This document shows positions 1-64,000 of a stretch of DNA of 64,000 nucleotides, one piece after another. The position numbers and the translations under genes were made by a program. Source of the DNA: Nitrospirota bacterium (GTDB lineage: Bacteria > Nitrospirota > UBA9217); NCBI GenBank assembly GCA_963740085.1, contig CAVUCU010000001.1, positions 1-64,000 on the forward strand. Direction: 5' to 3'. Every line of letters begins with the position of its first letter. The stretch's first letter is position 1. The notes beneath the pieces are model-generated. The model had not been told where the DNA came from. It searched no databases and was given only the letters and a program-made list of their open reading frames with translations.

Positions 1-160
1 CGCAGAATAAAATCACGCCTTTCTTTTTTAGATTCAACATCTAAAGGCATTCATCTGCGTTAATCTGCGTAATCTGTGGACAAAAAGACTTTCAGGGACC
101 AACTCTATCCGCAGATGTCGCAGAGTGCGCAGAATAAAATCACGCCGGACCCCGCTACGG

Positions 161-347
161 TCAGGACTTGCGGTTTGACATCCGCCGCTTTCCACGCGTT
201 CGATACACTGCCCGGCTCTCTTTGATGAGATCCAATCTTCCTTTTGCGACTCTCCTCCCCATCTTGAGGTGCCAAAATGGTACTTCAAGTTGTCGAACTC
301 TTCTTCGTGAGCTGTATCATGAAATCATCAGGAAAGCGCTCAAGATT
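161..347 (-). pseudogene. ORF6N-domain protein remnant (frameshifted, internally deleted)
   Basis: Minus strand reads NLERFPDDFMIQLTK / EEFDNLKYHFGTSRWGG / KRKIG / LIKESRAVYR..* across frameshifts. These match the ORF6N motif and the usual C-terminal tail of such proteins. Confidence 0.75.
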
Positions 348-495
348 TCATCTGTTCTCCGTTTTGTTATCTCCAGCATCAATGAGGATAACCGTTCTAT
401 CCGCAGATGTCGCAGAATGCGCAGAAAAAGCAAACCTTCCGTTTCATTCTAGATTCCATCTGCGTTAATCTGCGTAATCTGTGGACAAAAGACTT

Positions 496-918
496 TCAGG
501 GACCAACTCTATCCGCAGAGATTTCAGATTTTGAAGAGAGAACAAATCTTTCATTTTCCAATCGGACGGCCCCGAAGTTCAGCAGCAAACCTCTCCCATG
601 TCTGGATGCCTTGAGGTAATTAATGACCTGTGCCTTCTCTTTTCCGCCAAGTTGATCCAAAGCCTTCAATTCCACGATCACATCGTCATAACAAATAAAA
701 TCCGACTTATAGGTAGCATTCAACCGCTCGCCCTTATAGTCGATCGGCAATTCTACCTCACGTCTAAAGGGAATACCCCGGCGCAAAAACTCTCTTTCTA
801 GAGCCTCCTGATAAACAGCCTCCAAAAAACCGCAACCAAGAACGCGATGAACTTCGAGGGCCGCGCCTATTATGGCATAGGTTTGAGGATCACGTATATT
901 ATCTTCTGAAATATTCAT
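496..918 (-). CDS. GxxExxY family protein (PD-(D/E)XK nuclease-like)
   Basis: IIGAALEVHRVLGCGFLEAVYQEAL, D..C.D.VIVELKA, Q.INYLKAS, GLLLNFG motifs. Confidence 0.95.
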   Translation of the reverse strand: MNISEDNIRDPQTYAIIGAALEVHRVLGCGFLEAVYQEALEREFLRRGIPFRREVELPIDYKGERLNATYKSDFICYDDVIVELKALDQLGGKEKAQVINYLKASRHGRGLLLNFGAVRLENERFVLSSKSEISADRVGP

Positions 919-1458
919 TTTCGTTAATGGACAGATTCTTTAGAACCGATACTTTCTGCAGATGTCGCAGAGTGCGCAGAAAAAGCGAACCTTCTGTTTT
1001 ATTCTAGATTCCATCTGCGTTAATCTGCGTAATCTGTGGACAAAAGACTTTCAGGGACCAACTCTATCCGCAGATGTCGCAGAATGCGCAGAATAAAATC
1101 ACGCCTATCTTTTTTAGATTCAAACACTAAAGGCATTTATCTGCGTTAATCTGCGTAATCTGTGGACAAACTTCTTTCAGGACCAACTCTATCCGCAGAT
1201 GTCGCAGAGTGCGCAGAAAAAGCGAACCTTCTGTTTTATTCTAGATTCCATCTGCGTTAATCTGCGTAATCTGTGGACAAAAGACTTTCAGGACCAATTC
1301 TATCCGCAGATGTCGCAGAATGCGCAGAAAAAAATTAAGTATGTTCCGCTCAGATTCAAACACTAAAGGCATTTATCTGCGTTAATCTGCGTAATCTGTG
1401 GACAGATGTTTCTCATCTGAGTGCATGAGGAAACCAGTTGGCTCATCACTGTTTTTTG

Positions 1459-1499
1459 GAAGAATATTCCTATTGAGGGTAAAAGTAAAGAAGGTTTTT
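1459..1499 (-). promoter_or_regulatory. sigma70-like promoter module, copy 1 (TTTACT-17-TATTCT), facing the hairpin array
   Basis: -35 at 1484-1489, -10 at 1461-1466; near-identical copies at 6756 and 22638. Confidence 0.6.
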
Positions 1500-1629
1500 G
1501 TTCAGGGTTCAAGGGTGATGCGTTGTGGAATTCGGAATGCGCATTGCGGAACGGAATCAAAACAGTTCTAATATATGAGCCGAAAATTGCTGCCGAATGC
1601 CGTCTTACCGGCATCCGGCAGGGCTTCCC

Positions 1630-2511
1630 TTACGCAGCCTTCGTCGCAGCGCCCCTCCACTCCATGGTGATCTCCTTGACGAAATCGTCGAAGGTCCGGG
1701 GCTTGTGCCCAAGGAGCTTCTGCATTTTTTCGAGGTCCTCCTTCGAGGCGATCATCCCGTTGTCATGGAAGAACTGGTACATGATGCGCATATCCGCGAT
1801 CAGGAACTCCGGCATCATCTTCTTTGCCTTTTCTCCCCAGGCATCGAGGTCGTCCCCGCTGTACCGGACCTCCCGTCCCAGGTGCTTTGTGTAGATCCCG
1901 GCGATCCCTTCTCCCGTCAGGGTATCGGGTCCGTGGATCTCGTACGTCTGGCCCTCGTGACCGGACTTCATGAGCGCGTTGATCGCACAGTCAGCGATGT
2001 CGCGCACATCGACCCGGTTCACGCCCTTCGTGCCGATGGGCTGGGGATAAACGCTGTACTGCATGATCGCGTCCTTCAACCAGAGGTCGTTCTGGAAGAA
2101 ATTGTTCGGCCGGAGGATCGTGTAGGCGATCTTCGACTCCTTGACGGCCTTCTCCACCGGAAGTTTGCTCCGGAAATGCGGTATTCTTTCCGACCCTTTG
2201 GGCATGGAGACCGACATGTAGACGATCTTCTTGACCCCGGCCGCCTTTGCCGCGGATACGGCAGAAAGCCCCTCCTCTGTCTCGTTCGGCCCCACGGGGA
2301 CAAGAAGGAACATGCTGTCGACGCCGTCGAATGCCGCACGGAGCGTATCGGGATCATCAAAGTCCGCCCGATACCCTTCCACGCCTGCTGGCAGCTTTTT
2401 CAGTTTATCCGGGGAATGGCTCATGACCCGAACGTTGACCCCCTGTTTAAGCAGGCCGGACACCACCATTCTTCCCACCATACCTGTTCCGCCTATAATG
2501 AGTGTCTTCAT
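1630..2511 (-). CDS. NmrA/atypical SDR family NAD(P)-binding protein
   Basis: MKTLIIGGTGMVG Rossmann motif, YTILRPNNFFQN, VDVRDIA; RBS AGGAGG before the ATG at 2511. Confidence 0.9.
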   Translation of the reverse strand: MKTLIIGGTGMVGRMVVSGLLKQGVNVRVMSHSPDKLKKLPAGVEGYRADFDDPDTLRAAFDGVDSMFLLVPVGPNETEEGLSAVSAAKAAGVKKIVYMSVSMPKGSERIPHFRSKLPVEKAVKESKIAYTILRPNNFFQNDLWLKDAIMQYSVYPQPIGTKGVNRVDVRDIADCAINALMKSGHEGQTYEIHGPDTLTGEGIAGIYTKHLGREVRYSGDDLDAWGEKAKKMMPEFLIADMRIMYQFFHDNGMIASKEDLEKMQKLLGHKPRTFDDFVKEITMEWRGAATKAA

Positions 2512-2608
2512 AATGCACCTCCTATCGCTACTCACCGGAAGTCTTCGTTTTTCATGGGGATGTCGATCGCGCGGGATGCGAAGATGCTTTCGTGAGAGGC
2601 CTACTTTA

Positions 2609-2637
2609 AGTATGACGCCGATAGAGCGTCATGTCAA
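2609..2637 (-). promoter_or_regulatory. Promoter TTGACA-17-CATACT overlapped by inverted repeat ATGACGC-N7-GCGTCAT (likely operator)
   Basis: -35 2632-2637, -10 2609-2614, inverted repeat 2612-2618/2626-2632. Confidence 0.55.
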
Positions 2638-2670
2638 GGAGACCGGGGAATACAGTGTCTATTAGTACTG

Positions 2671-2786
2671 CAGGGGTCAGGGGTCAGGGGTCAGGGGTCA
2701 GGGGTCAGGGGTCAGGGGTCAGGGGTCAGGGGTCAGGGGTCAGGGGTCAGGGGTCAGGGGTCAGGGGTCAGGGGTAGGGGTCAGGG
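2671..2786 (+). repeat. (CAGGGGT)n heptamer microsatellite, ~16 units
   Basis: 15 perfect units then one unit lacking the C. Confidence 0.95.
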
Positions 2787-2807
2787 CCGAGGCTTTGTTG
2801 CTTTACT

Positions 2808-3400
2808 CCCATTCGAAAATTTAGGTGTGCGACCGAGTCCAAGGGTTAAGCATTTCGGACTGTCTGAGCCCGCAGGGCGAGTTTCCGAAATGTACTGAGG
2901 ACGACTGAGCACACCGTGAAGAATTTTCGTCGGGTGCCTTTCTTTGGGTCACCTTTCTTGGGCAAGCAAGAAAGGTGACGAAGAAACGGCGTAAAAGTTT
3001 ATGTTTTTTGCACATCCCCTTCGCGTCCTGAACGACATTTTTGACCCGACTAAGGCCACGTCCGCTCGCCCGCGTAAACTCGGCCTTCGGCCTCAGACAC
3101 CGTGCTCTTGCGATAACGCTGGTGCAGGCAGTACTTCGCGTTCGCCCTGTGGGACGCTTCCTTAGGCCAAGACGGGTGCCCAAAAATATCGCCTGCGCCC
3201 AGCGATTACGAGTGGAACCGCGAGTGCAGGGTGTAAGGGCCGTTCCGGGGACGTGCGGAGTTGGGGTAAAGATTAGAATCAAAGTTACTAGCTGGTTCCC
3301 CATTCTAAAATTTAGGTCGTGTGACCAAGTCCGAGGGTTAAGCATTTCGACGGACTGCCTGCACCCAGCGTTTACGAGTGCAACGCGCGAGTGCAGAGCA
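2808..3400. repeat. Composite REP/BIME-like palindromic region
   Basis: Direct repeats 2808-2862/3298-3356 and 3191-3229/3356-3396; perfect 13-bp inverted repeat GTCACCTTTCTTG..CAAGAAAGGTGAC 2948-2979; inverted repeat CATTTCGGA..TCCGAAATG 2851-2892. Confidence 0.75.
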
Positions 3401-3410
3401 GTAAGAAGCA

Positions 3411-3504
3411 AGGGTGGAGTGATGCGAGTCCTGCATATCAGGGTGGAGGTACTGTACCTCTTCCCGGCATGCTGAGTGGCCGAGTGATGAGCTGCCCAAA
3501 AAAA
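3411..3504. repeat. 94-bp dispersed structured repeat, copy 1
   Basis: 92/94 identical to 7154-7247. Confidence 0.9.
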
Positions 3505-3586
3505 ACCGACCCATCGGACAAGAACCGAATGATTAAATTTGGCTGAGACGGGTTAGAGGGTAAATTATCTTTTTTTTCTAAATTGT

Positions 3587-3907
3587 CTATTCTCTGCCTA
3601 TGTCTCTGTACCTGGTTCTGCTATTATATTTAATTTTCTCGGGCCTGCCGCTTTTCTGATGCCTTCCGATAATAAAATAAAGCAGTATTCCGATCGGCGG
3701 GAGCAGTATCACGAAAAGGAACCAGATTATCTTATCCGTATTATTCGTGAACTGGCCGCGAACGATATCGATGATCGTTACCAGCCAGAGCAGAAACAAC
3801 ACAATGGATACGATTATTATTACTGCGGCGAAGCGCGCAATTTGTTCCAAGATCCCTGGATCAAAGTAGGTGTCATTGTTCAACCCTTTATCGTATTGAG
3901 TGGCCAA
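3587..3907 (-). CDS. PLDc N-terminal domain small membrane protein
   Basis: LWLVTIIDIVRGQF..DKIIWFLFVILLPPIGILLYFIIGR; start uncertain. Confidence 0.75.
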   Translation of the reverse strand: MATQYDKGLNNDTYFDPGILEQIARFAAVIIIVSIVLFLLWLVTIIDIVRGQFTNNTDKIIWFLFVILLPPIGILLYFIIGRHQKSGRPEKIKYNSRTRYRDIGRE

Positions 3908-3931
3908 TAGAGAATAGAGGCCTTCATTGCC

Positions 3932-4213
3932 TTATCCGCCCTTCGGATCCATCCTCATCAACTCCACCTCGCGTGAAGCCTCGTTGATATCGTAATGGGG
4001 GTAGACATGGAGGTGCGCATGCTGTCCTTCTTTTAAGTGAGGCCAGGTGTCGAGGTCCTGGTCGGCAAGCCAGGTGAGGAGCGCGCTGAGCGACCGCAGT
4101 CCCTCGGGGTCGCCGGAGATCACGATCTTTTCCCCTTTATCGGTGATCTGGATGTTGCCACTCAGTTTGGGGAATCGCAACGGTTCCTCTTGAAGGGCTG
4201 AAAAGTCGTTCAT
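3932..4213 (-). CDS. Imm32-like putative immunity protein
   Basis: ISGDPEGLRSL..LL..LA and HxHL motifs recalled from the Imm32 family. Confidence 0.6.
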   Translation of the reverse strand: MNDFSALQEEPLRFPKLSGNIQITDKGEKIVISGDPEGLRSLSALLTWLADQDLDTWPHLKEGQHAHLHVYPHYDINEASREVELMRMDPKGG

Positions 4214-4246
4214 GGTTCTCCGGGATGCGGTCCGTGCGGAAGGATC

Positions 4247-5176
4247 CTATTTCATCGACCTCACCGTCGCCCGGATACCCTCACGGTACGGCGTCGCCTT
4301 GAGATCAAATGCCTTGTCGAATTTGCTGCTGTCAAACAGATAGTCTGAATCATTCTGATAAAGCATCTCCACGCTTTCTCGAACGTTCCCGTTAAAAAGT
4401 CCGGCCATTTGGACCATCCAACGGGGAAGGACCGTATACCGGGGCGGCGATCCGAACTCCCCGGCGACCTGTTCGATGAATTCCTTCCCGGTCAAAGCAT
4501 TCCTGTCCGTCGGCAAATGCCATATCTGATCATAGGCACTCTCGGTATTGCCCAACAGGGCAGTCGCTTTGCCTGCATCCGGCGTATAGGTCAGAGAATG
4601 CCTCACGTTGTCATTTATCAGCCACTGTGCCTTCTTCCCTTTTTTGATATTGTCGAAAACCATGATGGTGGCAACGCTGAGCGGGGTATGGGGCCCGTAG
4701 AAGTCTGCTGACCGTGCAATGATGGCCTTCAGTACCCCTCGACCGACTTCATCCAGTATCATTTCAGCAATTCTCTTCCTTACCTCGCCCTTTTTGCTCG
4801 ATGGATCCATAGGGGTATTTTCCGTCATCCATCCATCGACCCGTCCATAGGAATAGACATTATCAAAGAAAACCAGTCTGGCATTGTGCTTCTTACACGC
4901 ATCAATGACATTTTTCATGATCCGGGGCCAATGGCTTTGCCACGTTTTGAGGTTATAAGGAATGCCCGCCGTGAGGTAAACAACTTCAGAACCCTGCACT
5001 GCGTTCATCGTTTGCGCGGCATCAAGAAGATCGGCCGGAAACAACTCATCGGTCATCGTTACCTTCTTTGGATTACGACTCACCAATCTGATCCTGTCAG
5101 TATATCTGGGAAGGCTCTTTGCCAGTTCTGTCCCGATAATGCCCCCGGCGCCCAAAATGGTCTGGATGCCATACAT
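4247..5176 (-). CDS. NAD-dependent epimerase/dehydratase family protein
   Basis: TILGAGGIIG, DNVYSYG, ARSADFYGP, TYTPDAGKA; RBS GGAGG before 5176. Confidence 0.9.
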   Translation of the reverse strand: MYGIQTILGAGGIIGTELAKSLPRYTDRIRLVSRNPKKVTMTDELFPADLLDAAQTMNAVQGSEVVYLTAGIPYNLKTWQSHWPRIMKNVIDACKKHNARLVFFDNVYSYGRVDGWMTENTPMDPSSKKGEVRKRIAEMILDEVGRGVLKAIIARSADFYGPHTPLSVATIMVFDNIKKGKKAQWLINDNVRHSLTYTPDAGKATALLGNTESAYDQIWHLPTDRNALTGKEFIEQVAGEFGSPPRYTVLPRWMVQMAGLFNGNVRESVEMLYQNDSDYLFDSSKFDKAFDLKATPYREGIRATVRSMK

Positions 5177-5363
5177 CCCCATCCCTCCCGGATCTGCATT
5201 TCTGATCATATCGTTGCCGCAATGTTAAGGGGGGTCAAGTCCGCAGATCAAGTAAGAAGTAAAAATTAAGAATTATGACATTTACGTCTTCCTTCAAACC
5301 TATTCCTTCTTACTTCTTCCTTTCACCTCTTACTTCTTCCTTCATACTTCTTCCTTGCTGTCT

Positions 5364-5528
5364 TTAATTCTGCCATGACAGGACAACGATAACAATCAAA
5401 ACAATCGCCGCCAGGATCCACCAGGTAACTTTTGGAAAGCGGCGTTTCTTTGCATTTCTGTCCCGTAATCCGCCCCGATCCCAGTCGATCTCCTTTTCCC
5501 GGTACCAGTCCCTGTCTTCCATTCCCAT
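5364..5528 (-). CDS. Small membrane protein (54 aa, MGMEDRDWYR N-terminus, one C-terminal TM helix)
   Basis: MGxxDRDWYR start motif plus hydrophobic C-terminus; the longer ORF overlaps the kinase. Confidence 0.7.
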   Translation of the reverse strand: MGMEDRDWYREKEIDWDRGGLRDRNAKKRRFPKVTWWILAAIVLIVIVVLSWQN

Positions 5529-5571
5529 GACAAAACCGTCTCCCAATCGAATTCCACAGCGCCCTGCGAAG

Positions 5572-6705
5572 CTACAGGGTAAAGAAGAACTCCGCCCCTT
5601 TGTCCACCGCTCCTTCGGCCCCGACGCGGCCTCCATGCCGATGAATGATGCGTCGCACGGTTGCGAGGCCGATGCCGGTTCCGGGAAACTGGGCCTCCTG
5701 GTGGAGACGCTGAAAGGGAATAAAAAGCTTTCCCGCGAAGTCCATGTCAAAACCGGCCCCGTTGTCCCTGACAAAATAGACCGGCATCCCCTCCTGCCCC
5801 CTGACCCCGAACTCGATCCGCGCCTTTCCGCGGCCGGCAGTGAATTTCACCGCGTTCCCCATCAGGTTCTCCAGAACGATCCGGAGCAGCCGTCCGTCGC
5901 CCGTGGCCCGGATCCCGGGCGCAACGATGAACTCAATGTCGCGATCCGGAAAGCATTTCGACAGGTTTTTCGTCACATCGCTTCCGAGCGCGCTGAGGTC
6001 GACGGTCTCGCCTCGCATCTCGCCCCTGGTCACCCGGGAAAGGGCCAGCAGATCATCGATGAGCTGATCCATCCGGGTGCCCGCGGCACGGATGCGCTCG
6101 AGGAACCCCCTCGACTCATTGTCGAGGCTCGCGGCGTGGTCAACGATAAGGGCCTCGCTGAAACCGCGTATGCTCCTGAGCGGCGCCTTCAGGTCGTGCG
6201 AAACCGAGTAGCTGAAGGACTCCAGTTCCTGGTTCGCGGCCTCCAGTTGGGCTGCGCGGCGGCGCAGCGCGTCTTCAACAGTCTTGAGCTTCGTAATGTC
6301 TTCCAGAACGAGCAGGGTGAATTCCGTATCCTCGTACCGGATGGGACTGGCGGTCACCATCATATGGACCTCGGTCGTCCCGCCGTTGTGCAGCAGCATC
6401 ATCTTCACGGTCTCCTGGTCCACCCTGTCCCCTTTAAAGGACCTGTTGACGGAGTTCCTTACCACGCATTCCATGCAGGCAGGGGCCCTTCCGCACCCTT
6501 CGGGGGTTTCGCTCGCATGGAGGCAATGCAGCGCCTCGCCGCCCCGTTTCAAAAGGACCATTTCCTTGTCAACGCCCAGAAGCCTCGACGCGGCAATATT
6601 CAGGTGATGGATCCGGACATCCTCGTCCACGATGAAGATGAACGAGGGGATGGTGTCGAAGAGGTGGTGGAGGAAATCGGCCTTTTGCAGGAGGTCTTTG
6701 GTCAT
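5572..6705 (-). CDS. PAS-domain sensor histidine kinase
   Basis: H-box SHDLKAPL, N-box ENLMGNAVKF, G-boxes DNGAGF and GTGIGLA; Cys-rich PAS (C..C..C..C). Confidence 0.92.
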   Translation of the reverse strand: MTKDLLQKADFLHHLFDTIPSFIFIVDEDVRIHHLNIAASRLLGVDKEMVLLKRGGEALHCLHASETPEGCGRAPACMECVVRNSVNRSFKGDRVDQETVKMMLLHNGGTTEVHMMVTASPIRYEDTEFTLLVLEDITKLKTVEDALRRRAAQLEAANQELESFSYSVSHDLKAPLRSIRGFSEALIVDHAASLDNESRGFLERIRAAGTRMDQLIDDLLALSRVTRGEMRGETVDLSALGSDVTKNLSKCFPDRDIEFIVAPGIRATGDGRLLRIVLENLMGNAVKFTAGRGKARIEFGVRGQEGMPVYFVRDNGAGFDMDFAGKLFIPFQRLHQEAQFPGTGIGLATVRRIIHRHGGRVGAEGAVDKGAEFFFTL

Positions 6706-6755
6706 TGGTTTCTGTTCGTCGAAAGAGTGAGATGACTGTGAGATCTATTGTTGAT

Positions 6756-6794
6756 GAGGATATTCCAATTGAGGGAAAAAGTAAAGCAGGTTTT
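6756..6794 (-). promoter_or_regulatory. Promoter module copy 2 (TTTACT-17-TATCCT) upstream of the kinase
   Basis: -35 6780-6785, -10 6757-6762. Confidence 0.6.
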
Positions 6795-6930
6795 GAGAAG
6801 CAGAAGCACAGGTCACGATCCTGTTTTTTTCTGCACCCCAGTTCACAGCTCCGCGCAGGGCATGATCCCGGTATTGATAACAAGCCTTTCGAGCATCGCA
6901 GCACTTCCCCTCGCCCGGGGGAACGGGCGA

Positions 6931-7133
6931 GGCCGTGTCTGCCTGGCTTTGTGGCGACTTCGGTCTTTTCTCCCCTGGCATGCTTGTGCGCGAACCTGTT
7001 CATGGGATGCAAGGATTCTGGAAAGTCAAAGAGTTCTGCCGTTCCCCTGCGCCGGGCAGCTCTGAGCGAAAGACACGCAGAGCAATGCTGCACAGATCAT
7101 AGTTAACCGGAACACGACAAGGCAGACACGGCC
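6931..7133. repeat. REP/MITE-like unit bounded by a perfect 14-bp inverted repeat
   Basis: GGCCGTGTCTGCCT 6931-6944 and AGGCAGACACGGCC 7120-7133. Confidence 0.55.
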
Positions 7134-7153
7134 GAGCCCTTTTTTAAAGGGCG

Positions 7154-7247
7154 AGGGTGGAGTGATGCGAGTCCTGCATATCAGGGTGGAGGCACTGTAC
7201 CTCTTCCCGGCATGCTGCGTGGCCGAGTGATGAGCTGCCCAAAAAAA
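7154..7247. repeat. 94-bp dispersed structured repeat, copy 2
   Basis: 92/94 identical to 3411-3504. Confidence 0.9.
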
Positions 7248-7392
7248 TCAATGCACACCCGGGACAAGCGCCAACTTAGATAATATTCGGGAAACAGGTT
7301 GTTCATGAAGAATAAAAAGCGATACATGCAATTAAGTGACCCGCAGATTCTCCCTCGTCTCTCAGTCGACTCTTTGTCGCTCCTCTCTCCCC

Positions 7393-8232
7393 TCAGTTCT
7401 TCGTCGTGCCCACAGCGAGGCCTGATATGATCCGGTCGAGGAAGAGCGTGTACATTATCGCAACAGGGATGCTCGCGATCAGCGCCCCGCCCATGAGCGC
7501 CCCCCAGTAGAAGACGTCCCCCCGCACCAGCTCCGTGGTCATGCCGATGCCGATGGTCTTCTTCGCCGAGTCCTGGATGAAGGAGAGCGCGTAGATGTAC
7601 TCGTGCGCCACGAGCGTGAAGGAGAAGACGACGACGGTGATGATGCCGGGTATGGAGAGCGGCAGAAGGATCCGCGCCATGGCCCCGATCCTGCTGCACC
7701 CGTCGACCAGGGCCTGCTCCTCGATGTCCTTCGGGATGGATTTGAAGAAGCTCATCAGGAGCCAGGTGCAGAACGGCACCGTGAAGGTGGGATATACGAG
7801 GATCAGGGACCACAGGGAGTTCTGGAGCCCCAGGATCGACACGATGCGCGAGAGCGGGATGAACAGGAGCGTCGGCGGGACGAGGTAGGTCAGGAAGATG
7901 CCGATGCCCACGCTCTCCCCCCACTTGCCTGCCAGGCGAGCCAGGCTGATCGCGGCGGGAACCGCCAGGATGACCGTGATCACCACGACGGCGACGCCCA
8001 CAAGGAAGGTGTTCAGCAGGAACCGGAGAAAGAGCGTCTGGTTGAAGAGCAGGTCGAGATGTTCCAGGGTCGGGCTTTCATTCAGCCAGAACGGGTTGTT
8101 GGTCGGGCTGAAGAGGTCGTGGCTCCGCTTGAACATGGTGATCAGCATGATGTAGAACGGCGCGGCCGAGAAAATAACGAAGATGCTCAGCCCGCCGTAG
8201 AAATAACCTTTTGATAATATTTTTTTCAGCAT
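7393..8232 (-). CDS. Carbohydrate ABC transporter permease (MalG-like)
   Basis: EAA loop IPKDIEEQALVDGCSR, about six TM helices. Confidence 0.92.
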   Translation of the reverse strand: MLKKILSKGYFYGGLSIFVIFSAAPFYIMLITMFKRSHDLFSPTNNPFWLNESPTLEHLDLLFNQTLFLRFLLNTFLVGVAVVVITVILAVPAAISLARLAGKWGESVGIGIFLTYLVPPTLLFIPLSRIVSILGLQNSLWSLILVYPTFTVPFCTWLLMSFFKSIPKDIEEQALVDGCSRIGAMARILLPLSIPGIITVVVFSFTLVAHEYIYALSFIQDSAKKTIGIGMTTELVRGDVFYWGALMGGALIASIPVAIMYTLFLDRIISGLAVGTTKN

Positions 8233-8279
8233 GATGTTATTTCTTCGCCATGAAACAGTAGTTCTCCTGTCTCCTGTCT

Positions 8280-9203
8280 TTACGTCACCACCGCCTTCTT
8301 CGCGATCCGCAGCACGACTGCCGCAATGCCCGCGAGCACCGGGAAGAAGAACAGAGAAACCGCCGCGCCCTGGGCCAGGTCGCCTCCCTGAATGCCCTTG
8401 AGGAACGCGAGGCTCGCCAGGACCTGGGTGTTGTTGTCCGGCGGGCCGCCCTTGGTAAGTACCCAGACCACCGTCATGTCGGTGAAGGTGAAGAGCGTGG
8501 AGAAAAGGACCGTGACGCTGATCACCGGCAGCAGGAGCGGCAGAACGATCTGGAAAAGCCTGCGGTAGTATCCCGCCCCGTCCATCTGGGCCGCTTCGAG
8601 GACCTCGCGCGGGAGGGAGTTCATTCCGGCGATGCGGATCATCGTGGCAAGGGGGAGGAGCCTCCAGACATGGACGAGGACGACCGACGCCATCGCCAGG
8701 CCGGGCCTTCCGAGCCAGTAGAGGTTGCTCATGGGGCCCAGCAGGTCACCGGGCTTTCCGAGCAGTCCCCAGGTGCGGAGCAGCCAGTCGATGGGGCTGA
8801 ACACCGAGTCCAGGAACCAGAGGTAGCCGATGGCGCCGAGGGCGATCGGAGCGGTCCAGGGAAGCATGATGAGGAAGCGGATGAGCCACTTGAAGCGGAA
8901 TTCACGCATCAGGAGCTCGGTCAGCATGTTCGAGAGCACGAGCACCAGGGCGATGGACGTGAAGGTGAAGATGCAGGTGTTCATCAGGGATGTCCGGAAC
9001 GCCGGGTCTTTGAGCACGGCCGTGAAGTTCCCGAAGCCGATCAGGTGATAATCGGGATTTCCCACGGTCACATTGCTGAAGCTGTACACAAAGGCCATGA
9101 CGAAGGGGAACCCCACCAGGAGGATCATGTACAATGCCACCGGGGCCAGCATCAGCGGGGCAAGGACCGACTCCCGCTCGAAAAGGCGCGGCCGGCGGCT
9201 CAT
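8280..9203 (-). CDS. Carbohydrate ABC transporter permease (MalF-like)
   Basis: LPREVLEAAQMDGAG; start MSRRPRLF overlaps the ATPase stop. Confidence 0.92.
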   Translation of the reverse strand: MSRRPRLFERESVLAPLMLAPVALYMILLVGFPFVMAFVYSFSNVTVGNPDYHLIGFGNFTAVLKDPAFRTSLMNTCIFTFTSIALVLVLSNMLTELLMREFRFKWLIRFLIMLPWTAPIALGAIGYLWFLDSVFSPIDWLLRTWGLLGKPGDLLGPMSNLYWLGRPGLAMASVVLVHVWRLLPLATMIRIAGMNSLPREVLEAAQMDGAGYYRRLFQIVLPLLLPVISVTVLFSTLFTFTDMTVVWVLTKGGPPDNNTQVLASLAFLKGIQGGDLAQGAAVSLFFFPVLAGIAAVVLRIAKKAVVT

Positions 9204-10201
9204 GGCTTCACCCGCTTGCCGGTCTTTGGATCGAAACGGCGAAGCTCCTGATCGCAGACCGCGAATACGTGCTCGTCCCCTTCCGCCAGCCGGATGCGGA
9301 TGGTCAGGCTGGCGATGATCCTGTCCTTGCCGATGGTCCCGTACACGAGCCGGTGCGAACCCAGGTCCTCCACCCGCTCGACCTTCAGCCGGAGCCGCAT
9401 GCACTCTTGCTCCGGCCCCACCTCCTCCGGCAGGAGCGCTTCAGGCCGGAACCCGACGATCACGCCGTCCTGTTCGATGAAGTTCATCGGCGGGATGCCG
9501 ACGAAGCCCGCGACGAACACGTTGGCGGGATCGTGGTAGATAGACTGGGGCGTGCCGATCTGGCGGATCGTGCCGTCGTGCATTACCGCGATCCGGTCCC
9601 CCAGGCCCATTGCCTCCGCCTGGTCATGGGTCACGTAGATCGTGGTCACGTGGATCTCGCGCTGAAAGAGCTTCAGCTCCTCCCGGGCCGTGTGGCGCAC
9701 CTTGGCGTCGAGGTTCGAGAGCGGCTCGTCCATGAGCAGCACCTTGGGCCTGCGGACCAGGGCGCGCGCGATCGCGACACGCTGGCGCTCGCCGCCCGAG
9801 CACTGGGACGGCATCCGGTCCAGGAGATGGCCTATGCCGAGGAGCCCCGAGGCCCATTCCACTTTCTTCCGGATGTCCTCCCGTGGCATGCCTTCCACGG
9901 CGAGGGGAAAGGAGATGTTCCCGAACACGGTCTTGTGCGGGTAGAGGGCATAGCTCTGGAAGACCATGGCGATGCCCCGCTCCCGCGGCGGGAGGTCGTT
10001 CACCGGCTGTCCGTCGATGATGATCTGTCCCCCGGTCGGCTTTTCAAGTCCCGCAACGAGGCGCATGAGCGTGGTCTTGCCGCTCCCGGAGGGTCCGAGC
10101 AGCACCAGGAATTCCCCGTCGCTGATCTCCAGGTCGATGCCGTCGACGGCCTTCACGCCTTCAAAGTGTTTCTTGATCCCGACCAGTCGTACGTTCGCCA
10201 T
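9200..10201 (-). CDS. ABC transporter ATP-binding protein (MalK/UgpC-like)
   Basis: Walker A GPSGSGKT, signature SGGERQR, MDEPLSNLDA. Confidence 0.95.
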   Translation of the reverse strand: MANVRLVGIKKHFEGVKAVDGIDLEISDGEFLVLLGPSGSGKTTLMRLVAGLEKPTGGQIIIDGQPVNDLPPRERGIAMVFQSYALYPHKTVFGNISFPLAVEGMPREDIRKKVEWASGLLGIGHLLDRMPSQCSGGERQRVAIARALVRRPKVLLMDEPLSNLDAKVRHTAREELKLFQREIHVTTIYVTHDQAEAMGLGDRIAVMHDGTIRQIGTPQSIYHDPANVFVAGFVGIPPMNFIEQDGVIVGFRPEALLPEEVGPEQECMRLRLKVERVEDLGSHRLVYGTIGKDRIIASLTIRIRLAEGDEHVFAVCDQELRRFDPKTGKRVKP

Positions 10202-10415
10202 GGGATGTACTCACCGCAGTCCGATCTACCGAAGAACCGCTGAGATTACAGAGAAAAGTCCTTAACACGGACACGGCGACTTGAATCGCCAAGACGCAGA
10301 TCAGACTGCTGCATTATAGGAAACTAAGCCTTGCTCAGTGCAAATAGTGTAAAAACAAGCCGGTCTTTCTCTTTCTCTGTCCTTCGCGACTTCGCGGTAA
10401 ATCGCTTCTCATTGT

Positions 10416-11831
10416 CTATTTCTTCCCGATCAGCCCCTGGGCCCGCCACTTGTCGAAGATGCTGTTGCATTGTCCCGCGGCCTGCTTCACCGACTCCTCG
10501 GCGGTCTGCTTGCCCTGGGCCACGCGGGCGAACATGCCCGGAAGTACATACGTGCCGAAGATCTCGCCTTCCGCCGGGTTCGACGTACCGGGGAAGCCCA
10601 CGTTGACGCTCCACTTTTCCGCGTCCTTGAGCGTGATCAGCTTGTCGGTCCGCTCGCCGGGAAGCGCAAAGGGGTCCTTGCCGAACCAGGCGTTGTGCAG
10701 GTCACGCAGATGCTTTGCCGCTGCAACAGCCGGGTATCCCCGGTTGCCTGCCGGCACCGGCGCGTTGAAGAAGGCCGGGGAATTGTACAGCTGGCTCTCC
10801 CACATGGCCTGGTCGTAGTTCGCGACCCGGTCGAGCAGGAACTGCTTGGACAGGTCGGCGTTCTTTGCGGCGAATTTCGGGATCACGGTCACGTAGATCA
10901 CGTGCTCGCATGCCCACCCCGTGCCGCGCGGACCCTTGAGCGCGGGGGTGAAGAACACGTCCTTCGCTACCTCGGGAACGTCTTTTTGCGCGGACCGGTA
11001 GGCCGAGATGGAGTTCAGGATGTACGATGCCTTCCCGGCCAGCAGAAGCTGATTGTTCGACGCTGCCGTCCAGCCGAACACCTCGGGCGTCATGGTCTTC
11101 TGGTACAGATCGATCATGAACTTGACGGCCTCAACGGTCTTCTTGTTGTCCAGGACGACGATCTCGTTCTCATTCTGGATGGAGGTGTCGAAGGACCACA
11201 GCAGCGTGCGTTCCGCCATGTTGGAATCGAGTTCCTGGGAGATGCCGATCCCCAGCTGGATACCCTGCTCCTTCTTGATCTTCGCGCCGTAGGTCAGCAG
11301 GTCCTCCCAGGTCGTGGGTCCGTCAGGCTTGCCGGCCTTCTCCCAGAGGGATTTGCGGTAGTCGCCCGGATCGATGGTCCAGCCGTGGCAGAACCCGTAA
11401 TGCTGCTTCGTATGGGGGTTGTAGGTGCTGCGCGTCGCCACGGGGAGCTGCTTCCCGAAGCGTTTCTCCGCCTCCTGGTTCAGATCGGCAAGGTTCATGA
11501 CGCTCGGCTCGAAGTCGGACGGCGGATCGATGAACTCCACGATGTCATGCCCCTTGCCGCCCGCCACCTCGGAGGCGAAGGTGCTCCGAAGATCGGCGAG
11601 CCCGATGTGGTCGACGATGACGTCCACATCGTGTTTTTCGCCCCATTCCCTCGCGTACTGGTCGTACCATTTGTCATGCGTTGGAACAAAATGGCTCCAC
11701 TGAAGAATCCTGAGGGTCCTGCGGCCGGGTTTCTGGGCAAACGCGTCAGTCAGCACCGCGGGTCCCAGGGCCAGGCTTGCGGCCCCTATCCCCGCTTTTT
11801 TGAGAAAATCACGTCTTGAGATCCTGTTCAT
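10416..11831 (-). CDS. Tat-exported extracellular solute-binding protein
   Basis: SRRDFLK twin-arginine signal; first gene of the ABC operon. Confidence 0.9.
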   Translation of the reverse strand: MNRISRRDFLKKAGIGAASLALGPAVLTDAFAQKPGRRTLRILQWSHFVPTHDKWYDQYAREWGEKHDVDVIVDHIGLADLRSTFASEVAGGKGHDIVEFIDPPSDFEPSVMNLADLNQEAEKRFGKQLPVATRSTYNPHTKQHYGFCHGWTIDPGDYRKSLWEKAGKPDGPTTWEDLLTYGAKIKKEQGIQLGIGISQELDSNMAERTLLWSFDTSIQNENEIVVLDNKKTVEAVKFMIDLYQKTMTPEVFGWTAASNNQLLLAGKASYILNSISAYRSAQKDVPEVAKDVFFTPALKGPRGTGWACEHVIYVTVIPKFAAKNADLSKQFLLDRVANYDQAMWESQLYNSPAFFNAPVPAGNRGYPAVAAAKHLRDLHNAWFGKDPFALPGERTDKLITLKDAEKWSVNVGFPGTSNPAEGEIFGTYVLPGMFARVAQGKQTAEESVKQAAGQCNSIFDKWRAQGLIGKK

Positions 11832-12194
11832 AGTCTCCTCCTTGTATGGCACGAATTGTCAAATTCTAACCACAGAGAGCACAGAGAACATCTTGAAAAA
11901 TAAATCCTTAGATGCCTTCTCCGGCCTCCCTCCCCCTTCTTCTCACTTCAAAGTCTTTTGCTCCATAGCCGCAAAAAGCACATAATTCACAAAGGGGATC
12001 GTCTTTTTGTCTCCTTTGTGCCTTATGTGGCCATAATCAGAGAACGGGCTTACGATCTGTGTTCTCTTCAGCTTCCGGTATTCATCCTCGTTCTGACCAC
12101 GGAGTTCACAGAATTTTAAAATAGGTCCCGACCTGTCTTTTCGATCGAAGTGAGAAATCCCGGTTTTCCAGTCAATTGAAAGATCCATCATCCT

Positions 12195-13199
12195 TTACCG
12201 GGAAATATGATCCGCAAGCTCGAGCAGGCGCCTCGTGTACCCGTATTCATTGTCGTACCAGGACAACACCTTGACGACCCTGTCCATGAGGACCTTGGTA
12301 GCGTTGGCGTCCACGATGCCCGAATGCTCGTCCCCCACGATATCTGCGGACACCAGTTCGTCCTCGGTGTAACCCAGGATGCCCCTCATGTCGCCCTCGG
12401 AGGCTGTTTTAAAAGCGTTGTTCACCATCTCCCGGGTAACGTCCATTTCCACGCGCGCCGTGATGTCCGTGAGCGAACCGTTGGCAACCGGCACGCGCAC
12501 GGCGATGGCCGACATTTTTCCCTTGAGTTCGGGGATCACCCGTTCCGTTGCCGTTGCGGCCCCCGTACTGGACGGGATCAGGGAAAGCGCGGCAGCGCGT
12601 CCCCTCCGCCGGTGCTTGGGGGAAGATCTGTCGATGAGCGCCTGACTGGACGTGTAGGCATGGACCGTGGTGGCCAGGAGGTATTCTATCCCGAAAGCGT
12701 CGTTCAGCACCTTGACCGCCGTTGCCAGGCAGTTCGTGGTACAGGAAGCATTCGAGATGATGTGATGTTTTTTGGGATCGTATAGTCTCTCGTTCACACC
12801 CAGCACGACGGTCAGATCTTCGTTCTTTGCTTCCGCGCTGATGATGACCTTCGATGCCCCGGCAGCCAGGTGTTTTTCCGCGTCTTCCCTTTTCCGGAAG
12901 AGGCCCGAGCACTCCAGGACGATGTCGACACCGTGCGCCTTCCATGGCAGGTTGTCAGGTTCTTCTTCATGAGAGATCGCTATTCGCCGGGACCCGATCT
13001 CGAGATGATCCGGCCCTGTCCTTATCTCGAAAGGGGCCCGTCCATGAACGGAATCGTACTTGATCAGGTAGGCGAGGTCTTCGACCGGGGCCGGACTGTT
13101 TGCGGCCACGAGGATGAAATTCTTCGGCGGGTTTGATATGCACAGGCGCAGGGCCAGGCGGCCGATGCGTCCGAGACCGTTGATGGCAATCCGTTTTAT
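12195..13199 (-). CDS. gap: Type I glyceraldehyde-3-phosphate dehydrogenase; start codon reads ATA
   Basis: KRIAINGLGRIGR from 13199, catalytic ASCTTNCL, SWYDNEYGY; RBS GGAGG 6 nt before the ATA. Confidence 0.9.
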   Translation of the reverse strand: MKRIAINGLGRIGRLALRLCISNPPKNFILVAANSPAPVEDLAYLIKYDSVHGRAPFEIRTGPDHLEIGSRRIAISHEEEPDNLPWKAHGVDIVLECSGLFRKREDAEKHLAAGASKVIISAEAKNEDLTVVLGVNERLYDPKKHHIISNASCTTNCLATAVKVLNDAFGIEYLLATTVHAYTSSQALIDRSSPKHRRRGRAAALSLIPSSTGAATATERVIPELKGKMSAIAVRVPVANGSLTDITARVEMDVTREMVNNAFKTASEGDMRGILGYTEDELVSADIVGDEHSGIVDANATKVLMDRVVKVLSWYDNEYGYTRRLLELADHISR

Positions 13200-13412
13200 G
13201 ACGCACCTCCTCTTTGCGGGGGAAGTTCATGCCGAACACGCATGCAGGTCGTGAGAGAAATGCATGACCTGTTTATTACAGTATAATACATCATTCTAAA
13301 CTTTGGCGGAGTAACAGAAAAAATTCAGCGATCCAAAAAGATATTATTAAAATACAACCATGGTATTACGGAGGACTGCCGCCACCTGCACCCTGTTCAT
13401 TCCAGCGCGCGC

Positions 13413-16400
13413 TCAGGGATCCTGCGCGGTCTTGAAGCACGTGCCGGAAAAAACGAGTCCGGTCGTGCCGTCGATGCTGATGGCTGTTCCTTCCAGTATC
13501 CGGCTCTTGCCGATCATTGCATAGGACCGTCCCTGTTCATCCTCCCCCATCTTGATATCAGCGCACGCGACCACTGCCGCGATCTTGAATTTCTGCGCGA
13601 GCACCGCTGCGTGCGACGTTACCCCGCCTGACGCCGTGATGATCCCCCCGATGACCGGCATGAGCGACACGTCATCGGTGTTCGCGGTCCTGCGGATAAG
13701 GATAACGGGCATGCCGGAACTCCTGCCCAACAGCTCCGCCTTGCGCGGTGAATCGGCAAACGACGCCACACCGCTTAATGCGCCGCCGCTGGCGCCGATG
13801 CCGCGTCCGATCACCCTGGACTCCATCCTGCAGATCTCTTCGAACGTATCAAGGAGCCTCTCGCTGTACTCCATTCGCCGCGTCTGGAGGACGTACAGCG
13901 TCGGCCGGCCCCGCGCGTCGCGGGTGTAGGTGGCCTCGACTTCCTGAGGAAGCCCGTCAAAGGCGTCCTCGACGGCCCTCGCGAGTCCCCGGTGCAGCCG
14001 GTAGAGTTCGGGGTCGCTCTCTTCGAGGCTCTGACGGCCTGCGGTATCCTGCGTCCGCGACAGCGGCCTGCCGGACCTTCTGCCGGACGCGAGGTCGCTT
14101 CCGCTGGCCTGCTCCCGCGTTTCGCCGAAAATGACCGGTTCAAGCGTAGAGGGGTTCCGCGTAAAGAACACTGATGCGCCTCCTCCCGCCTGATTGCCGG
14201 ACACCATCTCCATGAGCGTCACCGACGTGCCCCACGCTGCCGATGTTCCGGTTGCCGAGCGGAACTGCCGGGCGCGCTCGCTCTCCCACGAGGCATACAC
14301 GGCGCGGACGCACTGCCGCAGCTGTTCATTGACGTCCGCGGGAACCCGCAGATGGATGGCCTGAAGCCGCTCGGTATACAACCCGGCGATGGCCTTCAGA
14401 TGCATTGCATCCTGCGGTCCTTCCGGATCAAGGGAATGCATGAGCGCGTACTCGCGGACGATCTGTTCGAAGAACTCATTGTCCAGCCCGTATACCGCTG
14501 AACCATAATTCTCGATGAACCTCCGGTACGAATCCCACCCCAACGCCGGATCGCCGGTAACGGCTATGAACGCTTCGAGGGTCCGGGCGTTCATGCCGCA
14601 GTAGAGGATGGAGGACAGGATACCCGGCATGGACGGGTAGGAACCGCTTCGCACGGAAAGGAACAAGGGCCGGTCGACACCGCCAAAGGTCGTCCCGGTT
14701 CTCGCCTCGATCATCCGCACGGCCGCCCTGAGCACGGACGGGAAAGACCCCTGATCCGTATAGTGTTGATAATCCCGGGTGTGCCGCGCGGACAGAACCA
14801 CGCCGGCCGGAACGGGAAGGCCTTTGCGCTTGAGATGAACAAGATTTTTTGCCTTGTTGCCCAGTTCCGGGCCGCGCATTCCGGCTTCCTGCAAGGTCAG
14901 TTCATGGACATCGAAAAGATCCTGTTCCTGGATCGGCTCCGATGCCTCTTCTTCCCTGTCCGCGCCGCCCGCGGTGTTTGAACGAAGGATTTTCACGAGT
15001 GACTCCAGAAGCCGGTCGGACTCGACGAGTCCGGGAATGCTGCTCAGGATATCCCGCATGACGATGTCCGCCGCCTTTCCCGTAAAATCGGGTGACCCTG
15101 CGTCCAGGTTCACCAGATGCTCCGGAAGGTCGGCCCGCGGAACGTTCCTGATGATCCCCATGAGCGGTTCATGGAAGGTCCTGCCGAGCGTGGACACCAT
15201 CCAGGCGAGCTCCTTTTGCCACATCGCCAGCACGTCTATGATCTGCGACAAACGAAGCCGGTTATGTTTGAGCACGTCCGCGAACTCGTCGATCCGGACG
15301 TTCTGCATGCCGTAGAGATTGAGGACCTCCCAGGCTTCCCCGAGCGCAGTGAACCACATCCGATGATCGCGCTCCGTGGCCGCCGGTCCCCTCTGCTCGA
15401 TCTCGGTGATGACCGCCTCCAGCAGGACCGGGACGGTCTCGTGGATGCGCATCATGTCGGTCAGCGCGTCGAATTTCGGTTCGTGGTACGTTCCCAGCAC
15501 CGAAGGGATCCCGAATGCGATGTGCCGCTTGAAGTACAGGGATTCCTGCGGTTCCGTGCTTTCGGGGGAAAGCACGATGCGCCTGCGATCGCGAAGGACT
15601 TTGAGAAGATCGGCGAGCCGGGCATAACTGTCGCCGGCTCCGGCGTCCCGGCTGATCAGCGAATACTTCCTCACGATCTCCTTGTACAGCCTGCACAGCA
15701 GCCGTACTTTCTCTTGCGCCTCGGCATCGTCGTCCGGCGCGGTTTCCTTCAGGTGGTCGTCTATCGTTCCATCGGGGACCGCGAGCAGCCGGTCCAGGTG
15801 CAGGCCTTCCCCGTCCTGCACGCCGACCGAGGTGAAAAAACGGTTGATCACCGGCGCATACCGCTCCAGAAGTCCCGGCTCCACATGGGAGTAGATGTCC
15901 GGCGGCACGACCTCCTTCAGCAGCGACGGGTCGTTTCGGACCCAGGACCTCATGACGCGCTCGAGCAGCTGCACGTTATTGCTGCTCGCGTTCACGTGGA
16001 CCTGCTTCCGCAGGAAATAGATGACCGGGTCATTGCCCCAGGAATCGATCTCCGTCGAATAATCCCTGATCCTGCTCGTCGCGCCCACTTCGTTAAAGTA
16101 GACGGGAAGACGTTCGAGCAGCAGGTAATTGAGAAGGAAGCGTCCGCTGCTCATCGCGTTGGAATTCAGATAGGCCGTTATCCTGCGCTGGAACAGCCGG
16201 TCATCAGGTATCAGCACACCGCTGACCGACAGGTTCGCGATCACATGGACAAGAACGTCTTCCAGCCGTTCGTCTCCCGTCATGAGAATATCCATGAAGC
16301 CGGTCAGGCTTTCAAGGTGCAGCGGGTCCACGACCTCTGCCCAGGTATCCGGCGATATGCCCCGCACCCGCGCGGAGGGGATGATGATCTGCCGCAGATC

Positions 16401-17799
16401 CTCCTTGTACTGCGCGATCAGTTGGTTTTGGCCCGAGCCGAGAATGCTTTTCGCCATGCGGGGATCGAGGATGATCCGTTCTCTGAGCGGCGATACGCCG
16501 GACATGATGCTTTGCAGCAGGGCGCCGCAAACATCAGGACGGCCGAGCGCGATGATCCCCTGGAGGGTCCGCGGCACCTGCGTCCTGAGGGCTTCCCGCG
16601 TCCTGCTCGGAAAGGCGATCTGCCGTGGAGAACAGGGCCGAGATGATCTTTCCGAACGCGTCGACCGAGGACAGGGAGAGATCCGTCTCGAGGATATCGA
16701 ATAACGCTGAGACCGCTTTGCCCTCATCGAGAATATCCGGGTCAATGTCCGCGATCGCATCCAGTGCCGGACCGGATTCCCCCTGGTCCAGCCTTCGCCC
16801 GGCTTCAGCCAGCGTCTCCCGCATTCGGCGCTGTCCCGGCTCGCCGAACCGCGACAAAAGCTCCCTGTCCTGCACGGGGATAAGGGCGTTGAGCGGTTCC
16901 AGCATCCCGGCATCCAGGAACGGCCAGGAGGGGCTTCTTCCCTTGAGCGATTTGATGAGCAGCCGCAATACCCCCGCGAGTTCGATGTCGGGCAGTTTCT
17001 CCCCGATATTCCGGAACAACGCGACGGCGCGAGGTGTCAGCGGAGAAAGGTCGATCGAGGACTGCGACAGGGCCGACATCCAGCGCCCGGCGGGAGCTCG
17101 CAGGCGCGAAAGATCGGGCTCATTCGCCAGGGGCAGGTCCAGGAGATCGAAGAAGTTGTCAAGAGGCTTATTGGTCGCCCCTGCGTCCGGGCGTTCGGCG
17201 GCAAGGATCGAGAATCTGACCAGGATATCAAAAACATCGTAAAAAACGTCCCGCATGCCCCAAAAGACATCCAGGGAAAAGCTGCTCAGCTTTTCAGACA
17301 GGGAGGGCCAATCCTTTTTGGGAGAATAGAGCTGGGCGACGATCGCTTCGCCGCTCTGCAGCAGCCCGACCTTGTCCCGCAACGGGAGGGTCAGGCGCGT
17401 GAGGTCGATATCGGCGAGCTCGGCCGAGAGTTCGACGGCGGAAATATAGAGACCGCCGGCACTCTCCTTCCTTAACAGAAATGTTCCGACATGCCTGCCG
17501 GACTGAATGATGTCGATCTGAAGGTCCCGTGCGGCCGCAATGCTCTTTCTGCCGGCCGTGAGCTCGAAATATCCCTGCCTGAGCCCGGAGCGCGCCAGCT
17601 CGATGCCGCTCTGGTTGAGCGATGCCTCATACTCACCGGCGGGCATCAACAGGATCGTCCCCTTGAGCGTCGTCACATCGCCGCTGTCGCTCATGCAGAA
17701 ATCCTTTGCGACCAGTGACCTGATCACGCCTTTGTAGGCCGTGGCAAGCGTCCCGACGAGGTAGTCGAGACGGCAGATATCGGGATTCTTCGTCTCCAT
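13413..17799 (-). pseudogene. Large (~1460 aa) PPDK-like protein split by one frameshift near 16605: long N-terminal region, ATP-grasp, phospho-His domain
   Basis: LGNKAKNL, LSVRSGSYPSMPG, WDSYRRF, GVTSHAAV. ORFs 16534-17799 and 13413-16913 join at DRLS/RTREALR. May be an assembly error. Confidence 0.75.
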
Positions 17800-18173
17800 G
17801 CTTGTTCCCTCCCGGTGCGTCCGGAGAAAGGAATGCGTTTCAGCTCGCGCACCAGGCGTTCAGCGTTTCAAAAAAATGTTCATTTGGCAACTATTCAGGA
17901 TGATACCGGGGAATACATAGTAACCGCAAAGAACAGCAGGAACGCAGAGAGACTTCAATGTCAATAATTCAAGATTCAAGCTTTTTCTTGAGTTCCTTGC
18001 GTTCTTTCGCGGCCAACTGATTCGACCTGAGTAGATACTTAATTCGATTATAGCGCATTTCAACCGTGGCGCTTCCAAGCGCTTCGATAGACCGTGCAGA
18101 TCACTGATTGACAGGGAAATGAGGGTGGAATCTCTCAGGGCAGGTCTTTTATTCCGGCATCCGCTTTTTTCAG

Positions 18174-18347
18174 CTATCCGCCTGCCGCGCCTTGATCGGT
18201 CGCAACACGCGCGGCAAAGGCCTTCATGAACTTCGCCGAGAATTCGCGGGTCGGATCATTGGTGAGATCGCCTCCCTCGTCGAAGAGATTCTCGGCATTC
18301 CCGATATAAGCCTCGGGCTGCGGCATGGCGGGGACTTTGATGAACAC
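18174..18347 (-). pseudogene. 3' fragment of NADPH-dependent FMN reductase (ChrR/YieF-like)
   Basis: VFIKVPAMPQPEAYIGNAENLFDEGGDLTNDPTREF..KFMKAFA; N-terminal part absent. Confidence 0.75.
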
Positions 18348-18415
18348 TTCAGCAAAACACTCTCACGACAAAAACACGTCAATTCACCGGCCGACATTGT
18401 CAGCCCCGTCTGTTC

Positions 18416-18919
18416 CTAGGAGCGCTTGCCTGCCGGACGCCGGACTGCCTTCCCCGCTCGCCCCGCTCCTGATACGACTGCCTTCTTCGTCCCGATCTTT
18501 TTCTTAGCCTTCGCCTTCGGTGCACGCCAGTTTCGCGGGACGGGCTGCAGGATGCTTACGCGGTTGCCCTCAGGGTCAAAGAACGAGACATAGATTCCCA
18601 CGCCGGTTATCTCCATCGTCTCGCCGAGCACGGTACCTCCCGCCTTGACGACCTTCCCGACCGCTTTCTTGATATCGTCGACCGCGATGACAAGGGACGG
18701 ATATTGCGCGGGCCAACCAGGTTTTTTCGGGTAAAATCCGCCGTTGATCGCACCGCGCCTGGTGGGCCCCTTCTCGTTGGTTTCGACGGTCGTCGCAAGG
18801 ACATAGTTGCCCATCTCCCTGCCAAGCATCTGTGTCTGCCAGCCGAAAGCGGACTTATAGAACTTCGCCATGCGCGCACGGTCCTCATACGGCATCTCAA
18901 AGTGAACAACGGCATCCAT
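18416..18919 (-). CDS. VOC/glyoxalase family protein with basic C-terminal tail
   Basis: VVHFEMP, GAINGG, FFDPEGNRVSILQP. Confidence 0.9.
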   Translation of the reverse strand: MDAVVHFEMPYEDRARMAKFYKSAFGWQTQMLGREMGNYVLATTVETNEKGPTRRGAINGGFYPKKPGWPAQYPSLVIAVDDIKKAVGKVVKAGGTVLGETMEITGVGIYVSFFDPEGNRVSILQPVPRNWRAPKAKAKKKIGTKKAVVSGAGRAGKAVRRPAGKRS

Positions 18920-19061
18920 TGTGCGTCCTCCTTGTCATTTCAGTATGAGCCTCAAAGCCTCCCGGCGAACTTCTCAGGTTCAGGTCTTTGATCCGGGCGG
19001 CATTCTCGTCAGAGCTGCCAGGCGCAGGGGAAAGGCGGAAGGAGCAGATCGATAAAACGAA

Positions 19062-19445
19062 TTACTCCTCCTTCTTCTCCGCTTCTTTTAAGATCAGAAT
19101 AAGGGTGTCCGTCATCTTCGCGCCCGTTTGCGAATCCTTCCATGGATTCTGGACGACCACATCCACGTCAATATCCATCTTCTTGAACCGCGCACGCTCT
19201 TTCGACGGGCTGCCGACCTTCAGGAGCAGAAGCCCCTGCTTCCGGTAAAAGGCTATGACCTTCGCGATACCGTCGTTGGTCCGGTATGCCGCCCCCTGGA
19301 GCGACGGGTTCTGCGCGAGCAGCTTCGTCCTGATCTTATCGTATTTCGCTCCGGGGTACACAACGACCCCGAGCCGCTCTTCAGCGGAAGCGGACGAGAT
19401 GCACATCATCAATACAAACGCGGCAACACCGATCCTCGTTAACAT
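19062..19445 (-). CDS. Hypothetical exported protein
   Basis: Signal peptide ..SASA; LGVVVYPGA motif; RBS GGAG. Confidence 0.75.
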   Translation of the reverse strand: MLTRIGVAAFVLMMCISSASAEERLGVVVYPGAKYDKIRTKLLAQNPSLQGAAYRTNDGIAKVIAFYRKQGLLLLKVGSPSKERARFKKMDIDVDVVVQNPWKDSQTGAKMTDTLILILKEAEKKEE

Positions 19446-19595
19446 CTTTGCGTCTCCTTCCCGGGACCCCCTGGGGTCAGGTTTAGTCGTGGCAAAAAGC
19501 CAATCGAATTCGCTTCTTTATCTTTATCTTTTGGACGTCGCTGCACCCGCTGGGTTGCAAACAAGAACTTGAGTGACGTCGTTTCCAACTATGCC

Positions 19596-20252
19596 CTATT
19601 TGTCATCCGATGTCCTGAACAGCAACTCCAGCGTGAGGGTGACCATCTTTTCCCTGACGTCGTAATCCCTCCTGAGATAGGCGGTCGTGGCGCTGTTGGT
19701 CTCGTGGGAAAAAAAACCCTTCCCTTCTCCCGTGTAATCAAATACCTGGAATCCCAATTTCACAACGGTCGTAAGCTTGTTATTGTCATTGAAATTCACT
19801 CCAAGCACCAGGCCCTTGCCGAGACCGAACAGGTTTATTTTGTAATTGGAGTAATCGCGGGGATGCCCGCCGACCCAGGTCACTTTGATCTCCGGGCCGA
19901 ACCAGACGCGGACCTTGGGAGTGACCAGCGTGCCGAAGCCGAAGCTGTTGCTGATGATCATCCCCTCCAGGTCTGCAGTGCCCCAGGCTGTGTTGTTCAT
20001 ATTGCTGAAGAAGCCGTAGCCTACGGTCAGGTTGTAATTGAACAACTTGTCGCGGGCCGGGGCGGTATCCAGCGCCAGGCCGAAACCCAGGTGACCGGTG
20101 GCCTTTTTAAATGTCGCTGCATCATCCGGAGACCAGTCCGCCCTTCCCGCGGCCACTGTGCCGTAGACACCCAGGCCAGCCGCATCCGCGTCGGTAACGA
20201 TGGCGGCGCACAGCAGGAAGAGAAGCATTGTGGAGAAACAGAGCTTGAACAT
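19596..20252 (-). CDS. Putative outer-membrane beta-barrel protein
   Basis: Signal peptide ..DADA, alternating hydrophobic strands. Confidence 0.65.
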   Translation of the reverse strand: MFKLCFSTMLLFLLCAAIVTDADAAGLGVYGTVAAGRADWSPDDAATFKKATGHLGFGLALDTAPARDKLFNYNLTVGYGFFSNMNNTAWGTADLEGMIISNSFGFGTLVTPKVRVWFGPEIKVTWVGGHPRDYSNYKINLFGLGKGLVLGVNFNDNNKLTTVVKLGFQVFDYTGEGKGFFSHETNSATTAYLRRDYDVREKMVTLTLELLFRTSDDK

Positions 20253-20309
20253 AGAAAACCTCCTCAAATCTGAAGGGACCGGAATCTGTCCTCATCCTTC
20301 TTCCCCGCT

Positions 20310-21902
20310 TCAATGAACCGCTACATATGAAGGATACCACAACCCGGAGGCGATGGTTGTTGTCGGCCCTGTTGCGATCGGGACCTTCTTTATAGCCCCG
20401 CTTCCTTCTTCCGCCCAATAGACGTTCGTGGAATCTATTGCAATGCCTTTAGGGCTGGTTAGGCCTGAAGCAAGAGTTGTTGCCGTTCCTCCGTTTATTC
20501 CCACCTTCTTTATCGCGCCGGGAATGGTATACTCGCTCCAGTAAACATTGTTGGTATCGACCGCTATACTCCAGGGGCTGGTCAGACCTGACGCGAGCGT
20601 TGTTGTCAGTCCGCTCGAAAATGCATATTTCATCACAGCTCCGCCCGCAGCGGAGCCGGACTCGGTCCAATAGACATTCGTGGAATCCACGGCAATACGG
20701 TTGGGAGAGGACCTTCCCGAGACGAGCGTTATCACAGACCCGCTGTTGATGCCCCTCGTCTTTACAGTCCCGCTGCCAAATTCGACCCAGTAGACGTTGG
20801 TGGAATCCACGGCAACGCCGCCAGCGCCATCCAATCCCGAAGCGATCGTGCTGATAGTCCCGCCGGTAATCCCGACCTTTTGCACGAAACCGTTGGTAAA
20901 GCTCTGTGTCCAATAGACATTGGTGGAATCCGCGGTCATATTGGGGGCATTGTTCAGCCCTGTGGCAAGTGTCGTGACCGTCCCCCCGGTCAACCTGACC
21001 TTTCTTACCGCCCCGGAATCTAATGCACGGCTTCCGTCCTCTATCCAATAGATGCCCGTGTTATTTACCGCGATATTGCCGGGGCCGCCCAACGCCGGAG
21101 CGATGGTCGTTATCACACCACCGGTGATGTCCACCCTTCTCACCAGACCAACATATGGGCCGTCTTCCGTCCAATAGACAAAGCTACCGGACGGCAAGAC
21201 AAGGGCGGTGACCGGGAAGGGATCACTTGCCGTGACCGTTCCGCTCGACGTGGTCAGGGTCAGGGCGCATGATGAAGCGCTCAGGTCGGGAATGAGAAAA
21301 ACAATTTCAGTGCTAGTCGCGCCGAGTATCGTGGCGGGAACGCCGCATAGGGTAATAGAGATAGCCGATATGAATGTCGGAAAATTCGTTCCCGTGAGCG
21401 TAACGACCGCTCCGGGGGGGCCGCTGACGGGCGCAAAACTGGTGATCGTGGGAACCGGTGCTCCTCCCCCACCTCCGCCGCCTCCGGATACGCTGACGGA
21501 ACAGTCGCGGCAACGGCAGCTAAAGTTCGCGCTGAGGCCTCCACTCGATCCGCTTATCGTGAACGCCGATGACGTGGAAAATTGCCCGCTCATCGGGAGC
21601 GGAAGGCAGGTCGGGCACAGGACATCGGTGCCGGTAAAATTCCCATTGCCGTCGACGTTGCCCGTAAAGGCACCGGCCGAATCAGAGCAGTGTCCGTTTG
21701 AGCAGGTGAAGGTGCCCGTACCGGAGGTAGACCCCCCAGGACTCGTTGTAGAACCGGTGCAGTTATATGTTCCGTTAAAACTCGCCGTCGTGCTGCCGGC
21801 GCTTGACCCGATTTCTCCGACTCCGCCGCTGGAGCAGGCTTTCATGCTGACTGCGACAAGAAGAAGAGTGAGCAACATGATCAGTTTCAGATAAGTACGC
21901 AT
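20310..21902 (-). CDS. Lipoprotein with Cys-rich N-domain, IPT/TIG domain and YW-repeat beta-propeller
   Basis: Lipobox-like KAC; PTITSFAP..GAVVTLTGTNF; about seven DSTNVYWxE repeats. Confidence 0.85.
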   Translation of the reverse strand: MRTYLKLIMLLTLLLVAVSMKACSSGGVGEIGSSAGSTTASFNGTYNCTGSTTSPGGSTSGTGTFTCSNGHCSDSAGAFTGNVDGNGNFTGTDVLCPTCLPLPMSGQFSTSSAFTISGSSGGLSANFSCRCRDCSVSVSGGGGGGGGAPVPTITSFAPVSGPPGAVVTLTGTNFPTFISAISITLCGVPATILGATSTEIVFLIPDLSASSCALTLTTSSGTVTASDPFPVTALVLPSGSFVYWTEDGPYVGLVRRVDITGGVITTIAPALGGPGNIAVNNTGIYWIEDGSRALDSGAVRKVRLTGGTVTTLATGLNNAPNMTADSTNVYWTQSFTNGFVQKVGITGGTISTIASGLDGAGGVAVDSTNVYWVEFGSGTVKTRGINSGSVITLVSGRSSPNRIAVDSTNVYWTESGSAAGGAVMKYAFSSGLTTTLASGLTSPWSIAVDTNNVYWSEYTIPGAIKKVGINGGTATTLASGLTSPKGIAIDSTNVYWAEEGSGAIKKVPIATGPTTTIASGLWYPSYVAVH

Positions 21903-22118
21903 CGCGGCCTCCTTTGCGATTGATATCTGCGGAATGAACTTTGTTTTTTTACGGGGATATGAGATTTACTATTTACGTCCGCCTGTTCGCCAGTCATCAC
22001 CCAGTCGGTTTGCTTCGTTTTAACGTCAATCCGAAAATCCTCGGTTCAGGTTACGTCCGTCTGTTCGCCTTTCATCATATCATCATACGGTCGATCCATA
22101 TCGCCTTAACGTCAGTCT

Positions 22119-22499
22119 TCACCCCTGATATTCCCTCAGCGTCTTCGTCCTCTTTGCCTTTGTCTTTCCCTTCTTCTCCGGCAGCGACAGCGCGTACTCC
22201 TTTCCTGTCCCCAGCCACTTTGCGAGCCCGGCCGCTCCCTTCCACCCCGCTTCCTGCACCATGACCCAGCCGCTCATCGGCCTGCCGGTGATATCAAAGG
22301 GCCGCACGTTCTTGTTCTTAAGGCTTTGCTCTCCCCTTTCCTTATCCATGCGCACGATCAGGCTGTCCTTGTGGATGCCGAAGGCCATGTTGCCCTTGAG
22401 CAGGTAGCACACGCCGCCAAACATCTTCTTCTTTTCCAGGTCCTTCCAGCGCTTTGCAGCGGCATCGATCATTGCTTCCAATTTTTCATTATAGGGCAT
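22119..22499 (-). CDS. TfoX/Sxy N-terminal family protein
   Basis: KKMFGGVCYLLKGNM, FDITGRPMSGWVMV, ALSLPEK. Confidence 0.88.
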   Translation of the reverse strand: MPYNEKLEAMIDAAAKRWKDLEKKKMFGGVCYLLKGNMAFGIHKDSLIVRMDKERGEQSLKNKNVRPFDITGRPMSGWVMVQEAGWKGAAGLAKWLGTGKEYALSLPEKKGKTKAKRTKTLREYQG

Positions 22500-22637
22500 A
22501 TTTGACTCCGTTGATGCAGACGGGAAACGACTTAATGCAGACAAGGATCGACGCAGAAGCGACCAGGCGACCTGTTAATGCAAAAAAACAGACGGGAATC
22601 GACGCGTCAGTCTTCACCCGGGGAGCCGCTTTTTTGG

Positions 22638-22677
22638 GAAGGATATCCCTATTGAGGTAAAAAGTAAAGCAGGTTTT
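22638..22677 (-). promoter_or_regulatory. Promoter module copy 3 (TTTACT-17-TATCCT) upstream of the TfoX gene
   Basis: -35 22663-22668, -10 22640-22645. Confidence 0.6.
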
Positions 22678-22689
22678 TAAACGTCAATT

Positions 22690-22743
22690 GAGTCTAAAGC
22701 GTCTCATGAGTTCATTGAGTTTATAGCGTTTGTAGGGCCTGGA
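22690..22743 (+). repeat. Degenerate nonamer tract GAGTYYATA
   Basis: Six units; same family at 28805 and 29633. Confidence 0.75.
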
Positions 22744-22842
22744 TCCTCGTGTGTTAAGATAACTTGCCCCGGAGACGTTCTCTTTGTATAATAAGAATAC
22801 GAGGTGCCTCTCCCTTCTCGAGAAAGCCCCGAAATATCATCC

Positions 22843-25800
22843 ATGACATTGCGAAAGAAAATACTTCTCTGGCTTGCGGCCGTCATGACCGTGTTTCTCG
22901 CTGCCGTGATCTTCCTGGCGCCGGTCTATCTGAATTCCAAGTCGGCGAAAGGCCGCATCGAGGCCGCGGTATCGAAAAGGCTCGGCGGAACCATGTCGTT
23001 CGAGCGGCTCGATCTTTCGCTCTTTCCCCGCCCCCATATTTCGCTCACGAAGCTGAAGCTTCGCTATCCCCGGACGTTCCGCGGGACGCTTCAGTCGCTC
23101 AACATTTATCCTCAACTATTGCCGCTGCTCTCCGGCAAACTGCGCCTTGCGAAGATCCAGGTCGCGGAGCCCGACTTCAGGGTCATCCTGCCCGCATCGG
23201 TCTCCGAATCAACAGCAGAGGCGCCCTCTCTTGAAGAGACCAAGAAGGATATCCGCACCGTGCTCTCTTATTTGGAGGCCATCGGCCCGGGTCTGGTCGA
23301 GGAGATGGACAACGGCAAATTCCTTTTCAGAAGGAGTCACCGGGATTTTCTTTCTCTGAAGAACGTGACCGTGCACTTCAACGCCCCGCCCGGCGATATG
23401 AAGTTCCTGGTCAAGGCCTCCACGGAGCAATGGGGTAATTTTTCCCTGAGCGGGAGCTATTCCTTCAGCGAGAAGATGTCCCAGGTCAGGGACCTTTCGA
23501 TATCCATGGGGCGCTCGTCTCTCACCGGATTTTCCGCGAACCTGTATTGGGACCGCGTCCCCTGGCTGGACATGTTTTCAGGCAGAGCCGAGGTCGCTCT
23601 CGATGAGCTCTATTCCTGGCTGTCGTCCTCGGAAAGCCTGACGCCGTTTCTGCAACTCGTGCGCCTGAAGCGCGGGGTGCTGACCGTCTCCTCGCTGCTG
23701 GGCGGCGGGCTGATCGATCATCCCGAGACATGGAGGGGAACGATGACCGGCGAGGTGAGGGATGTGCTTGCGGAATCGCGGTGGCTGCCCGCGCCGGTGA
23801 ACCTCAGTACCCGGTTCCGGATCGATGACAACACCCTGGAAGTCACCGGGTTGTCGGCCAAGCTTGGCTCATCTTCCCTTGACAATATTTCAGCGCGTTT
23901 TGTTAAAAGTAAGGTCCCCGATTTCGCTGTTTCAGAAGGACGGGCATCCTTTGATCTGGCAGAGCTGTTTCGCTGGAGGAACAGGTACGAAAAAGCCGGG
24001 CCAATGTTAAAAGACGTTTCGAACCTCGGCGGCGAGATATCCCTCTCTTCTCTTCGTATGGGAGGTCCCGTGCTGCAGCCCGCGAAATGGCGTCTGAACA
24101 TCACCGGCGAAGCCAGGGGCCTCGTGATCGACTCTCCTCTCCTTCCAGCGTCCCTTGCCGTAAGCGGCAGGTTCGCCCTGGAGGAGAACAAGATAACGGT
24201 ATCTGATACGAAGGTCCGCCTCGGCACGTCATCCCTGTCCCGCGTCTCCGCGAGCATCACCGGACGCGATACGCCCATGCTCGAGATCGTCAACGTCAAT
24301 GCGCTCATTCATGCTGGTGAACTCTTCCAATGGCGGGGCAGGTACCCGGCACTGAACAGCGTTCTGAGCAGCGTACGTGAGCTGAAGGGAGATCTGACCC
24401 TATCCTCGCTCGGTTTCAGGGGGCCGCTGCTTCATCCCGGGAGAGGAAAGATCAATGCCGCCGGCGGTCTTGATCACGTCGTTATCGACTCATCGATCCT
24501 GCCGGGACCGGTCGGTCTGGCGAGTGGCGATTTCAGGTTCGTTTCCGACAACTTGTCCTTCGGCCTGCACGAAGCCACGATCCTGGATTCGTCCCTGACC
24601 GGCACAGCCGTTATCAGCCGCATTACAAGCACCCTGCTGCGCACCATTGACCTGTCCCTGAACGGGAACTCCGGCAGAAAAACGCTTGACTGGGTCTTTG
24701 AGAAGCTCGAACTGCCGCCCGATCTCATGATCAAGACCCCCATTGCCCTCAGGAATTCCCATCTGACCTGGGAAGGAACAAAGGGGCTCACGTTCGCCGG
24801 ATCGATCTCAGTGCCGGAAGGTCTTGCGTTCCTTGTTGATCTCACCCAGCACAATACCGATCTCGACATCCGGCGTCTGGTGATCAAAGACCAGGAGACG
24901 AACGCGGCCGTCACGTTGAACTGGCAGAAGCAGAAGGCCGACATTTCCTACTCAGGGGTCATGGCACAATCCACGCTGAGCAGGATATTCGAACAGGGGA
25001 ATTTCGGCAAAGGCTCCGTGAACGGCGATATCCATGCCGTGATCCACACGGACCAGCCGCTCAGGTCCCGCATCAAAGGCACTCTCGAAGGCAGCGATAT
25101 TTTCATTCCCTGGGGGATGCCGGTGCCGACCACGATCGACAAGTTCGCGATCAACGCCGATAACGATGTCCTGACCGTGAACACCGCTGAAGTCACCTGG
25201 GGTAAGAACCATTACACCATGACGGGCGCGGCAACGACCTCGGACGAGGGCATCGCCTTCAGCATGGCGCTCAAAGCCGACGGCATTGATATACAGGAAA
25301 TTCAGCAGGCCATGGAACAGGCAGGCAAGAAAAGCACCGATCAGAAAGTCAGGTCTTTTCCCCTGCCGCCCATACGGGGCGACCTCAGTGCAGACTCGTC
25401 GTATGTTAAGTTCAGAAGCTTTATCTTTGCTCCCGCCCACGCCGTCATAACCGTGGATCCGGACAGGGTGATTATGGAATTTACCGACACCAGGACCTGC
25501 GATATTTCGATACCGGGTTCACTCCTCATTTCCCGGGAGAGCATCTCTTTTTCGTTCACGCCAACGGCAAAGAAAGAAACCCTGGGTTACACTATCTCTT
25601 GTCTGACGAACATGGACGCGCATGTATCCGGCGAATATGACTTGAGCTCGAGCTTCAGGTCGCACGGTACGGGAAAGGAACTGCTCTCTTCCCTTGAAGG
25701 GAGGGTGGATTTCAAGGCGCGGAACGGCAAGATCTACCATTATCCGCTCCTGCAAAAAATATTTTCCGTTTTGAGCGTGCTTGAGATCTTTCGCGGCAGG

Positions 25801-26199
25801 GTCCCGGACCTGGGGGGAAGCGGCTTCCCCTATCATTCCATGGCAATACGGGGAGACATCCACGAGGGCGTGTTCACCCTGGAGAAAGCCTACATCGGCG
25901 GGCGGTCCCTGGACATCATTGCAGAAGGCAAGATCGATCTGGGGAAGCAGCGGTTGGACCTCATCGTGCTCGTTGCGCCGTTTTCATCGATCAACTGGGT
26001 CATCCGGCACATTCCGTTCCTCGGGAAGATCATGAGCGGCACCCTGATCTCGATACCGGTCCGGGTGTCAGGCGATATGGCGAATCCGAACGTTGTATTC
26101 CTCTCACCCACGGCCGTGGGCTCGCGGATCCTGAAACTCCTGGAGAACATCATTAAACTGCCGGTGGATATCGTTTCGCCGCTGATGCCGAAGAAATGA
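22843..26199 (+). CDS. AsmA-like family protein
   Basis: N-terminal TM anchor, beta-rich repeated segments, C-terminal G.IDL...LDL.VLVAP...IPFLG..GD..NP.V. Confidence 0.88.
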   Translation: MTLRKKILLWLAAVMTVFLAAVIFLAPVYLNSKSAKGRIEAAVSKRLGGTMSFERLDLSLFPRPHISLTKLKLRYPRTFRGTLQSLNIYPQLLPLLSGKLRLAKIQVAEPDFRVILPASVSESTAEAPSLEETKKDIRTVLSYLEAIGPGLVEEMDNGKFLFRRSHRDFLSLKNVTVHFNAPPGDMKFLVKASTEQWGNFSLSGSYSFSEKMSQVRDLSISMGRSSLTGFSANLYWDRVPWLDMFSGRAEVALDELYSWLSSSESLTPFLQLVRLKRGVLTVSSLLGGGLIDHPETWRGTMTGEVRDVLAESRWLPAPVNLSTRFRIDDNTLEVTGLSAKLGSSSLDNISARFVKSKVPDFAVSEGRASFDLAELFRWRNRYEKAGPMLKDVSNLGGEISLSSLRMGGPVLQPAKWRLNITGEARGLVIDSPLLPASLAVSGRFALEENKITVSDTKVRLGTSSLSRVSASITGRDTPMLEIVNVNALIHAGELFQWRGRYPALNSVLSSVRELKGDLTLSSLGFRGPLLHPGRGKINAAGGLDHVVIDSSILPGPVGLASGDFRFVSDNLSFGLHEATILDSSLTGTAVISRITSTLLRTIDLSLNGNSGRKTLDWVFEKLELPPDLMIKTPIALRNSHLTWEGTKGLTFAGSISVPEGLAFLVDLTQHNTDLDIRRLVIKDQETNAAVTLNWQKQKADISYSGVMAQSTLSRIFEQGNFGKGSVNGDIHAVIHTDQPLRSRIKGTLEGSDIFIPWGMPVPTTIDKFAINADNDVLTVNTAEVTWGKNHYTMTGAATTSDEGIAFSMALKADGIDIQEIQQAMEQAGKKSTDQKVRSFPLPPIRGDLSADSSYVKFRSFIFAPAHAVITVDPDRVIMEFTDTRTCDISIPGSLLISRESISFSFTPTAKKETLGYTISCLTNMDAHVSGEYDLSSSFRSHGTGKELLSSLEGRVDFKARNGKIYHYPLLQKIFSVLSVLEIFRGRVPDLGGSGFPYHSMAIRGDIHEGVFTLEKAYIGGRSLDIIAEGKIDLGKQRLDLIVLVAPFSSINWVIRHIPFLGKIMSGTLISIPVRVSGDMANPNVVFLSPTAVGSRILKLLENIIKLPVDIVSPLMPKK

Positions 26200-26256
26200 A
26201 AAGCGACGAAGTCGCCCCTTCGTCGCCTCACCGTCGCGTTACGTCGGCCTTGTAGC

Positions 26257-26403
26257 CTACTTGTCCCCGATCAACCATTCCAGTACGAACCACGCCGCAA
26301 CCAGCCCCGCGATCAGAAAGAGGGTCTTCCCGACGTTCCGCCAGACACTGCCGTGTTCCGGTTCTTCCGGCGTTCCCGTTTTTTTACTCAGTTTGTTCTC
26401 CAT
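26257..26403 (-). CDS. Small membrane protein (48 aa)
   Basis: MENKLSK..TLFLIAGLVAAWFVLEWLI single TM helix. Confidence 0.55.
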   Translation of the reverse strand: MENKLSKKTGTPEEPEHGSVWRNVGKTLFLIAGLVAAWFVLEWLIGDK

Positions 26404-26467
26404 CCACATCCTTCGCCGGTTCTTGTCGCCTCTGTTCGCAATTGCTCCGTCGCCTTTACGTCGGCCT

Positions 26468-28240
26468 TTACCCGCTCGCCTTGATGACGCGGTAGATGGT
26501 TTCACTGAGGTCCTTAATTCTGTAGGGCTTGGTCAAGACGCCTTTGAAGCCATATTTCAGGAACTGCTCCATGACCGTATCATTGGAATACCCGCTTGAC
26601 ACGATCACCCTGGCACCGGGATCTATTTCGAGCAGTTTCGCAACCGCTTCCTTCCCTCCCATGCCTCCCGGTATGGTCAGGTCCATGATGACCGCGTCAA
26701 AGGGTTTCCCCGAAGCCCTGGCCTTTTGATAGACGTCCAGCGCGTTCTTTCCGTCGTGTGTCACGACGACATCATAGCCCAGGAACATAAGGATTTTTTT
26801 CGAGGACTCCCGTATCGCCTCATCATCGTCCATGACCAGTACCTGCCCGGCTCCCTTCAGAAGTTCTTCTTTCTTGACCTCCTTTGTCAAGACCTTCCCT
26901 TCCGAAGCGGGGAGGTAGATGGTGAAGGTCGCACCCCGGCCCAATACGGATGTCACGGTGATCTGGCCGTGATGTTTTTTTATGATGGAATAGGACGTCG
27001 CAAGACCGAGACCGCTCCCTTTCTGTTTCGTCGTAAAATACGGATCAAATACCTTAGGCAGATGTTCTTTTGCTATGCCGGTCCCGTGGTCTTCAATCGA
27101 GATTTTTACATATTTCCCTTTTTCCAGGGGAGGAACATCCAACGAGCCGAGCTCGACATTCCCGCCGATGACCCTGATCGAACCGCCTGCCTGCATGGCC
27201 TGGTCCGCGTTGATGATCATATTATTGACGACCTGTCTCAACTGCCCCGCATCGGCGTCAACGAGCCAGAGGTCTTGAGGAATGGAAAATTCGCACTTCA
27301 CGTTGGACCCGCGCAGGGAGAACTGCACCGATTCCTTTATGAGGTCCCCGACGGCCAGCGTGCTCTTGACCGGGCCTCCTCCTTTGGAAAAGGTCAAGAG
27401 CTGCAGGGTCAGGTCCTTTGCCCTGAGAGTCGCCTGCGCCGCCTCTTCCAGCGGTTCAAAGACCTTATTCTCGTGAACGGAATGCATCTTTGCCAGTTCA
27501 ACATTGCCCAGGATCCCCGACAGGAGATTGTTAAAGTCATGGGCGATCCCGCCGGCAAGAAGGCCGACCGACTCGAGCTTCTGTGCCTTGAGCAGCTCTT
27601 CTTCCATGGCCTTGCGCTCGGTAATGTCTATGATCATAGCCTGTACGGAAACGGTGCCGTCCCTGTTGTTAATAGGCGTATTGGTCAGGTGGTACCACCG
27701 GTTGTCCTTGGGGCTCTGCACTTCCCATTGAACGGTTTCACCCTGAAGCACCTTGTCATTCACGCACCAGGGACAGACCGAATCCTTTTCGTGCAGTGCT
27801 TCATAGCAGTTATGCCCGGTGGCGTCGTAACCCGTATGCTCTTTCAGCCGGTCGTTCATGAACTCGATGCGATGGTCCGGCGAGCAGATGTAGATAAAAC
27901 CGTCAAAGGCCTCGATCATGGCGCGGTACCTCGCTTCGCTCCGCGCGAGCGCCAGCTCGGTCTGTGTCCGTTCGGCGATCTCCTGCTGAAGCTGTCCGTT
28001 GATCCTTTTCAGCTCCGCCGTGTACCGCATAAAATATATGACGATCGGAGTGACGATCAAGGGCACGAACAGCGCGTCAATGCTGCCTATGATCAGCAGG
28101 TCCGGCGACATCCTTCCGTACCAGATAAAGCCTTGCACGGTATTCAGCAGGGCCGTAAACAGTTCCGAGATGACGACGGCTATCCAGACAAAATGCCAGG
28201 GATTTATCGGCCTCTTATTCTCAAGAATTTTTGTGATCAT
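26468..28240 (-). CDS. Hybrid PAS sensor histidine kinase/response regulator
   Basis: AHDFNNLL, PYFTTK, GSGLGLA; REC domain VLVMDDD, MDLTIPGG, KPY. Confidence 0.93.
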   Translation of the reverse strand: MITKILENKRPINPWHFVWIAVVISELFTALLNTVQGFIWYGRMSPDLLIIGSIDALFVPLIVTPIVIYFMRYTAELKRINGQLQQEIAERTQTELALARSEARYRAMIEAFDGFIYICSPDHRIEFMNDRLKEHTGYDATGHNCYEALHEKDSVCPWCVNDKVLQGETVQWEVQSPKDNRWYHLTNTPINNRDGTVSVQAMIIDITERKAMEEELLKAQKLESVGLLAGGIAHDFNNLLSGILGNVELAKMHSVHENKVFEPLEEAAQATLRAKDLTLQLLTFSKGGGPVKSTLAVGDLIKESVQFSLRGSNVKCEFSIPQDLWLVDADAGQLRQVVNNMIINADQAMQAGGSIRVIGGNVELGSLDVPPLEKGKYVKISIEDHGTGIAKEHLPKVFDPYFTTKQKGSGLGLATSYSIIKKHHGQITVTSVLGRGATFTIYLPASEGKVLTKEVKKEELLKGAGQVLVMDDDEAIRESSKKILMFLGYDVVVTHDGKNALDVYQKARASGKPFDAVIMDLTIPGGMGGKEAVAKLLEIDPGARVIVSSGYSNDTVMEQFLKYGFKGVLTKPYRIKDLSETIYRVIKASG

Positions 28241-28262
28241 GATCGAAGCGGTCCGCGAGACA

Positions 28263-28784
28263 TCAGGAAGCCTCCCCCTTCTGCCCGACAAAATGGTCCT
28301 TCTTGTCCTTGAACAGGATGTTGAACGTGGTCAGGGAGCCGTAGATGCGGGTAATATACTGCTGCAGCTCCACCTTCTCCCCGTCGCTCAGCTTCTTGTG
28401 TCCGTTGATCTGCGCTTCCATGACCCGCAAGCGGTCGCGGACCATCACGATCTTGTGGAAGAAGGCCTCGATGGGAACGGACTTGGGCGTCTGGCCCGCG
28501 TCCGCCGGCTTCAGCACCAGCTCCCCGCCCTGCCACCGCGCGCCGAGCTCGATCGCCGGCATCTCGGCTTCCTGCAGTTCGCGCGCCGCGAGCATCACCA
28601 TCTCGTACGCCGCTGCCTCGGCCTCGGTCAGCGGCTGCAGGTCGTCGACATCGACCAGGGTCTGCTTGTACAGCCGCGGGAAATAGACCTCGCAGTCAGG
28701 TCCGCCGCCCTTTGCCGTGTCTTCCACGCGGCCGATGCCGAATTGGTCGTGCCGCACAAAGTCTCCCTTCAACAGGTCAGCCAT
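28263..28784 (-). CDS. Hypothetical protein with Tudor-like N-terminus
   Basis: VRHDQFGIGRV; FFHKIVMVRDRLRV..QQYITRIYGSLTTFN; RBS AGGAGG. Confidence 0.8.
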   Translation of the reverse strand: MADLLKGDFVRHDQFGIGRVEDTAKGGGPDCEVYFPRLYKQTLVDVDDLQPLTEAEAAAYEMVMLAARELQEAEMPAIELGARWQGGELVLKPADAGQTPKSVPIEAFFHKIVMVRDRLRVMEAQINGHKKLSDGEKVELQQYITRIYGSLTTFNILFKDKKDHFVGQKGEAS

Positions 28785-28804
28785 GATGGTCCCTCCTTTT
28801 GAAG

Positions 28805-28858
28805 AAGTCTAAAGAGTTTATAGGGTCCATTGAGTAAATAGAGTTAATGGAGTTTGTA
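28805..28858 (+). repeat. Degenerate nonamer tract GAGTYYATA
   Basis: Six units. Confidence 0.75.
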
Positions 28859-28862
28859 CAAA

Positions 28863-29528
28863 TTAAAGACCTTTGAACCGGACAACTTCTTCCACTCTTC
28901 TTCTCGCGCTCCGGAACTTGTTCTGCGGATGATCGGGATCGGGATGGCCGAGCGCGATGCCGATGACGATCGCGAGGTTGTCGGGTATGCCGAGTTCCCT
29001 GCGGATCAGATCGGGATGCGCCGCGAGTGTGACGGCCACGGCCGAGCCGATGCCGTGCTCCTCGGCCGCGAGCATGATGCCATGGCTCATTGCGCCGAGA
29101 TCGAACAGGGACCACGGGGTGAGGCAGCGGTCCATACAGAGGAAGACGACTGCGGGCGCGTTGAAGAGCCTGTAGTTCATCTGCATCATATCCGGGATGG
29201 AGGCAGGGTCCTTGCACTCCTGCTGCAGTACGGCGGTACGCTCGGCCTTGAGAGCGTCCATGCGCGTGCGGCACTGTTCAGGCCACTCCCCGGGCATCGC
29301 AATGTCCGGGTTCCGGGGCACACAGTCCTTGAGGTTCACGGCGTACGCTTTGCGCAGCCGCTCGAGCGGCTCACCCACGGCGACGAAGATCTCCCACGGC
29401 TGGGTATTGGCCCAGGACGGCGCATGAAGAGCGGGCTCGAGGATCTTTGTCAGCAGGTCCCGGTCTATTCGGTCCGGTTTGAAGGCGCGTATGGTGCGGC
29501 GGGTGGTTAAGGCTTCAGTGACGTTCAT
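28863..29528 (-). CDS. Nitroreductase
   Basis: RRTIRAF, APSWANTQPW, FDLGA, GIALGHP. Confidence 0.92.
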   Translation of the reverse strand: MNVTEALTTRRTIRAFKPDRIDRDLLTKILEPALHAPSWANTQPWEIFVAVGEPLERLRKAYAVNLKDCVPRNPDIAMPGEWPEQCRTRMDALKAERTAVLQQECKDPASIPDMMQMNYRLFNAPAVVFLCMDRCLTPWSLFDLGAMSHGIMLAAEEHGIGSAVAVTLAAHPDLIRRELGIPDNLAIVIGIALGHPDPDHPQNKFRSARRRVEEVVRFKGL

Positions 29529-29632
29529 AGGGTTCAGTGACCTCCCCTTTTTGTTTAAAGCGTACTCCAAAAGAATGAATTTGGCAAGAGGTATCAGTTT
29601 GGGTGTCAGTTTTGGTCAGGGTGTGGTCTGGA

Positions 29633-29695
29633 GAGTCCATTGAGTCCATAGAGTTCATAGAGTCTATGGCGTCTATAGAGTCTGAAGAGTGTGCA
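29633..29695 (+). repeat. Degenerate nonamer tract GAGTYYATA
   Basis: Seven units. Confidence 0.8.
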
Positions 29696-29720
29696 GAGGC
29701 GAGAAGATGTCTGCTCAAGA

Positions 29721-30959
29721 TCAGATTTTTTTATTTACAAACCTGTTCACTGCTGACATTACCTGGAGCGGGGCTGTTTGTGCATTTTTCAGAAGATAGG
29801 TATTCCTTTTGGAACCCCGGGAAAGAAGTGATATCCCGTCTTTCGATCGAAGCGGCTTAAACGTAACGCCCTCAGGCAGATCGATCCCTTCATCACCGGT
29901 TCGCTGTTCGTCGCTGAAAACGAGGTAATCATTGAGAAAAGGAATGAGCCTGTTCAGGCGATCGAGGAGCGCCTGTTTACCGTGAACGCTGCCTTGCCCC
30001 GATCTGAATGACATGCTGAGCGCCCTCATGCCTTTTGGAGCGCTTGCAACGTCATCTTTGGCCCCGAGCGAGAGCGTAAAAAAATCCCGGGGCGAACGAT
30101 AGTCCGGGAGATAAAGCACCTCCGGGCACATGCCGACCGGAATGACGGTATCCTGCAGTCCCATGAAGATCGTCGATGCATCATAGCGCGTCGACAGGTT
30201 CAGGAGAATCGTGTCGGCCTCAATGACCTCCTGTTCCGTTTTAATGCCGACAATAGAGGCGATCCTCGATTCGTATTCGTGAACCGTCCGGTTATACAGG
30301 ATTTCACCACCCTGCCGAAGGATCGTGAAGTGCAGCTGGTCGACGAGTCTTTTGAAACCGCCTTCGAGGAAGCGTGGAGGAGTATCGCACAGCGTGATAA
30401 GGTCTACCAGCGATATTTCCACGACGGGTCTCTGAAAGAAAAAAAGCGACTGGATATCGAAGAACGCCGTCAATTCCCTGCTGAAACGGTATTGGCGGAT
30501 AAACCCGGCAGCGGACCGGTGCCCGGTCACGTATGCCCAAAAGCGGCTTTTTACCACCTTCTCCGCCAGTCCATGCAGATCCCGGTAGAATGACGTCAGC
30601 GTATCTATTTCCCCGGGAAATTCTCTTCTGAGTTCCTCAACCGTTTCGGCCTGATCGGCAAAAATGGTGATCCGGTGGTCGGGAAGCGCCACTTGATAAC
30701 AGGGTGATCGCACCGCAACACCCTGAACGATCCCGAGGTCCGCGGCAAGCGTATGAAACGCCCCTCCCCGGTCAAACCCGTAGGACAGCTCTGGTGAGGC
30801 ATGGAAGCTGTATCCATCCCTTGCATATGCTCCCACCGCCCCGTCCAATGATGCACCGTGCTCAATGACGACGACCTTTTTCTTCTTAACGGACAAAAGT
30901 GCCGCAACGGCAAGTCCGCCGAGCCCTGCACCGACCACGGCTGCATCGTATTTCGGCAT
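29721..30959 (-). CDS. FAD-dependent oxidoreductase, phytoene-desaturase-like
   Basis: VVGAGLGGL dinucleotide motif, GGFKRL, APKG. Confidence 0.8.
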   Translation of the reverse strand: MPKYDAAVVGAGLGGLAVAALLSVKKKKVVVIEHGASLDGAVGAYARDGYSFHASPELSYGFDRGGAFHTLAADLGIVQGVAVRSPCYQVALPDHRITIFADQAETVEELRREFPGEIDTLTSFYRDLHGLAEKVVKSRFWAYVTGHRSAAGFIRQYRFSRELTAFFDIQSLFFFQRPVVEISLVDLITLCDTPPRFLEGGFKRLVDQLHFTILRQGGEILYNRTVHEYESRIASIVGIKTEQEVIEADTILLNLSTRYDASTIFMGLQDTVIPVGMCPEVLYLPDYRSPRDFFTLSLGAKDDVASAPKGMRALSMSFRSGQGSVHGKQALLDRLNRLIPFLNDYLVFSDEQRTGDEGIDLPEGVTFKPLRSKDGISLLSRGSKRNTYLLKNAQTAPLQVMSAVNRFVNKKI

Positions 30960-31044
30960 GAGTACTCCTTAAAATCAGGGTTCAGAGTTCAGCGTTCAGG
31001 GTGAGCCTTGAACCGTGAACCTGACGACCTGATCACACGCAAAC

Positions 31045-31083
31045 AAAAAAGGAAACAGGGAATCTCATCGAGTTCCTATTTCC
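31045..31083 (-). terminator. Rho-independent terminator after pnp
   Basis: GGAAATAGGAACTC-GAT-GAGATTCCCTGTTTCC followed by TTTTTT on the minus strand. Confidence 0.7.
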
Positions 31084-31123
31084 TCTCTTTTATTTACACA
31101 GTGTCCTGTTTGCGACGGGAAGG

Positions 31124-33217
<2,094 letters not shown>

Positions 33218-33248
33218 GAATCCTCACTCTTTCCCTTGCAAAGTTATG

Positions 33249-33512
33249 CTACTTTCTTATGCCCAGCTGCTCAATGACCTTGCGATAGCGGTCAAGATCG
33301 TTCGTCTTCAGGTAATTCAAATGCCGGCGCCTCTGCCCGACCATTTGCAGAAGACCTCTCCGCGAATGTTGATCGTGCTTGTGCGTCTGCAAATGCTCCG
33401 TCAGATGGCTTATCCGTCCGCTCAGAATTGCAATCTGCACTTCCGGAGAACCTGTATCTGATGGATGCCTGCGGTACGTATTGATCAGACCTGTTTTCTG
33501 TTCCTTATCCAT
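33249..33512 (-). CDS. rpsO: 30S ribosomal protein S15
   Basis: [21 protein letters not shown]. Confidence 0.97.
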
Positions 33513-33554
33513 TCAACCGTCCCTCCTTTCATCAAGAAATTTCTGAAGCGTGCT

Positions 33555-33583
33555 AAAATATCATATTTACAGCGTGTTGTAAA
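33555..33583 (-). promoter_or_regulatory. rpsO-pnp promoter TTTACA-17-(TGa)TATTTT
   Basis: -35 33578-33583, extended -10 33555-33563. Confidence 0.55.
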
Positions 33584-33648
33584 GCATTTTATTCATGATC
33601 GGACGGATCCGACTGATCCGCCAAATCCGTCCGATAATAAAAAAAATT

Positions 33649-34530
33649 CTACGAAAAAACCAGATCGGGTTTGAGCACCCCGGCAACGATGCGTGCAAGT
33701 CCCAGGAGCCTGCCGGAAGGGCTGTGAAGCCTGACATGGTCACTGGCGATGTTTTCAAAAGACGAGGGACACGATATCTGGTTGCCATGCAGCACCCGTA
33801 CCGTCTCCGCCTCGCTGATCGGAATTGCCGGGAACGCGGCGAGTGCATCGTCCATCGGCGTGATCGCCCGTTCCCCGTCTCCTGACGCCATCATCGCCTG
33901 GAGCCGATCGAGTGTAATGGCGCGATCAATGCTGAACCGCCCGGAGCGCGTTCTTTCCAGGCCGGTCAGATGCGCTCCCATACCCAGGGCATCTCCTATT
34001 TCGGCGCACAGCGTGCGGATGTACACGCCTTTTGAGCATGCTACCGTGAGACTCGCCACGGGGTCTTCGAACGCCGTCAGCTCGATGCTGAATATCGTCA
34101 CCGGACGCGGCTTGAGCAATTCCGCCTTGCCTTCGCGTGCCAGCTTGTACGACGGCACCCCCGCCACTTTCACGGCAGAGTATGCCGGCGGGCGCTGCAT
34201 GACCGAACCGGTGAAACCCTGCAGAACTTCAGCGATCTTCCGCCGGTCGGGAGGCGCATACGACCTCGTTTCTTGTATCCGTCCATCGGCATCAAGGGTA
34301 TCGGTGGTCACCCCGAGCCGCATGGTCGCCTTGTACTCCTTCTCCCCTGCTTCAAGGTACTGCGCTATCCTGGTTGCCCTGCCCGCGCAGAGAACGAGAA
34401 CACCGGTCGCGAGCGGGTCGAGCGTACCCGTGTGGCCGATCCGCCGTTCATGCAGGATCCTCCGGACGCTCTCGACGACATCGTGAGAGGTCACGCCGGA
34501 CGGTTTGTTGATGTTAAGGACGCCGTCCAT
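33649..34530 (-). CDS. truB: tRNA pseudouridine(55) synthase
   Basis: GHTGTLDPLATGVL, CSKGVYIR. Confidence 0.97.
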   Translation of the reverse strand: MDGVLNINKPSGVTSHDVVESVRRILHERRIGHTGTLDPLATGVLVLCAGRATRIAQYLEAGEKEYKATMRLGVTTDTLDADGRIQETRSYAPPDRRKIAEVLQGFTGSVMQRPPAYSAVKVAGVPSYKLAREGKAELLKPRPVTIFSIELTAFEDPVASLTVACSKGVYIRTLCAEIGDALGMGAHLTGLERTRSGRFSIDRAITLDRLQAMMASGDGERAITPMDDALAAFPAIPISEAETVRVLHGNQISCPSSFENIASDHVRLHSPSGRLLGLARIVAGVLKPDLVFS

Positions 34531-35515
34531 CCGGCCTCGTTCCTATGCTTCCCATCTGCGCAGCAATTGTCTTCTCGACGTCGCCGATCACCCGTTTTTT
34601 TACTTCGTCGAGCGTCCCGTCGAGAATGCCTCCGGCGGCGTTCTTGTGTCCGCCGCCACCGAACGATTGGGCCAATCCCGAGAGGTCGACCCGCCCCTTG
34701 GAACGCATGCTGATCTTATACTGTGCGCTTCCCGTTTGCCTCAACAGGATCGCCACCTCGACACCCTTTGCCGACCGCACAAAATTCACGAAGTTGTCCG
34801 TGTCCTCTGCCGTGGTGTTGGTCCGGCGATACAGCTCATCGGTCACCACGACCCACGCGGCCCGTCCGTCCGCGCTCCGTTCCATGTTCGCGAGGACCGT
34901 TCCAAGGAGCTTCAATCGAGGATAGGAAAAGGATTCGTATACGTTTTCCGTGACCTGCCAGGGGTCGGCGCCGGCCTCGAGCAGCGTTGCCGCTATCTTC
35001 ATGCTTTCCGGCGTGGTATTCGAATAACGGAAGGACCCCGTGTCCGTAAAGATAGCGGTATACAGGCAGAGGGCAATATCCCGATCGACCGGGACTCCCA
35101 GCTCCCGGATAAGCCTGAAGATCATCTCGCCGGTGGCCGATGCGGCCGTATCCAGCCAGGTAAGCGGCCATTCAAGAGGATTGGTAATGTGGTGATCGAT
35201 ATTGATCAATACTTCGGCGGGATAGGTCTCGTCAAACAGTCCCGTTCGCGGCGGGTCCGCATCAACGACAACGAACGCATCATAACGACCCTGGACCGGT
35301 TTCCCGATCCTGATCAGTTCATTCTGCGGCAGGAACCGGTAGATCTCCGGCACCGGATCCAGATTGTGCGCGACCACCGTCTTGCCCATTTTCCCCAGAG
35401 CGAGCATAAGCCCGAGCTGAGACCCGAGGGCGTCTCCGTCCGGATTTTTGTGCGTGGAAAGAAGAACGGTCGTGCACCCTTTCAGTGCCGCTGCAATGCT
35501 CTCAGGTCTACTCAT
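34514..35515 (-). CDS. nrnA: DHH/DHHA1 oligoribonuclease/pAp phosphatase
   Basis: HKNPDGDALGS, IDHH, TDTGSF, GGGGHKNAAG. Confidence 0.9.
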   Translation of the reverse strand: MSRPESIAAALKGCTTVLLSTHKNPDGDALGSQLGLMLALGKMGKTVVAHNLDPVPEIYRFLPQNELIRIGKPVQGRYDAFVVVDADPPRTGLFDETYPAEVLINIDHHITNPLEWPLTWLDTAASATGEMIFRLIRELGVPVDRDIALCLYTAIFTDTGSFRYSNTTPESMKIAATLLEAGADPWQVTENVYESFSYPRLKLLGTVLANMERSADGRAAWVVVTDELYRRTNTTAEDTDNFVNFVRSAKGVEVAILLRQTGSAQYKISMRSKGRVDLSGLAQSFGGGGHKNAAGGILDGTLDEVKKRVIGDVEKTIAAQMGSIGTRPDGRRP

Positions 35516-35903
35516 GCCCAGGGTCCTTCTTTTCCTTCTCTTCCGTTTCCTGCCCCTGATTTTTCTCGATCTCGTGCAGGAGTTCCATGATATGCGCCCC
35601 CTGCTCCACGGTGGCATCGAAACGGAACAGGATCTCCGGAACGCTCCTCATGGCCATTCGTCTGCCGAGTTCCGACCTGATGAACGCCGAGGCGCTTTTC
35701 AGACCCTTGAACGTTTCTTCCTTGTCGCCGCCGTAGACGCTCACGAAAACCTTCGCATTCCTGAGGTCATCCGACAGCTCGACATCGGTCACCGTCACGA
35801 ACCCTATTCGGGGGTCCTTTATCTTGCGCATGAGGATATCGGCGATCTCCTGCTTCATCTGATCGCCCACGCGCACCGATCTTTTATAGGTTGGTTTGGC
35901 CAT
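35508..35903 (-). CDS. rbfA: Ribosome-binding factor A
   Basis: KDPRIGFVTVTDV..DLRNAKVF, PEILFRFD. Confidence 0.96.
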   Translation of the reverse strand: MAKPTYKRSVRVGDQMKQEIADILMRKIKDPRIGFVTVTDVELSDDLRNAKVFVSVYGGDKEETFKGLKSASAFIRSELGRRMAMRSVPEILFRFDATVEQGAHIMELLHEIEKNQGQETEEKEKKDPGHE

Positions 35904-36014
35904 TTTAATTCAGTAGTCAGTTGTCAGGAGGCAGGAGTCAGGAGAAGAAGGTTTAATTCAGAATTGTTTTGATGTTATTCCGGCTTCTGGATACTGACTT
36001 CTGGCTCCTGTCCT

Positions 36015-36296
36015 TTAAAATATCTCTATATGATAATCCAGGAGGTCTATTTCCGGCACTCCGCGGACCATGTTCAGGACATGGTCCAGCGTCTGGTTGA
36101 GGTGGGATTTATCATTGCTCACTGCCGCTACTGCCAGTGATGCCTTTTGCCAGAGATCGTTGTCGTCGACCTCGGCCACCGAGACGTTGAACTTGTTCCG
36201 GATCCTGTCTTTCAGGCTTCGGAGTGAATGCCGCTTGTCTTTGAGCGACCCGCTGCCGGGAACATGCATCTCTATGGTACAAACACCGATGAACAT
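36015..36296 (-). CDS. DUF503 (YlxP-like) protein
   Basis: SLKDKR, FNVSVAEV, DLWQ; position between infB and rbfA. Confidence 0.92.
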   Translation of the reverse strand: MFIGVCTIEMHVPGSGSLKDKRHSLRSLKDRIRNKFNVSVAEVDDNDLWQKASLAVAAVSNDKSHLNQTLDHVLNMVRGVPEIDLLDYHIEIF

Positions 36297-36435
36297 AGCC
36301 AGAACGTAAAAAGGCACGATTGCAAAATGCAGAATTCAAAATGGAAAAGTTAAAATGAACGGATATGAAATCATGGCCTGTGGCCATACCTCAATTTTGC
36401 AATTTGCATTTTGAAATTTGAATTATGCGGTTGTC

Positions 36436-39081
36436 CTACAGCTTTCCCGCCACTTTATCGATCACGAAACACTCGATGACGTCGCCGACCTTGATATCGT
36501 TGAAGTTCTCGATACCGATGCCGCACTCGTAACCGGACTGCACCTCGCGCACATCGTCCTTGAACCTCTTGAGCGAATGAAATTTCCCCGTGTACACGAG
36601 CACGTTGTCCCGGATCACCCGGACACCATCGCACTGGCGGCTGAGGACGCCCTCCACGACATATGATCCTGCGATCGTGCCGACCTTGGACACATGAAAG
36701 GTTTGACGCACTTCGGCGCGCCCAAGGATGCGCTCTTTGAGCGTCGGTTCCAGCAGGCCTTCCATGGCGGCCTTGATGTCATCGATGGCATTGTAGATGA
36801 TGTTGTAAAGGCGGATGTCCACTCCCTCGCGCTGGGCAAGTTCCGTCGCCTTGGGTTCCGCACGGACGCTGAAGCCGATGATGATGGCGTTTGACGCTGC
36901 CGCGAGCATCACGTCGGTCTCGGTGATCGCGCCCACGGAACTGTGGATGACCTTGAGCTTGACCGCTGTGGTGGAAAGTTTTTCGAGCGAATCGACGATG
37001 GCCCCGGCCGATCCCGACACGTCCGCTTTGATCACGATATTGAGCTCCTTGACCATGCCCTCCTGGATCTGGGTGTGCAGGTCTTCGAGCGTCACCTTTT
37101 TGATCGAGCCCATCTCCGTGCTTCTCTGCTTGGCCTGCCTGCCTTCCGCGATCTGACGGGCCTTGCGCTCCTCTTCGAGCACCACAAAACGGTCCCCCGC
37201 GAGCGGGACGCTGGAAAATCCGATGACTTCAGCGGGCGTGGATGGTCCCGCGCTCTCCACCCGTTCGCCCTTGTCGTTGATTAGCGCCCGCACCTTTCCG
37301 AACTGGGACCCGGTCACGAAGAAATCGCCCACCTTCAACGTACCGGACTGGACCAGGACGGTGGCGACCGGGCCGCGTCCCCTGTCAAGTTTTGCCTCGA
37401 TGACCGTGCCGCGCGCCATCTTGTCGGGGTTCGCTTTGAGCTCGAGCACATCGGCCTGGATGAGGATCATCTCGAGCAGATGTTCGAGACCGATCTTTTT
37501 CTTCGCCGATACTTCGCAGAAGATGGTCTGGCCGCCCCACTCTTCCGGAGTCAATTCGAATTCCGCGAGCTCCTGTTTCACCCGGTCCGGCTTTGACTCG
37601 GGTTTGTCGATCTTATTGATGGCCACGATGATCGGCACGTTGGCCGCCTTTGCGTGGTTGACCGCTTCACGCGTCTGCGGCATCACGCCGTCATCGGCCG
37701 CGACAACGAGGACCACGATGTCCGTCACCTGCGCCCCGCGGGCGCGCATTGCCGTAAAGGCCGCATGGCCCGGTGTGTCGAGGAACGTAATGTCCCTCCC
37801 TTTCAGGCTCACCTGGTAGGCGCCGATATGCTGGGTAATTCCGCCGGCTTCACCCGAGACGACGTTCGTTTCCCGAACCGCGTCAAGGAGCGAGGTTTTG
37901 CCGTGGTCCACATGTCCCATGATCGTGACCACCGGCGGCCGCAACAGCTGGGATTCCGCCGTATCGGCCTTTTCCTCCAGAACATCCTCGGCCGTTTCGA
38001 TGCTCGTGATCTCGGCCTTGATGCCGTAATCTTCAGCAAGGAGCATGGCGGCATCGGTATCCATGACCTGGTTCTGCGTTGCCATGATGCCGTTGGCCAT
38101 GAGCTTCTTGATCACGTCGCTCACCTTCTGACCGATGACCTCGGCGAATTCCTTGATGGTTCCGCCTTCCTGGATCTTGACGACCTTTTTTCTCGGCTTG
38201 GTGATCTCGGCCAGATCGGTCTGCGGAGCGTGTCTCTCGTCTTTTTTATGAGGTCTCTTCCCAAGGGGCAGCGTCTTCAGATCGGGAAGCTTCTTAAACG
38301 ACGGCTTCGCGCGGAACTCCCGGTCGGACTTGTTCTCGAATTCTCCTTTTTTCTGCCACTTTTTCTTTGACGGCTTGGCCGGGACCGGCATCAGCGACGG
38401 CGGCACCTGCGCGGGTTCAAGCACCGGACTTCTGAAGGAGGTTCTTTCAAAAGGACGCCCTCCCGGACGCGCCGGCGAGCCGGGACGCTGCGGTGTGTAG
38501 CCCGGACGCGGCGGGGCGCCGGGGCGCTGCGGTGAAAAACCCGGACGAGCCGGGGCACCCGGTCGTTGTGGAGCGAAGCCTGGCCGCGCGGGAGCACCAG
38601 GACGCTGCGGTGCGGGGGCCGGCTGCGCTGTCGCTGCCGGCTGGGGCTGTGCGGGTTGAGTGGACTCCGGAGAAACCCCTGCTTCTTCAACCTTGGCAGG
38701 TTGTATCGGAGCTGCATGGGACACCGGCGGAATGACCGGCGGAGCAGGCAGGGTCGGTTTCGGGGGAGGAATGGGTGCCGGCTTCGGCTTTGCCCCCGGT
38801 TTTTCAAGCGTTGATGAAAATTTTCCGATCAGTGCCGCGGCTTTCTTCAACCGGTCCTCTTTGGAGACGATCACACCACCGGCCGGTTCCTTCTTGATTT
38901 TTTCTTTTTCCTTCTCTTTGCGGACAGCCTTCAACTTGTCGATCAGGGACTTGGCCTCTTTGTCATCAAGACCGCTCGATGGAGTTTTGCTCTTGATGCC
39001 CATCTTCTCAAGGACGGATATGAGGTCCTTGCTTTCGACTCCCATTTTTTTGGCCAGTTCGTGTACCCTGATTACCGTCAT
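36436..39081 (-). CDS. infB: Translation initiation factor IF-2
   Basis: [25 protein letters not shown]; Pro-rich N-terminal linker. Confidence 0.98.
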
Positions 39082-39125
39082 AAAATCACATGCCCCCAGA
39101 AAGTTGTTTAATGTGGAATTCTACT

Positions 39126-39708
39126 CTACTCACTGTTTTTTATCAAGACTTTTAATCTTTCGGCCTCTGTCCAGAGCGAATCAGAGAGCCCTTTATCCTC
39201 TATCCCGATCACGCCGACCAGTTCACGGTTGAGCATCGCCCCAAGCTCTTCGCGGGTGAAAAGCGTCGTACACCGCACTGATGCGGCATGGGGACCCGCC
39301 ACTTTTTCCTTCGTCCCTTTTGACAGGTCGATCGCGTACAGGAGCATTGAAACTCGACCCTTCTCAACGGCATCGTGGACCGCGGAGTAGCCGGCCGCCA
39401 GTTTACCCGCCTTGGCCGACATTACGATGAGGGATCTTATCTTCTCCGTAATGAGCGCCGCAAGCTGACCGATAAATGCATCCGGCTCCGGCGACCTGAC
39501 CTTGCTGTGAAGCGCCCGGGAAAGGTTTTCTTTGCTCAACGCCTTATGTTATGCACTCCACCGTGGGACAGACATAGGCCGCGCGGCCGGGCAGTTTCTC
39601 CCGGTAGTCGATCACGATGCCAAGCGGTCCGGCGGCGATCCGGATCACGGCATCCTTCTCAAATACACCTCGACAACCGATACACGTTCTCTCCGGCCCC
39701 TGTTTCAT
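39126..39708 (-). pseudogene. YlxR(DUF448)-L7Ae fusion interrupted by one extra base near 39546
   Basis: MKQGPERTCIGCR..KLPGRAAYVCPTVECIT* then KALSKENL..KAGKLAAGY in the shifted frame; span is 3n+1. Confidence 0.8.
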
Positions 39709-39729
39709 CCTTGACCTACCTGACCATGT

Positions 39730-41088
39730 CTACGTTCCGAGGCGTGCTCGCGCCGACAGCAGTATCTTCTGCGCCGTTTTCTCACCGATACCCGGAACTG
39801 CCAGGATCTCCTCGTCGGACATGGCGGCGATCTTCTCCAGTGTATCGTAGCCCGCCTCGATGAGCAGTTCCGCTGTTTTTGGCCCAACACCTTCTATCAA
39901 TGTCAGGCCTGACTCCGGCGGCTGCGCATCATCGGCTGTTGTTGTCCCGGAGGCTTCGGCTTCCATTTTCCCGGCAGCTTCGTGCTCCTCGGCCAACTTC
40001 CGCGTTTCCTCAACGATCGCCGCTTCGATCTCCTGCTCTCGTTCCTTTTGCCGTTCCTGATCGTATTCGGATTCACTCAGTATATCGATCTTCCAGCCGG
40101 TGAGCTTTGCCGCAAGCCTCACGTTCTGACCCTTTTTCCCGATGGCGAGTGAAAGCTGGGAATCGGCGACCACGGTCAATGCCGAGCGGTCTTCCTCGGT
40201 CACACCCACCTTTTCAACCACGGCGGGGCTCAATGCCTTCGCGATGAAAATGCGCGGATCTTCGGACCAGGGGATGATATCGATCTTCTCTCCCCGCAGT
40301 TCGCGGACCACGGCCTGCACACGGGAGCCCTTCATGCCCACACAGGCGCCCACCGGATCAACCTGCGAGTCCTTTGAAGCCACGGCTATCTTCGTGCGGT
40401 CTCCCGCCTCGCGGACGACGCCTTTGATCTCGACGATATTCTCGTAAATTTCCGGGACCTCCATCTCGAACAGCCGGGAGACGAAATCCGGATGGGCGCG
40501 GGAAAGGACCACCTGCGGTCCTTTCGAGGTATCGCGCACCTCAAGCACATACGCCCTGACGCGGTCGCCCCTGCGGTAGCTCTCGCGCGGCACCTGTTCC
40601 CGTGCGGGCAGCACGGCCTCGGTCTTGCCAAGGTCGATGTAGTAGGCGCCCTTCTCATGGCGCAGGACGATGCCGTTCACGAGCTGTCCGATCTTGTCGT
40701 TAAACTCCTTGAGGATGACCTCGCGCTCAGCCTCGCGCACCTTCTGCACGATGACCTGGCGCGCGGTCTGCGCCGCGATCCTGCCGAAACCCTGGAACTC
40801 GACCTGCAGCGGGACTTCACCCTCCATCTGCGCGTCGGGATAGAGCGTCTGCGCCTCTTCGAGGGTGATCTCCTCCTCGGGGTTCAAGACCTCGGCCACA
40901 ACCTTCTTGTAGGCATACATGATGATGTCTCCCCGCTTGGGGTCGATCTGCACCGCGATCCGCTGGGCGCCATACTTCTTTTTGGCCGCGCTCACGAGCG
41001 CCGACTCCACGGCCTCGACAACCATCTCCTTCGAAATGCCCTTTTCCTTGCTGATCTGATCGATAACATGAATCAGCTCTTGACTCAT
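39730..41088 (-). CDS. nusA: Transcription termination/antitermination factor NusA
   Basis: FGRIAAQTARQ, VGACVGMKGSRV, AIGKKGQNVRLA, C-terminal HhH. Confidence 0.98.
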   Translation of the reverse strand: MSQELIHVIDQISKEKGISKEMVVEAVESALVSAAKKKYGAQRIAVQIDPKRGDIIMYAYKKVVAEVLNPEEEITLEEAQTLYPDAQMEGEVPLQVEFQGFGRIAAQTARQVIVQKVREAEREVILKEFNDKIGQLVNGIVLRHEKGAYYIDLGKTEAVLPAREQVPRESYRRGDRVRAYVLEVRDTSKGPQVVLSRAHPDFVSRLFEMEVPEIYENIVEIKGVVREAGDRTKIAVASKDSQVDPVGACVGMKGSRVQAVVRELRGEKIDIIPWSEDPRIFIAKALSPAVVEKVGVTEEDRSALTVVADSQLSLAIGKKGQNVRLAAKLTGWKIDILSESEYDQERQKEREQEIEAAIVEETRKLAEEHEAAGKMEAEASGTTTADDAQPPESGLTLIEGVGPKTAELLIEAGYDTLEKIAAMSDEEILAVPGIGEKTAQKILLSARARLGT

Positions 41089-41303
41089 AAGCCTTTCTCC
41101 TCCTGATGGACCATTTATATAAATTCTTGAGAGATTAACTACCTAACCCGAACAAGCCTAAAACGAAAAGGCGTCTCTCGCGGAGCACGCAGAGTTAAAT
41201 CAACACCCTTCAGTCCTGGCCTTAACCGGGATCATTTCTTGAGCTCTTCTCCACAAACGCCGCCTCCGCGAGAAAATTTCTTGCCTCTTTGAAAAATCAA
41301 TGG

Positions 41304-41765
41304 CTAAAACTCCACTTCCAGCGAAGCCTTGGTGATGCCGGTCATCGGTATTTCTATGATCTTTTCAGTTTCAAGTTCCACCCTGACCGTGCCTTCAACG
41401 AATCCGAGCAGCCTGCCGCGAAAGACCTTTTGCCCGTCGATGGGCTGATAGGTCTTTATCCTGACCATACTGCCCGTGAACCGGACGAAGTGCTCGGGTT
41501 TCGAGAGAGTACGGTCGAGACCGGGTGACGATACTTCAAGCGTATACGCATGAGGTATAATGTCCTCGACGTCCAGCACCGCGCTGAGGTCCCTGCTCAC
41601 GGTCTCGCAGTCGCTCAGCGTGACACCGCCCGATTCCCGGTCGATAAAGATCCGGAGAAGCCACTGCGGGCCCTGCTTATGAAACTCCAGGTCCCAGAGC
41701 GACAGGCCCATGGATTCAAGGATCGGATCCAGTAACTGCCGGACATTTTCCGCGGCATCAGCCAT
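41304..41765 (-). CDS. rimP: Ribosome maturation factor RimP
   Basis: LRIFIDR, YTLEVSSPGLDR. Confidence 0.96.
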   Translation of the reverse strand: MADAAENVRQLLDPILESMGLSLWDLEFHKQGPQWLLRIFIDRESGGVTLSDCETVSRDLSAVLDVEDIIPHAYTLEVSSPGLDRTLSKPEHFVRFTGSMVRIKTYQPIDGQKVFRGRLLGFVEGTVRVELETEKIIEIPMTGITKASLEVEF

Positions 41766-41774
41766 TCGACCCCC

Positions 41775-41808
41775 AAATAAAAAGAGTGGGCAACAAATGC
41801 CCACTCTT
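41775..41808 (-). terminator. rimP leader hairpin/attenuator
   Basis: AAGAGTGGGCA-TTTGT-TGCCCACTCTT followed by TTTATTT just 5' of rimP. Confidence 0.7.
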
Positions 41809-42009
41809 CAAGGAATTTCCCAGAGTGTTGATTATGTTTTAACATACTGGCCAGGCGAATGCAAGAAAAAAATGGTCTCGTTTTTTAAACCAGATTATCT
41901 CGCGCAGGCACGCGCGTCAGACAGAACAGGGCACCGGCTCCTGCTGATAAACACTGCAAAGTCAAAAAAGTTCCAGGGGCGGTCTCGATAATTTCGATAA
42001 AAAAAGTTC

Positions 42010-42038
42010 TTGTCAATGACGGCTGAATGGCATATAGT
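42010..42038 (+). promoter_or_regulatory. hup promoter TTGTCA-17-TATAGT
   Basis: -35 42010-42015, -10 42033-42038. Confidence 0.65.
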
Positions 42039-42091
42039 TGCCGTATTGCAGCACTATTCTAATACACGTCTAATACACGGGAGGGAAATAC

Positions 42092-42373
42092 ATGGCAAAG
42101 GCAATGACGAAATCACAGTTGGTATCGAAGCTCGCGGAGAAGGCATCACTCACCAAGAAGGCTGCCGGAGAGATATTGGATTTCATCGCAGAGGTGGCCT
42201 ATAAAGAAGCAAAGAACACCTTCACCCTGCCCGGGCTCGGCAAGCTTGTGCTTGTCCAGCGCAAAGCACGCATGGGCAGAAACCCGGCAACCGGTGAAAC
42301 CATCAAGATAAAGGCAAAGAAGGTCGTCAAGTTCCGGGTTGCAAAAGCCGCCAAGGATGCGATCCTCGGTTAG
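42092..42373 (+). CDS. hup: HU family DNA-binding protein
   Basis: RKARMGRNPATGETIKI. Confidence 0.93.
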   Translation: MAKAMTKSQLVSKLAEKASLTKKAAGEILDFIAEVAYKEAKNTFTLPGLGKLVLVQRKARMGRNPATGETIKIKAKKVVKFRVAKAAKDAILG

Positions 42374-42509
42374 CGATAACGACTCAGGTGGATAGACGAG
42401 AGACTGAAGTTAGAGAGACTGAAGGTGGATAGGCTGAAGGGGAGTGTGTAAGGTTTTTACTTCTTCAGCCATCAGTCTTCATCCTCAATAACCTGCAGTA
42501 GTTACTTCC

Positions 42510-42788
42510 ATGACCGATCCTCCGTCGATAAAACTGCCCATAGACGGCACGCTCGACCTGCACACGTTCCTGCCCGGAGAGGTGAAGGACCTGGTTCCCG
42601 AGTATCTCGCCGCCTGCCGGGAGCGCGGCATCACGCAGGTCCGCATCATACACGGGAAAGGCGTCGGCACGCTGCGACATACTGTTGAATCAATTCTTAA
42701 GAAACTGTCTTGCGTGGAATCAATGAGAACTGGTGATGAGACCTCGGGGGGTTGGGGAGCGACGATCGTGACGCTGCGGAAAATATGA
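42510..42788 (+). CDS. Stand-alone Smr domain protein
   Basis: LDLHTF, IIHGKGVG, GGWGATIV. Confidence 0.9.
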   Translation: MTDPPSIKLPIDGTLDLHTFLPGEVKDLVPEYLAACRERGITQVRIIHGKGVGTLRHTVESILKKLSCVESMRTGDETSGGWGATIVTLRKI

Positions 42789-43199
42789 TCAGTCAGCGGA
42801 GCGATTTTCGCCGACCCGCCCTTTCCATGCTATAAAATCCATTTCAATAGCCACCTCTTTCGGAAGACGTGAAACCTCGACCGTAGCACGTGCAGGCGGT
42901 TCAGAGGGGAAATACCCGCCGTACACCTCGTTCACTGCCGCAAAATCAGCCATGTTCTTGAGATAGATAGTGACCTTTACAACCTGCTGCAGGCCGCAAC
43001 CAGCGGCCAAGAGAATGGCCCTGGTATTCTCCATCACCTGCCTGGTCTGAGCTTTTATGTCAACCTGGACCACATTTCCGCCTTTAGGGTCTACCGGTAT
43101 CTGACCGGATACGAACACAAGACCGCCCGCCACAACAGCCTGGGAATAAGGCCCGATCGCCTGGGGAGCATCTGCAGTTTTTATGATTTTTTTCTTCAA
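42789..43199 (-). CDS. ridA: RidA family enamine/imine deaminase
   Basis: [25 protein letters not shown]; TTG start with GGAGG. Confidence 0.9.
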
Positions 43200-43303
43200 A
43201 AATAAACCTCCACAGTATCTTTAATTAAATTACACAACTTATTATTATTTTATGCTTTTTAATATTTAATGTAAACCATTATGTGTTTCGCTTGCCAGAA
43301 GTA

Positions 43304-43419
43304 GTCATACCCGTCTCAACCGCTTCCCGGGGATAAACTTTGCCCGTGAAAACGGCGGGCTTGTATCCAGGTGTCACGTGTATTTGAAACGACTGGATTC
43401 CCGTTTTCACGGAAATGAC
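43304..43419. repeat. Palindromic REP-type element (GTCATACCCG..ATCCAG..CTGGATTCCCGTTTTCACGGAAATGAC)
   Basis: Terminal GTCAT/ATGAC; internal CCGTGAAAACGG and its complement; dRS3/RPE-like layout. Confidence 0.7.
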
Positions 43420-43501
43420 GAAATAATCATGATTCAGCTCGTGATAAGTTGCGGTGAGCGCTGTTAGCCTGAACTCTGAGCATCAAACCCTTGGATCTTC
43501 C

Positions 43502-45661
43502 CTACCCTGTCCTGATCCTCTTCACATCAATGACCCCTTTTATCGCCTCGATGTTCTTGATGATCCTGTTCAGATGCTCCACATCCCTTATATCTATGGT
43601 GAAGGTAAGCGTTGCCTGCCGGTCCTCGTTGGTGGTGACCTCGGCATGTGTAATGTTCGCCTCTGCCGCGCTGATGGATGATGAGACGCTGGCAAGGAGG
43701 CCGGGCTTGTCCTTTGTCTGGACCGATATCTTGACCGCGTGAGCCCCGGCCTGCAGGTCTCCCCACGATACTTCCACCAGCCGGTCCTTATCAAAGGTAA
43801 GATCGCCGATGTTCGTACAGTCCACCGTGTGGATGGAGACTCCCCTCCCCCTGGTGATGAACCCGAGTATCTTGTCTCCGGGCACGGGATTGCAGCACTT
43901 GGAAAGATGAATAAGCATGTTGTCCATGCCGTTGATCTTCATGCCCCCGCTGCTGCTGGCGGGCTTTGCCCGTTTAAAGAACGACCTCTTGGGCTTGGGG
44001 GCCGGCTCGATGTGCACCTTGTCCGGAGCAAGTTTGTTGGCCACCTGGAGAGCGGATATCTTGCCGTAGCCGATGGCCGCAAACAGGTCTTCTGTCGTAT
44101 TCTGGGACAGCTCTTTCACGACACCGAGAAGTTCCTCCGATTTGAAGAATTTTGAGGGACTGAGTTCGTGCCTGCGGAGCTCTTTTTCGAGCAATTCCTT
44201 CCCCAGAAGCATGCTGCGCCTTCGCTCCTCGATCTTGAGCCACGCCTTGATCCTTGTCTTGGCCCTTGAGGTCTTGACGAATTTGAGCCAGTCGCGGCTC
44301 GGCGTGTGGCCTGCCTGGGTGGTGACCTCGACCTTGTCGCCGTTGCGAAGCTCGTGTTTAAGCGGCACGATCTTGCCGTTCACCTTGGCGCCAACGCACT
44401 GGTGACCGATATCAGTATGCACGCTGTAAGCAAAGTCCACGGGTGTCGACCCCAGAGGCAGTTCCTTTACGTCCCCGCGAGGCGTAAAAACATAGACCAC
44501 GTCCGGGAACAGGTCGCCCTTGACCGTTTCCATGAACTCCTTGGCGTCCGGGACGTCCTTCTGCCATTCCAGGAGCTGTCTGAGCCAGGCATACTGCTGC
44601 TCATCGCGCTGACTGATGGCTGATTTTTCCTTATACCTCCAGTGCGCGGCAATGCCTTCCTCGGCAAGGCGGTGCATTTCCTCGGTGCGGATCTGGAACT
44701 CGACCCGCTCCCCCTTGGGGCCGATGATCGTGGTATGGAGCGACTGGTAGAGGTTGGACTTGGGCACGCCGATAAAATCCTTGAAGCGTCCCGGAACGGG
44801 GGTCCAGAGCGAATGGATGAGCCCGAGGATAGCGTAGCAATTTACCTTGGTATCGGTGATGATCCTGATCGCGATCAGGTCGTAGATGTCTTCAAAGGCA
44901 ATCCCCTGCTTCTGCATCTTCTGGTAGATGCTGTAAAAGTGCTTGGGCCGGCCCTTTACCTCGCCCTTATACCCGTGCTCCCCGAGCTGCTGTTTCACGA
45001 TCTCGATCAATTCGTTGATATACGACTCGCGCTCGATACGGCGCTGATTGACCTTCTGGACCAGGTCTTCGTAGGCCTCGGGGTTAAGGTACATGAACGA
45101 AAGATCTTCGAGCTCGATCTTGATCCTGGAGATACCCATGCGGTTGGCGAGGGGAGCATAGATATCGAGTGTTTCCTGGGCAATTCGCTTCTGTTTATCC
45201 GGCGGGAGTGATTTGAGGGTGCGCATGTTATGCAGCCGGTCGGCCAATTTGATGAGAATGACCCTGATGTCCTTTGCCATGGCCACGATCATCTTGCGGA
45301 AGTTCTCGGCCTCGCGCTGTTCGCGGCTCTGGAGTTCCATGCGGGAGATCTTTGTCATACCATCCACCAGTCCCGCGACCTCCGCGCCGAACATCTCTTT
45401 GAGTTCTTCAGGTGTGGCAGTGGTGTCTTCGATGGTATCGTGAAGCAGGCCGGCCGCCACCGTGGCCGCATCGAGCTTGAGATTGGCGAGAATTGCGGCC
45501 ACTTCGATAGGATGGTTGAGATAGGACTCTCCCGAGAGACGCGTCTGTCCCTGGTGTACCTTGGCCGAGAAAATATAGGCGCGTCTCAGGAGGTCCACAT
45601 CGGCACCGGGATTGTAGTTTTGGATCCTCTCAACTATATCTTCGAGGCGAACTGAGGGCAT
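43502..45661 (-). CDS. rel: Bifunctional (p)ppGpp synthetase/hydrolase
   Basis: HD motif LLHDTIED, KLADRLHNMRTL, YQSLHTT, TGS, KCCNPVPGD, ACT. Confidence 0.96.
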   Translation of the reverse strand: MPSVRLEDIVERIQNYNPGADVDLLRRAYIFSAKVHQGQTRLSGESYLNHPIEVAAILANLKLDAATVAAGLLHDTIEDTTATPEELKEMFGAEVAGLVDGMTKISRMELQSREQREAENFRKMIVAMAKDIRVILIKLADRLHNMRTLKSLPPDKQKRIAQETLDIYAPLANRMGISRIKIELEDLSFMYLNPEAYEDLVQKVNQRRIERESYINELIEIVKQQLGEHGYKGEVKGRPKHFYSIYQKMQKQGIAFEDIYDLIAIRIITDTKVNCYAILGLIHSLWTPVPGRFKDFIGVPKSNLYQSLHTTIIGPKGERVEFQIRTEEMHRLAEEGIAAHWRYKEKSAISQRDEQQYAWLRQLLEWQKDVPDAKEFMETVKGDLFPDVVYVFTPRGDVKELPLGSTPVDFAYSVHTDIGHQCVGAKVNGKIVPLKHELRNGDKVEVTTQAGHTPSRDWLKFVKTSRAKTRIKAWLKIEERRRSMLLGKELLEKELRRHELSPSKFFKSEELLGVVKELSQNTTEDLFAAIGYGKISALQVANKLAPDKVHIEPAPKPKRSFFKRAKPASSSGGMKINGMDNMLIHLSKCCNPVPGDKILGFITRGRGVSIHTVDCTNIGDLTFDKDRLVEVSWGDLQAGAHAVKISVQTKDKPGLLASVSSSISAAEANITHAEVTTNEDRQATLTFTIDIRDVEHLNRIIKNIEAIKGVIDVKRIRTG

Positions 45662-45786
45662 ATGAACACCAAACTCCGAATATCAAGCACTAAATACTAA
45701 ATAAATAACAAAGCGCCATGCACAATAAAATAAACATTTTGGTGATTCGCTCATTGGATTTTGGAATTTATTGAGAATTTAGCGGG

Positions 45787-47586
45787 TTAGGATTTAGACA
45801 TTTCCTTTTCAGTTTTAATGTCCCTTATCTCCAACTCCACCGCTGTTGTTCCATTCCAGGTATTGAGGCGGGGAGTGAACACCGCGGCAAGACGCATTCC
45901 ATCCCATATCTGTTTGCCGAGAAGATGCCCGCGTTTGAAGGCAATCGCGTCGAGCGAAACGCCGCTCTGCTGCCGCAATCGCAGCTTGAGGTGGCCATTG
46001 CCTACGATCCGTGAAGAAACCACACTGAGGGCCCTCGCCCCCAGCCGGGGCTCGGGATTGCCCTGGCCAAAAGGACCCAGTTTTTCAATGTCTTCCATCA
46101 AATCGAGCGTTAACTCATCGAGTGTTACGGCGCCGTCCACGGAGAGCGTACGCACGAACCCTTGAGCACCGATCCGCTCCAGCACAAGGGCGCTCAGCCT
46201 CTCGCGGAACTGCGGGATATTCCCCTGTGCAATGGTAAATCCCGCAGCATACTTGTGTCCGCCGAATCCCATAAGCAGGTCGGAGCACCCGACCAGGCCC
46301 TCGTACAGGTCAAAACCCGGGATGCTCCGTGCCGAACCCTTGCCCATGCCGTCCTGGACGCAGATAAGCGCTGTAGGGCGATAAAATTCTTCGGCTATCC
46401 GTGAGGCAACGATCCCTATGACCCCCGCGTGCCACTTTTCGGATGACAGCACGAGCGCTCCCGCAGCGCCGGTATCGATCGCGCGACAGAGCCCGCGGGC
46501 GTCTTCCCCGATGCCCTCTTCCACGGACTGGCGCTCCCTGTTCACCGCATCGAGCGCCAGGGCCAGTTTCAATGCCTCTTCGCGCGAGCTTGTCGTGAGC
46601 AGGTTTAATGCCGCATCAGCCCTCTCCAGCCTGCCGCTCGCATTGATCCTCGGCGCCAGGGTAAAACCGACAACGCCCACGCCGATCTTCTTGTTATTCA
46701 GCCTTGATACCTGTTTGAGCGCGGCGATCCCCGGCCGCTGGGTTTCCGAGTCCGACGATAGCAGGTCAAGTCCATGCTTGACCAGGATCCGGTTCTCGCC
46801 CGTGATCTTGCCCACGTCGGCGATCGTACCAAGGGTCACGAGGTCGAGATAGGTCGTCAAGCGTTCATCGGTGCTGCTTACACCCAGAAGGGCTTGTGCG
46901 AGCTTGAAGGCAACGCCTACACCGGTCAGTCCGCTTACGAAATCCCGAAGAACAGGCGAAATGTCTGCAGAGAGAAGTCCGGGGTGAAGGACGGCGTAAG
47001 CATCCGGTAAGACAATTTCTAAATTCGGATGCTGTGGAAAATCGTTTCCTTTAGAATTTAGAAATTCGGACTTAGGATTTGTCGTAAACTCGTGGTGATC
47101 GGTGATGATCAGATCAAGGCCGATCGAGAGGGCTGATTCAGCCTCCCGAACAGCAGTAATGCCGCAATCTACGGAAATGACCAGTGTCGTTCCGGCGGTT
47201 TTTAATGTTTTCAGGGCATTTGCATTCAGTCCATACCCCTCGGTCATTCTGTCCGGGATATAGCAGTCCACATTCGCGCCCGATTGCTTAAGCGCCAGGA
47301 ACAGGAGGGCGGCGCCGGTGACGCCATCGACATCGTAGTCCCCGTACACCACGATCTTCTCACTACGCGCGATCGCCGTGCGAATTCGTCCGACGGCTTT
47401 TTCCATCTGGCTGAAGACGCCCGGGTCGGATATCGCCGACAGATCGCAGGCGAGAAAAGAGGATGCATCCGGGGCCCTGGTGATGCCCCGATTGACCATC
47501 AGCCTGGCAATGAGCGGATGCAGGCCTGTTTGTTCAGCGAGCGCGGCCGTAACGCCGTCATCAGACCCGGCAAGGACCCATTTCAT
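45787..47586 (-). CDS. recJ: ssDNA exonuclease RecJ with ~20-aa insertion after DHH
   Basis: YGDYDVDG, EGYGLN, TDHH, LGTIADV, PRINASGR, GSARS, GGHKYAAG. Confidence 0.95.
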   Translation of the reverse strand: MKWVLAGSDDGVTAALAEQTGLHPLIARLMVNRGITRAPDASSFLACDLSAISDPGVFSQMEKAVGRIRTAIARSEKIVVYGDYDVDGVTGAALLFLALKQSGANVDCYIPDRMTEGYGLNANALKTLKTAGTTLVISVDCGITAVREAESALSIGLDLIITDHHEFTTNPKSEFLNSKGNDFPQHPNLEIVLPDAYAVLHPGLLSADISPVLRDFVSGLTGVGVAFKLAQALLGVSSTDERLTTYLDLVTLGTIADVGKITGENRILVKHGLDLLSSDSETQRPGIAALKQVSRLNNKKIGVGVVGFTLAPRINASGRLERADAALNLLTTSSREEALKLALALDAVNRERQSVEEGIGEDARGLCRAIDTGAAGALVLSSEKWHAGVIGIVASRIAEEFYRPTALICVQDGMGKGSARSIPGFDLYEGLVGCSDLLMGFGGHKYAAGFTIAQGNIPQFRERLSALVLERIGAQGFVRTLSVDGAVTLDELTLDLMEDIEKLGPFGQGNPEPRLGARALSVVSSRIVGNGHLKLRLRQQSGVSLDAIAFKRGHLLGKQIWDGMRLAAVFTPRLNTWNGTTAVELEIRDIKTEKEMSKS

Positions 47587-47607
47587 ATCCGAGAGGACCT
47601 TTGTTGA

Positions 47608-47790
47608 TCAGGATTTGCTTTCTTTTTTCTCTGAATCTTTTGTGTTTTCGCTGGTATCAGAGATACCCTTCTTGAACCCCTTGATGGCCTTTCCGAGCCC
47701 TTCGCCCAGCTGCGGAAGGCGGTTGGCGCCGAAAATAACCAATACGATAACCAATATGACTATCAGCTCCGGCATTCCAAGTCCAAACAT
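47608..47790 (-). CDS. tatA: Twin-arginine translocase TatA/E
   Basis: [21 protein letters not shown]. Confidence 0.95.
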
Positions 47791-48353
47791 GTTGCCTCCT
47801 TGTATTCCTCTGGCGTATTAAGATTCTTAAACGACCGCTGATCAGGATCAAAACGGGCGATCTCCGGTCCTGTAACATACCGCACTCGTGCATCACTATA
47901 AATACCCTGGATCTTTCGCGCGTCCCGGCTGAGCCGCTCTTCGATGACCGGCAGCAAACGCCGGTGATAGAACGCATGAAGCGGCTCGAGGTAGCCTGCA
48001 ACCATCGGCGCGACGATGTCATGGCCATTAGCAAGAGTGGCCATATACGCGATCAAACCGGGGTTCAGAAACGGCATGTCGCAGGCAACCACAAAATTAT
48101 AATCGTCCTGGGAATGCAGCAGGCCGGAATAGATGCCCGTGAGCGGTCCCTGCTTTTCAACAGCATCAGTGACCACAACAGCGTCGTACGAAACATACGA
48201 CGCCGGATCGTTGGTCACGATGATGATCCTCGAGAACACACCGCGGAGCGTCCTCAGAACATGCCCGATCAGAGGAATTCCGTCAAGCATGAGGAATGCC
48301 TTGTCCCTGCCCATTCGCCGGCTCTCGCCGCCTGAAAGCACAATACCAGTCAT
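47763..48353 (-). CDS. mobA: Molybdenum cofactor guanylyltransferase
   Basis: [33 protein letters not shown]. Confidence 0.93.
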
Positions 48354-48358
48354 GTTTA

Positions 48359-48387
48359 AAATTACAGCATTTACCGGGGCGTGTCAA
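48359..48387 (-). promoter_or_regulatory. mobA-tatA-recJ promoter TTGACA-17-TAATTT; probably leaderless
   Basis: -35 48382-48387, -10 48359-48364, only 5 nt before the ATG, no SD. Confidence 0.55.
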
Positions 48388-48515
48388 CCACGAAGTGTGT
48401 CGGAGAGAGTATTATTGAATACTAAAGCCGGGATATGGATGCGAGGTGCGCGCCATTCAGCGGGGCCGAGGAAAGGCGTTTTATCGAGATGTCAGGGCTG
48501 ATATTGTTATGTATA

Positions 48516-48610
48516 TGGAGACTGGTTTCGGAATCGGACCGATAGCGAATCTTGCACGGTTGCCCGACAGGTTTGAAGCCTGCGGCCGGCTCCAGACGAC
48601 TGAACCAGTC
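48516..48610 (-). tRNA. selC*: Non-canonical 8/4 tRNA, anticodon UCA, discriminator U73 (selC*-type; predicted tRNA-Cys reading UGA)
   Basis: GACUGGUU CA GUCGUC UGGA GCCGGC C GCAGG CUUCAAA CCUGU [24-nt variable region] UCGG UCCGAUU CCGA AACCAGUC U CCA; directly downstream of yedF. Confidence 0.8.
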
Positions 48611-48678
48611 TGATGATAAGCATCCGATGAGAAGTGGTTCTGAATACCGCAATAGTTAATTATGAGGTCACTTCCGAA

Positions 48679-49302
48679 TTATACCCACACGGTCTTTTCA
48701 AAATCCTGCATGCCTTCCACGACGATATTCATGGTGCCCCGGTGGCCGACGGCAAGTTTTGACTCAAGGTTATACTTCGTGAGACAGGTACCGCAGGAAT
48801 ATATCTCCACACCCATCTTTTCCATCTCTTGCAACAACCCTGCAATATCAACATCGGTTGTCGTCAGGTACACACCGGTGTTCAGAAAAAAGATCGTGTG
48901 TGGAAGCTGTTTATATACTTTCATTGTTTCAAAGAAGGCCTTCATCAGGGTCTTACCCAGGTACTCTTCCCTCCCCATGATATCGGACCCGACAATGAGA
49001 AGTAGCGACTTCTTCTGTGCCTCCTCACGTTTGACAGGTCCCATATCGAGGCGTGACTGCGGAGAGGCCTCTGATGACTGGACCTTGCAGTCGTATCCCT
49101 TGACGATTTTTACTCTCCAGTCCCTGCCCTCTTTTTTCGATTCGGCAAACAGCGCGTTCAGGACCGCAAACCCGGCGACATTCAGCGCCGACTCCTCGTT
49201 ATCGACTAGGACCTCGATAATTCCCTCCTTTATCTTTGAAAGCGCCTCCTCGGCCATCATCACCGGCTTGGGACATCCCTGCCCTCGTGCATCTATCTGC
49301 AT
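48679..49302 (-). CDS. yedF: Selenium metabolism protein YedF (TusA + DsrE-like domains)
   Basis: IDARGQGCPKPV, VLVDNEES..NV, LGKTLMKAFF, FLNTGV, SCGTCL. Confidence 0.88.
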   Translation of the reverse strand: MQIDARGQGCPKPVMMAEEALSKIKEGIIEVLVDNEESALNVAGFAVLNALFAESKKEGRDWRVKIVKGYDCKVQSSEASPQSRLDMGPVKREEAQKKSLLLIVGSDIMGREEYLGKTLMKAFFETMKVYKQLPHTIFFLNTGVYLTTTDVDIAGLLQEMEKMGVEIYSCGTCLTKYNLESKLAVGHRGTMNIVVEGMQDFEKTVWV

Positions 49303-49334
49303 TACTACATGCCTCCTAAATATTATTTCTATTC

Positions 49335-49813
49335 CTATGCAACCGTTCCACTTGTTGCCTCCGCGGCAAACAGCGCGGCGCCCACGGCCCCGACGAGGTC
49401 AGGCGTCGGAGGCACCAGAACGGCTACCTCGAGTTTCTCATGCAGAAGCCGGACCATGGCATGGTTCTTTGCAACACCGCCGGTGAATACGACCGTGTTG
49501 CCGCGTCCGAGACGATGCACATGGCGGCAAGCCGCTCGACGACGGACAGATGGACAGCCCTGCCGATGTCCCGGGGCGATGCGCCGTGGTTCTTGAGAGA
49601 GATCACCTCCGACTCGGCAAAGACCGTACACATGCTGTTCACCTTGATATCCGCGGTCCCCTTCAATGCCTCGTCGCCGAACTCAGAAAGCGGGATTCCC
49701 AGAGACGCAGCCATTATTTCGAGAAACCGCCCCGTGCCCGCAGCGCACTTATCGTTCATCTGGAAATTCACGACCTTGCCGCTCTCGTCAAGAGAAATGA
49801 CCTTCGAATCCTG
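49335..49813 (-). pseudogene. 3' half of acyl-CoA dehydratase activase (HgdC/BcrAD family), with 1-nt deletion near 49518
   Basis: QDSKVI..MNDKCAAGTGRFLE, SMCTVFAESEVIS, then VFTGGVAKN..VGAVGAAL in the shifted frame; N-terminal half missing. Confidence 0.85.
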
Positions 49814-50356
49814 TCAGCCCACGGGCACTTTTTTACATAACCCGGGAAATACCCGCCGTAACATATCATCACTAAGACGACTCTCCAGGGATTCTTCATA
49901 CTCTACAAGCATTCTCCGTTCCTCAAGAATGTCCCGGGGAGTGTCGTCCCCGGCTATATAATTCCCGTGCTCGATCCGGAGCGAGCCCTCCGCTGCGCTC
50001 AAATCGAATTTCATGCCCCGGTTCCGTTCTATCCACCTGAAACAATCATCATGAGTGCCCACATAGAGAAACGCAAGGTAGCCGTCTTTTTTTATGCAAA
50101 CAATGCGATACCCACATCCCAGGTCGATCTTCTTGCAGTTCTTGATCCGGGCTTCGCCTTTTCTGGTAAACCTGAACTTCTCCCGATCGCCCCGCTTGTC
50201 CCGATGCAAAAGGATGTCTATAAACTCATCGACTTTCCTCGCGGCAACAAGGCTTTCCCCACCCTTTGCCCTTAGAGCCTCAAGACATTTATCGAAGAGA
50301 GGCTCGCGGTAAAAAGTGACCGTATGTCCTCTATCTCCCGTGCAGAAATCCACCAT
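49814..50356 (-). CDS. Hypothetical protein, possible RelE/ParE-like fold
   Basis: KIDLGCGYRIV..FLYVGTHDDCFRWI pattern. Confidence 0.6.
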   Translation of the reverse strand: MVDFCTGDRGHTVTFYREPLFDKCLEALRAKGGESLVAARKVDEFIDILLHRDKRGDREKFRFTRKGEARIKNCKKIDLGCGYRIVCIKKDGYLAFLYVGTHDDCFRWIERNRGMKFDLSAAEGSLRIEHGNYIAGDDTPRDILEERRMLVEYEESLESRLSDDMLRRVFPGLCKKVPVG

Positions 50357-50365
50357 CGTTTCACC

Positions 50366-50884
50366 CTACCGATAACTATGCTGCGCGTTGCACAGCTCAA
50401 GAAATTCAATGAGCTCCTTCCGGATCGCTCTGCCTTTCTGCATGTCATCCGTAGAAAGCAGTTCCAGGAACAAGTCTCCTCCCTCAAGCACGATGGAATA
50501 ACGGGTGATCCCGTATCCTTCTTCGACAGTAAGGTTCTTTTCGATCAGGTTAACGTTATCAAACATCCCGAGCTGGAATGTCTTCTGTTTTTTGAAGAAA
50601 GAGAACCCTCCTGTCTTCTTTACCGTGCCGTCTCTGCGGTTGATCTCTATAACCGTGCCTGTCAGTCTCGATACTACAACGACGATAATGGCAGCTACAC
50701 TGAGAATTACAGGCCAGGGTGGTTCAACACTTCGACTGAACGCGATCATTAGAAGGAATGAAATCGCGAGTACGCCCAAAGCCACACAGAAAAGTTTCGT
50801 TCCTGGCTCATCCCTGTATGACCAGATGTTTTCCTGCGTAGTAAAATCCATAGCCATGAAGTATTGGGCGCTATTTTGCTGCAT
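50366..50884 (-). CDS. Hypothetical two-TM membrane protein
   Basis: Two hydrophobic segments then a soluble domain; start uncertain. Confidence 0.6.
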   Translation of the reverse strand: MQQNSAQYFMAMDFTTQENIWSYRDEPGTKLFCVALGVLAISFLLMIAFSRSVEPPWPVILSVAAIIVVVVSRLTGTVIEINRRDGTVKKTGGFSFFKKQKTFQLGMFDNVNLIEKNLTVEEGYGITRYSIVLEGGDLFLELLSTDDMQKGRAIRKELIEFLELCNAQHSYR

Positions 50885-50901
50885 CCCGTCTTTACCGCAC
50901 T

Positions 50902-51654
50902 TTACTGCACAACCGGCATCTTCGCCTCTTTCCATTCCGCAAAAAGTGCCTGGGCAATAGAGGGATAGGCGAGTTTCATGAGCTTTCGGTAGGCCATGTA
51001 GCTCCTTCCTCCGGTATTGCAGTAAACGATGATCTTCTTCTCTTTCGGCAGAACCTCAGACTTCAGAGCAAAACTCTCCGCGGGGATGTTGATCGCCGAA
51101 GGGATGTGCCCTTCCTTATATTCCGACTCATCCCGCACGTCCACAATAACGAAGTCCCTGTTGCCGCTATCGATCAGCTTCTTAAGATCAGAAGGACTGA
51201 CCTTTGTGGTTTCGATCTTTTTTGCATAATCGGGGCCGGGAACGATCGCATTGCCCTTCTCCTCCCACACAGGGAATCCATCAGCGTAAATGAGAATATT
51301 CTTGTATCCCATCGCGTCCGCTTTTTTTGCAGCTTTCCTGCTCTTACCGCATTTCACGCCGTTGCAGTAGAAGACCATCTGATGGTTCTTGTCCGAAGGG
51401 AGAAGTGAGGTGGATTCTTCCATGCTCTTTTCGGGGATACTCAGGGCGCCCGCGATATGGGCCTCCTGATATTCTTCCCTGGTTCTCGCGTCGATGAGCA
51501 TAAAGTCTTTTTTCTCATCCATCATTGCCTTGAGCTGGTCGGTCGTAACGACCTTGAACTCGATTTCCGCTCCGTGAGCGGATGAGAGCGCAGCTGCTAT
51601 CAGCAGAATTCCCGCGAAGAATAAAACATGCATGATCCTTCTCGTTCTGGGCAT
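50902..51654 (-). CDS. Exported tandem rhodanese-domain protein
   Basis: Signal peptide; IDART.EEY..AHI.GA with YCNGVKCGKS; VDVRD..EY..GHIP with YCNTGGRS. Confidence 0.92.
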   Translation of the reverse strand: MPRTRRIMHVLFFAGILLIAAALSSAHGAEIEFKVVTTDQLKAMMDEKKDFMLIDARTREEYQEAHIAGALSIPEKSMEESTSLLPSDKNHQMVFYCNGVKCGKSRKAAKKADAMGYKNILIYADGFPVWEEKGNAIVPGPDYAKKIETTKVSPSDLKKLIDSGNRDFVIVDVRDESEYKEGHIPSAINIPAESFALKSEVLPKEKKIIVYCNTGGRSYMAYRKLMKLAYPSIAQALFAEWKEAKMPVVQ

Positions 51655-51795
51655 CGAATCCTCCTTATATGATTAACTGAGATCGTTTAGTCGGGGTAAA
51701 AAGGTGCGATCAACCTGATTTTACAGACCAGGAAGGGCACCTCTCTATTCCCAATTAGTAGGACATACTGTATCTAAAGTTTTAAAGCTTGTACA

Positions 51796-51810
51796 ATAGT
51801 TAATATCTAT
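51796..51810. promoter_or_regulatory. LysR-type T-N11-A site ATAG-N7-CTAT upstream of the rhodanese gene
   Basis: ATAGTTAATATCTAT abutting a TTGTAC -35-like hexamer on the minus strand; LysR gene adjacent. Confidence 0.5.
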
Positions 51811-51858
51811 GGCAGGGACAAGTGGCATAGGTCCGGCCTTATATCGGACAGGAAGGGA

Positions 51859-52752
51859 TCAAACTAATTTTGACTGGGATTTCAGGTGTTCCAGGAAGAG
51901 TTGATAGAGCCGTGGAAGAGAGCGTTTCTTGTGCGTTGCCACATAAAAACTTCTTTTCATCCGGATATTCGTGATCTTTATTTCTTTGAGCGTTTTGTGC
52001 TTTAATTCTTCTTCAACGGAATATTTCGATACGACTGCGATTCCCAGGCCAGCCTTGACAGCTTGCTTGACCGCATCGGTAGATCCGAAGACACCTGCGT
52101 GCAGCATGGTCTCCATGGAAAAGCCCTGGGCCTCTAATAATTTTTCAGCTTCCCGGCGGGTGCCCGACCCTTCTTCACGCATTACCATGGGATATTTTGA
52201 AAGGTCTTTCAGCTTTATGATGTTGCCTTTAACCATGGGAGGAGAGGACACAACGATCAGTTCATCCTCCATGAACGGTAGAGAGGATATTTGTGAGCTG
52301 TTCAGCCTCGCCCCAACCAGGCCCAGGAGAATTTCGTGCTGCAAGACCTTCTGCACAATCGCCTTCGAGTCGGATACGAGGATCTGAAACGACACCGCTG
52401 GATAAGTTTTTTTAAAGGTTGCCACCAGGGAAGGAAGCAAATAAGTGCCCGGTATCGAACTTGCGCCGATGATCAGTTCTCCGGCGACTTCTTTCTTGAA
52501 TTGACCGATAGCATGTCGGATGCCATCAGCCTTTTCGGTTACTTCGATGGCGTAATTGTACAGGACCTCGGCCTCACCCGTCGGGATGATCTTTCTCCCC
52601 AATCGTTCGAACAGCGTGCACTCGAGATAGTCCTCCAGGGATTTGATATGATCGCTGACGGTCGGCTGGCTGAGCCGCAACTCCCGTGACGCCTTCGAGA
52701 AGCTGCGGTTCCTGAATACGGAAAGGAATATCCTGAGGTGATGAATGTCCAT
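51859..52752 (-). CDS. LysR family regulator (CysL/selenium-metabolism-associated type)
   Basis: SFSKAS.EL.LSQPTVS, IGASSIPGTY.LP, MREEGSGTR, GSTDAVKQAV. Confidence 0.92.
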   Translation of the reverse strand: MDIHHLRIFLSVFRNRSFSKASRELRLSQPTVSDHIKSLEDYLECTLFERLGRKIIPTGEAEVLYNYAIEVTEKADGIRHAIGQFKKEVAGELIIGASSIPGTYLLPSLVATFKKTYPAVSFQILVSDSKAIVQKVLQHEILLGLVGARLNSSQISSLPFMEDELIVVSSPPMVKGNIIKLKDLSKYPMVMREEGSGTRREAEKLLEAQGFSMETMLHAGVFGSTDAVKQAVKAGLGIAVVSKYSVEEELKHKTLKEIKITNIRMKRSFYVATHKKRSLPRLYQLFLEHLKSQSKLV

Positions 52753-52906
52753 GGAATGACAATAGCATCTCCGTTTACGATATGTCAATAGAAACCGTCC
52801 ATTATCTGCAGGAAGGATTCATCCTGAACGATGTAATTATACAGACCGGGAAGCCGCGGAACATATTTTCCCGAACGCGACATAAAGATAAAATTAGAAC
52901 TTTACA

Positions 52907-52935
52907 TTGACATCATCTCTCTCAACCTTTATAGT
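52907..52935 (+). promoter_or_regulatory. Promoter TTGACA-17-TATAGT; predicted start at the ATG (leaderless)
   Basis: -35 52907-52912, -10 52930-52935, ATG at 52942. Confidence 0.75.
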
Positions 52936-52941
52936 AATCTT

Positions 52942-53226
52942 ATGAGATGGCAGGCATTCATCATACTTGCGGCAATCGTCCTGAGCATTGCCGGCCCCCC
53001 TACTTTGATTCTGACCGGCGTTCATGACAGCCGGACAGAGATTGGAACTCTTGACGTCTGCCACTCGTCGGCTCCCGCGCTCTCTTCAAACGGCGAGATG
53101 CCCTGCGTGAACGAATGTACGTTCAATGCACATCCACTGGCGCCGAGCATGGTCTCTGAAATTTCGAATTCCCCTTGTAAACCCTTCTACATCGCCTTTC
53201 AAGACGAACGTCCTCCGAAAAGCTGA
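52942..53226 (+). CDS. Signal-peptide ORF with Cys/His motif and C-terminal RPP (DUF2946/CruR-like leader)
   Basis: LDVCH, PCVNEC, ends QDERPPKS. Confidence 0.65.
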   Translation: MRWQAFIILAAIVLSIAGPPTLILTGVHDSRTEIGTLDVCHSSAPALSSNGEMPCVNECTFNAHPLAPSMVSEISNSPCKPFYIAFQDERPPKS

Positions 53227-53454
53227 TCGCTGGTCCACTACCGAAATCGTAACTGTGCGTCCCTGGAATTAACACGTGCATGCGTTGCAGGTGCTGGGAA
53301 GCTCGAGCCCGCTTCAGCAATATCCGTCATAAATATGGTGCTCTTGTTCTCATCTGAAACGCTGCCGATGTTGCCATCACCGGGTGCATTACGATTTCAT
53401 ATGCTATCAGCTATTTTCAATAAAAAGTCAGTGAGTATCCTGAATGGAGGAAAA

Positions 53455-54327
53455 ATGAATTCATATTTTATTAGAATCTTCAGCGTTATATTCCCGGTCG
53501 TCATCGTAATGCTGCTGTTCGTCTCTGGATGCGGCAAGTCATCATCTGATCCTGCATCACCGGTGTATAAGGTCGAATATGTCCCCGGCACGGGCATGAA
53601 CGCGCCTGTCCAGGGGAAAACCGTGTATCAGCTCAAGATCACCAGGCAAAGCGACGGCTCCGCGGCAACCGGCCTCGCGCCGACGCTGACCATGACCATG
53701 TTCATGATAAATGGAGACAAACATTCAACGCCTGCTGATGCCGTCAAAGAATCAGCCACACCCGGTTACTATGACTGCACGGTCTACTATCTCATGGCAT
53801 CCGGCCCGACCATGGGTACCTGGGAAATGAAGGTCTCGGTCGCCGGAGAGACTACAACCATCAATCCCGATGTTGCCATGGCGATGGGAAGCGACACGGT
53901 TCGCGCAACTCTCTATGGCTCCGACGATATCGTCAGCGGCATGTCGGGTACGACCTATAACAAATATTATATCTTCCGGGACGGGATGACGAGCCAGTCA
54001 ATGCCGACCTTAAAGTTGTACATTTCCCACGCTGAGGACATGATGATGGACTTCAAGGCCGCGTCCGAAGGATCGGTCCTGAGCAGCCCGACGGACACCG
54101 TGGCGACGATGACCATTCAGGCGTCCATGGATGGAGGATCCACCTGGATACCCGGCATTGACAATACGAATGGACACTGGTCGGTTCCCGGATTGACAGG
54201 ACTGGTAACGGGCCAGACCAGCACGATCTATGTTAAACTGAATGTGAATAGCCAGGATAAAACAACGGACGGTAATACGGCATCCAGCTCGAATAACTAT
54301 GCGACATTCATCGTTACCCCGCAATAA
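53455..54327 (+). CDS. Met-rich lipoprotein, YtkA/FixH-like Ig domain
   Basis: Lipobox VSGC; MTMFM..KHSTP, PGYY..VYYLM..G.W. Confidence 0.75.
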   Translation: MNSYFIRIFSVIFPVVIVMLLFVSGCGKSSSDPASPVYKVEYVPGTGMNAPVQGKTVYQLKITRQSDGSAATGLAPTLTMTMFMINGDKHSTPADAVKESATPGYYDCTVYYLMASGPTMGTWEMKVSVAGETTTINPDVAMAMGSDTVRATLYGSDDIVSGMSGTTYNKYYIFRDGMTSQSMPTLKLYISHAEDMMMDFKAASEGSVLSSPTDTVATMTIQASMDGGSTWIPGIDNTNGHWSVPGLTGLVTGQTSTIYVKLNVNSQDKTTDGNTASSSNNYATFIVTPQ

Positions 54328-54337
54328 AAGGATACGA

Positions 54338-55312
54338 ATGGTTCAGCGGACTATCATTGCAGCGGCCCTTCTCTGGGGGGCCGCATGCTTCTTCGCATCA
54401 CATGCCCACGCAGGTTCCTGCTGCGGAGGCGGCGGGGGCGCGACCCTGGTGTTGCCGGAGTTCTATCAGGCCATGGTCGACGTCTCTTTTGATATGGAGA
54501 AATACGATGGCTTCTGGAACCAGGATGGGAAGTATACGCCCGACCCTGCGGGATCCGATCTGCGGCAATACCGGCTGAACACCGGCTATGCCCGGCGTCT
54601 TTCAACAAAATGGCAAGCCAGCATCATCGTCCCCTATGTCTGGAACGAGAACAAATACTCGGGCCTTTCCTCCCGCTCCGAAGGATTAGGCGACACGACG
54701 TTGAACCTCTGGTACGAGGCAATTGACGACAAGTCGGCTTGGAAGATCCGGAATTTAAAGGAGATGATGCCTTCGATCACTATCGGCACTGCGCTGCTCG
54801 TTCCTACCGGCATTTCACCCTACGACAGCGTGAACAGCAGTTTCGATGTCACCGGACGGGGCTTCTACAGGCTCGACGGCAACGTCCTTATCGCAAAAAT
54901 GCTCCATCCCTGGAGCGCTACGGTCTCCCTGGGCTATGGGACCTACCTCGAAAGACCGGTCAACCGGGAATACGGAAAATACGTGGAACCGTACCAGAAG
55001 AAACTGGGGGACCGCACGTCGGCATCTGTTTCCCTGGGTTATATTTATTATCTCGGATCGGGAGGCGACACGCTGACCGGGACCGGATCGTTTTCCTATC
55101 TGCATGAGGACGATGCTTCCATAAATGGAAGCCGGCAGCCTTTGAGCGGATTTGAGAAAAATGCCTTCGGGGGGACCATCGCTTATTCCGGCACCGACAG
55201 TGATTGGACCATCAGGGTTTCATGGAGCCACGCGATCCAGCGAAATGACTGGGGAAAGAATTTCCCCACAACCGACATCTATACGATAGGAGCCAGCTAT
55301 GGGTTCCGTTAA
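54338..55312 (+). CDS. Outer-membrane beta-barrel (SphA/MetA-like) with N-terminal SCCGG
   Basis: Signal peptide AHA, GLGD, TGRGFY, ends SYGFR. Confidence 0.7.
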   Translation: MVQRTIIAAALLWGAACFFASHAHAGSCCGGGGGATLVLPEFYQAMVDVSFDMEKYDGFWNQDGKYTPDPAGSDLRQYRLNTGYARRLSTKWQASIIVPYVWNENKYSGLSSRSEGLGDTTLNLWYEAIDDKSAWKIRNLKEMMPSITIGTALLVPTGISPYDSVNSSFDVTGRGFYRLDGNVLIAKMLHPWSATVSLGYGTYLERPVNREYGKYVEPYQKKLGDRTSASVSLGYIYYLGSGGDTLTGTGSFSYLHEDDASINGSRQPLSGFEKNAFGGTIAYSGTDSDWTIRVSWSHAIQRNDWGKNFPTTDIYTIGASYGFR

Positions 55313-55850
55313 TATGCTTGCACTAGTTCTGATCCTGATGATGTTCACCGGATGCGGCAATACGCTGAACGATCTCAGTCCATCCAACAGCGATAAACGA
55401 CCCGCCGCGCAGCCGGGTACCACGGGATCGGAAGTTGGCCAGGATGCCCCGGATTTCACGGTCTCCGACACCCTTGGAAACAACGTAACACTCTCGTCGG
55501 TGACCCCGTCAGTGCAGGGCGTCGTTATGTACTTTACCATGTGGTGCCCTGTCTGCGACGGCCATATGAGCAACATGCGGGATGTCGTGATACCCGCATT
55601 CCCGGGCGTGCGCTTTTACGCGGTCGACTATGTGTCCGGCACTGTTGAGAAGGCAAGGAGTGAACAACTCGCGAGCGGATATGGCGGGTCAGCGTTCACG
55701 GTGCTGGCGGATACGAATCAGGCAGTCAGTGGACTTTACAATGGTACGATGGGGACCACGATCGTCATAGACCGGTTCGGTGTTATCCGGATGAATGAGG
55801 ACTACAAGGACGGCACGCGGCTTCAGGCCATCCTCTCCGGGTTGCCGTGA
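55299..55850 (+). CDS. Thioredoxin-like (TlpA/peroxiredoxin) lipoprotein
   Basis: Lipobox FTGC, APDFT, WCPVC, VIDRFGVIR. Confidence 0.85.
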   Translation: MGSVNMLALVLILMMFTGCGNTLNDLSPSNSDKRPAAQPGTTGSEVGQDAPDFTVSDTLGNNVTLSSVTPSVQGVVMYFTMWCPVCDGHMSNMRDVVIPAFPGVRFYAVDYVSGTVEKARSEQLASGYGGSAFTVLADTNQAVSGLYNGTMGTTIVIDRFGVIRMNEDYKDGTRLQAILSGLP

Positions 55851-55882
55851 TCCATGCGACCTCACTACGAAAGGAGTCTTTC

Positions 55883-56353
55883 ATGTTAAAACGAAGATAT
55901 TTTGCCGCCATCCTTATCTCCGTGGTCCTGTCCTGTTTCTCAGGCGCGGCCATTTTTGCCCAGAGCGATATCGATGATCACCGTTCATGCGCCCAATGCG
56001 GCATGGACAGAAAAGCCTACGGATACAGCAGGATGCTGATCCGGTACCAGGATGGTTCCGAGGTGGGCGTCTGCAGCCTTCATTGCGCTGTTGTTGATAT
56101 GGATGCGAACAAGGCGCGCGCGGTACAGTCCCTGCTCGTCGCCGACCGGGATACCCGTGTCCTGATAGATGTGGAAAAAGCGATATGGGTCGTGGGCGGC
56201 ACAAAGCGCGGCGTGATGACGCAGAGACCGGCATGGGCCTTCGCGTCAAGAACCGCGGCCGATGCTTTCATGAGATCCTATGGCGGAGAGATCGCCGCCT
56301 GGAGCGATGTCCTCGCTTCAGCCCGATCGGAAGCTGCCGGGGGGCATCGATAG
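55883..56353 (+). CDS. NosL family copper-binding protein
   Basis: CAQCGMD, CSLHC, GVMT..AWAF...A..F...YGG. Confidence 0.85.
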   Translation: MLKRRYFAAILISVVLSCFSGAAIFAQSDIDDHRSCAQCGMDRKAYGYSRMLIRYQDGSEVGVCSLHCAVVDMDANKARAVQSLLVADRDTRVLIDVEKAIWVVGGTKRGVMTQRPAWAFASRTAADAFMRSYGGEIAAWSDVLASARSEAAGGHR

Positions 56354-56513
56354 AAGGTTATCAGACCGCATTATACAACAACACCGCGCGTGGTTGGCCT
56401 TTTTTACATCTCCCCTTGCATGGGGCGGCTCCTGCATGATCGACGACATCGGAATAAGCGCTATAATTATTCGAGACATAGGAATGCAGACTTATTAAAT
56501 TAAGGAGAAAAAC

Positions 56514-57488
56514 ATGAGTGCCTGTGAGAAAGGTTCAATGGCGAGATGGTTGCGGCAAGCTTTCTGTTTCGCTCTTATGATGATCATCGCATCAATCCCG
56601 GCAACTTCATTCGCTCACGGGGTCGCGGGACAGAGATTCTTCCCGACCACGTTTGCAGTCGATGATCCATTCGTCTCCGATGAGTTTTCAGTGCTCTTTA
56701 ATTCCCTGAAAATGGACGATCAAGCGGGCGGGCCGCAGGTCCGGACTTCGTCGATTGACGTCGGATTTGCCAAGCGCATTCTGCCCAATTTCGGAATAGA
56801 GGTCGCTGAATCGTACCAGCGCCTGCAGACCGCGGGCGACGGCTCTGTCAGCGGCTACGGCAACCTTGAAGTGAGCGCTAAATATCAGTTTTACACGAGC
56901 GCTTCACATGAAACGATCGTTTCCTTCGGCGTGTCGGACGAGATCGGGAACACGGGTTCCCGCAAAGTGGGCGCAGAGTCCTTCTCTGTCATTTCGCCCG
57001 CCTTCTTTTTCGGCAAGGGGTTTGGAGACCTGCCCGACTCAATGAATTTTTTGAAGCCTCTGGCAATCACCGGGGTTATCGGCCCGAACTTCCCCTCGCA
57101 GAAACAAACGAGCACCGTCAACGAGGACACGGGAGACATAGACGTGGAACGTCATTCGACCACGCTGACCTGGGCGTTCACCCTTCAGTACAGTCTCATG
57201 TATCTCCAGTCGGCAGTGAAGGACGTTGGGCTTGGCGTTCCCTTCAACCGGATGGTCGCGGTCGTCGAATTTCCGATGGAGACGTGTCTGAACAAGGACT
57301 GTAAAAACCAGACGAGCGGGACCGTCAATCCGGGGATCGCCTGGATCGGAAAATATTCGGAGTTGGGCATTGCTGCGGAGATCCCGATGAACCCGCGGTC
57401 GGGAGCGGGAACCGGTGTCTTCGTTCTTTTTCACCTCTTTATCGATGACCTGTTTCCGACGAGCATAGGGAGGCCGATATTCCCTTGA
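56514..57488 (+). CDS. Exported putative beta-barrel protein preceding copC
   Basis: Signal then HGVAGQRFFPTT..DDPFVSDE; ends IDDLFP..GRPIF. Confidence 0.75.
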   Translation: MSACEKGSMARWLRQAFCFALMMIIASIPATSFAHGVAGQRFFPTTFAVDDPFVSDEFSVLFNSLKMDDQAGGPQVRTSSIDVGFAKRILPNFGIEVAESYQRLQTAGDGSVSGYGNLEVSAKYQFYTSASHETIVSFGVSDEIGNTGSRKVGAESFSVISPAFFFGKGFGDLPDSMNFLKPLAITGVIGPNFPSQKQTSTVNEDTGDIDVERHSTTLTWAFTLQYSLMYLQSAVKDVGLGVPFNRMVAVVEFPMETCLNKDCKNQTSGTVNPGIAWIGKYSELGIAAEIPMNPRSGAGTGVFVLFHLFIDDLFPTSIGRPIFP

Positions 57489-57874
57489 AAAAAACATCCT
57501 CACGATCTTCCGATGTAAGGACAACAGCCGCGCTCTTGTTCATGCTGTTTCTCTTCATCCTGCCAAATGCAGCGCGGGGCCACGCGTACCCGGACCACGC
57601 CGATCCCAGAGTGGGATCGACTGTCAACGCGTCTCCTGACCGTGTACGCATATGGTTCGACAGTGAACTGGAACCGGCCTTTTCCACTATCACGGTCCAT
57701 AATTCGCAGGATACGACGGTGGACAACAAGGATGGACGCGTGAATCCGTCCGATGCAACGCTGCTTGAAGTGAGCGTGCCCAGGCTTCCTCCGGGCAAGT
57801 ATCGCGTGGTTTGGAATGTCGTGGCCAGGGACGGGCACCGTACGGCAGGCGACTATCTCTTCACGATCAAATGA
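57485..57874 (+). CDS. copC: Copper resistance protein CopC
   Basis: Mature N-terminus HAYP..DP; Y.V.W.VVARDGH..G.Y.F. Confidence 0.9.
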   Translation: MKKTSSRSSDVRTTAALLFMLFLFILPNAARGHAYPDHADPRVGSTVNASPDRVRIWFDSELEPAFSTITVHNSQDTTVDNKDGRVNPSDATLLEVSVPRLPPGKYRVVWNVVARDGHRTAGDYLFTIK

Positions 57875-59667
57875 CTTCCTTTCTTCACATTATTCCTGAA
57901 TGGTTCGAACTCGGCGCCCTGACCTTCTGCATCGGCTTGCTTACCTGCCGTCTCTGGGTCTTTCCTCTTGCGGCGCACACCGGCCTTATCGAACAAGACA
58001 ATATCCTCGATACGATGTGGAACCTGCTCTTCGTTTGCGCGGCGGTGATGATCGTCAGCAGCGGCGTCAATTTGATCTTGCGCGCCGCGGAGATGAGCGG
58101 AAATTCCCTCTCGACGGTTTTCCCCGTGCTTCCTGCGGTCATCTTCCGAACCCACCTCGGACGTGCCTGGCTTATTCGCATCGTGTGTCTTGTTATTTTG
58201 TTGATTTCGCTTCTGGCGGGTGGACGGCGCCGTGATTCGCGCGGACTTATGGGCCTCATGCTCGGCATCGTCGTAATCATCGTCATGACCGAAAGCGCAT
58301 CAGGACACGCTTCTGATAAAGGAGATTTCAGTGTCCCTGAAATTATGGATTTTCTCCATCTCCTCGCCGTCGGCGTTTGGGGAGGAGGGCTCTTTGCTTT
58401 GTCCCTTGTCGTTCTTCTAAAATTGACAAGGGCAGCTGATCAGGCAGCGGCATCGCTCGCCGACGTTGCCCAAAGATTTTCAAGACTCGCGGGCTACGCC
58501 GTAGCGGTCATCGCGATCACGGCGATCTACAACGCCTGGTCATACGTGGGGAGTTTCGGACCTGCCTGGAAATCGCCCTACGGCATGACGGTCCTCGCAA
58601 AGATCGTCATTTTCCTCCTGCTTGTTCTTCTCGGAGCATTCAATCGGTACATCAGCGTTCCCCTGTTGATCGAATGGGGAGGGTCTTCTTTTCCGGGACT
58701 CGGCATGATCGATCGCTTCACGAACCGTTTTCTTTCCCGTTCTCTCCGTGATCGAGCGGGAAAATCGATCGCTTTTTTGTTCATGCGAGCCGTGCGGGTC
58801 GAGGCACTGCTCATGGTGTTGGCACTCTTATGTGCGGCCATGCTTCGTCATGATGTCCCGGCACTTCATTATTCTCATGGTGGACATGGGCACGCGCACC
58901 ATCCGGCCCAGGGTTCCGCCCCGGTCGTCAGCCTTGAGACCGAACCTTCAACGATTAACGCGGGAAGCCCGGTGAAGATAACGGTCCGCATGAAAGATCC
59001 CGGGGGGAGGCCCCTGCAAGGGCTCGCCATCTCCCATGAAAGGATACTTCATATGCTTATCATCGGTCAGGACATGAGGTCCTTTGCTCACATCCATCCC
59101 GAGGATGCGGGGCCGATCACCGGTGAGATGCTGAAAAAGGCTGTCTTCCCGCTGCGCTTTACGTTTCCAAAGGCGGGGGAATATCTTGTCGGGGTCGACT
59201 TTTATGCGGGAGATGAATTTTACAGCCAAGTGTTTCGCGTCTCTGTCGGTGGCAGGCCGGCGATGAGAGCTCCCGAGACGGATCTCTCGACGAGAAGGAT
59301 TTTCGGAGAGTACACGGTAACCTTAGCCACCTCCCCGATGCAGGTCAAGGCGGGTGAGGAAACCTCACTGAGATACGTCATTGAAAAAGATGGGGTGCCT
59401 GTTACCGACCTAGGTCCCTACCTGGGCGCGGCGATGCATATTGCCGTCGTCTCCGATGACCTCAAACGGTATATTCACGCCCACGGGACAATTCCCGGAG
59501 AGCCCCATGCCCACCACGACCATATGCATTCCCTACCCCCGAGAAGGTTCGGCCCGGAGATAGAGTCCGACGTCGTCTTCCCTGTCAAGGGGATCTATAC
59601 GATATTCAGTCAGGTAAAACACGGTGACAAGGTTCTTCGCTTCGATTTTATGGTGAATGTACAATGA
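57871..59667 (+). CDS. copD: CopD fused to His-rich periplasmic domains
   Basis: SGHA, LHLLAVGVWGGGL, FSRLA, YG..LAK; C-terminal FAHIHP, YLGAAMH, YIHAH. Confidence 0.85.
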   Translation: MTSFLHIIPEWFELGALTFCIGLLTCRLWVFPLAAHTGLIEQDNILDTMWNLLFVCAAVMIVSSGVNLILRAAEMSGNSLSTVFPVLPAVIFRTHLGRAWLIRIVCLVILLISLLAGGRRRDSRGLMGLMLGIVVIIVMTESASGHASDKGDFSVPEIMDFLHLLAVGVWGGGLFALSLVVLLKLTRAADQAAASLADVAQRFSRLAGYAVAVIAITAIYNAWSYVGSFGPAWKSPYGMTVLAKIVIFLLLVLLGAFNRYISVPLLIEWGGSSFPGLGMIDRFTNRFLSRSLRDRAGKSIAFLFMRAVRVEALLMVLALLCAAMLRHDVPALHYSHGGHGHAHHPAQGSAPVVSLETEPSTINAGSPVKITVRMKDPGGRPLQGLAISHERILHMLIIGQDMRSFAHIHPEDAGPITGEMLKKAVFPLRFTFPKAGEYLVGVDFYAGDEFYSQVFRVSVGGRPAMRAPETDLSTRRIFGEYTVTLATSPMQVKAGEETSLRYVIEKDGVPVTDLGPYLGAAMHIAVVSDDLKRYIHAHGTIPGEPHAHHDHMHSLPPRRFGPEIESDVVFPVKGIYTIFSQVKHGDKVLRFDFMVNVQ

Positions 59668-60146
59668 AGAGCTCAGTTACTAAAATGAATTATATGATCC
59701 GCAGAAAAGTCATAACCTGGATTTTGATCGTTCTCTCGATGCCTCTCGTGCTCGCGCTGTTCGCCTCTTGCTCCCGCCAGCCATCTTATCCCCCGCCTCT
59801 TCTAAGCGGTACGGACGTCGTTATTGAGGTCAACGAACTTCAGCCGGAAACTCCGAAGTTTTACACCTATCGATATCAAGGCAAGAGCATTAATTTTTTC
59901 GTGATCAAGATCCAGGACAAGGTCCTGGCCTTTCTCGATGCCTGCGTGACCTGCTTTCCCCACAAGAAAGGTTACCGCTGCGAGGATGGAGCCGTCATTT
60001 GCCGCTATTGCAACACGAAATTTTCGATCTATCAGCTGGAGAAAGGGTTGGGAAGCTGTTATCCGATCAAGATCGAAGGTAGAACTGAAGGGGGTCAGTA
60101 TCGCATTCCCGCAAGGACCCTGGAAGAAGCCGTTGGCAAGTTCTGA
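59664..60146 (+). CDS. DUF2318 Fe-S-containing protein
   Basis: DACVTC, GY, ICRYC..KF, GSCYPI. Confidence 0.82.
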   Translation: MKSSVTKMNYMIRRKVITWILIVLSMPLVLALFASCSRQPSYPPPLLSGTDVVIEVNELQPETPKFYTYRYQGKSINFFVIKIQDKVLAFLDACVTCFPHKKGYRCEDGAVICRYCNTKFSIYQLEKGLGSCYPIKIEGRTEGGQYRIPARTLEEAVGKF

Positions 60147-60160
60147 TACGGCCAGAGGGA

Positions 60161-61369
60161 CTACTCGTAGCGCAGTGCCTGGATGGGGTCCTGGAGCGCT
60201 GCCCTGCGCGCCGGATACACACCGAAGAACACCCCCACGGCTGCCGAGAACGTGAACGCCATGATGATCGACCAGGCCGATACGCTGGTAGGAAGAACAG
60301 TCACAAAAACGGGGATGAGAAGAGCAAGACCGACCCCCAGCAGAATCCCGATCACCCCGCCCGCCCCGGAGAGCGTTATTGCCTCGATCATGAACTGGGC
60401 CATGATGTCCCTGTTCCGGGCGCCAAGGGCCTTCCGGATGCCGATCTCCCTCGTGCGTTCCCGCACCGACACCAGCATGATGTTCATGATGCCGATGCCG
60501 CCCACGACCAGTGATATCCCGGCGATGCCGCCGAGCACGGCGGTCAGCACGCCGAGGATCGTGTTCATCGTTTCAAGCATGGCCCCCTGGGTCTGGATGG
60601 TGAAATCCTCCTTGTGGGCATGCCGCTTTATCAGGATATCCTTGATCTGGGCTATGGCGCGGTCGACATCCTCCGCCCTCGGTGTTGATGCGATGATCTC
60701 GAAGAGCGAGTCGGTATCAAAGAGTTCCTGGCCGCTCGTCACCGGGACGTAGACGATGTCGTCGATGTCCATCCCGAGGCTGGTCCCCTTTTTTCGCATT
60801 ACGCCGATCACGCGATAGCGCGCGTCGGACAGCGTCACCACCTTGCCAAGCGGATTATCCGCGCCGAACAGCTCTTCCTTTACCTTCGTGCCGAGCACAA
60901 TGACCTTGGCCTTTGAATCTACATCTCCCTGTGACACATAGTTCCCCGTGTCGACGAAGAGACTCCTCACCCGCTGGAATTCCGGCGTCGTGCCGATCAC
61001 CATGGTATCCCTGCCCATGTTCTGGTACTTGATCTTTCCGGTGCCTAACACGAGCGGCACCGCGTCGGTCAGGATCCATGCGCGCCGCCTGAGCGCGAGC
61101 GAATCGTCATACGTCAGCTTGCGGACCGTGCCCGCCGATGGAGGATGAAATCCTCCGCGCGTTGATGTTTTTCCCGGAGTGATGATCAGAAGGTTCGTTC
61201 CGAGGCCGGTCAGTTCTTTTGTGATATACACCTGCGCACCCTCGCCGATGGATACAAGAAGGATCACCGCCATGACGCCGATGATCACGCCGAGCATCGT
61301 GAGCCCGGAGCGGACCTTGTTCGAGAGGATCGCCTCGAAGGCGACGCGGAATGTTTCTATAAAGTTCAT
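60161..61369 (-). CDS. MacB/FtsX-like ABC permease
   Basis: RSGLTMLGVIIGV, GGIGIMNIMLVSVRERTREIGIRKALGA, PI.ALRYE. Confidence 0.94.
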   Translation of the reverse strand: MNFIETFRVAFEAILSNKVRSGLTMLGVIIGVMAVILLVSIGEGAQVYITKELTGLGTNLLIITPGKTSTRGGFHPPSAGTVRKLTYDDSLALRRRAWILTDAVPLVLGTGKIKYQNMGRDTMVIGTTPEFQRVRSLFVDTGNYVSQGDVDSKAKVIVLGTKVKEELFGADNPLGKVVTLSDARYRVIGVMRKKGTSLGMDIDDIVYVPVTSGQELFDTDSLFEIIASTPRAEDVDRAIAQIKDILIKRHAHKEDFTIQTQGAMLETMNTILGVLTAVLGGIAGISLVVGGIGIMNIMLVSVRERTREIGIRKALGARNRDIMAQFMIEAITLSGAGGVIGILLGVGLALLIPVFVTVLPTSVSAWSIIMAFTFSAAVGVFFGVYPARRAALQDPIQALRYE

Positions 61370-62043
61370 ACCCGCACCTGATCGTTTATGATCTGCCCGT
61401 CCTTGACGTTGATGATGCGCCTGCAGCGCGTTGCCACGGTCTGGTCATGGGTAACGATAATTACCGTGACGCCCTGCTCGTTGAGCCCGGTCAGTATTTT
61501 CAGGATGTCCTCTCCGGAGCGGCTGTCGAGATTGCCCGTTGGCTCGTCAGCGAGCAGAAGCGCCGGGTTGTTCACGAGGGCCCGCGCGATGGCAACACGC
61601 TGCTGCTGACCTCCGGAGAGCTCCGTCGGTTTATGTTGCATGCGATCGGCGAGGCCGACCTTTTCGAGCAAGGGAACGGCCCGCCCTTTGCGCAGACGCG
61701 CCGGAACGCCGCCGTAGATAAGCGGGACCTCAACGTTCTTGAGTGCGGAAAATCGAGCGAGCAGGTTGAAGGTCTGGAATACGAAACCGATCTTGACATT
61801 CCTGATCGACGCAAGCTCATCGTCCGTCATGGCGCTGATCTCCCGGTCCTCGAACCGGTACGAGCCGCTCGTAGGCCGGTCCAGGCATCCGATAATGTTC
61901 ATGATGGTGGATTTGCCGGAACCTGACGGTCCCATGATGGCGATAAGCTCCCCGCTCTGCACATTCAGGGAAACGCCGGAAAGCACGGTGAAGTCAACAT
62001 CTCCCATGCGGTAGGTCTTGGTTATGTCCTTGAGCTCGATCAT
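61366..62043 (-). CDS. ABC transporter ATP-binding protein (MacB/LolD-like)
   Basis: GPSGSGKST, LSGGQQQRVAIARAL, ADEPTGNLD. Confidence 0.95.
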   Translation of the reverse strand: MIELKDITKTYRMGDVDFTVLSGVSLNVQSGELIAIMGPSGSGKSTIMNIIGCLDRPTSGSYRFEDREISAMTDDELASIRNVKIGFVFQTFNLLARFSALKNVEVPLIYGGVPARLRKGRAVPLLEKVGLADRMQHKPTELSGGQQQRVAIARALVNNPALLLADEPTGNLDSRSGEDILKILTGLNEQGVTVIIVTHDQTVATRCRRIINVKDGQIINDQVRV

Positions 62044-62050
62044 ATGGCGT

Positions 62051-62122
62051 GGATGCGTTGATGCGTCAATGCGTCGAAGCGTGAACGCGTCTATGCGTTA
62101 AAGCGTATATGTGTGAATGCGA
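62051..62122 (+). repeat. Nine tandem octamers NNATGCGT (left arm around the four-helix-bundle gene)
   Basis: GGATGCGT TGATGCGT CAATGCGT CGAAGCGT GAACGCGT CTATGCGT..; complementary units at 62491-62535. Confidence 0.85.
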
Positions 62123-62476
62123 TTATGCGGCTTTGCCCTTGATATACTTGATGAAGTTCAGGTGTTTGCGCCGTATATGTTCGATATTTTCCATGATGTC
62201 TTGATCGTTCCTGTATTGTAAACGATTCGCAATAATTAGTTGCGTCTCAACTTCAGCCGGTGAGCCGAGACAGATATAGAGGTACTGTAAATATTCACGT
62301 TTCGAATTTCTTGCTGCTCCTTCTGCAATGTTCGAAGGAATGGATACGGCTGCCCTGCGAAGCTGCGATGTGAGCCCGAATTGTTCATCCTTCGGAAATC
62401 TTTCCGTTAATCTGTAGACCTTTTCGACTATGTCAAGCCCCATTTTCCATACATCCAAATCTTTATGCGTCACCAA
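62123..62476 (-). CDS. Four helix bundle protein (23S rRNA IVP family)
   Basis: HKDLDVWK, FPKDEQFGLTSQLRRAAVSIPSNIAEG, GS..EVETQL; start uncertain. Confidence 0.9.
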   Translation of the reverse strand: MVTHKDLDVWKMGLDIVEKVYRLTERFPKDEQFGLTSQLRRAAVSIPSNIAEGAARNSKREYLQYLYICLGSPAEVETQLIIANRLQYRNDQDIMENIEHIRRKHLNFIKYIKGKAA

Positions 62477-62539
62477 TCCATACCGCCATCTCCGCTTCTT
62501 CGCATCCACGCATACTCCACGCGTCTCACTCATCAACAG

Positions 62540-63646
62540 CTACTCAATCCTCACCTTCGCCCCGTCCTTCAAGCCCTCTGCCTCCGGGGTGGTGATGACG
62601 AACTCTCCCGCGACAAGGCCCTTCGTCACCTGGGTGAAGCTCCAATTCGTCTCCCCTATCTCGACCGGTTTGAGCTTTGCGACGGCCTTTTCCCCCGACC
62701 TTATAGTGCTTCCAATCGCCACAAACACCTGTTTTTTCCCTTCCCGTTCGATGACCGCCTGCGACGGCACCGACAGCACGGAAGGGAGAGTGGAAACGAG
62801 TATCTCGACATCGGCGGACATTCCGGGTTTGATCTTGTGCTGCGGCTTGTCGAAATAGATCCAGACGTCCGCCGTGCGCGTTTCGAGCTTCCCGCCGCTC
62901 ACGATAGGCGAGATGCGCCTAATCTTTCCTTCAAATTTTTCTCCGGGAAATGCGTCGATCGAGATCGTCACCGGCTGGCCAATGCGAAGGCGGCCAACAT
63001 CCACTTCATCGATCGTCGCAAGGACGTATATTTTATCAGGATTGACGATCGTAACGATCTCTTTTCCCGGCAACAGGAGTTCGCCCACCTCGGTGGATTT
63101 TTTTGCGACCACGCCGTTAAAGGGCGCCCGTATGACCGAGTACTTTCGTTTCACTTCCGCATCGGCGACCGAGGCCTGGTACTGCGATCTAGCAACGTCA
63201 TAGGTCCTGCGGACCGCATCGAAATCCTGCTGAGAGATCATCCCCTTGTGGAACAGGTCTTCCGAACGCTTCAGGTTCTTTCCCGCCTCTTCATAGGTGG
63301 CCTTGCTCTGCGCCAGCGCGTTCTCGCTCTGGACCGACTCTTCGGTCAGATCAAGCCTTGCTATAAGCGCTCCGGCCTTGACGACGTCGCCCTCCTGCAC
63401 GGGGAGCTCTACCACTCTGCCCGTGCGCTGCGCGGAAAGCGTTACCTCGGTCTCGGATTTCACGGTGGACGTGGTCGTAGCGTTCACGATGACGCGAAGT
63501 TCACCCGGTTTGAGCTCAATGACCTTGACCGATACCGGTTTCTTCCCGGCCAGGACAATTATTACGATGATGAGAACCGCCGCCAGTACGGAAATCCATA
63601 CCAGTTTGCTTTTTACCACCTTGGCCATGGTCAACACGGTATCCAT
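62540..63646 (-). CDS. Efflux periplasmic adaptor (MacA/HlyD family)
   Basis: V.EGDVVKAG, IRAPFNGVV, IKPGMSA, GL..GE.V. Confidence 0.92.
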   Translation of the reverse strand: MDTVLTMAKVVKSKLVWISVLAAVLIIVIIVLAGKKPVSVKVIELKPGELRVIVNATTTSTVKSETEVTLSAQRTGRVVELPVQEGDVVKAGALIARLDLTEESVQSENALAQSKATYEEAGKNLKRSEDLFHKGMISQQDFDAVRRTYDVARSQYQASVADAEVKRKYSVIRAPFNGVVAKKSTEVGELLLPGKEIVTIVNPDKIYVLATIDEVDVGRLRIGQPVTISIDAFPGEKFEGKIRRISPIVSGGKLETRTADVWIYFDKPQHKIKPGMSADVEILVSTLPSVLSVPSQAVIEREGKKQVFVAIGSTIRSGEKAVAKLKPVEIGETNWSFTQVTKGLVAGEFVITTPEAEGLKDGAKVRIE

Positions 63647-63710
63647 CCTTTTTAGAAGAGCGAAGGTCAGTTGATAATATCTTTATGAGTCACAGGAGTT
63701 GAATACTGCT

Positions 63711-63728
63711 GACCGGAGATCTCCGGTC
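63711..63728. promoter_or_regulatory. Perfect 18-bp palindrome upstream of the efflux operon
   Basis: GACCGGAGATCTCCGGTC; function not shown. Confidence 0.35.
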
Positions 63729-63854
63729 TTTCAGGTCTTCACTCAGGCCTTCACCTTGTGCACCCGGTGACTATGCCGCAAATAGAGGCTTCTTATGTAT
63801 TTATCAGAATTGAAAAATACTGCTTATTCAGGGCTTGATCCGCCGTTATCCGTT

Positions 63855-64000
63855 TCAATGACCTTTACCCGGCTCTTCTTCATTTTGCGCATTGTACTCA
63901 AGACGTTCTTTGATGCCCTTCATAAAACCACGGGTCAATTCGCCGAGCTTTTCGGAAACGACCATGTCTTGAAGAAAAGAAAACTTGTCGGTCACGTGCC
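63855..64000 (-). CDS. 3' end of an unidentified CDS entering from beyond the window
   Basis: Open frame HVTDKFSFLQDMVVSEKLGELTRGFMKGIKERLEY..GKGH*. Confidence 0.5.
   Translation of the reverse strand, partial: HVTDKFSFLQDMVVSEKLGELTRGFMKGIKERLEYNAQNEEEPGKGH

Follow-up and report, generated by a model that had tools for sequence, protein, structure and literature searches.

Boxed hairpins around a GxxExxY nuclease-family gene: a candidate pile-up of selfish elements with counterparts in many phyla

The first 1403 nt of the window (the whole 64-kb stretch of DNA that was analyzed) contain eight hairpin units. Six of these are empty; of the other two, one contains an intact GxxExxY gene and the other a fragment resembling an ORF6N gene. 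This agrees with an earlier sequence-only reading of the same DNA, whose count we checked by matching the arms and measuring the loops and linkers. The right arm, ATCTGCGTTAATCTGCGTAATCTGTGGAC, is present in six exact copies starting at positions 53, 458, 1013, 1139, 1250 and 1375. The left arm, CCGCAGATGTCGCAGARTGCGCAGAA, is present in six copies with at most one mismatch, starting at positions 109, 401, 956, 1068, 1193 and 1304, and additionally as a partial copy (1-8) and as a 7-nt stump (513-519). For both arms, the number of copies expected from shuffled sequences is 0.00, and no further arm copies were found in the remaining 62.6 kb of the window. Each arm is built from three boxes with a spacing of 9-10 nt, the loops measure either 31 or 45 nt, and the linkers between units are 25-27 nt long; the ~9-nt periodicity and the two short loop types (A, ~45 nt; B, ~31 nt) that had been noticed before were thus both recovered.

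Read along the plus strand, the array starts with unit 0 (1-81), which is cut by the start of the window and consists of the end of a left arm (1-8), the remaining 44 nt of a 45-type loop (9-52) and a right arm (53-81). It is followed by a 27-nt linker (82-108). Next come the left arm of unit 1 (109-134) and the first 12 nt of a 45-type loop (TAAAATCACGCC), which together span 109-146 and precede the cargo of this unit; a possible degenerate right arm is located at 350-378 (15/29 positions identical to the right arm). Unit 2 (401-486) is empty, with a left arm at 401-426, a 31-nt loop and a right arm at 458-486. The linker and left-arm stump that follow (487-512 and 513-519, respectively) encode the 3' codons of the GxxExxY gene, whose stop codon is located at 496-498 on the minus strand. 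At the other end of this gene, a degenerate right arm (~901-929) and a degenerate linker (together 901-955) overlap its first codons and lead up to the next left arm. The remaining four units are empty: unit 4 (956-1041; left arm 956-981 with one mismatch, 31-nt loop, right arm 1013-1041), unit 5 (1068-1167; left arm 1068-1093, 45-nt loop, right arm 1139-1167), unit 6 (1193-1278; left arm 1193-1218, 31-nt loop, right arm 1250-1278) and unit 7 (1304-1403; left arm 1304-1329, a diverged 45-nt loop, right arm 1375-1403), with which the array ends.

Folding of the units, as the sequence-only reading had proposed, gave stable hairpins composed of three short helices with small internal loops between them. 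As single-stranded DNA, units fold with -21.0 and -17.8 kcal/mol (z -5.1 and -4.5, respectively), and 0 of 200 shuffles folded as well. A right arm, linker and following left arm fold as well as these units do (-17.8 kcal/mol, z -5.0), and the pairing partner within the array is therefore ambiguous. The anatomy of the units led us to reject a reading as plain terminators. A CRISPR array was also ruled out, because successive arms are inverted relative to each other and what would be the “spacers” are repeats themselves, namely two loop types and one linker type. An Rfam scan of positions 1-3600 at E values up to 1 gave no match of any kind. A search with the spurious ORF that spans one array unit (962-1096) returned only this ORF itself and is no measure of how widely the units are spread.

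A two-hairpin block of 236-237 nt is tandemly duplicated over positions 952-1425. The alternation of loop types that had been described for 955-1402 is indeed present, and it is explained by this duplication. Moreover, positions 1-84 are 94% identical to positions 1087-1170 (repeat family D2). Comparison of the repeats shows that the units in the window were evidently multiplied via tandem duplication of the two-hairpin block, and much of the array is, on this evidence, the product of local tandem duplication and not of eight independent events. The units nevertheless differ from one another by substitutions, which argues against an artefact of repeat assembly, as does the length of the source contig (1.62 Mb). 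Such repeats are hard to assemble, and contigs of at least 10 kb were found for only 22 of the 120 best GxxExxY homologues, as expected if repeats break assemblies; however, independent metagenome homologues cross the same junction of stump, linker and next arm.

We consider such an artefact, or else an integron-like array of attC sites and cassettes, to be very improbable. Like attC sites, which act as folded single strands, the units are imperfect inverted repeats placed in series, and the small genes among them are promoter-less and share one orientation. Unlike in integrons, however, the genes are located inside the hairpins and not between them. No integrase was found among the 59 ORFs of the window that were scanned or beside the array, and inspection by eye revealed neither an R'/R'' core nor a RYYYAAC/GTTRRRY pair at the base of the stems.

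The GxxExxY gene (496-918, minus strand) is intact and encodes a protein of 140 amino acids. This protein matches the PF13366 (PDDEXK_3) profile with 131.8 bits (cut-off 22, E 2e-38) and TIGR04256 with 135.6 bits (cut-off 35), and its residues G30, E33, Y36, D73, E83 and K85 fall in columns that are at least 90% conserved among 110 sequences. The AlphaFold model has a mean pLDDT of 90. The best PDB folds retrieved by Foldseek were Cas4 SSO0001, lambda exonuclease and the AdnAB nuclease domain, with E values of 1e-4 to 5e-3 and TM scores of 0.33-0.57, which are generic for the superfamily. By score, motif and predicted fold, the protein is thus a member of a PD-(D/E)XK nuclease-fold family. Searching the PDB by sequence yielded no relative, and neither PHROGs nor PADLOC contained a match for it. 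The family is very large, with 15633 cluster representatives at E values up to 0.001. In a survey of the PD-(D/E)XK superfamily, PF13366/PDDEXK_3 is listed as “unknown” and with “multiple transfers” (PMC3424549); in the literature searched, this survey was the only place in which we found the family by these names, and none of the papers found to name GxxExxY deals with repeats. The claim that the last codons and the stop of the gene are written on the linker plus a left-arm stump was confirmed by reading the sequence. The companion claim, that the 5' end lies on a weak right arm, stands in a weaker form: an arm-like stretch is present at ~901-929, but it matches the right arm at only 14/29 positions in a MAFFT alignment.

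The cargo of unit 1 is a 5'-truncated, stop-interrupted stretch at 266-353 on the minus strand. When translated in one frame with X at the stops, it matches positions 33-62 of the 86 positions of the ORF6N profile (PF10543) with 20.2 bits (E 7.5e-4), which is below the Pfam cut-off of 27.8. A second frame nearby (...GTSRWGG) has no Pfam match. A stretch preceding the match (RTVILID...) was considered as an ORF6N N-terminus and dropped; it aligns better, though weakly, with the degenerate right arm. The stretch is probably a fragment of an ORF6N gene. A decayed gene of this kind had been placed after the left arm, and a fragment is indeed located there, although its score remains under the family cut-off. 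The further suggestion that ORF6N is a regular cargo of these hairpins is at most weakly supported, by one sub-threshold fragment in the window. Nor did we recover the promoter proposed at the head of the array (TTTACT-17-TATTCT, 1461-1489, minus strand). It matches the consensus at 8/12 positions and was not among the four sites reported by a promoter scan of positions 1-2700, in which 2.2 +/- 1.3 sites are expected by chance. The neighbors of the array are protein genes; among them, an NmrA-family gene (1630-2535, minus strand) is transcribed towards the array and in the same direction as the GxxExxY gene. Transposase domains were not detected among the 59 ORFs of the window.

We then screened genome contigs with the pattern CGCAGA-N3-CGCAGA-N3-CGCAGA, i.e. 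three boxes at 9-nt spacing. According to the record titles, this pattern is present at at least 120 loci across at least 12 phyla, plus one archaeon; the source genome of the window is not among the 120 loci listed. Six of these 120 are plain tandem repeats, and the other 114 were used to count partner arms. A reverse-complement partner (score of at least 15, within 1 kb) was found downstream at 46 of the 114 loci and upstream at 3, so the polarity of the hairpins is fixed, with the purine-rich arm first. At 68 of the 114 listed loci, many of them cyanobacterial half-sites, there is no partner arm within 1 kb. In the 45 hairpins of the listed loci that have an ungapped partner, 160 of the 270 variable spacer positions are complementary, compared with 91.3 +/- 9.0 for shuffled partners (maximum 119 in 1000 shuffles). 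Many of the listed hairpins have kept their boxes while their spacers are mismatched. Identical 24-nt arms were found in one Phycisphaerales, one Verrucomicrobiae and one Abditibacteriaceae genome, that is, in three phyla. Flanks such as TTAAC...GTTAA and CTCAC...GTGAG are themselves parts of the inverted repeats.

Hairpins also nest in the loops of other hairpins (L108, L031 and L030), and an adjacent one is present in L096. Dense arrays are rare: among the loci listed, at least four arm-like sites were found only in L007, L045 and L091, and the linker motif TTTCAGGRACCAA occurs in 0 of the 127 loci inspected. Most of the sampled hairpins are empty, intergenic and solitary, and only one of the 46 partnered hairpins among the loci listed holds a GxxExxY gene. 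Of 13 ORFs in the six longest “loops”, Pfam recognized only an ordinary 6-phosphogluconolactonase gene in the 999-nt “loop” of L040. This gene and the mostly empty hairpins indicate that the arms also occur without a link to the nuclease. Among the loci listed, ORFs that start directly after an arm were noise except in L033 and L119. Neither the arm sequences, searched as text, nor a description of a gene-in-hairpin element family of many bacterial phyla was found in the literature searched.

The abundance of empty, solitary intergenic hairpins would fit host repeats of the REP/BIME type, serving as terminators, mRNA stabilizers or protein-binding sites and attracting insertions, with GxxExxY and ORF6N as mere passengers. 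In the window, two motif orientations alternate with two kinds of spacers, as in BIMEs, and this genome contains many other short-period intergenic repeats. We regard this explanation as improbable, since host repeats are lineage-specific, whereas the arms are common to at least 12 phyla. The lack of arms elsewhere in the window also argues against it, as do the ends of the GxxExxY proteins and the way the boxes follow the protein clades, which are described below.

The GxxExxY genes present in the listed loci are bracketed by boxed arms in 4 of 4 cases. In L033 and L119 the bracketing arm is the one that matched the scan pattern; in L007 the gene has its own CGCAGAG arms, 2 kb from the pattern match, and in L049 the arms have a different box, GCCAAGA. 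For GxxExxY genes on plasmids, boxed arms were found in 3 of 7 cases: on both sides of the gene in Bernardetia (L124) and Bacteroides finegoldii (L125), and on the 5' side only in Sphingomonas (L126). Boxed inverted arms around the gene are missing in the other 4 of 7, where we observed an empty boxed hairpin directly downstream of the gene (Gemmatirosa, L123), a plain 11-bp inverted repeat (Treponema, L121) or direct repeats (L122 and L127). An ORF within the loop of a stem is clear in L033, L007, L049, L124 and L125; in the window, the arms around the gene are degenerate. Together, these comparisons show that the gene and the arms evidently travel together across phyla. Copies of the element decay, as seen from the frameshifts in L033 and L007 and from the ORF6N fragment in the window.

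The ends of the proteins provide a second line of evidence. Among the best 120 homologues, 117 could be anchored, and 73 of these carry box-encoded period-3 peptides (of the forms SA.SA, xQIxQI and xADxTD) in their N-extension or C-tail, whereas 0 such peptides were found in the 14029 residues of the cores of the same 117 proteins. Period-3 identity was also compared in the best 150 of the 15633 cluster representatives; it rises from 4.7% in the core to 10.3% in N-extensions and 11.6% in C-tails. Among the ten closest homologues, several (for example P0001, P0003 and P0005; 83-97% identical) end in ...STDYTD or ...STDYVD, which corresponds to a partial 3' arm, the linker and the next 5' arm. 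These closest homologues thus read into the linker and the next arm, and the array context itself is therefore conserved.

Box type also tracks the clade of the protein, as judged from the following comparisons. The proteins of the T-type pair, the window and L119, are 64% identical; the G-type proteins of L033, L007, L124 and L125 are 51-68% identical among themselves and 36-54% identical to the T-type. End signals among 270 homologues were of the T-type in 73 cases and of the G-type in 3. This match between box type and clade could reflect simple co-inheritance and is no proof of recognition.

GxxExxY genes are located in intergenic gaps and are co-directional with the upstream host gene. 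The latter was observed in 9 of 9 cases (the window, L007, L049, L119, L121 and L124-L127), a count that leaves out L033, which is ambiguous, and L122 and L123, which have no annotation. In two cases, the gene is found inside an operon (fabD-GxxExxY-fabG and radA-GxxExxY-FAD protein). These observations, together with the unconvincing promoter, favor an alternative in which the element is an RNA-level module, i.e. an intervening sequence located outside rRNA, whose arms matter only in the transcript. RNase III would cut the stem, thereby freeing a self-contained mRNA and insulating the host operon, the module would spread via ordinary recombination or horizontal transfer, and the job of the nuclease would be unrelated. 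In line with this, the stem consists of three helices of 6-9 bp with small internal loops, the 5' arm and the ATG are separated by a purine-rich tract resembling a Shine-Dalgarno sequence in L033 and L007, and two of the three arm mismatches in L125 are G-U on the sense strand (by eye). In the window, however, RNA folding is slightly more favorable for the strand antisense to the genes (-163.6 kcal/mol) than for the sense strand (-158.7 kcal/mol), and on the plus strand the wobble position reads G-T; these observations do not favor arms that act in the sense transcript there. An attempt to polarize G-U versus A-C mismatches by gene direction was dropped, as the window and L125 are inconsistent. 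Moreover, a stem requires only complementarity, which leaves unexplained why the boxes, their spacing and their polarity are the same across phyla, why arms in three phyla are identical and why many hairpins have kept boxes next to mismatched spacers. We see the RNA-level module as possible but rather doubtful; it overlaps with the explanation that we prefer, and both may be true together.

The closest known systems are the 23S rRNA intervening sequence (IVS) and REPIN/RAYT. IVSs with an S23p (four-helix-bundle) ORF occur in the 23S rRNA genes of Leptospira, Coxiella, Brucella and Xanthomonas. The IVS of Coxiella, which speaks for an RNA-level module, has terminal inverted repeats that form a 28-bp stem with the S23p ORF in its loop; three tandem GACAGAT heptamers are located before the ATG, and the stem is cleaved by RNase III. 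ORF-bearing IVSs have an AG-rich tract between the 5' arm and the ATG, and the element is regarded as selfish, with ORFs that decay (PMC4990558). The elements described here likewise consist of a hairpin of terminal inverted repeats, with a stem of ~25-28 bp, whose loop contains a small ORF with no assigned function. They differ in that the element in the window is located outside rRNA, downstream of the NmrA-family gene, and has a gene for a PD-(D/E)XK protein as its cargo; moreover, the 9-nt box structure of the arms is common to many phyla, and empty copies and arrays occur.

The window also contains a member of the IVS protein family itself. A four-helix-bundle gene (23S_rRNA_IVP, Avd-like; 62123-62536, minus strand) lies in a second gene-in-hairpin element, which has periodic inverted arms (62047-62536). 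One side of the gene has ~11 copies of the 8-nt unit TGCGTNNA (62047-62130), and the complementary stretch opposite them (62492-62514, 23 nt) is 78% complementary. In PHROGs, the protein matched only “Avd protein of DGR”, and PADLOC gave no match. This family has at least 8000 candidates and is thus similarly large to the GxxExxY family. A jackhmmer search with the protein from the window revealed no such gene in the 120 listed loci. In the literature searched, combinations of S23, four helix bundle and ORF6N gave nothing, and “rRNA-intervening sequence protein” with “inverted repeat” gave only unrelated work.

In REPIN/RAYT systems and BIMEs, REP doublets are mobilized by a Y1 transposase that they flank. 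The similarities are that one gene is flanked by inverted short repeats, that gene-less hairpin copies exist, which are many per genome in REPIN/RAYT systems, and that clusters alternate two orientations with characteristic spacers. However, the flanked gene here is a PF13366 PD-(D/E)XK gene and not an HUH/Y1 transposase gene, there are several gene copies per genome instead of the one found for RAYT, and the arms consist of three tandem boxes instead of one palindrome and occur in distant phyla. MITEs and foldback transposons have terminal inverted repeats made of short tandem units, gene-less derivatives and nesting, all of which are seen here, but in our case there is no known transposase family, neither a mobility event nor a target-site duplication was seen, and the full element is only ~0.5 kb long.

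On a judgement only a little better than even, then, selfish “boxed hairpin” elements and their empty derivatives have piled up locally in this region, where units were amplified by tandem duplication. The full element would consist of a small GxxExxY gene between two inverted arms, each with some three purine-rich boxes at 9-nt spacing (5' side, CGCAGA-T/G; 3' side, TCTGCG), and the empty hairpins would be gene-less derivatives, comparable to MITEs or REPINs. The GxxExxY protein may recognize its own arm boxes, either on extruded hairpin or cruciform DNA or on an RNA stem; this recognition would be what makes the element spread or persist, and the loops of hairpins would be where it preferentially lands. 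In read-through RNA from the host, pairing of the arms would enclose the ORF with a ~25-bp stem that RNase III could cleave, in the manner of 23S rRNA intervening sequences. The original proposal of cassette-like hairpins with a small gene in the loop is well supported beyond the window by the bracketed genes, the arm-encoded ends and the nesting, in contrast to its promoter and ORF6N parts. Its proposed activities, with the hairpins as sites of recombination or RNA processing and the nuclease acting on them, are inferences. A bolder version, which we put forward tentatively and with more doubt than belief, is that GxxExxY genes and their boxed arms may be unrecognized autonomous mobile elements of ~0.5 kb that cross phyla. 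The protein would recognize the three boxes once these are folded into a hairpin or cruciform, cleave there and carry the element, or one of its empty relatives, to the loop of another hairpin; ORF-bearing 23S rRNA IVSs would follow the same life style in parallel, as would four-helix-bundle genes that have periodic arms.

The boxed arms explain several kinds of annotation noise, such as odd N- and C-terminal extensions (PQITQI, SAKSAD), spurious ORFs (...LCVLCG) and broken assemblies, and a DNA motif conserved across phyla is a tool for tracing horizontal transfer. The analysis suggests that selfish genes bounded by hairpins form a wider class, of which the ORF-bearing intervening sequences of rRNA are one manifestation. 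It also ties GxxExxY to a hairpin with three boxes at 9-nt spacing, which is a concrete substrate for testing. If it is true that GxxExxY acts on its own arms, this family would represent a new kind of structure- and sequence-specific nuclease.

Positions 1-1403 of the window contain eight hairpin units, in agreement with the sequence-only reading, which had claimed an array of at least eight. The 29-nt right arm occurs six times without mismatches and the 26-nt left arm six times with at most one mismatch, with none of either expected in shuffled sequence. In addition, a partial left arm occupies the first bases of the window and a 7-nt left-arm stump is present at 513-519. Searches with the arms did not reveal arm-like sequences in the other 62.6 kb of the window. 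Each arm has three boxes located 9-10 nt apart (CGCAGA in the left arm, TCTGCG in the right arm), the linkers are 25-27 nt, and the loops fall into two classes of 31 and 45 nt, as had been proposed. Folding of the units as DNA, which had been suggested as a check, predicted three short helices with small internal loops in between (-21.0 and -17.8 kcal/mol; z -5.1 and -4.5). Because the arms alternate, the alternative right arm-linker-left arm fold is equal in quality. Both strands of a 480-nt block fold far better than shuffles, the plus strand being slightly ahead. Some of the array is thus local amplification, as a two-hairpin block of 236-237 nt is duplicated in tandem over 952-1425.

The array carries two cargos. 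One is an intact gene (496-918(-)) for a protein of the GxxExxY family, which has a PD-(D/E)XK fold. The linker together with the arm stump at 513-519 encodes its stop and last codons, as had been noticed from the sequence. The first codons of the gene do overlap the weak right arm claimed there, which agrees poorly with the right-arm sequence (14 of 29 positions). The supposed decayed ORF6N gene is indeed located after the left arm at 109, between this arm and a candidate degenerate right arm at 350-378 (15/29 matching), but the fragment is interrupted by stops and scores 20.2 bits, below the Pfam threshold of 27.8. Immediately after the left arm at 109 come the first 12 nt of the 45-nt loop, which fits a gene residing in, or lost from, this loop type. 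The promoter proposed at the head of the array was not recovered: it matches 8 of 12 consensus positions and is absent from the promoter-scan output. Read-through from the NmrA-family gene at 1630-2535(-) is a more likely source of transcripts, since this gene is transcribed towards the array.

A scan covering one genome of each species found at least 120 loci with three CGCAGA boxes spaced 9 nt apart. Six of the 120 listed loci are plain tandem repeats, mostly within coding sequence. Among the 114 other listed loci, a reverse-complement partner within 1 kb was found downstream in 46 and upstream in only 3; the natural unit therefore has the purine-rich arm first, which corresponds to the left arm-loop-right arm order of the sequence-only reading. 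Loops of the listed hairpins range from 6 to 796 nt, the majority being shorter than 125 nt. The spacer bases between boxes vary across loci, yet tend to be complementary inside one hairpin (160 of 270 positions, versus 91 +/- 9 for shuffled partners); mismatched spacers are nevertheless kept in many listed hairpins, as they are in those of the window. According to record titles, from which we assigned phyla, the listed loci belong to Acidobacteriota, Verrucomicrobiota, Planctomycetota, Gemmatimonadota, Chloroflexota, Bacteroidota, Cyanobacteria, Pseudomonadota, Thermodesulfobacteriota, Elusimicrobia, Desantisbacteria, an Abditibacteriaceae genome and a Thermoplasmatota archaeon. Identical 24-nt arms are shared by one Phycisphaerales, one Verrucomicrobiae and one Abditibacteriaceae genome.

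The arm lacks a partner within 1 kb in 68 of the 114 listed non-tandem loci, many of them cyanobacterial. The cyanobacterial orphan half-sites (L001, L021, L029, L037, L081, L102, L106, L109 and L110, including several Microcoleus genomes) consist of TTTAAC, three CGCAGAG boxes and a purine-rich tract, and no partner arm was found within 1 kb. At locus L040 (5863-6946), a CGCAGAG arm and its complementary arm, 999 nt apart, enclose a gene that lies on the opposite strand and encodes an ordinary 6-phosphogluconolactonase. Hairpins with other boxes are present inside the loops of CGCAGA-type hairpins at L108 (about 7719-7929), L031 (3565-3871) and L030 (6104-6442), and one adjoins such a hairpin, without being nested, at L096 (389-616). 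Their boxes (GCCAAGA, CGCAAAG and CCACGAAGA) all have a 9-nt period with the purine-rich arm first, and these hairpins suggest a whole class of such elements.

Periodic arms bracket all four GxxExxY genes found in the listed loci. At L033, perfect arms are followed by an AG-rich tract and the ATG of a frameshifted gene; at L119, an arm precedes a gene 64% identical to that of the window and truncated by the locus end; at L007, a frameshifted gene lies between arms of its own, 2 kb away from the scan match; and at L049, the arms have another box, GCCAAGA, at unchanged spacing. Seven plasmid-borne GxxExxY genes were also examined. Boxed arms are present on both sides of the Bacteroides finegoldii and Bernardetia genes, and on the 5' side only of the Sphingomonas gene, which is inserted between fabD and fabG. 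The Gemmatirosa gene has an empty boxed hairpin immediately downstream, the Treponema gene a simple 11-bp inverted repeat, and the remaining two (L122 and L127) direct repeats. Genes wedged in conserved operons are those of Sphingomonas (L126, 1480-1908, between fabD and fabG) and B. finegoldii (L125, 1480-1854, after radA); the latter record is labelled a 24.8-kb plasmid, yet contains housekeeping genes. Leaving out L033 (ambiguous), L122 and L123 (both unannotated), gene orientation is that of the upstream host gene in 9 of 9 judgeable cases.

The arms also extend into the coding sequences. Among the best 120 homologues of the window protein, 117 could be anchored, and 73 of these have box-translated peptides at their ends (SA.SA from TCTGCG; xQIxQI and xADxTD from CGCAGAT), compared with none over 14029 core residues. 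Period-3 periodicity at the ends is about twice that of the core in the best 150 representatives of 50%-identity clusters. Several of the ten closest homologues, among them P0001, P0003 and P0005 (83-97% identical), continue through a partial 3' arm, a window-like linker and the next 5' arm (...STDYTD/STDYVD); the junction of the window thus recurs in independent assemblies. A contig of at least 10 kb was seen for only 22 of the best 120 homologues. Box type (CGCAGA-T or CGCAGA-G) tracks protein clade: identity is 64% within the T-type pair, 51-68% among four G-type proteins, and 36-54% between G-type and T-type proteins; among the nearest 270 homologues, end signals are T-type in 73 and G-type in 3.

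Almost no variation is seen in the GxxExxY motif or in the acidic and lysine residues of the nuclease core. The structure model is confident (pLDDT 90); among solved folds it comes closest to Cas4, lambda exonuclease and RecB-type nuclease domains, and archaeal Holliday-junction resolvases appear lower in the list. All these matches are generic. No solved structure related by sequence was found, nor any link to listed defence systems.

A second gene-in-hairpin element, of another family and with a different box and period, is present at 62047-62536. Its four-helix-bundle gene (23S_rRNA_IVP/Avd-like; 62123-62536(-)) has about 11 copies of the 8-nt unit TGCGTNNA on one side and a stretch complementary to them on the other. 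Close homologues, named from Nitrospirota genomes, have N-extensions such as MRGCTEAVMR that are compatible with TGCGTNNA units.

Short-period intergenic repeats are unusually abundant in the source genome. The heptamer CAGGGGT is present in 16.7 near-perfect copies at 2671-2786, in the intergenic region that follows the NmrA-family gene, adjoining an apparently non-coding stretch of ~800 nt with a pair of 42-nt direct repeats (81% identical; 2816-2857 and 3308-3349) and a second repeat pair (3191-3218 and 3357-3384). Other intergenic heptamer arrays (CTTCTTA, TCAGAGT, TCAGGAG and TTTGCAA) are located at 5250-5356, 30975-30999, 35910-35944 and 36392-36428. The nitroreductase gene at 28863-29570(-) is flanked by 9-nt-period arrays of type AGAGTNNAT (28813-28854 and 29626-29698) in the same orientation, i.e., direct and not inverted. 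A small ORF at 3932-4213 matches Imm32 (immunity protein 32; E 5.7e-7); no toxin partner is evident beside it.

Among openly searchable papers, we found none that connects hairpins with these arm sequences or with GxxExxY genes. We take the REPIN/RAYT arrangement to be the closest analogue at the DNA level. The closest described system overall is the ORF-bearing 23S rRNA intervening sequence. In Coxiella, a four-helix-bundle ORF is located in the loop of a 28-bp terminal-inverted-repeat stem that is cut by RNase III, and ahead of its ATG lie three GACAGAT heptamers in tandem and an AG-rich tract (PMC4990558). Here too the ORF lies in a hairpin loop, and an AG-rich tract likewise precedes the ATG of the GxxExxY gene at L033.

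On the best reading, the gene and its arms are inherited as a single unit, spread across phyla, that would leave empty and decayed copies, would land in intergenic gaps and inside other hairpins, and so would behave as a selfish element. That box sequence, spacing and polarity are conserved speaks for a protein that recognises the arms, the simplest candidate being the encoded putative nuclease. The orientation shared with host genes, together with the lack of a promoter, argues for a stem that would act in read-through RNA. Both may apply together.

Follow-up and report, generated by a model that had tools for sequence, protein, structure and literature searches.

Periodic inverted-arm hairpins in operon gaps of an uncultured Nitrospirota genome and their possible kinship with small gene-bearing cassettes

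The window analyzed here is a 64 kb stretch of an uncultured Nitrospirota genome, for which a preliminary description had listed 11 sites as about ten empty inverted-arm elements and had placed the same architecture around two genes, one for a GxxExxY protein and one for a four-helix-bundle protein. The gene map of the window (Pfam scan of 139 open reading frames) shows that all 11 sites are intergenic (Table 1); ORF6N, a further potential cargo that had been named, was not found among these ORFs. The enclosure of both genes was borne out. The four-helix-bundle protein, which is matched by the solved S23p homologue PDB 2gsc (E 4.7e-28), is encoded between arms of 8-nt units with a GCGT core (left, ten units at 62047-62126; right, 62465-62540) that pair over ~400 nt in the minimum-energy fold; the core is kept in 9-10 of 10 units, whereas two spacer positions reach 3-4 of 10. 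The GxxExxY gene (499-918) is flanked by one arm at 458-486 and another at 954-982, its end being located within the hairpin.

Table 1 Features of the window, with fold and arm periodicity of the 11 listed sites compared with shuffled sequence
Position	Strand	Feature	Context and evidence	Fold z; shuffles as good (of 200)	Periodicity, shuffles (of 2000), left; right arm
53..135	.	solo hairpin copy 1, 9-nt ATCTGCG-type family	arm matches, alignment; window starts inside array		
458..982	-	GxxExxY (PD-(D/E)XK nuclease) cassette	Pfam PF13366 E 2e-38; TIGR04256 E 9.7e-40		
1013-1094, 1139-1219, 1250-1330	.	three further ATCTGCG-type solo hairpins	arm matches, alignment		
2671..2786	.	pure heptamer array CAGGGGT x16.7, no inverted partner	TRF score 225		
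5247..5356	.	heptamer-periodic hairpin (site 5250)	epimerase gene/upstream ORF gap; right arm far longer than left; fold, period 7, TRF	-4.15 (-28.4 kcal/mol); 0	0; 0 (period 7)
10235..10402	.	branched structure, non-periodic	ABC ATPase/solute-binding protein gap	-1.31; 23	1609; 279 (none)
11965..12034	.	hairpin, weak 9-nt periodicity	solute-binding protein/GAPDH gap; CACAGAGA-type units lie farther out than the hairpin	-4.08; 0	44; 167 (weaker)
17922..18013	.	hairpin, CGC..AG-type arms	fold; periodicity weak	-3.77; 1	407; 104 (weaker)
28811-28855, 29626-29697	.	two 9-nt arrays, equal orientation	around nitroreductase gene; TRF, unit table		
30976..31032	.	TCAG+3 heptamer hairpin	downstream of conserved pnp terminator (~31045-31088), just upstream of next gene's ribosome-binding site; fold, periodicity, gap comparison	-3.76; 3	0; 6
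33583..33650	.	strong hairpin, core 33596-33635 (site 33598)	between truB stop and conserved rpsO promoter-like site (33583-33555); fold, inverted repeat, gap comparison	-7.12; 0	9; 90 (weaker; two 9-nt units only)
35910..36010	.	TCAG+3/CTGA+3 heptamer hairpin	fills DUF503-rbfA gap; fold, period 7, alignment, tree	-3.16; 0	0; 0 (period 7)
36319..36428	.	CAAAATG-type heptamer hairpin (site 36320)	fills infB-DUF503 gap; two inverted repeats, periodicity	-1.91; 6	2; 0
41160..41285	+	discrete element, ~125 nt (site 41176)	rimP-nusA gap; alignment, nhmmer	-1.45; 13	281; 1414 (none)
42398..42487	+	hairpin between HU and Smr genes (site 42401)	left arm GACTGAAG repeated, spacing uneven (TRF, 15-nt unit x2.9); fold	-1.91; 10	1270 (not periodic); 61
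45670..45803	.	weak candidate	recJ-relA gap; few CTAAAT/ATTTAG words	+0.11; 105	52; 74 (weaker)
62044..62540	-	four-helix-bundle (S23p/Avd-like) cassette	between HlyD and ABC genes; PF05635 E 5.4e-35; TIGR02436		

The GxxExxY cassette is accompanied by four solo hairpins, which were absent from the original list, and by a lone left arm of the same ATCTGCG-type family (1375-1403). In alignment, each of the solo hairpins equals the cassette minus ~447 nt, the missing segment being bounded by a 5-nt direct repeat, TCTGC, which is the core of the unit. Their loops retain the last codons of the GxxExxY gene together with its stop codon, and hence these hairpins derive from a gene-bearing copy. Cargo loss is thus directly shown as the source of the gene-less GxxExxY-family hairpins of the window. 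From the 120 closest GxxExxY homologues, 96 C-terminal tails were parsed, 43 of which contain the translated unit motif; judging by these sequences, the arm unit is conserved within a cargo lineage and appears to travel with the gene.

We further analyzed the flanks of such genes, 12 of the four-helix-bundle and 8 of the GxxExxY family, in five phyla (Cyanobacteriota, Gemmatimonadota, Bacteroidota and Pseudomonadota in addition to that of the window) in comparison with 300 shuffles. Inverted-complement flanks surround 9 of the 12 four-helix-bundle genes (0 of 300 shuffles) and 5 of the 8 GxxExxY genes (at most 3 of 300); they are missing in three cases of each family, one of which has direct arrays on both sides. 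The flank units, of 7-8 nt and 9-10 nt, differ from case to case. The downstream flank is periodic for all 12 four-helix-bundle genes (0 of 300 shuffles; period 7 in nine and period 8 in three), and the period around GxxExxY genes is mostly 9. The cassettes occupy operon gaps, between the genes for ribonucleotide reductase beta and alpha, fabD and fabG, cas10 and cmr3, or an HlyD-like secretion protein and an ABC transporter, and the cargo genes, which look selfish, frequently run antisense to the operon. These findings support the existence of a class of small inverted-arm cassettes, made of short repeated units, that enclose four-helix-bundle and GxxExxY genes.

For each of the 11 listed sites, the RNA of the transcribed strand was folded and compared with 200 dinucleotide shuffles to assess arm complementarity, and the best period of 6-10 nt in each arm was compared with 2000 shuffles to assess periodicity. 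The claim of about ten inverted-arm elements holds for six sites, which fold clearly better than chance (0-3 of 200 shuffles as good), is borderline for three (36320, 42401 and 41176), and fails for two (10235 and 45670), which fold no better than the shuffles. Periodic arms, which had been ascribed to most of the sites, are clear on both sides at four (5250, 30976, 35910 and 36320; at most 6 of 2000 shuffles per arm); elsewhere, periodicity is weaker or lacking, and at three sites it is missing in at least one arm. At one and the same score, seven inverted repeats were detected in the real window and none in a block-shuffled one. The stems, of 22-57 predicted pairs, do not favor the sense strand, in which 15 of 26 are the more stable as against 11 in the antisense strand (Wilcoxon p 0.30), and those at 35910 and in the related locus L001 are better in antisense by 15-18 kcal/mol. 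As originally stated, the periodic stems are not terminators: between 28000 and 47900, no terminator coincides with a periodic arm stem, canonical terminators are present elsewhere (3' of pnp and 5' of rimP), and short stem-loops in the loops of 36320 and 41176 yield weak terminator matches. The assertion that every site has its own unit needs qualification, given that many units differ but TCAG+3 heptamers are shared by 2671, 30976 and 35910, and CGC..AG nonamers also occur more than once. Arrays that lack an inverted partner had been overlooked; apart from the heptamer array and the two 9-nt arrays in Table 1, these include a third 9-nt array, at 22687-22740, that resembles the latter two.

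Several of the hairpins lie inside the rimP-nusA-infB-DUF503-rbfA-truB operon and begin 3-17 nt past a stop codon. In a comparison with related genomes, the sequence and position of the operon hairpins are conserved only among the closest relatives. The post-pnp hairpin is missing in five relatives and the post-truB hairpin in eight. The DUF503-rbfA gap in relatives is either 11-13 nt long or holds a 77-114-nt hairpin; a hairpin of some sequence is present in 7 of 11 clade genomes and lacking in three others of the clade and in seven more distant genomes, with gaps of ~6 to 65 nt, and at least three changes are required on the infB tree. The hairpin of the window is recognizable by alignment in this same gap in L001 and L002, with unit-level turnover. 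The comparison shows that the operon hairpins are gains and losses in gaps that are tight in outgroups; inspection of two insertion sites by eye revealed no clear target-site duplication.

The element at 41160-41285 is homologous to positions 7795-7925 of L005, which occupy the same rimP-nusA gap in flipped orientation, and the non-palindromic loop aligns too; a third copy is located at a different site in L002 (6564-6663; nhmmer E 0.0081). These alignments make it a discrete unit that occurs in three genomes, in either orientation. The earlier formula that structure, not sequence, is conserved is therefore half right, inasmuch as the unit is conserved in a cargo lineage and this element has homologues in two genomes. 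Sequence-similar copies of the heptamer hairpins were found neither in 79 related loci (~1.4 Mb) nor elsewhere in the window. Likewise, neither the orthologous gaps nor any other part of these loci contain a four-helix-bundle or GxxExxY gene, so that past cargo of the operon hairpins can only be inferred. Empty states through cargo loss are evident for the GxxExxY family. Of the two observations that had jointly been named as refuting the proposal of one class of empty elements, one was made, as no related gap holds cargo, and the other was not, as the folds of six sites surpass those of shuffled sequence.

On balance, we somewhat favor the view that most of the flagged sites are gene-less ("solo") members of a single widespread class of small palindromic cassettes, or else their remnants or near relatives. 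The sites look like gene-less kin of small selfish elements, akin to rRNA intervening sequences, that reside between genes in many bacteria. A full cassette consists of a small gene (S23p/Avd four-helix-bundle or GxxExxY PD-(D/E)XK nuclease) between two inverted arms, each arm being a brief run of 7-10-nt units that keep a common core and vary in their spacer positions; ORF-bearing intervening sequences of 23S rRNA are built alike. Through recombination or slippage, the direct copies of the unit could allow the cargo to drop out, and perhaps in, and slippage might continually reshape the arrays, which would endow each site with a unit of its own. Because the arms pair, insertion into an operon gap would bring the flanks together again. 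By analogy with rRNA intervening sequences, the long stems are likely RNase III substrates and probably cut by this enzyme, so that an insertion would do little harm.

For the heptamer hairpins, birth in place by slippage fits equally well as mobility. As a general account, it is possible, albeit rather doubtful, that slippage combined with template switching in imperfect palindromes grows hairpins where they stand, every one with a unit of its own; such hairpins would never have been gene-bearing, and cargo would have settled later, making them landing pads rather than scars. The uniqueness of every heptamer hairpin by sequence in the 1.4 Mb examined is compatible with this origin, as are the unit-level turnover of related heptamer hairpins in one gap of the window, L001 and L002, the partnerless arrays at 2671-2786, 28811-28855 and 29626-29697, and the cargo-free gaps of relatives. 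Heptamers, moreover, have been reported as the most frequent long simple repeats of prokaryotes and attributed to slippage (Mrazek 2007, as cited in the accessible text of PMC4679880), and Xanthomonas genomes carry 70-75 convergent, stem-loop-capable GGGAATC array pairs each, at mostly conserved positions and of variable length (Rehm et al. 2015, PMC4692102, accessible text). What argues against in-place growth is the descent of the solo hairpins at 53-1330 from a gene-bearing copy, the concentration of variation in the spacers of the four-helix-bundle arms with the core kept, which plain slippage with random decay does not predict, and the discreteness of the 41160-41285 element across genomes and orientations.

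It seems unlikely that the hairpins serve the host as RNA signals and were selected where they stand, either as stems that process or stabilize mRNA or as stop-start spacing devices for coupled translation. Their location within an operon, shortly after stop codons, the presence of some hairpin in the DUF503-rbfA gap of most clade genomes, and stems long enough for RNase III are all in line with such a role. However, the transcribed strand is not favored, with two stems distinctly better in antisense; three clade genomes and seven distant ones manage without the hairpin; conservation of sequence and position ends with the closest relatives; and the identical build is found around genes that look selfish and frequently run antisense to the operon hosting them. 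That the sites hold no real elements, but low-complexity stretches that arose by chance in AT-rich spacers, is highly improbable, being rejected for most of them by the comparisons of folds, periodicity and inverted repeats with shuffled sequence and, the three borderline folds notwithstanding, standing for 10235 and 45670 only.

Among known systems, the miniature inverted-repeat elements that are co-transcribed with operons, such as Correia, ERIC and Chunjie, are 100-150 nt long, have inverted ends, occupy operon spacers and fold in the mRNA, where some are cleaved by RNase III. In its behavior, the 41160-41285 family resembles these elements. Unlike them, the elements of the window have no transposase relative that we know of, show no target duplication, are mostly single-copy by sequence where searched, and have internally periodic arms. 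Intergenic heptamer repeats are also represented by the cyanobacterial STRR.

The intervening sequences of 23S rRNA in Coxiella, Leptospira and Salmonella, with or without an S23p ORF, share with the elements described here an inverted-repeat stem and a loop that may hold a four-helix-bundle gene. [quoted passage not shown] In contrast, the elements in the window, which contains no rRNA, lie between protein-coding genes, their arms comprise as many as ten units each, the GxxExxY nuclease forms a further cargo family with the same build, and cleavage is a prediction.

Intergenic heptamer arrays are also the common feature with Xanthomonas and with Nostoc, where the unit is GGGGA(C/T)T (Rehm et al. 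2015, PMC4692102). The Xanthomonas arrays lie mostly between co-oriented genes, near the end of the upstream ORF, and differ in length between related strains. In these bacteria, one G-rich unit, read as quadruplex-forming, dominates each genome, whereas many units coexist in 64 kb here; the terms "S23" and "four helix" are absent from the accessible text of that paper, which draws no link to cargo genes. The TAACTGA repeats of Beggiatoaceae, Cyanobacteria and Bacteroidetes (PMC4679880) are similar in being short 7-nt arrays in spacers by start codons with a patchy distribution over phyla. They differ from the window hairpins in that nearly all are direct, with one indirect repeat among 170 sets, and neither a hairpin build nor cargo is described in the accessible text; the CTGA core of TAACTGA nevertheless resembles the TCAG/CTGA heptamers of the window.

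As proposed in the preliminary description of the window, both cargo genes, which encode a GxxExxY protein (a PD-(D/E)XK nuclease) and a four-helix-bundle (S23p/Avd-like) protein, lie between inverted periodic arms, forming cassettes. An alignment of homologues indicates that the GxxExxY protein retains the D...E-x-K residues conserved in this family; a PDB sequence search produced no match, and the predicted structure is poor (mean pLDDT 45.5). The four-helix-bundle protein has a match in 2gsc, a Xanthomonas S23p homologue of solved structure (E 4.7e-28). The left arm of its cassette consists of ten 8-nt units, 9–10 of which share a GCGT core, with agreement in only 3–4 of the 10 at two spacer positions, and in the minimum-energy fold the two arms base-pair across the gene. 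This is the only loop with an S23p/four-helix-bundle ORF; none is present at the 11 initially listed hairpin sites, which we name by their start positions.

The GxxExxY cassette belongs to a family of ATCTGCG-type 9-nt units that also includes several similar copies, adjacent in tandem. Aligned with the gene-bearing copy, three gene-less copies (empties) consist of the same sequence minus about 447 nt, a segment with TCTGC, the unit core, at both ends. In its loop, each empty retains the final codons of the GxxExxY gene together with the stop codon, which indicates that the empties derive from a gene-bearing copy. The proposal that the gene-less hairpins are empty states is directly demonstrated in this family alone and would extend to the other sites by inference. 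The 5-nt TCTGC repeat is explained equally well by deletion between repeated units and by target-site duplication. Visual inspection of the truB-rpsO and pnp sites revealed no evident target-site duplication, and a Pfam search of the window detected no transposase genes.

Features of the window; the 11 initially listed sites are identified by start position
Feature	Position (nt)	Fold	Arm periodicity or other detail
GxxExxY ORF	499-918		PF13366, TIGR04256
Four-helix-bundle ORF	62126-62536		PF05635, TIGR02436
Cassette with four-helix-bundle ORF in loop	62044-62540
Solo 9-nt-family hairpins (four)	within 53-1330
Listed site	5250	clear	period 7, strong in both arms
Listed site	10235	chance level (23/200)	none
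Listed site	11965	clear	weaker
Listed site	17922	clear	weaker
Listed site	30976	clear	period 7, strong in both arms
Listed site	33598	clear	weaker
Listed site	35910	clear	period 7, strong in both arms
Listed site	36320	borderline	period 7, strong in both arms
Listed site (in 41160-41285, the 41160 family)	41176	borderline	none
Listed site	42401	borderline	none in left arm
Listed site	45670	chance level (105/200)	weaker
(CAGGGGT)x16.7 array	2671-2786
93-nt repeat	3412-3504, 7155-7247		~98% identity
38-48-nt repeat	1452-1499, 6757-6794, 22631-22678		88-92% identity
TfoX_N gene	22122-22544
12-nt direct repeat at TfoX_N	22110-22121, 22605-22616		perfect
9-nt-unit arrays, one orientation	22687-22740, 28811-28855, 29626-29697
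GTCGCC-type direct repeats	26197-26260, 26420-26470
82-aa ORF	26260-26505
tRNA-Sec	48519-48611		Rfam 52.6 bits
GAPDH frame, upstream part	13110-13200

The Pfam gene map places all 11 sites in gaps between protein-coding genes. The window has a G+C content of 55.5%, with most of the long Pfam-assigned ORFs on the minus strand, and encompasses the gene block rimP-nusA-(YlxR/L7Ae-like)-infB-DUF503-rbfA-DHH-truB-rpsO-pnp. The only Rfam match is a selenocysteine tRNA, which was missed by ARAGORN; the window contains no rRNA. A GAPDH frame can be followed upstream across the NAD-binding glycine motif, and no ATG, GTG or TTG occurs between the preceding stop and this part of the frame; the start codon of this gene is probably unusual.

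Arm complementarity had been expected to exceed that of shuffled sequence. When RNA folds of the transcribed strand were compared with 200 dinucleotide shuffles, six of the 11 sites formed clear hairpins (z −3.2 to −7.1, with 0–3 shuffles as good), three were borderline (6–13 shuffles as good), and two did not exceed the chance level. Predicted stems comprise 22–57 pairs. Periodicity, assessed for each arm separately against 2000 shuffles, is strong in both arms at four sites, weaker at another four, and undetectable at two sites and in one arm of a third. Given these results of the shuffle tests, the description of periodic inverted arms fits about half of the list well, the rest being plain or doubtful hairpins. 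The list was also incomplete, having left out the four solo 9-nt-family hairpins and the arrays without an inverted partner. An ungapped inverted-repeat finder, which is too strict for bulged arms, reported 7 hits in the real window vs 0 in a shuffled control; neither tandem repeat (TRF) density per locus nor a sliding-window fold score across the window distinguished the elements from the background.

When species-representative genomes were scanned using the infB protein, the window fell within an uncultured Nitrospirota clade. Identity to the window infB is 87% for L004 (partial), 83% for L001, 80% for L002 and L015, 79% for L011 and 78% for L009 (L numbers denote loci in other genomes). 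The rimP-to-pnp gene order is maintained in the best relatives, and the HU-Smr-RidA-relA-recJ side is not. L002 is labelled Betaproteobacteria, yet its infB groups within the Nitrospirota clade beside L004 and its gene order is that of the window; a wrong label or a mixed bin is the probable explanation.

Comparison of orthologous gaps shows gain and loss of hairpins within operons. Downstream of pnp, a single canonical terminator is common to the window and five relatives, and the heptamer hairpin of the window is an addition located between this terminator and the next ribosome-binding site. The truB-rpsO gap of eight relatives contains nothing but a conserved promoter-like stretch, to which the window adds a strong hairpin; in L006, about 260 nt are added to this gap, with inverted arrays of the 9-nt unit of the window GxxExxY family. 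The DUF503-rbfA gap is 11–13 nt in L005, L006 and L015, is filled by a 77–114-nt hairpin in the window, L001, L002, L003, L004, L009 and L011, and is about 6–65 nt in more distant genomes (tblastn coordinates), a pattern that requires at least 3 changes on the infB tree. In this gap, recognisably related heptamer hairpins occur in the window, in the sister locus L001 and also in L002. The infB-DUF503 gap ranges from 4–8 nt in three genomes up to 153 nt. The rimP-nusA element of the window, the founder of the 41160 family, aligns with an element of L005, asymmetric loop included, only after one of the two is reverse-complemented, and a third member occupies another site in L002, for a total of 3 copies in 3 genomes. 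Relatives contain more periodic hairpins, for example, at 1732-1826 and 7098-7384 of L001. The suggestion that such gaps would hold cargo in some relatives found no support in this sample: no four-helix-bundle or GxxExxY genes were detected in 79 related loci by tblastn or by HMMs built from 120 homologues each.

The cassettes themselves are spread across phyla. Each cargo protein has at least about 8000 homologues among the matches listed, and tblastn against plasmids retrieved 45 records for the four-helix-bundle and 8 for the GxxExxY protein. The flanks were analyzed for 11 and 7 plasmid records, respectively, picked by rank and organism spread, along with the two window genes. Nine of the 12 four-helix-bundle genes have flanks that are inverted complements (0/300 shuffles); one further case did not stand out from shuffles (42/300), and the remaining two are not inverted, one of them being flanked on each side by direct arrays. 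All 12 have a periodic downstream flank, with a period of 7 in 9 and of 8 in 3. Of the 8 GxxExxY genes, 5 have inverted flanks (at most 3/300 shuffles); in this group, the period is mostly 9. The hosts are Cyanobacteriota, Gemmatimonadota, Bacteroidota, Spirochaetota (not significant in the flank test), Pseudomonadota and the Nitrospirota of the window. The cassettes, sometimes oriented antisense to the operon, occupy tight operon gaps, such as those of ribonucleotide reductase beta/alpha, HlyD-like secretion protein/ABC transporter, cas10/cmr3, cas6/cas4 and fabD/fabG. The CRISPR-Cas operons concerned, cas6/cas4 and cas10/cmr3, are on the cyanobacterial plasmids L090 and L091, and the cassettes within them are of the four-helix-bundle type.

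Unit sequences vary between cassettes. A Sphingomonas GxxExxY gene has CGCGAAG-type arms that resemble the CGC.AAG group of the preliminary description. The translated unit motif is found in 43 of the 96 parsed C-terminal tails of the 120 closest GxxExxY homologues, which implies that the unit travels with the gene lineage. Thus, the view that structure rather than sequence is conserved applies between lineages, where the unit differs, but not within a lineage, as these tails illustrate. N-terminal extensions of four-helix-bundle proteins are a weak trace of the arms, an MR start being present in only 25 of 111 parsed heads.

The best reading of the listed sites is that they represent solo members, or relics, of a class of periodic-arm cassettes resembling intervening sequences. 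The main rival, which is plausible for the heptamer hairpins, is slippage-driven growth in place, the cargo being a later arrival. A miniature inverted-repeat transposable element (MITE) would be expected in many dispersed copies. The ATCTGCG family has several similar copies, but in tandem, and the 41160 family has 3 in the loci examined, whereas blastn searches with all elements across the 79 loci (1.4 Mb) detected no similar copy of the unique heptamer hairpins. The hairpins could also be RNA signals selected in the host. Of 26 stems, 15 are more stable in the sense strand and 11 are not (p 0.30), and at 35910 and in L001, the antisense fold is better by 15–18 kcal/mol; this absence of sense-strand bias argues against such signals, and neither does it lend positive support to RNase III processing. 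As initially stated, none of the elements is a terminator: no periodic arm combines a G+C-rich stem with a direct U run, weak matches to the pattern are limited to short stem-loops within the loops of 36320 and 41176, and canonical terminators are present upstream of rimP and after pnp, the latter adjoining the 30976 hairpin from outside. Integron attC sites were also considered, and an Rfam gathering scan assigned no family to any element.

If the listed sites are indeed solo or relic cassettes, the unique heptamer hairpins might once have held cargo or could still receive it, unit repeats would mediate cargo loss and gain, and RNase III might cut the arm stems. A more far-reaching possibility, which we consider unlikely, is that short-unit arrays are recognition or homing sites of the cargo proteins, such that each GxxExxY or four-helix-bundle lineage would bind or cut hairpins or cruciforms of its own unit and insert copies of itself into arrays that match. 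A large part of the unexplained heptamer and nonamer load between bacterial genes (cyanobacterial STRR, Xanthomonas GGGAATC pairs, Beggiatoa TAACTGA arrays and the window hairpins) would then be a footprint of a new family of homing cassettes, with 7–8-nt units left by four-helix-bundle and 9-nt units by GxxExxY cassettes.

Among the closest known counterparts is the Coxiella 23S rRNA intervening sequence, which was termed a selfish element. [quoted passage not shown] Like intervening sequences, the window hairpins have terminal inverted repeats forming a long stem and, in one case, an S23p/four-helix-bundle ORF in the loop, but they are located between protein-coding genes rather than in a 23S rRNA helix. 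Xanthomonas genomes contain 70–75 convergent GGGAATC array pairs each (Rehm et al., PMC4692102), in a text where "S23" and "four helix" do not occur, and the role of intergenic TAACTGA arrays was left undefined (MacGregor, PMC4679880). In the Xanthomonas and Beggiatoa type, one unit dominates the genome, whereas at least seven different units are present in the 64 kb of the window. A Nostoc preprint treats heptamer repeats near start codons (10.1101/2022.06.06.494920), and a survey of the PD-(D/E)XK family lists PDDEXK_3 as having unknown function (PMC3424549). Among the papers accessible without subscription, we found none linking GxxExxY or S23/four-helix-bundle genes to periodic arms.

Two very large protein families of unknown role and the 23S rRNA intervening sequences have a cassette build in common, which ties both families to short spacer tandem repeats, the origin of which has been puzzling in cyanobacteria, Xanthomonas and Beggiatoaceae. 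If true, the link would explain the harmless presence of such repeats within essential operons, allow annotators to recognise spurious ORFs reading through the arms, and point to simple tests of the substrates of GxxExxY nucleases and S23p/Avd-like proteins.

The window contains several other repeats. The pure CAGGGGT array has runs of four G and lacks an inverted partner; for arrays of this kind from Xanthomonas and Nostoc, quadruplex formation was shown (PMC4692102). The two intergenic 93-nt sequences, each followed by an A run, could represent a further repeat family or a small RNA, and a third small repeat is intergenic as well. The small TfoX_N gene, which may be another small cassette, is flanked by the 12-nt direct repeat, the left copy of which abuts the gene and the right copy is located about 60 nt past the other end, in a gap that also contains a duplicated 19-nt motif. 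Two of the three related 9-nt-unit arrays (28811-28855 and 29626-29697) flank a nitroreductase gene of normal size, an arrangement that parallels the inverted build but with direct arrays, as in the four-helix-bundle case L090 of Pseudanabaena. The GTCGCC-type direct repeats flank the 82-aa ORF, which has a partial match, 59% identical, in L001.

Follow-up and report, generated by a model that had tools for sequence, protein, structure and literature searches.

The selC* tRNAs, as described in the main text of Mukai 2017 (NAR, PMC5389517), resemble tRNA-Sec, carry U73 and an anticodon of either GCA or UCA, and in some cases have a branch of 8 acceptor-stem and 4 T-stem base pairs (8/4). They always occur alongside a complete selABCD set, and their hosts are anaerobes, including Thermodesulfovibrio and the sources of contigs that are probably of Nitrospirae. 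According to the same text, a member from D. tiedjei was cysteinylated in vitro, a member from D. biacutus acted in E. coli as a suppressor at the selD opal codon, and the delta-proteobacterial 8/4 members have a bulged A51a in the T-stem, which was found to be dispensable, and a dedicated SelB* encoded downstream. The class was later renamed tRNAReC, and the searchable text of PMC13582414 describes the reading of UGA as Cys given a SECIS. For a clostridial member, from D. nigrificans, the searchable text of PMC11415595 gives SelB as the carrier and no interaction with EF-Tu. An acceptor/T branch of 12 bp is the length that EF-Tu prefers (searchable text of PMC11231383), and the main text of Mukai 2017 (PMC5389517) also describes allo-tRNAs of the 8/4 and 9/3 types, for which EF-Tu acts as the carrier in E. 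coli, whose anticodons together correspond to 35 codons, and for which G73 or U73 together with a long variable arm count as serine-type marks.

The window analysed here is a stretch of 64,000 nucleotides from a Nitrospirota genome assembly (3.46 Mb in 7 contigs, 98.5% complete). We confirm that it contains a real UGA-reading tRNA gene, located on the minus strand at 48516..48610 (5' end at 48610, 3' end at 48516) and 95 nt long including an encoded CCA. The gene had been picked out in an earlier note made from the letters of the window; the stems, loops, UCA anticodon, U73 and CCA listed there are all present, and the strand, which was left unstated, is the minus strand. The acceptor stem GACUGGUU/AACCAGUC (minus strand; 5' strand at 48610..48603) has 8 bp and no mismatch, and is joined by the 2-nt linker CA to a 6-bp D-stem, GUCGUC/GCCGGC, with a single U.C mismatch (15/22) and a 4-nt loop, UGGA. 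The end of the D-arm (48589..48596) holds both this U15.C22 mismatch (48596/48589) and a changed loop base, A20 (48591). The anticodon stem consists of 5 bp plus an unpaired outer position, and its loop, CU-UCA-AA, carries the anticodon UCA at 48576..48574. The variable arm of 22 nt, which the note had called poorly paired, in fact forms 7 pairs with a 1-nt bulge and a single C.A mismatch (52/61; 48559/48550) in its distal part (48550..48559), and is the best-covarying helix among relatives, with compensatory changes in 6 of 7 pairs. The T-stem, UCGG/CCGA, has 4 bp and encloses the loop UCCGAUU, and U73 lies at 48519, followed by CCA at 48518..48516; CCA is likewise encoded in 42 of the 43 tRNAs that ARAGORN finds in the genome. 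As had been remarked, the acceptor stem is free of bulges, but the published bulge (A51a) sits in the T-stem (main text of Mukai 2017), where the window copy has none either.

Three other readings of these nucleotides were considered. Short-read contigs from runs X1 and X2, of which X1 may be the source sample of the assembly, cover 48516-48610 with zero differences, which rules out an assembly error behind the two stem mismatches. A 9-bp acceptor stem, in which the Rfam alignment pairs A(-1) with U73, is ruled out by the finding that position -1 is A in just 9 of 23 loci of the family. A 7/5 fold would require an A.A pair in the window copy. The eighth acceptor pair is U8:A66 in all 22 distinct sequences of the family, so that the 8/4 split rests on pairing potential and not on covariation.

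The tRNA-Sec model of Rfam (RF01852) matches the gene with 52.6 bits (E 9e-8; gathering score 47), the sole Rfam hit across the 64-kb window; passing the gathering threshold signifies resemblance and does not settle class membership. ARAGORN calls no tRNA in the window, and in the whole genome it reports 43 tRNAs and a tmRNA, the UGA tRNA behind yedF being absent from this set. The suspicion that standard scanners may miss or mislabel the gene was therefore right in its first part for the window copy, but all 10 relatives tested are called, as 'tRNA-SeC'. The failure on the window copy is attributable to that copy's own mismatches, and mislabelling would be the usual fate of such tRNAs.

Relatives were gathered by BLAST, and a covariance model (R1) was then built from 11 sequences. 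Within the Nitrospirota family to which this genome belongs, 21 of 64 genomes gave strong R1 matches (63-113 bits), at 23 loci in 9 of 19 genera; the window copy scores 99.8 bits, and the copies of genomes G001 and G003 score 108. Weaker matches in the family (~38-43 bits) appear to be canonical selC genes, the genome's own canonical selC scoring 38.2. The tRNA is present in 12 of 32 high-quality genomes of the family (completeness >= 90%, contamination <= 5%), and because of this patchiness it is taken to be dispensable. In this genus it is present in 4 of 9 genomes, and G006 and G008, which are 99-100% complete, have neither the tRNA nor yedF. Widening the search to the order brought in no genome beyond these 64, and no match at E <= 1e-7 was found in 123 genomes drawn from the phylum's other families.

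Conservation among the loci begins at G1 and stops at U73/CCA, and the flanks diverge at once and are unrelated. In the alignment of 11 sequences (10 distinct), 94.5% of cells are paired and 6 of 31 pairs have changed on both sides; among 500 shuffles, none equalled the paired cells and one equalled the changed pairs, and slid controls gave 30-53%. When 33 distinct sequences were fitted to the model, 94.4% of cells were paired and 15 of 31 pairs covaried, having changed on both sides (0 of 500 shuffles reached this; slid controls paired 27-52%). U73 and the anticodon UCA are found in all 33 distinct sequences, U73 and A2:U71 are invariant or nearly so among relatives, and CCA is mostly encoded. 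The outer (sixth) pair of the anticodon stem is unpaired in 25 of the 33. Relatives have G15:C22 and the D-loop UGGC, with pair 15-22 formed in 31 of 33 distinct sequences, and CG is found at pair 52-61 in 9 of 10, the window copy alone departing from it.

The genome also encodes the standard machinery for selenocysteine, and the search for canonical selC, selA, selB and selD that the earlier note had proposed returned the complete set. The canonical selC, at C3:198420-198518 (66.7 bits), has G73 and is called tRNA-SeC by ARAGORN, and selA and selB lie on the same contig, a few kb from it. The selD gene contains a single in-frame TGA, at codon 14, 3' of which stable hairpins are predicted (-28.3 kcal/mol, z = -4.1). 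There is one cysS, one selB and a normal tRNA-Cys(GCA) at C4:607560-607635; a second selB or cysS was sought across the genome and not found. Other matches to the selB model in the genome fall below the cut-off and resemble ordinary translation GTPases. The selC*-type call of the note agrees with these findings, in that the gene behind yedF is a second UGA-reading tRNA, with U73, beside a full canonical Sec system. Across the family, selB is single in 52 of the 53 genomes with a selB match and selD has an in-frame TGA in 54 of the 56 with a selD match, in both cases whether or not the tRNA is carried, and an association of the tRNA with Sec-type SelD is hence uninformative.

The identity marks of the tRNAs in this genome fall into distinct sets. 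All five tRNA-Ser and tRNA-Sec start with G1-G2 and carry G73, and the yedF-linked tRNA has G1-A2-C3, A2:U71 and U73. Elsewhere in the genome U73 occurs in tRNA-Cys, tRNA-Gly and tRNA-Thr, and is hence not specific to tRNA-Cys. TGA is the commonest stop codon, ending 1019 of 2240 long ORFs (45.5%), so unrestricted suppression of UGA would be costly.

The gene directly upstream on the same strand is yedF (48679..49302, minus strand; 207 aa), identified by TIGR03527 (181.3 bits against a cut-off of 110) and by the Pfam domains TusA and DsrE. Its product is a sulfurtransferase-like selenium metabolism protein with an N-terminal TusA-like and a C-terminal DsrE-like domain. The spacer from the yedF stop codon to G1 of the tRNA (48611..48678, minus strand) is 68 nt long, and no sigma-70-like promoter was found in it; a scan of 47600-50000 gave 0 promoter-like elements and 1 terminator-like element, on the other strand, and such a scan carries no information in this phylum. 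The tRNA is followed, in the same orientation, by a mobA-like molybdenum cofactor guanylyltransferase gene (47763..48353, minus strand; Pfam NTP_transf_3, with the NCBIfam MobA models below their cut-offs), recJ and relA/spoT. The mobA-like neighbour is conserved within the genus only.

The position behind yedF, to which the earlier note had drawn attention, recurs across genera. At 9 of the 23 family loci yedF is directly upstream on the same strand with a spacer of 22-77 nt (G000, G001, G003, G013, G020, G030, G034, G063 and G081a), and at one the order is yedF, TGA-containing selD, tRNA (G069). The tRNA is directly upstream of yedF at one locus (G078), a DsrE-only yedF-like gene lies 0.8-2.5 kb downstream at four (G018, G031, G036 and G066), and no yedF-type neighbour is found within 1.5 kb on each side at the other eight (G004a, G004b, G021, G023, G068, G073, G075 and G081b). 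In G075 a convergent selD is situated 0.8 kb from the tRNA. No match to SelB or CysS was found around the 23 loci. Co-occurrence in the family (17 genomes with both tRNA and yedF, 4 with the tRNA only, 19 with yedF only and 24 with neither) gives a Fisher p of 0.007, which is overstated since related genomes are not independent. Neither the yedF linkage nor the SelB*-free, bulge-free form in Nitrospirota is present in the searchable main texts, including that of Mukai 2017; this statement concerns main texts, as distinct from the supplements, which may list this Nitrospirota type together with its neighbours.

Relatives also exist beyond the family. An exact-pattern scan with one genome per species gave 28 loci. 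MAGs titled Nitrospirota, Nitrospirae or Nitrospiraceae account for 17 of them, and several of these are identical in sequence to family members. The other 11 are titled Candidatus Eisenbacteria (5), uncultured delta proteobacterium (2), Clostridia, Acidobacteriota, Desulfococcus sp. and Desulfobulbus sp. (1 each). Each of these 11 copies has a length of 97 nt, and their R1 scores range from 69 to 89 bits; the eighth acceptor pair holds in 5 of them, and a 7/5 fold fits all 11. Ten flanking ORFs from 5 of the outside loci included no selenium gene, their products being HemW, radical SAM, response regulator, CbiM and carbonic anhydrase instead, and SelB was above the cut-off in 4 of 5 outside genomes tested. 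A link to the published selB*-type loci was sought in a 121-genome sample of the order of the Desulfococcus MAG, but did not emerge; 13 genomes had a hit, comprising G187's own copy, 11 canonical selC genes with G73, and one match in G238. The last is a bulged U73/UCA tRNA, and no SelB or CysS homologue is encoded in the 12-kb stretch around it.

We propose, with a probability of about 0.5, that the gene encodes a tRNA of the selC*/tRNAReC class, having the shape of tRNA-Sec, the Cys-type marks U73 and C35-A36 and the anticodon UCA, which inserts Cys at Sec sites by the following putative route. The tRNA would be made as the 3' end of the yedF transcript and then excised, as the spacers of 22-77 nt suggest. 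The sole CysRS of the cell would charge it with cysteine, a step to which U73, the anticodon and the published assays on other members point. The sole SelB would then bring the Cys-tRNA to a UGA that is followed by a SECIS hairpin, by analogy with the published clostridial member (searchable text of PMC11415595). With Cys in place of Sec, selenoproteins could still be made when selenium is short, including the Sec-type SelD, whose UGA at codon 14 we infer to be an obvious client. Charging, delivery, co-transcription with yedF and the role in selenium scarcity are thus inferred from the literature and from synteny. Two substitutions that disrupt stems weaken the window copy, which may be less effective than its relatives. 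Exclusive use of SelB is not assured, because the 12-bp branch suits EF-Tu and 8/4 allo-tRNAs are used by EF-Tu (main text of Mukai 2017), and in this genome, which has no SelB*, either SelB or EF-Tu could be the carrier.

A more elaborate version of this proposal, which we offer as speculation and would not expect to hold in full, places the tRNA at the end of a selenium operon, as its final cistron (yedF-tRNA; in G069, yedF-selD-tRNA), working with the sole SelB and the sole CysRS. It would act as a switch responsive to selenium status, in which transcription of yedF sets the competition between Cys-tRNA(UCA) and Sec-tRNA at every SECIS-UGA, including UGA14 of SelD, and might thereby restart selenophosphate synthesis after starvation without a SelB* or CysRS*. 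The 12-bp branch would leak part of the pool to EF-Tu.

The caveat in the earlier note that the gene might be a decaying copy gained substance, as only the window copy bears two substitutions that break stems, and its rate of evolution exceeds that of its relatives. Judged by yedF, G003 is a sister genome (90.8% nucleotide identity, 82% at third positions) and G001 an outgroup (~77-78% nucleotide identity, 58-62% at third positions). The tRNAs of G003 and G001 are identical, though the third positions of their yedF genes are just 62% identical to each other, and five of the 95 positions of the window copy depart from this shared sequence, all five changes falling on its own branch. Two of these break pairs, G15 to U in the D-stem and G61 to A in the variable arm, and the remaining three fall at sites that vary elsewhere in the family. 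The chance of all five falling on one branch is P = 5e-4 under a yedF third-position clock, taken as a share of tree length including the outgroup; with a clock from the two sister branches alone the excess is weak (0.03 for a plain 5-vs-0 split, and 0.587^5 = ~0.07 with the 27:19 nucleotide split). The rate of the tRNA is ~0.35 of the third-position rate on the branch of the window copy, against a 95% upper bound of 0.06 on the other branches. The cloverleaf has a predicted energy of -24.3 kcal/mol in the window copy, compared with -35.6 in G001 and G003 and -32 to -43 in most others; it is 11.3 kcal/mol weaker than in G001 and G003 and lies 8 kcal/mol above the copy's own minimum free energy. 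The yedF gene is not decaying, with 4 amino-acid changes on the window branch and 5 on the sister branch. Our reading of these comparisons is that constraint on the tRNA has probably been relaxed in the window lineage.

These data bear on the alternative that the tRNA is functional in the family, but that the copy in this genome is inactive or nearly so and heading for loss. We regard this as possible but doubtful. Five changes, two of them breaking otherwise conserved pairs, set against identical copies in G003 and G001, the elevated branch rate (~0.35 against at most 0.06), the weaker cloverleaf, the lower R1 score (99.8 against 108 bits) and the failure of ARAGORN, which is restricted to this copy, all speak for it, as do the genuineness of the changes and the frequency of loss within a genus where fewer than half of the genomes are carriers and G006 and G008 lack tRNA and yedF alike. 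On the other hand, no damage is seen in the acceptor stem, the anticodon stem-loop, the T-arm, U73 or CCA, three of the five substitutions affect positions that also differ between relatives of working appearance, the adjoining yedF shows no decay, and the two-sister clock gives only the weak excess of 0.07. Single mismatches in the D-arm or variable arm are, moreover, tolerated in many natural tRNAs. A quite different possibility is that the tRNA is a Cys-charged opal suppressor, which EF-Tu would deliver for a low-level, SECIS-independent read-through of UGA with cysteine. The 12-bp (8/4) branch is of the length preferred by EF-Tu (searchable text of PMC11231383), EF-Tu delivers 8/4 and 9/3 allo-tRNAs in E. 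coli (main text of Mukai 2017), and the genome is without a dedicated SelB*; yet selection should oppose free suppression where TGA ends 45.5% of 2240 long ORFs, the neighbours of the gene are selenium genes (yedF, selD) and not general translation genes, and the clostridial member does not interact with EF-Tu (searchable text of PMC11415595), which together make this an improbable account.

The same features of shape that recall tRNA-Sec raise the prospect of a serine identity, in which SerRS would charge the tRNA through its long variable arm, and, once charged, it would either be converted by SelA and serve as a second tRNA-Sec, or insert Ser as a suppressor similar to the allo-tRNAs. Besides the variable arm itself, the 6-bp D-stem with 4-nt loop that relatives share with tRNA-Sec, the passing of the Rfam tRNA-Sec threshold and the ARAGORN calls of relatives as tRNA-SeC are in its favour, and U73, like G73, counts as serine-type together with a long variable arm in allo-tRNAs (main text of Mukai 2017). 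We nevertheless consider it slightly less credible even than suppression via EF-Tu: U73 and A2:U71 are (nearly) invariant where the genome's tRNA-Ser and tRNA-Sec all have G2 and G73, UCA is fixed in 33 of 33 sequences, unlike the 35-codon anticodon range of allo-tRNAs (main text of Mukai 2017), and a canonical selC is already in the genome. Most improbable of all is a tRNA-shaped regulatory RNA that does not decode, for example a decoy titrating SelB or an element for processing or stability of the yedF message. Its place in the 3' tail of yedF would suit such a function, and regulatory roles are allowed for some unusual tRNAs (main text of Mukai 2017), but the invariant anticodon, U73 and mostly encoded CCA are needs of decoding that would be superfluous in a decoy.

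If Cys is inserted as proposed, the annotation of UGA as Sec would be ambiguous in genomes that carry the tRNA, and a Cys form of a 'selenoprotein' may arise from the same codon. The Nitrospirota set, with one SelB, one CysRS and no bulge, would offer a simple setting for the question of SelB versus EF-Tu with an 8/4 Cys-tRNA. The recurrent place behind yedF, with selD nearby in some genomes, ties the little-understood YedF to UGA recoding, and the linkage supplies a concrete hypothesis for the regulation of the tRNA. The weakened window copy and the intact sister copies would form a natural pair for studying the rate at which accessory decoders are lost.

Vargas-Rodriguez et al. 2018 (RNA Biol) is reportedly the primary study of tRNAReC and is said to include a survey. 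In common with selC*/tRNAReC, the yedF-linked tRNA has a tRNA-Sec-like cloverleaf with a long variable arm, an 8-bp acceptor stem and a 4-bp T-stem, U73 and UCA, and it occurs in a genome with full selABCD and in a lineage, Nitrospirae, that is among the anaerobe lineages of the class. It differs from the delta-proteobacterial 8/4 selC* tRNAs in having no A51a bulge in the T-stem, from the selC* tRNAs accompanied by cysS* (A1:U72) in having G1:C72, and from the Syntrophobacterales/Desulfobacterales subtype in that the genome has no selB*/cysS* paralogue, whether 3' of the tRNA or at another site; the location after yedF and the two stem mismatches of the window copy further distinguish it from selC* as presented in the main text of Mukai 2017.

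The likeness to canonical tRNA-Sec (RF01852) comprises UCA, the 8-bp acceptor stem, the long D-stem with 4-nt loop and the long variable arm. The differences are an 8/4 (12 bp) instead of an 8/5 (13 bp) branch, U73 instead of G73 and A2:U71 instead of G2:C71, and the genome's separate selC, near selA and selB, scores better on the model (66.7 against 52.6 bits). Canonical tRNA-Sec is ruled out by the four T-stem pairs (the fifth would be A.A), U73 and A2:U71. With allo-tRNAs it shares the 12-bp 8/4 branch, the tRNA-Sec-like D-arm, the long variable arm and a U73 that is permitted there, and it is unlike them (varied anticodons, Ser/Ala identity) in its fixed UCA, the lack of G3:U70 and the linkage to selenium genes; this assignment was set aside on the invariance of the anticodon among relatives. 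The genome's tRNA-Cys(GCA) has in common with it U73, C35-A36, G1:C72, C3:G70 and a similar T-stem core, UCGG/CCGA, and is unlike it in its 7/5 branch, short variable loop, normal D-arm, G34 and G2:C71, where the yedF-linked tRNA has U34 and A2:U71; canonical tRNA-Cys is ruled out, as there is no 7/5 cloverleaf, short variable loop or GCA. The selC*-type identity is thus supported by every sequence-level criterion examined. To the class the present set adds modestly the recurrent position behind yedF, the SelB*-free and bulge-free form in a Nitrospirota family, and evidence of a copy that appears to be weakening. The class has been known since 2017 (main text of Mukai 2017), and the yedF-linked Nitrospirota tRNA is a new example of it, not a new kind.

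Upstream of yedF (48679..49302, minus strand), the gene directly behind which the tRNA lies, the minus strand carries a series of further genes and gene fragments. An acyl-CoA dehydratase activase gene persists as a remnant (49335-49771) 32 nt upstream of yedF, having lost its N-terminal ∼114 residues and with the remainder spread across two frames. The sister genome G003 carries the same remnant, so it is older than the split between the two genomes. At 48448, in the spacer that separates the tRNA from the downstream mobA-like gene, two window bases are absent from short-read contigs (two runs). This points to small indel errors in the assembled sequence, and the activase frameshift could be another of them. 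Upstream of the activase remnant, two same-frame ORFs of 189 and 180 aa (49814-50935, minus strand), parted by one TAG (50368..50366), have no match in Pfam or NCBIfam. The upstream ORF of the pair is 90% conserved in the comparison with G003, and no counterpart of the downstream ORF was found in that genome. A tandem-rhodanese protein weakly similar to rhodanese selenoprotein families (50902-51654, minus strand) and a LysR-type regulator (51859-52788, minus strand) are also encoded upstream of the yedF region.

The T-loop of the tRNA is UCCGAUU, with C at tRNA position 55 (window 48536), where nearly all tRNAs have U. The C55 is common to G003, the outgroup G001 and two further genomes of the family (G030 and G034), and the other family members have U. 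In two of the family genomes, a second copy of selD, containing a TGA in frame, adjoins the tRNA, either in the order yedF, selD, tRNA on a single strand (G069 C151:3039-4860) or in convergent orientation (G075 C86:4280-6083). Another genome, G004, contains two tRNA copies with nearly identical flanks (C12:1201220 and C3:325141). In the second of these, the D-stem has lost 1 nt and the acceptor stem contains a mismatch. The selD matches of G004 are likewise duplicated and its contamination is 6%, and the pair may therefore reflect two strains in one bin.

The genome containing the window also encodes a second tRNA-Ser(UGA) (C3:9433-9522, plus strand), whose score of 49.8 bits against the Rfam tRNA-Sec model exceeds the cut-off. 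Its acceptor sequence is unlike that of the other four tRNA-Ser, and among the 43 tRNAs found by ARAGORN in this genome it alone lacks an encoded CCA.

Outside the phylum, six 97-nt relatives from Acidobacteriota and Eisenbacteria MAGs (L065, L067, L069, L073, L081 and L084) keep the U73 and UCA marks. They allow no pairing at position 8 and a 5-bp T-stem is possible, and their apparent form is that of a 7/5 long-arm opal tRNA, not of an 8/4 one. Among 121 sampled genomes of the order to which the Desulfococcus MAG belongs, the sole non-canonical matches were G187's own copy and a different U73/UCA tRNA in G238 (L094 / L101, C16:4168-4259). No SelB or CysS homologue was found in the 12-kb stretch containing the latter. 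The 4-bp T-stem of the G238 tRNA contains a bulged A, as in the published delta-proteobacterial type.
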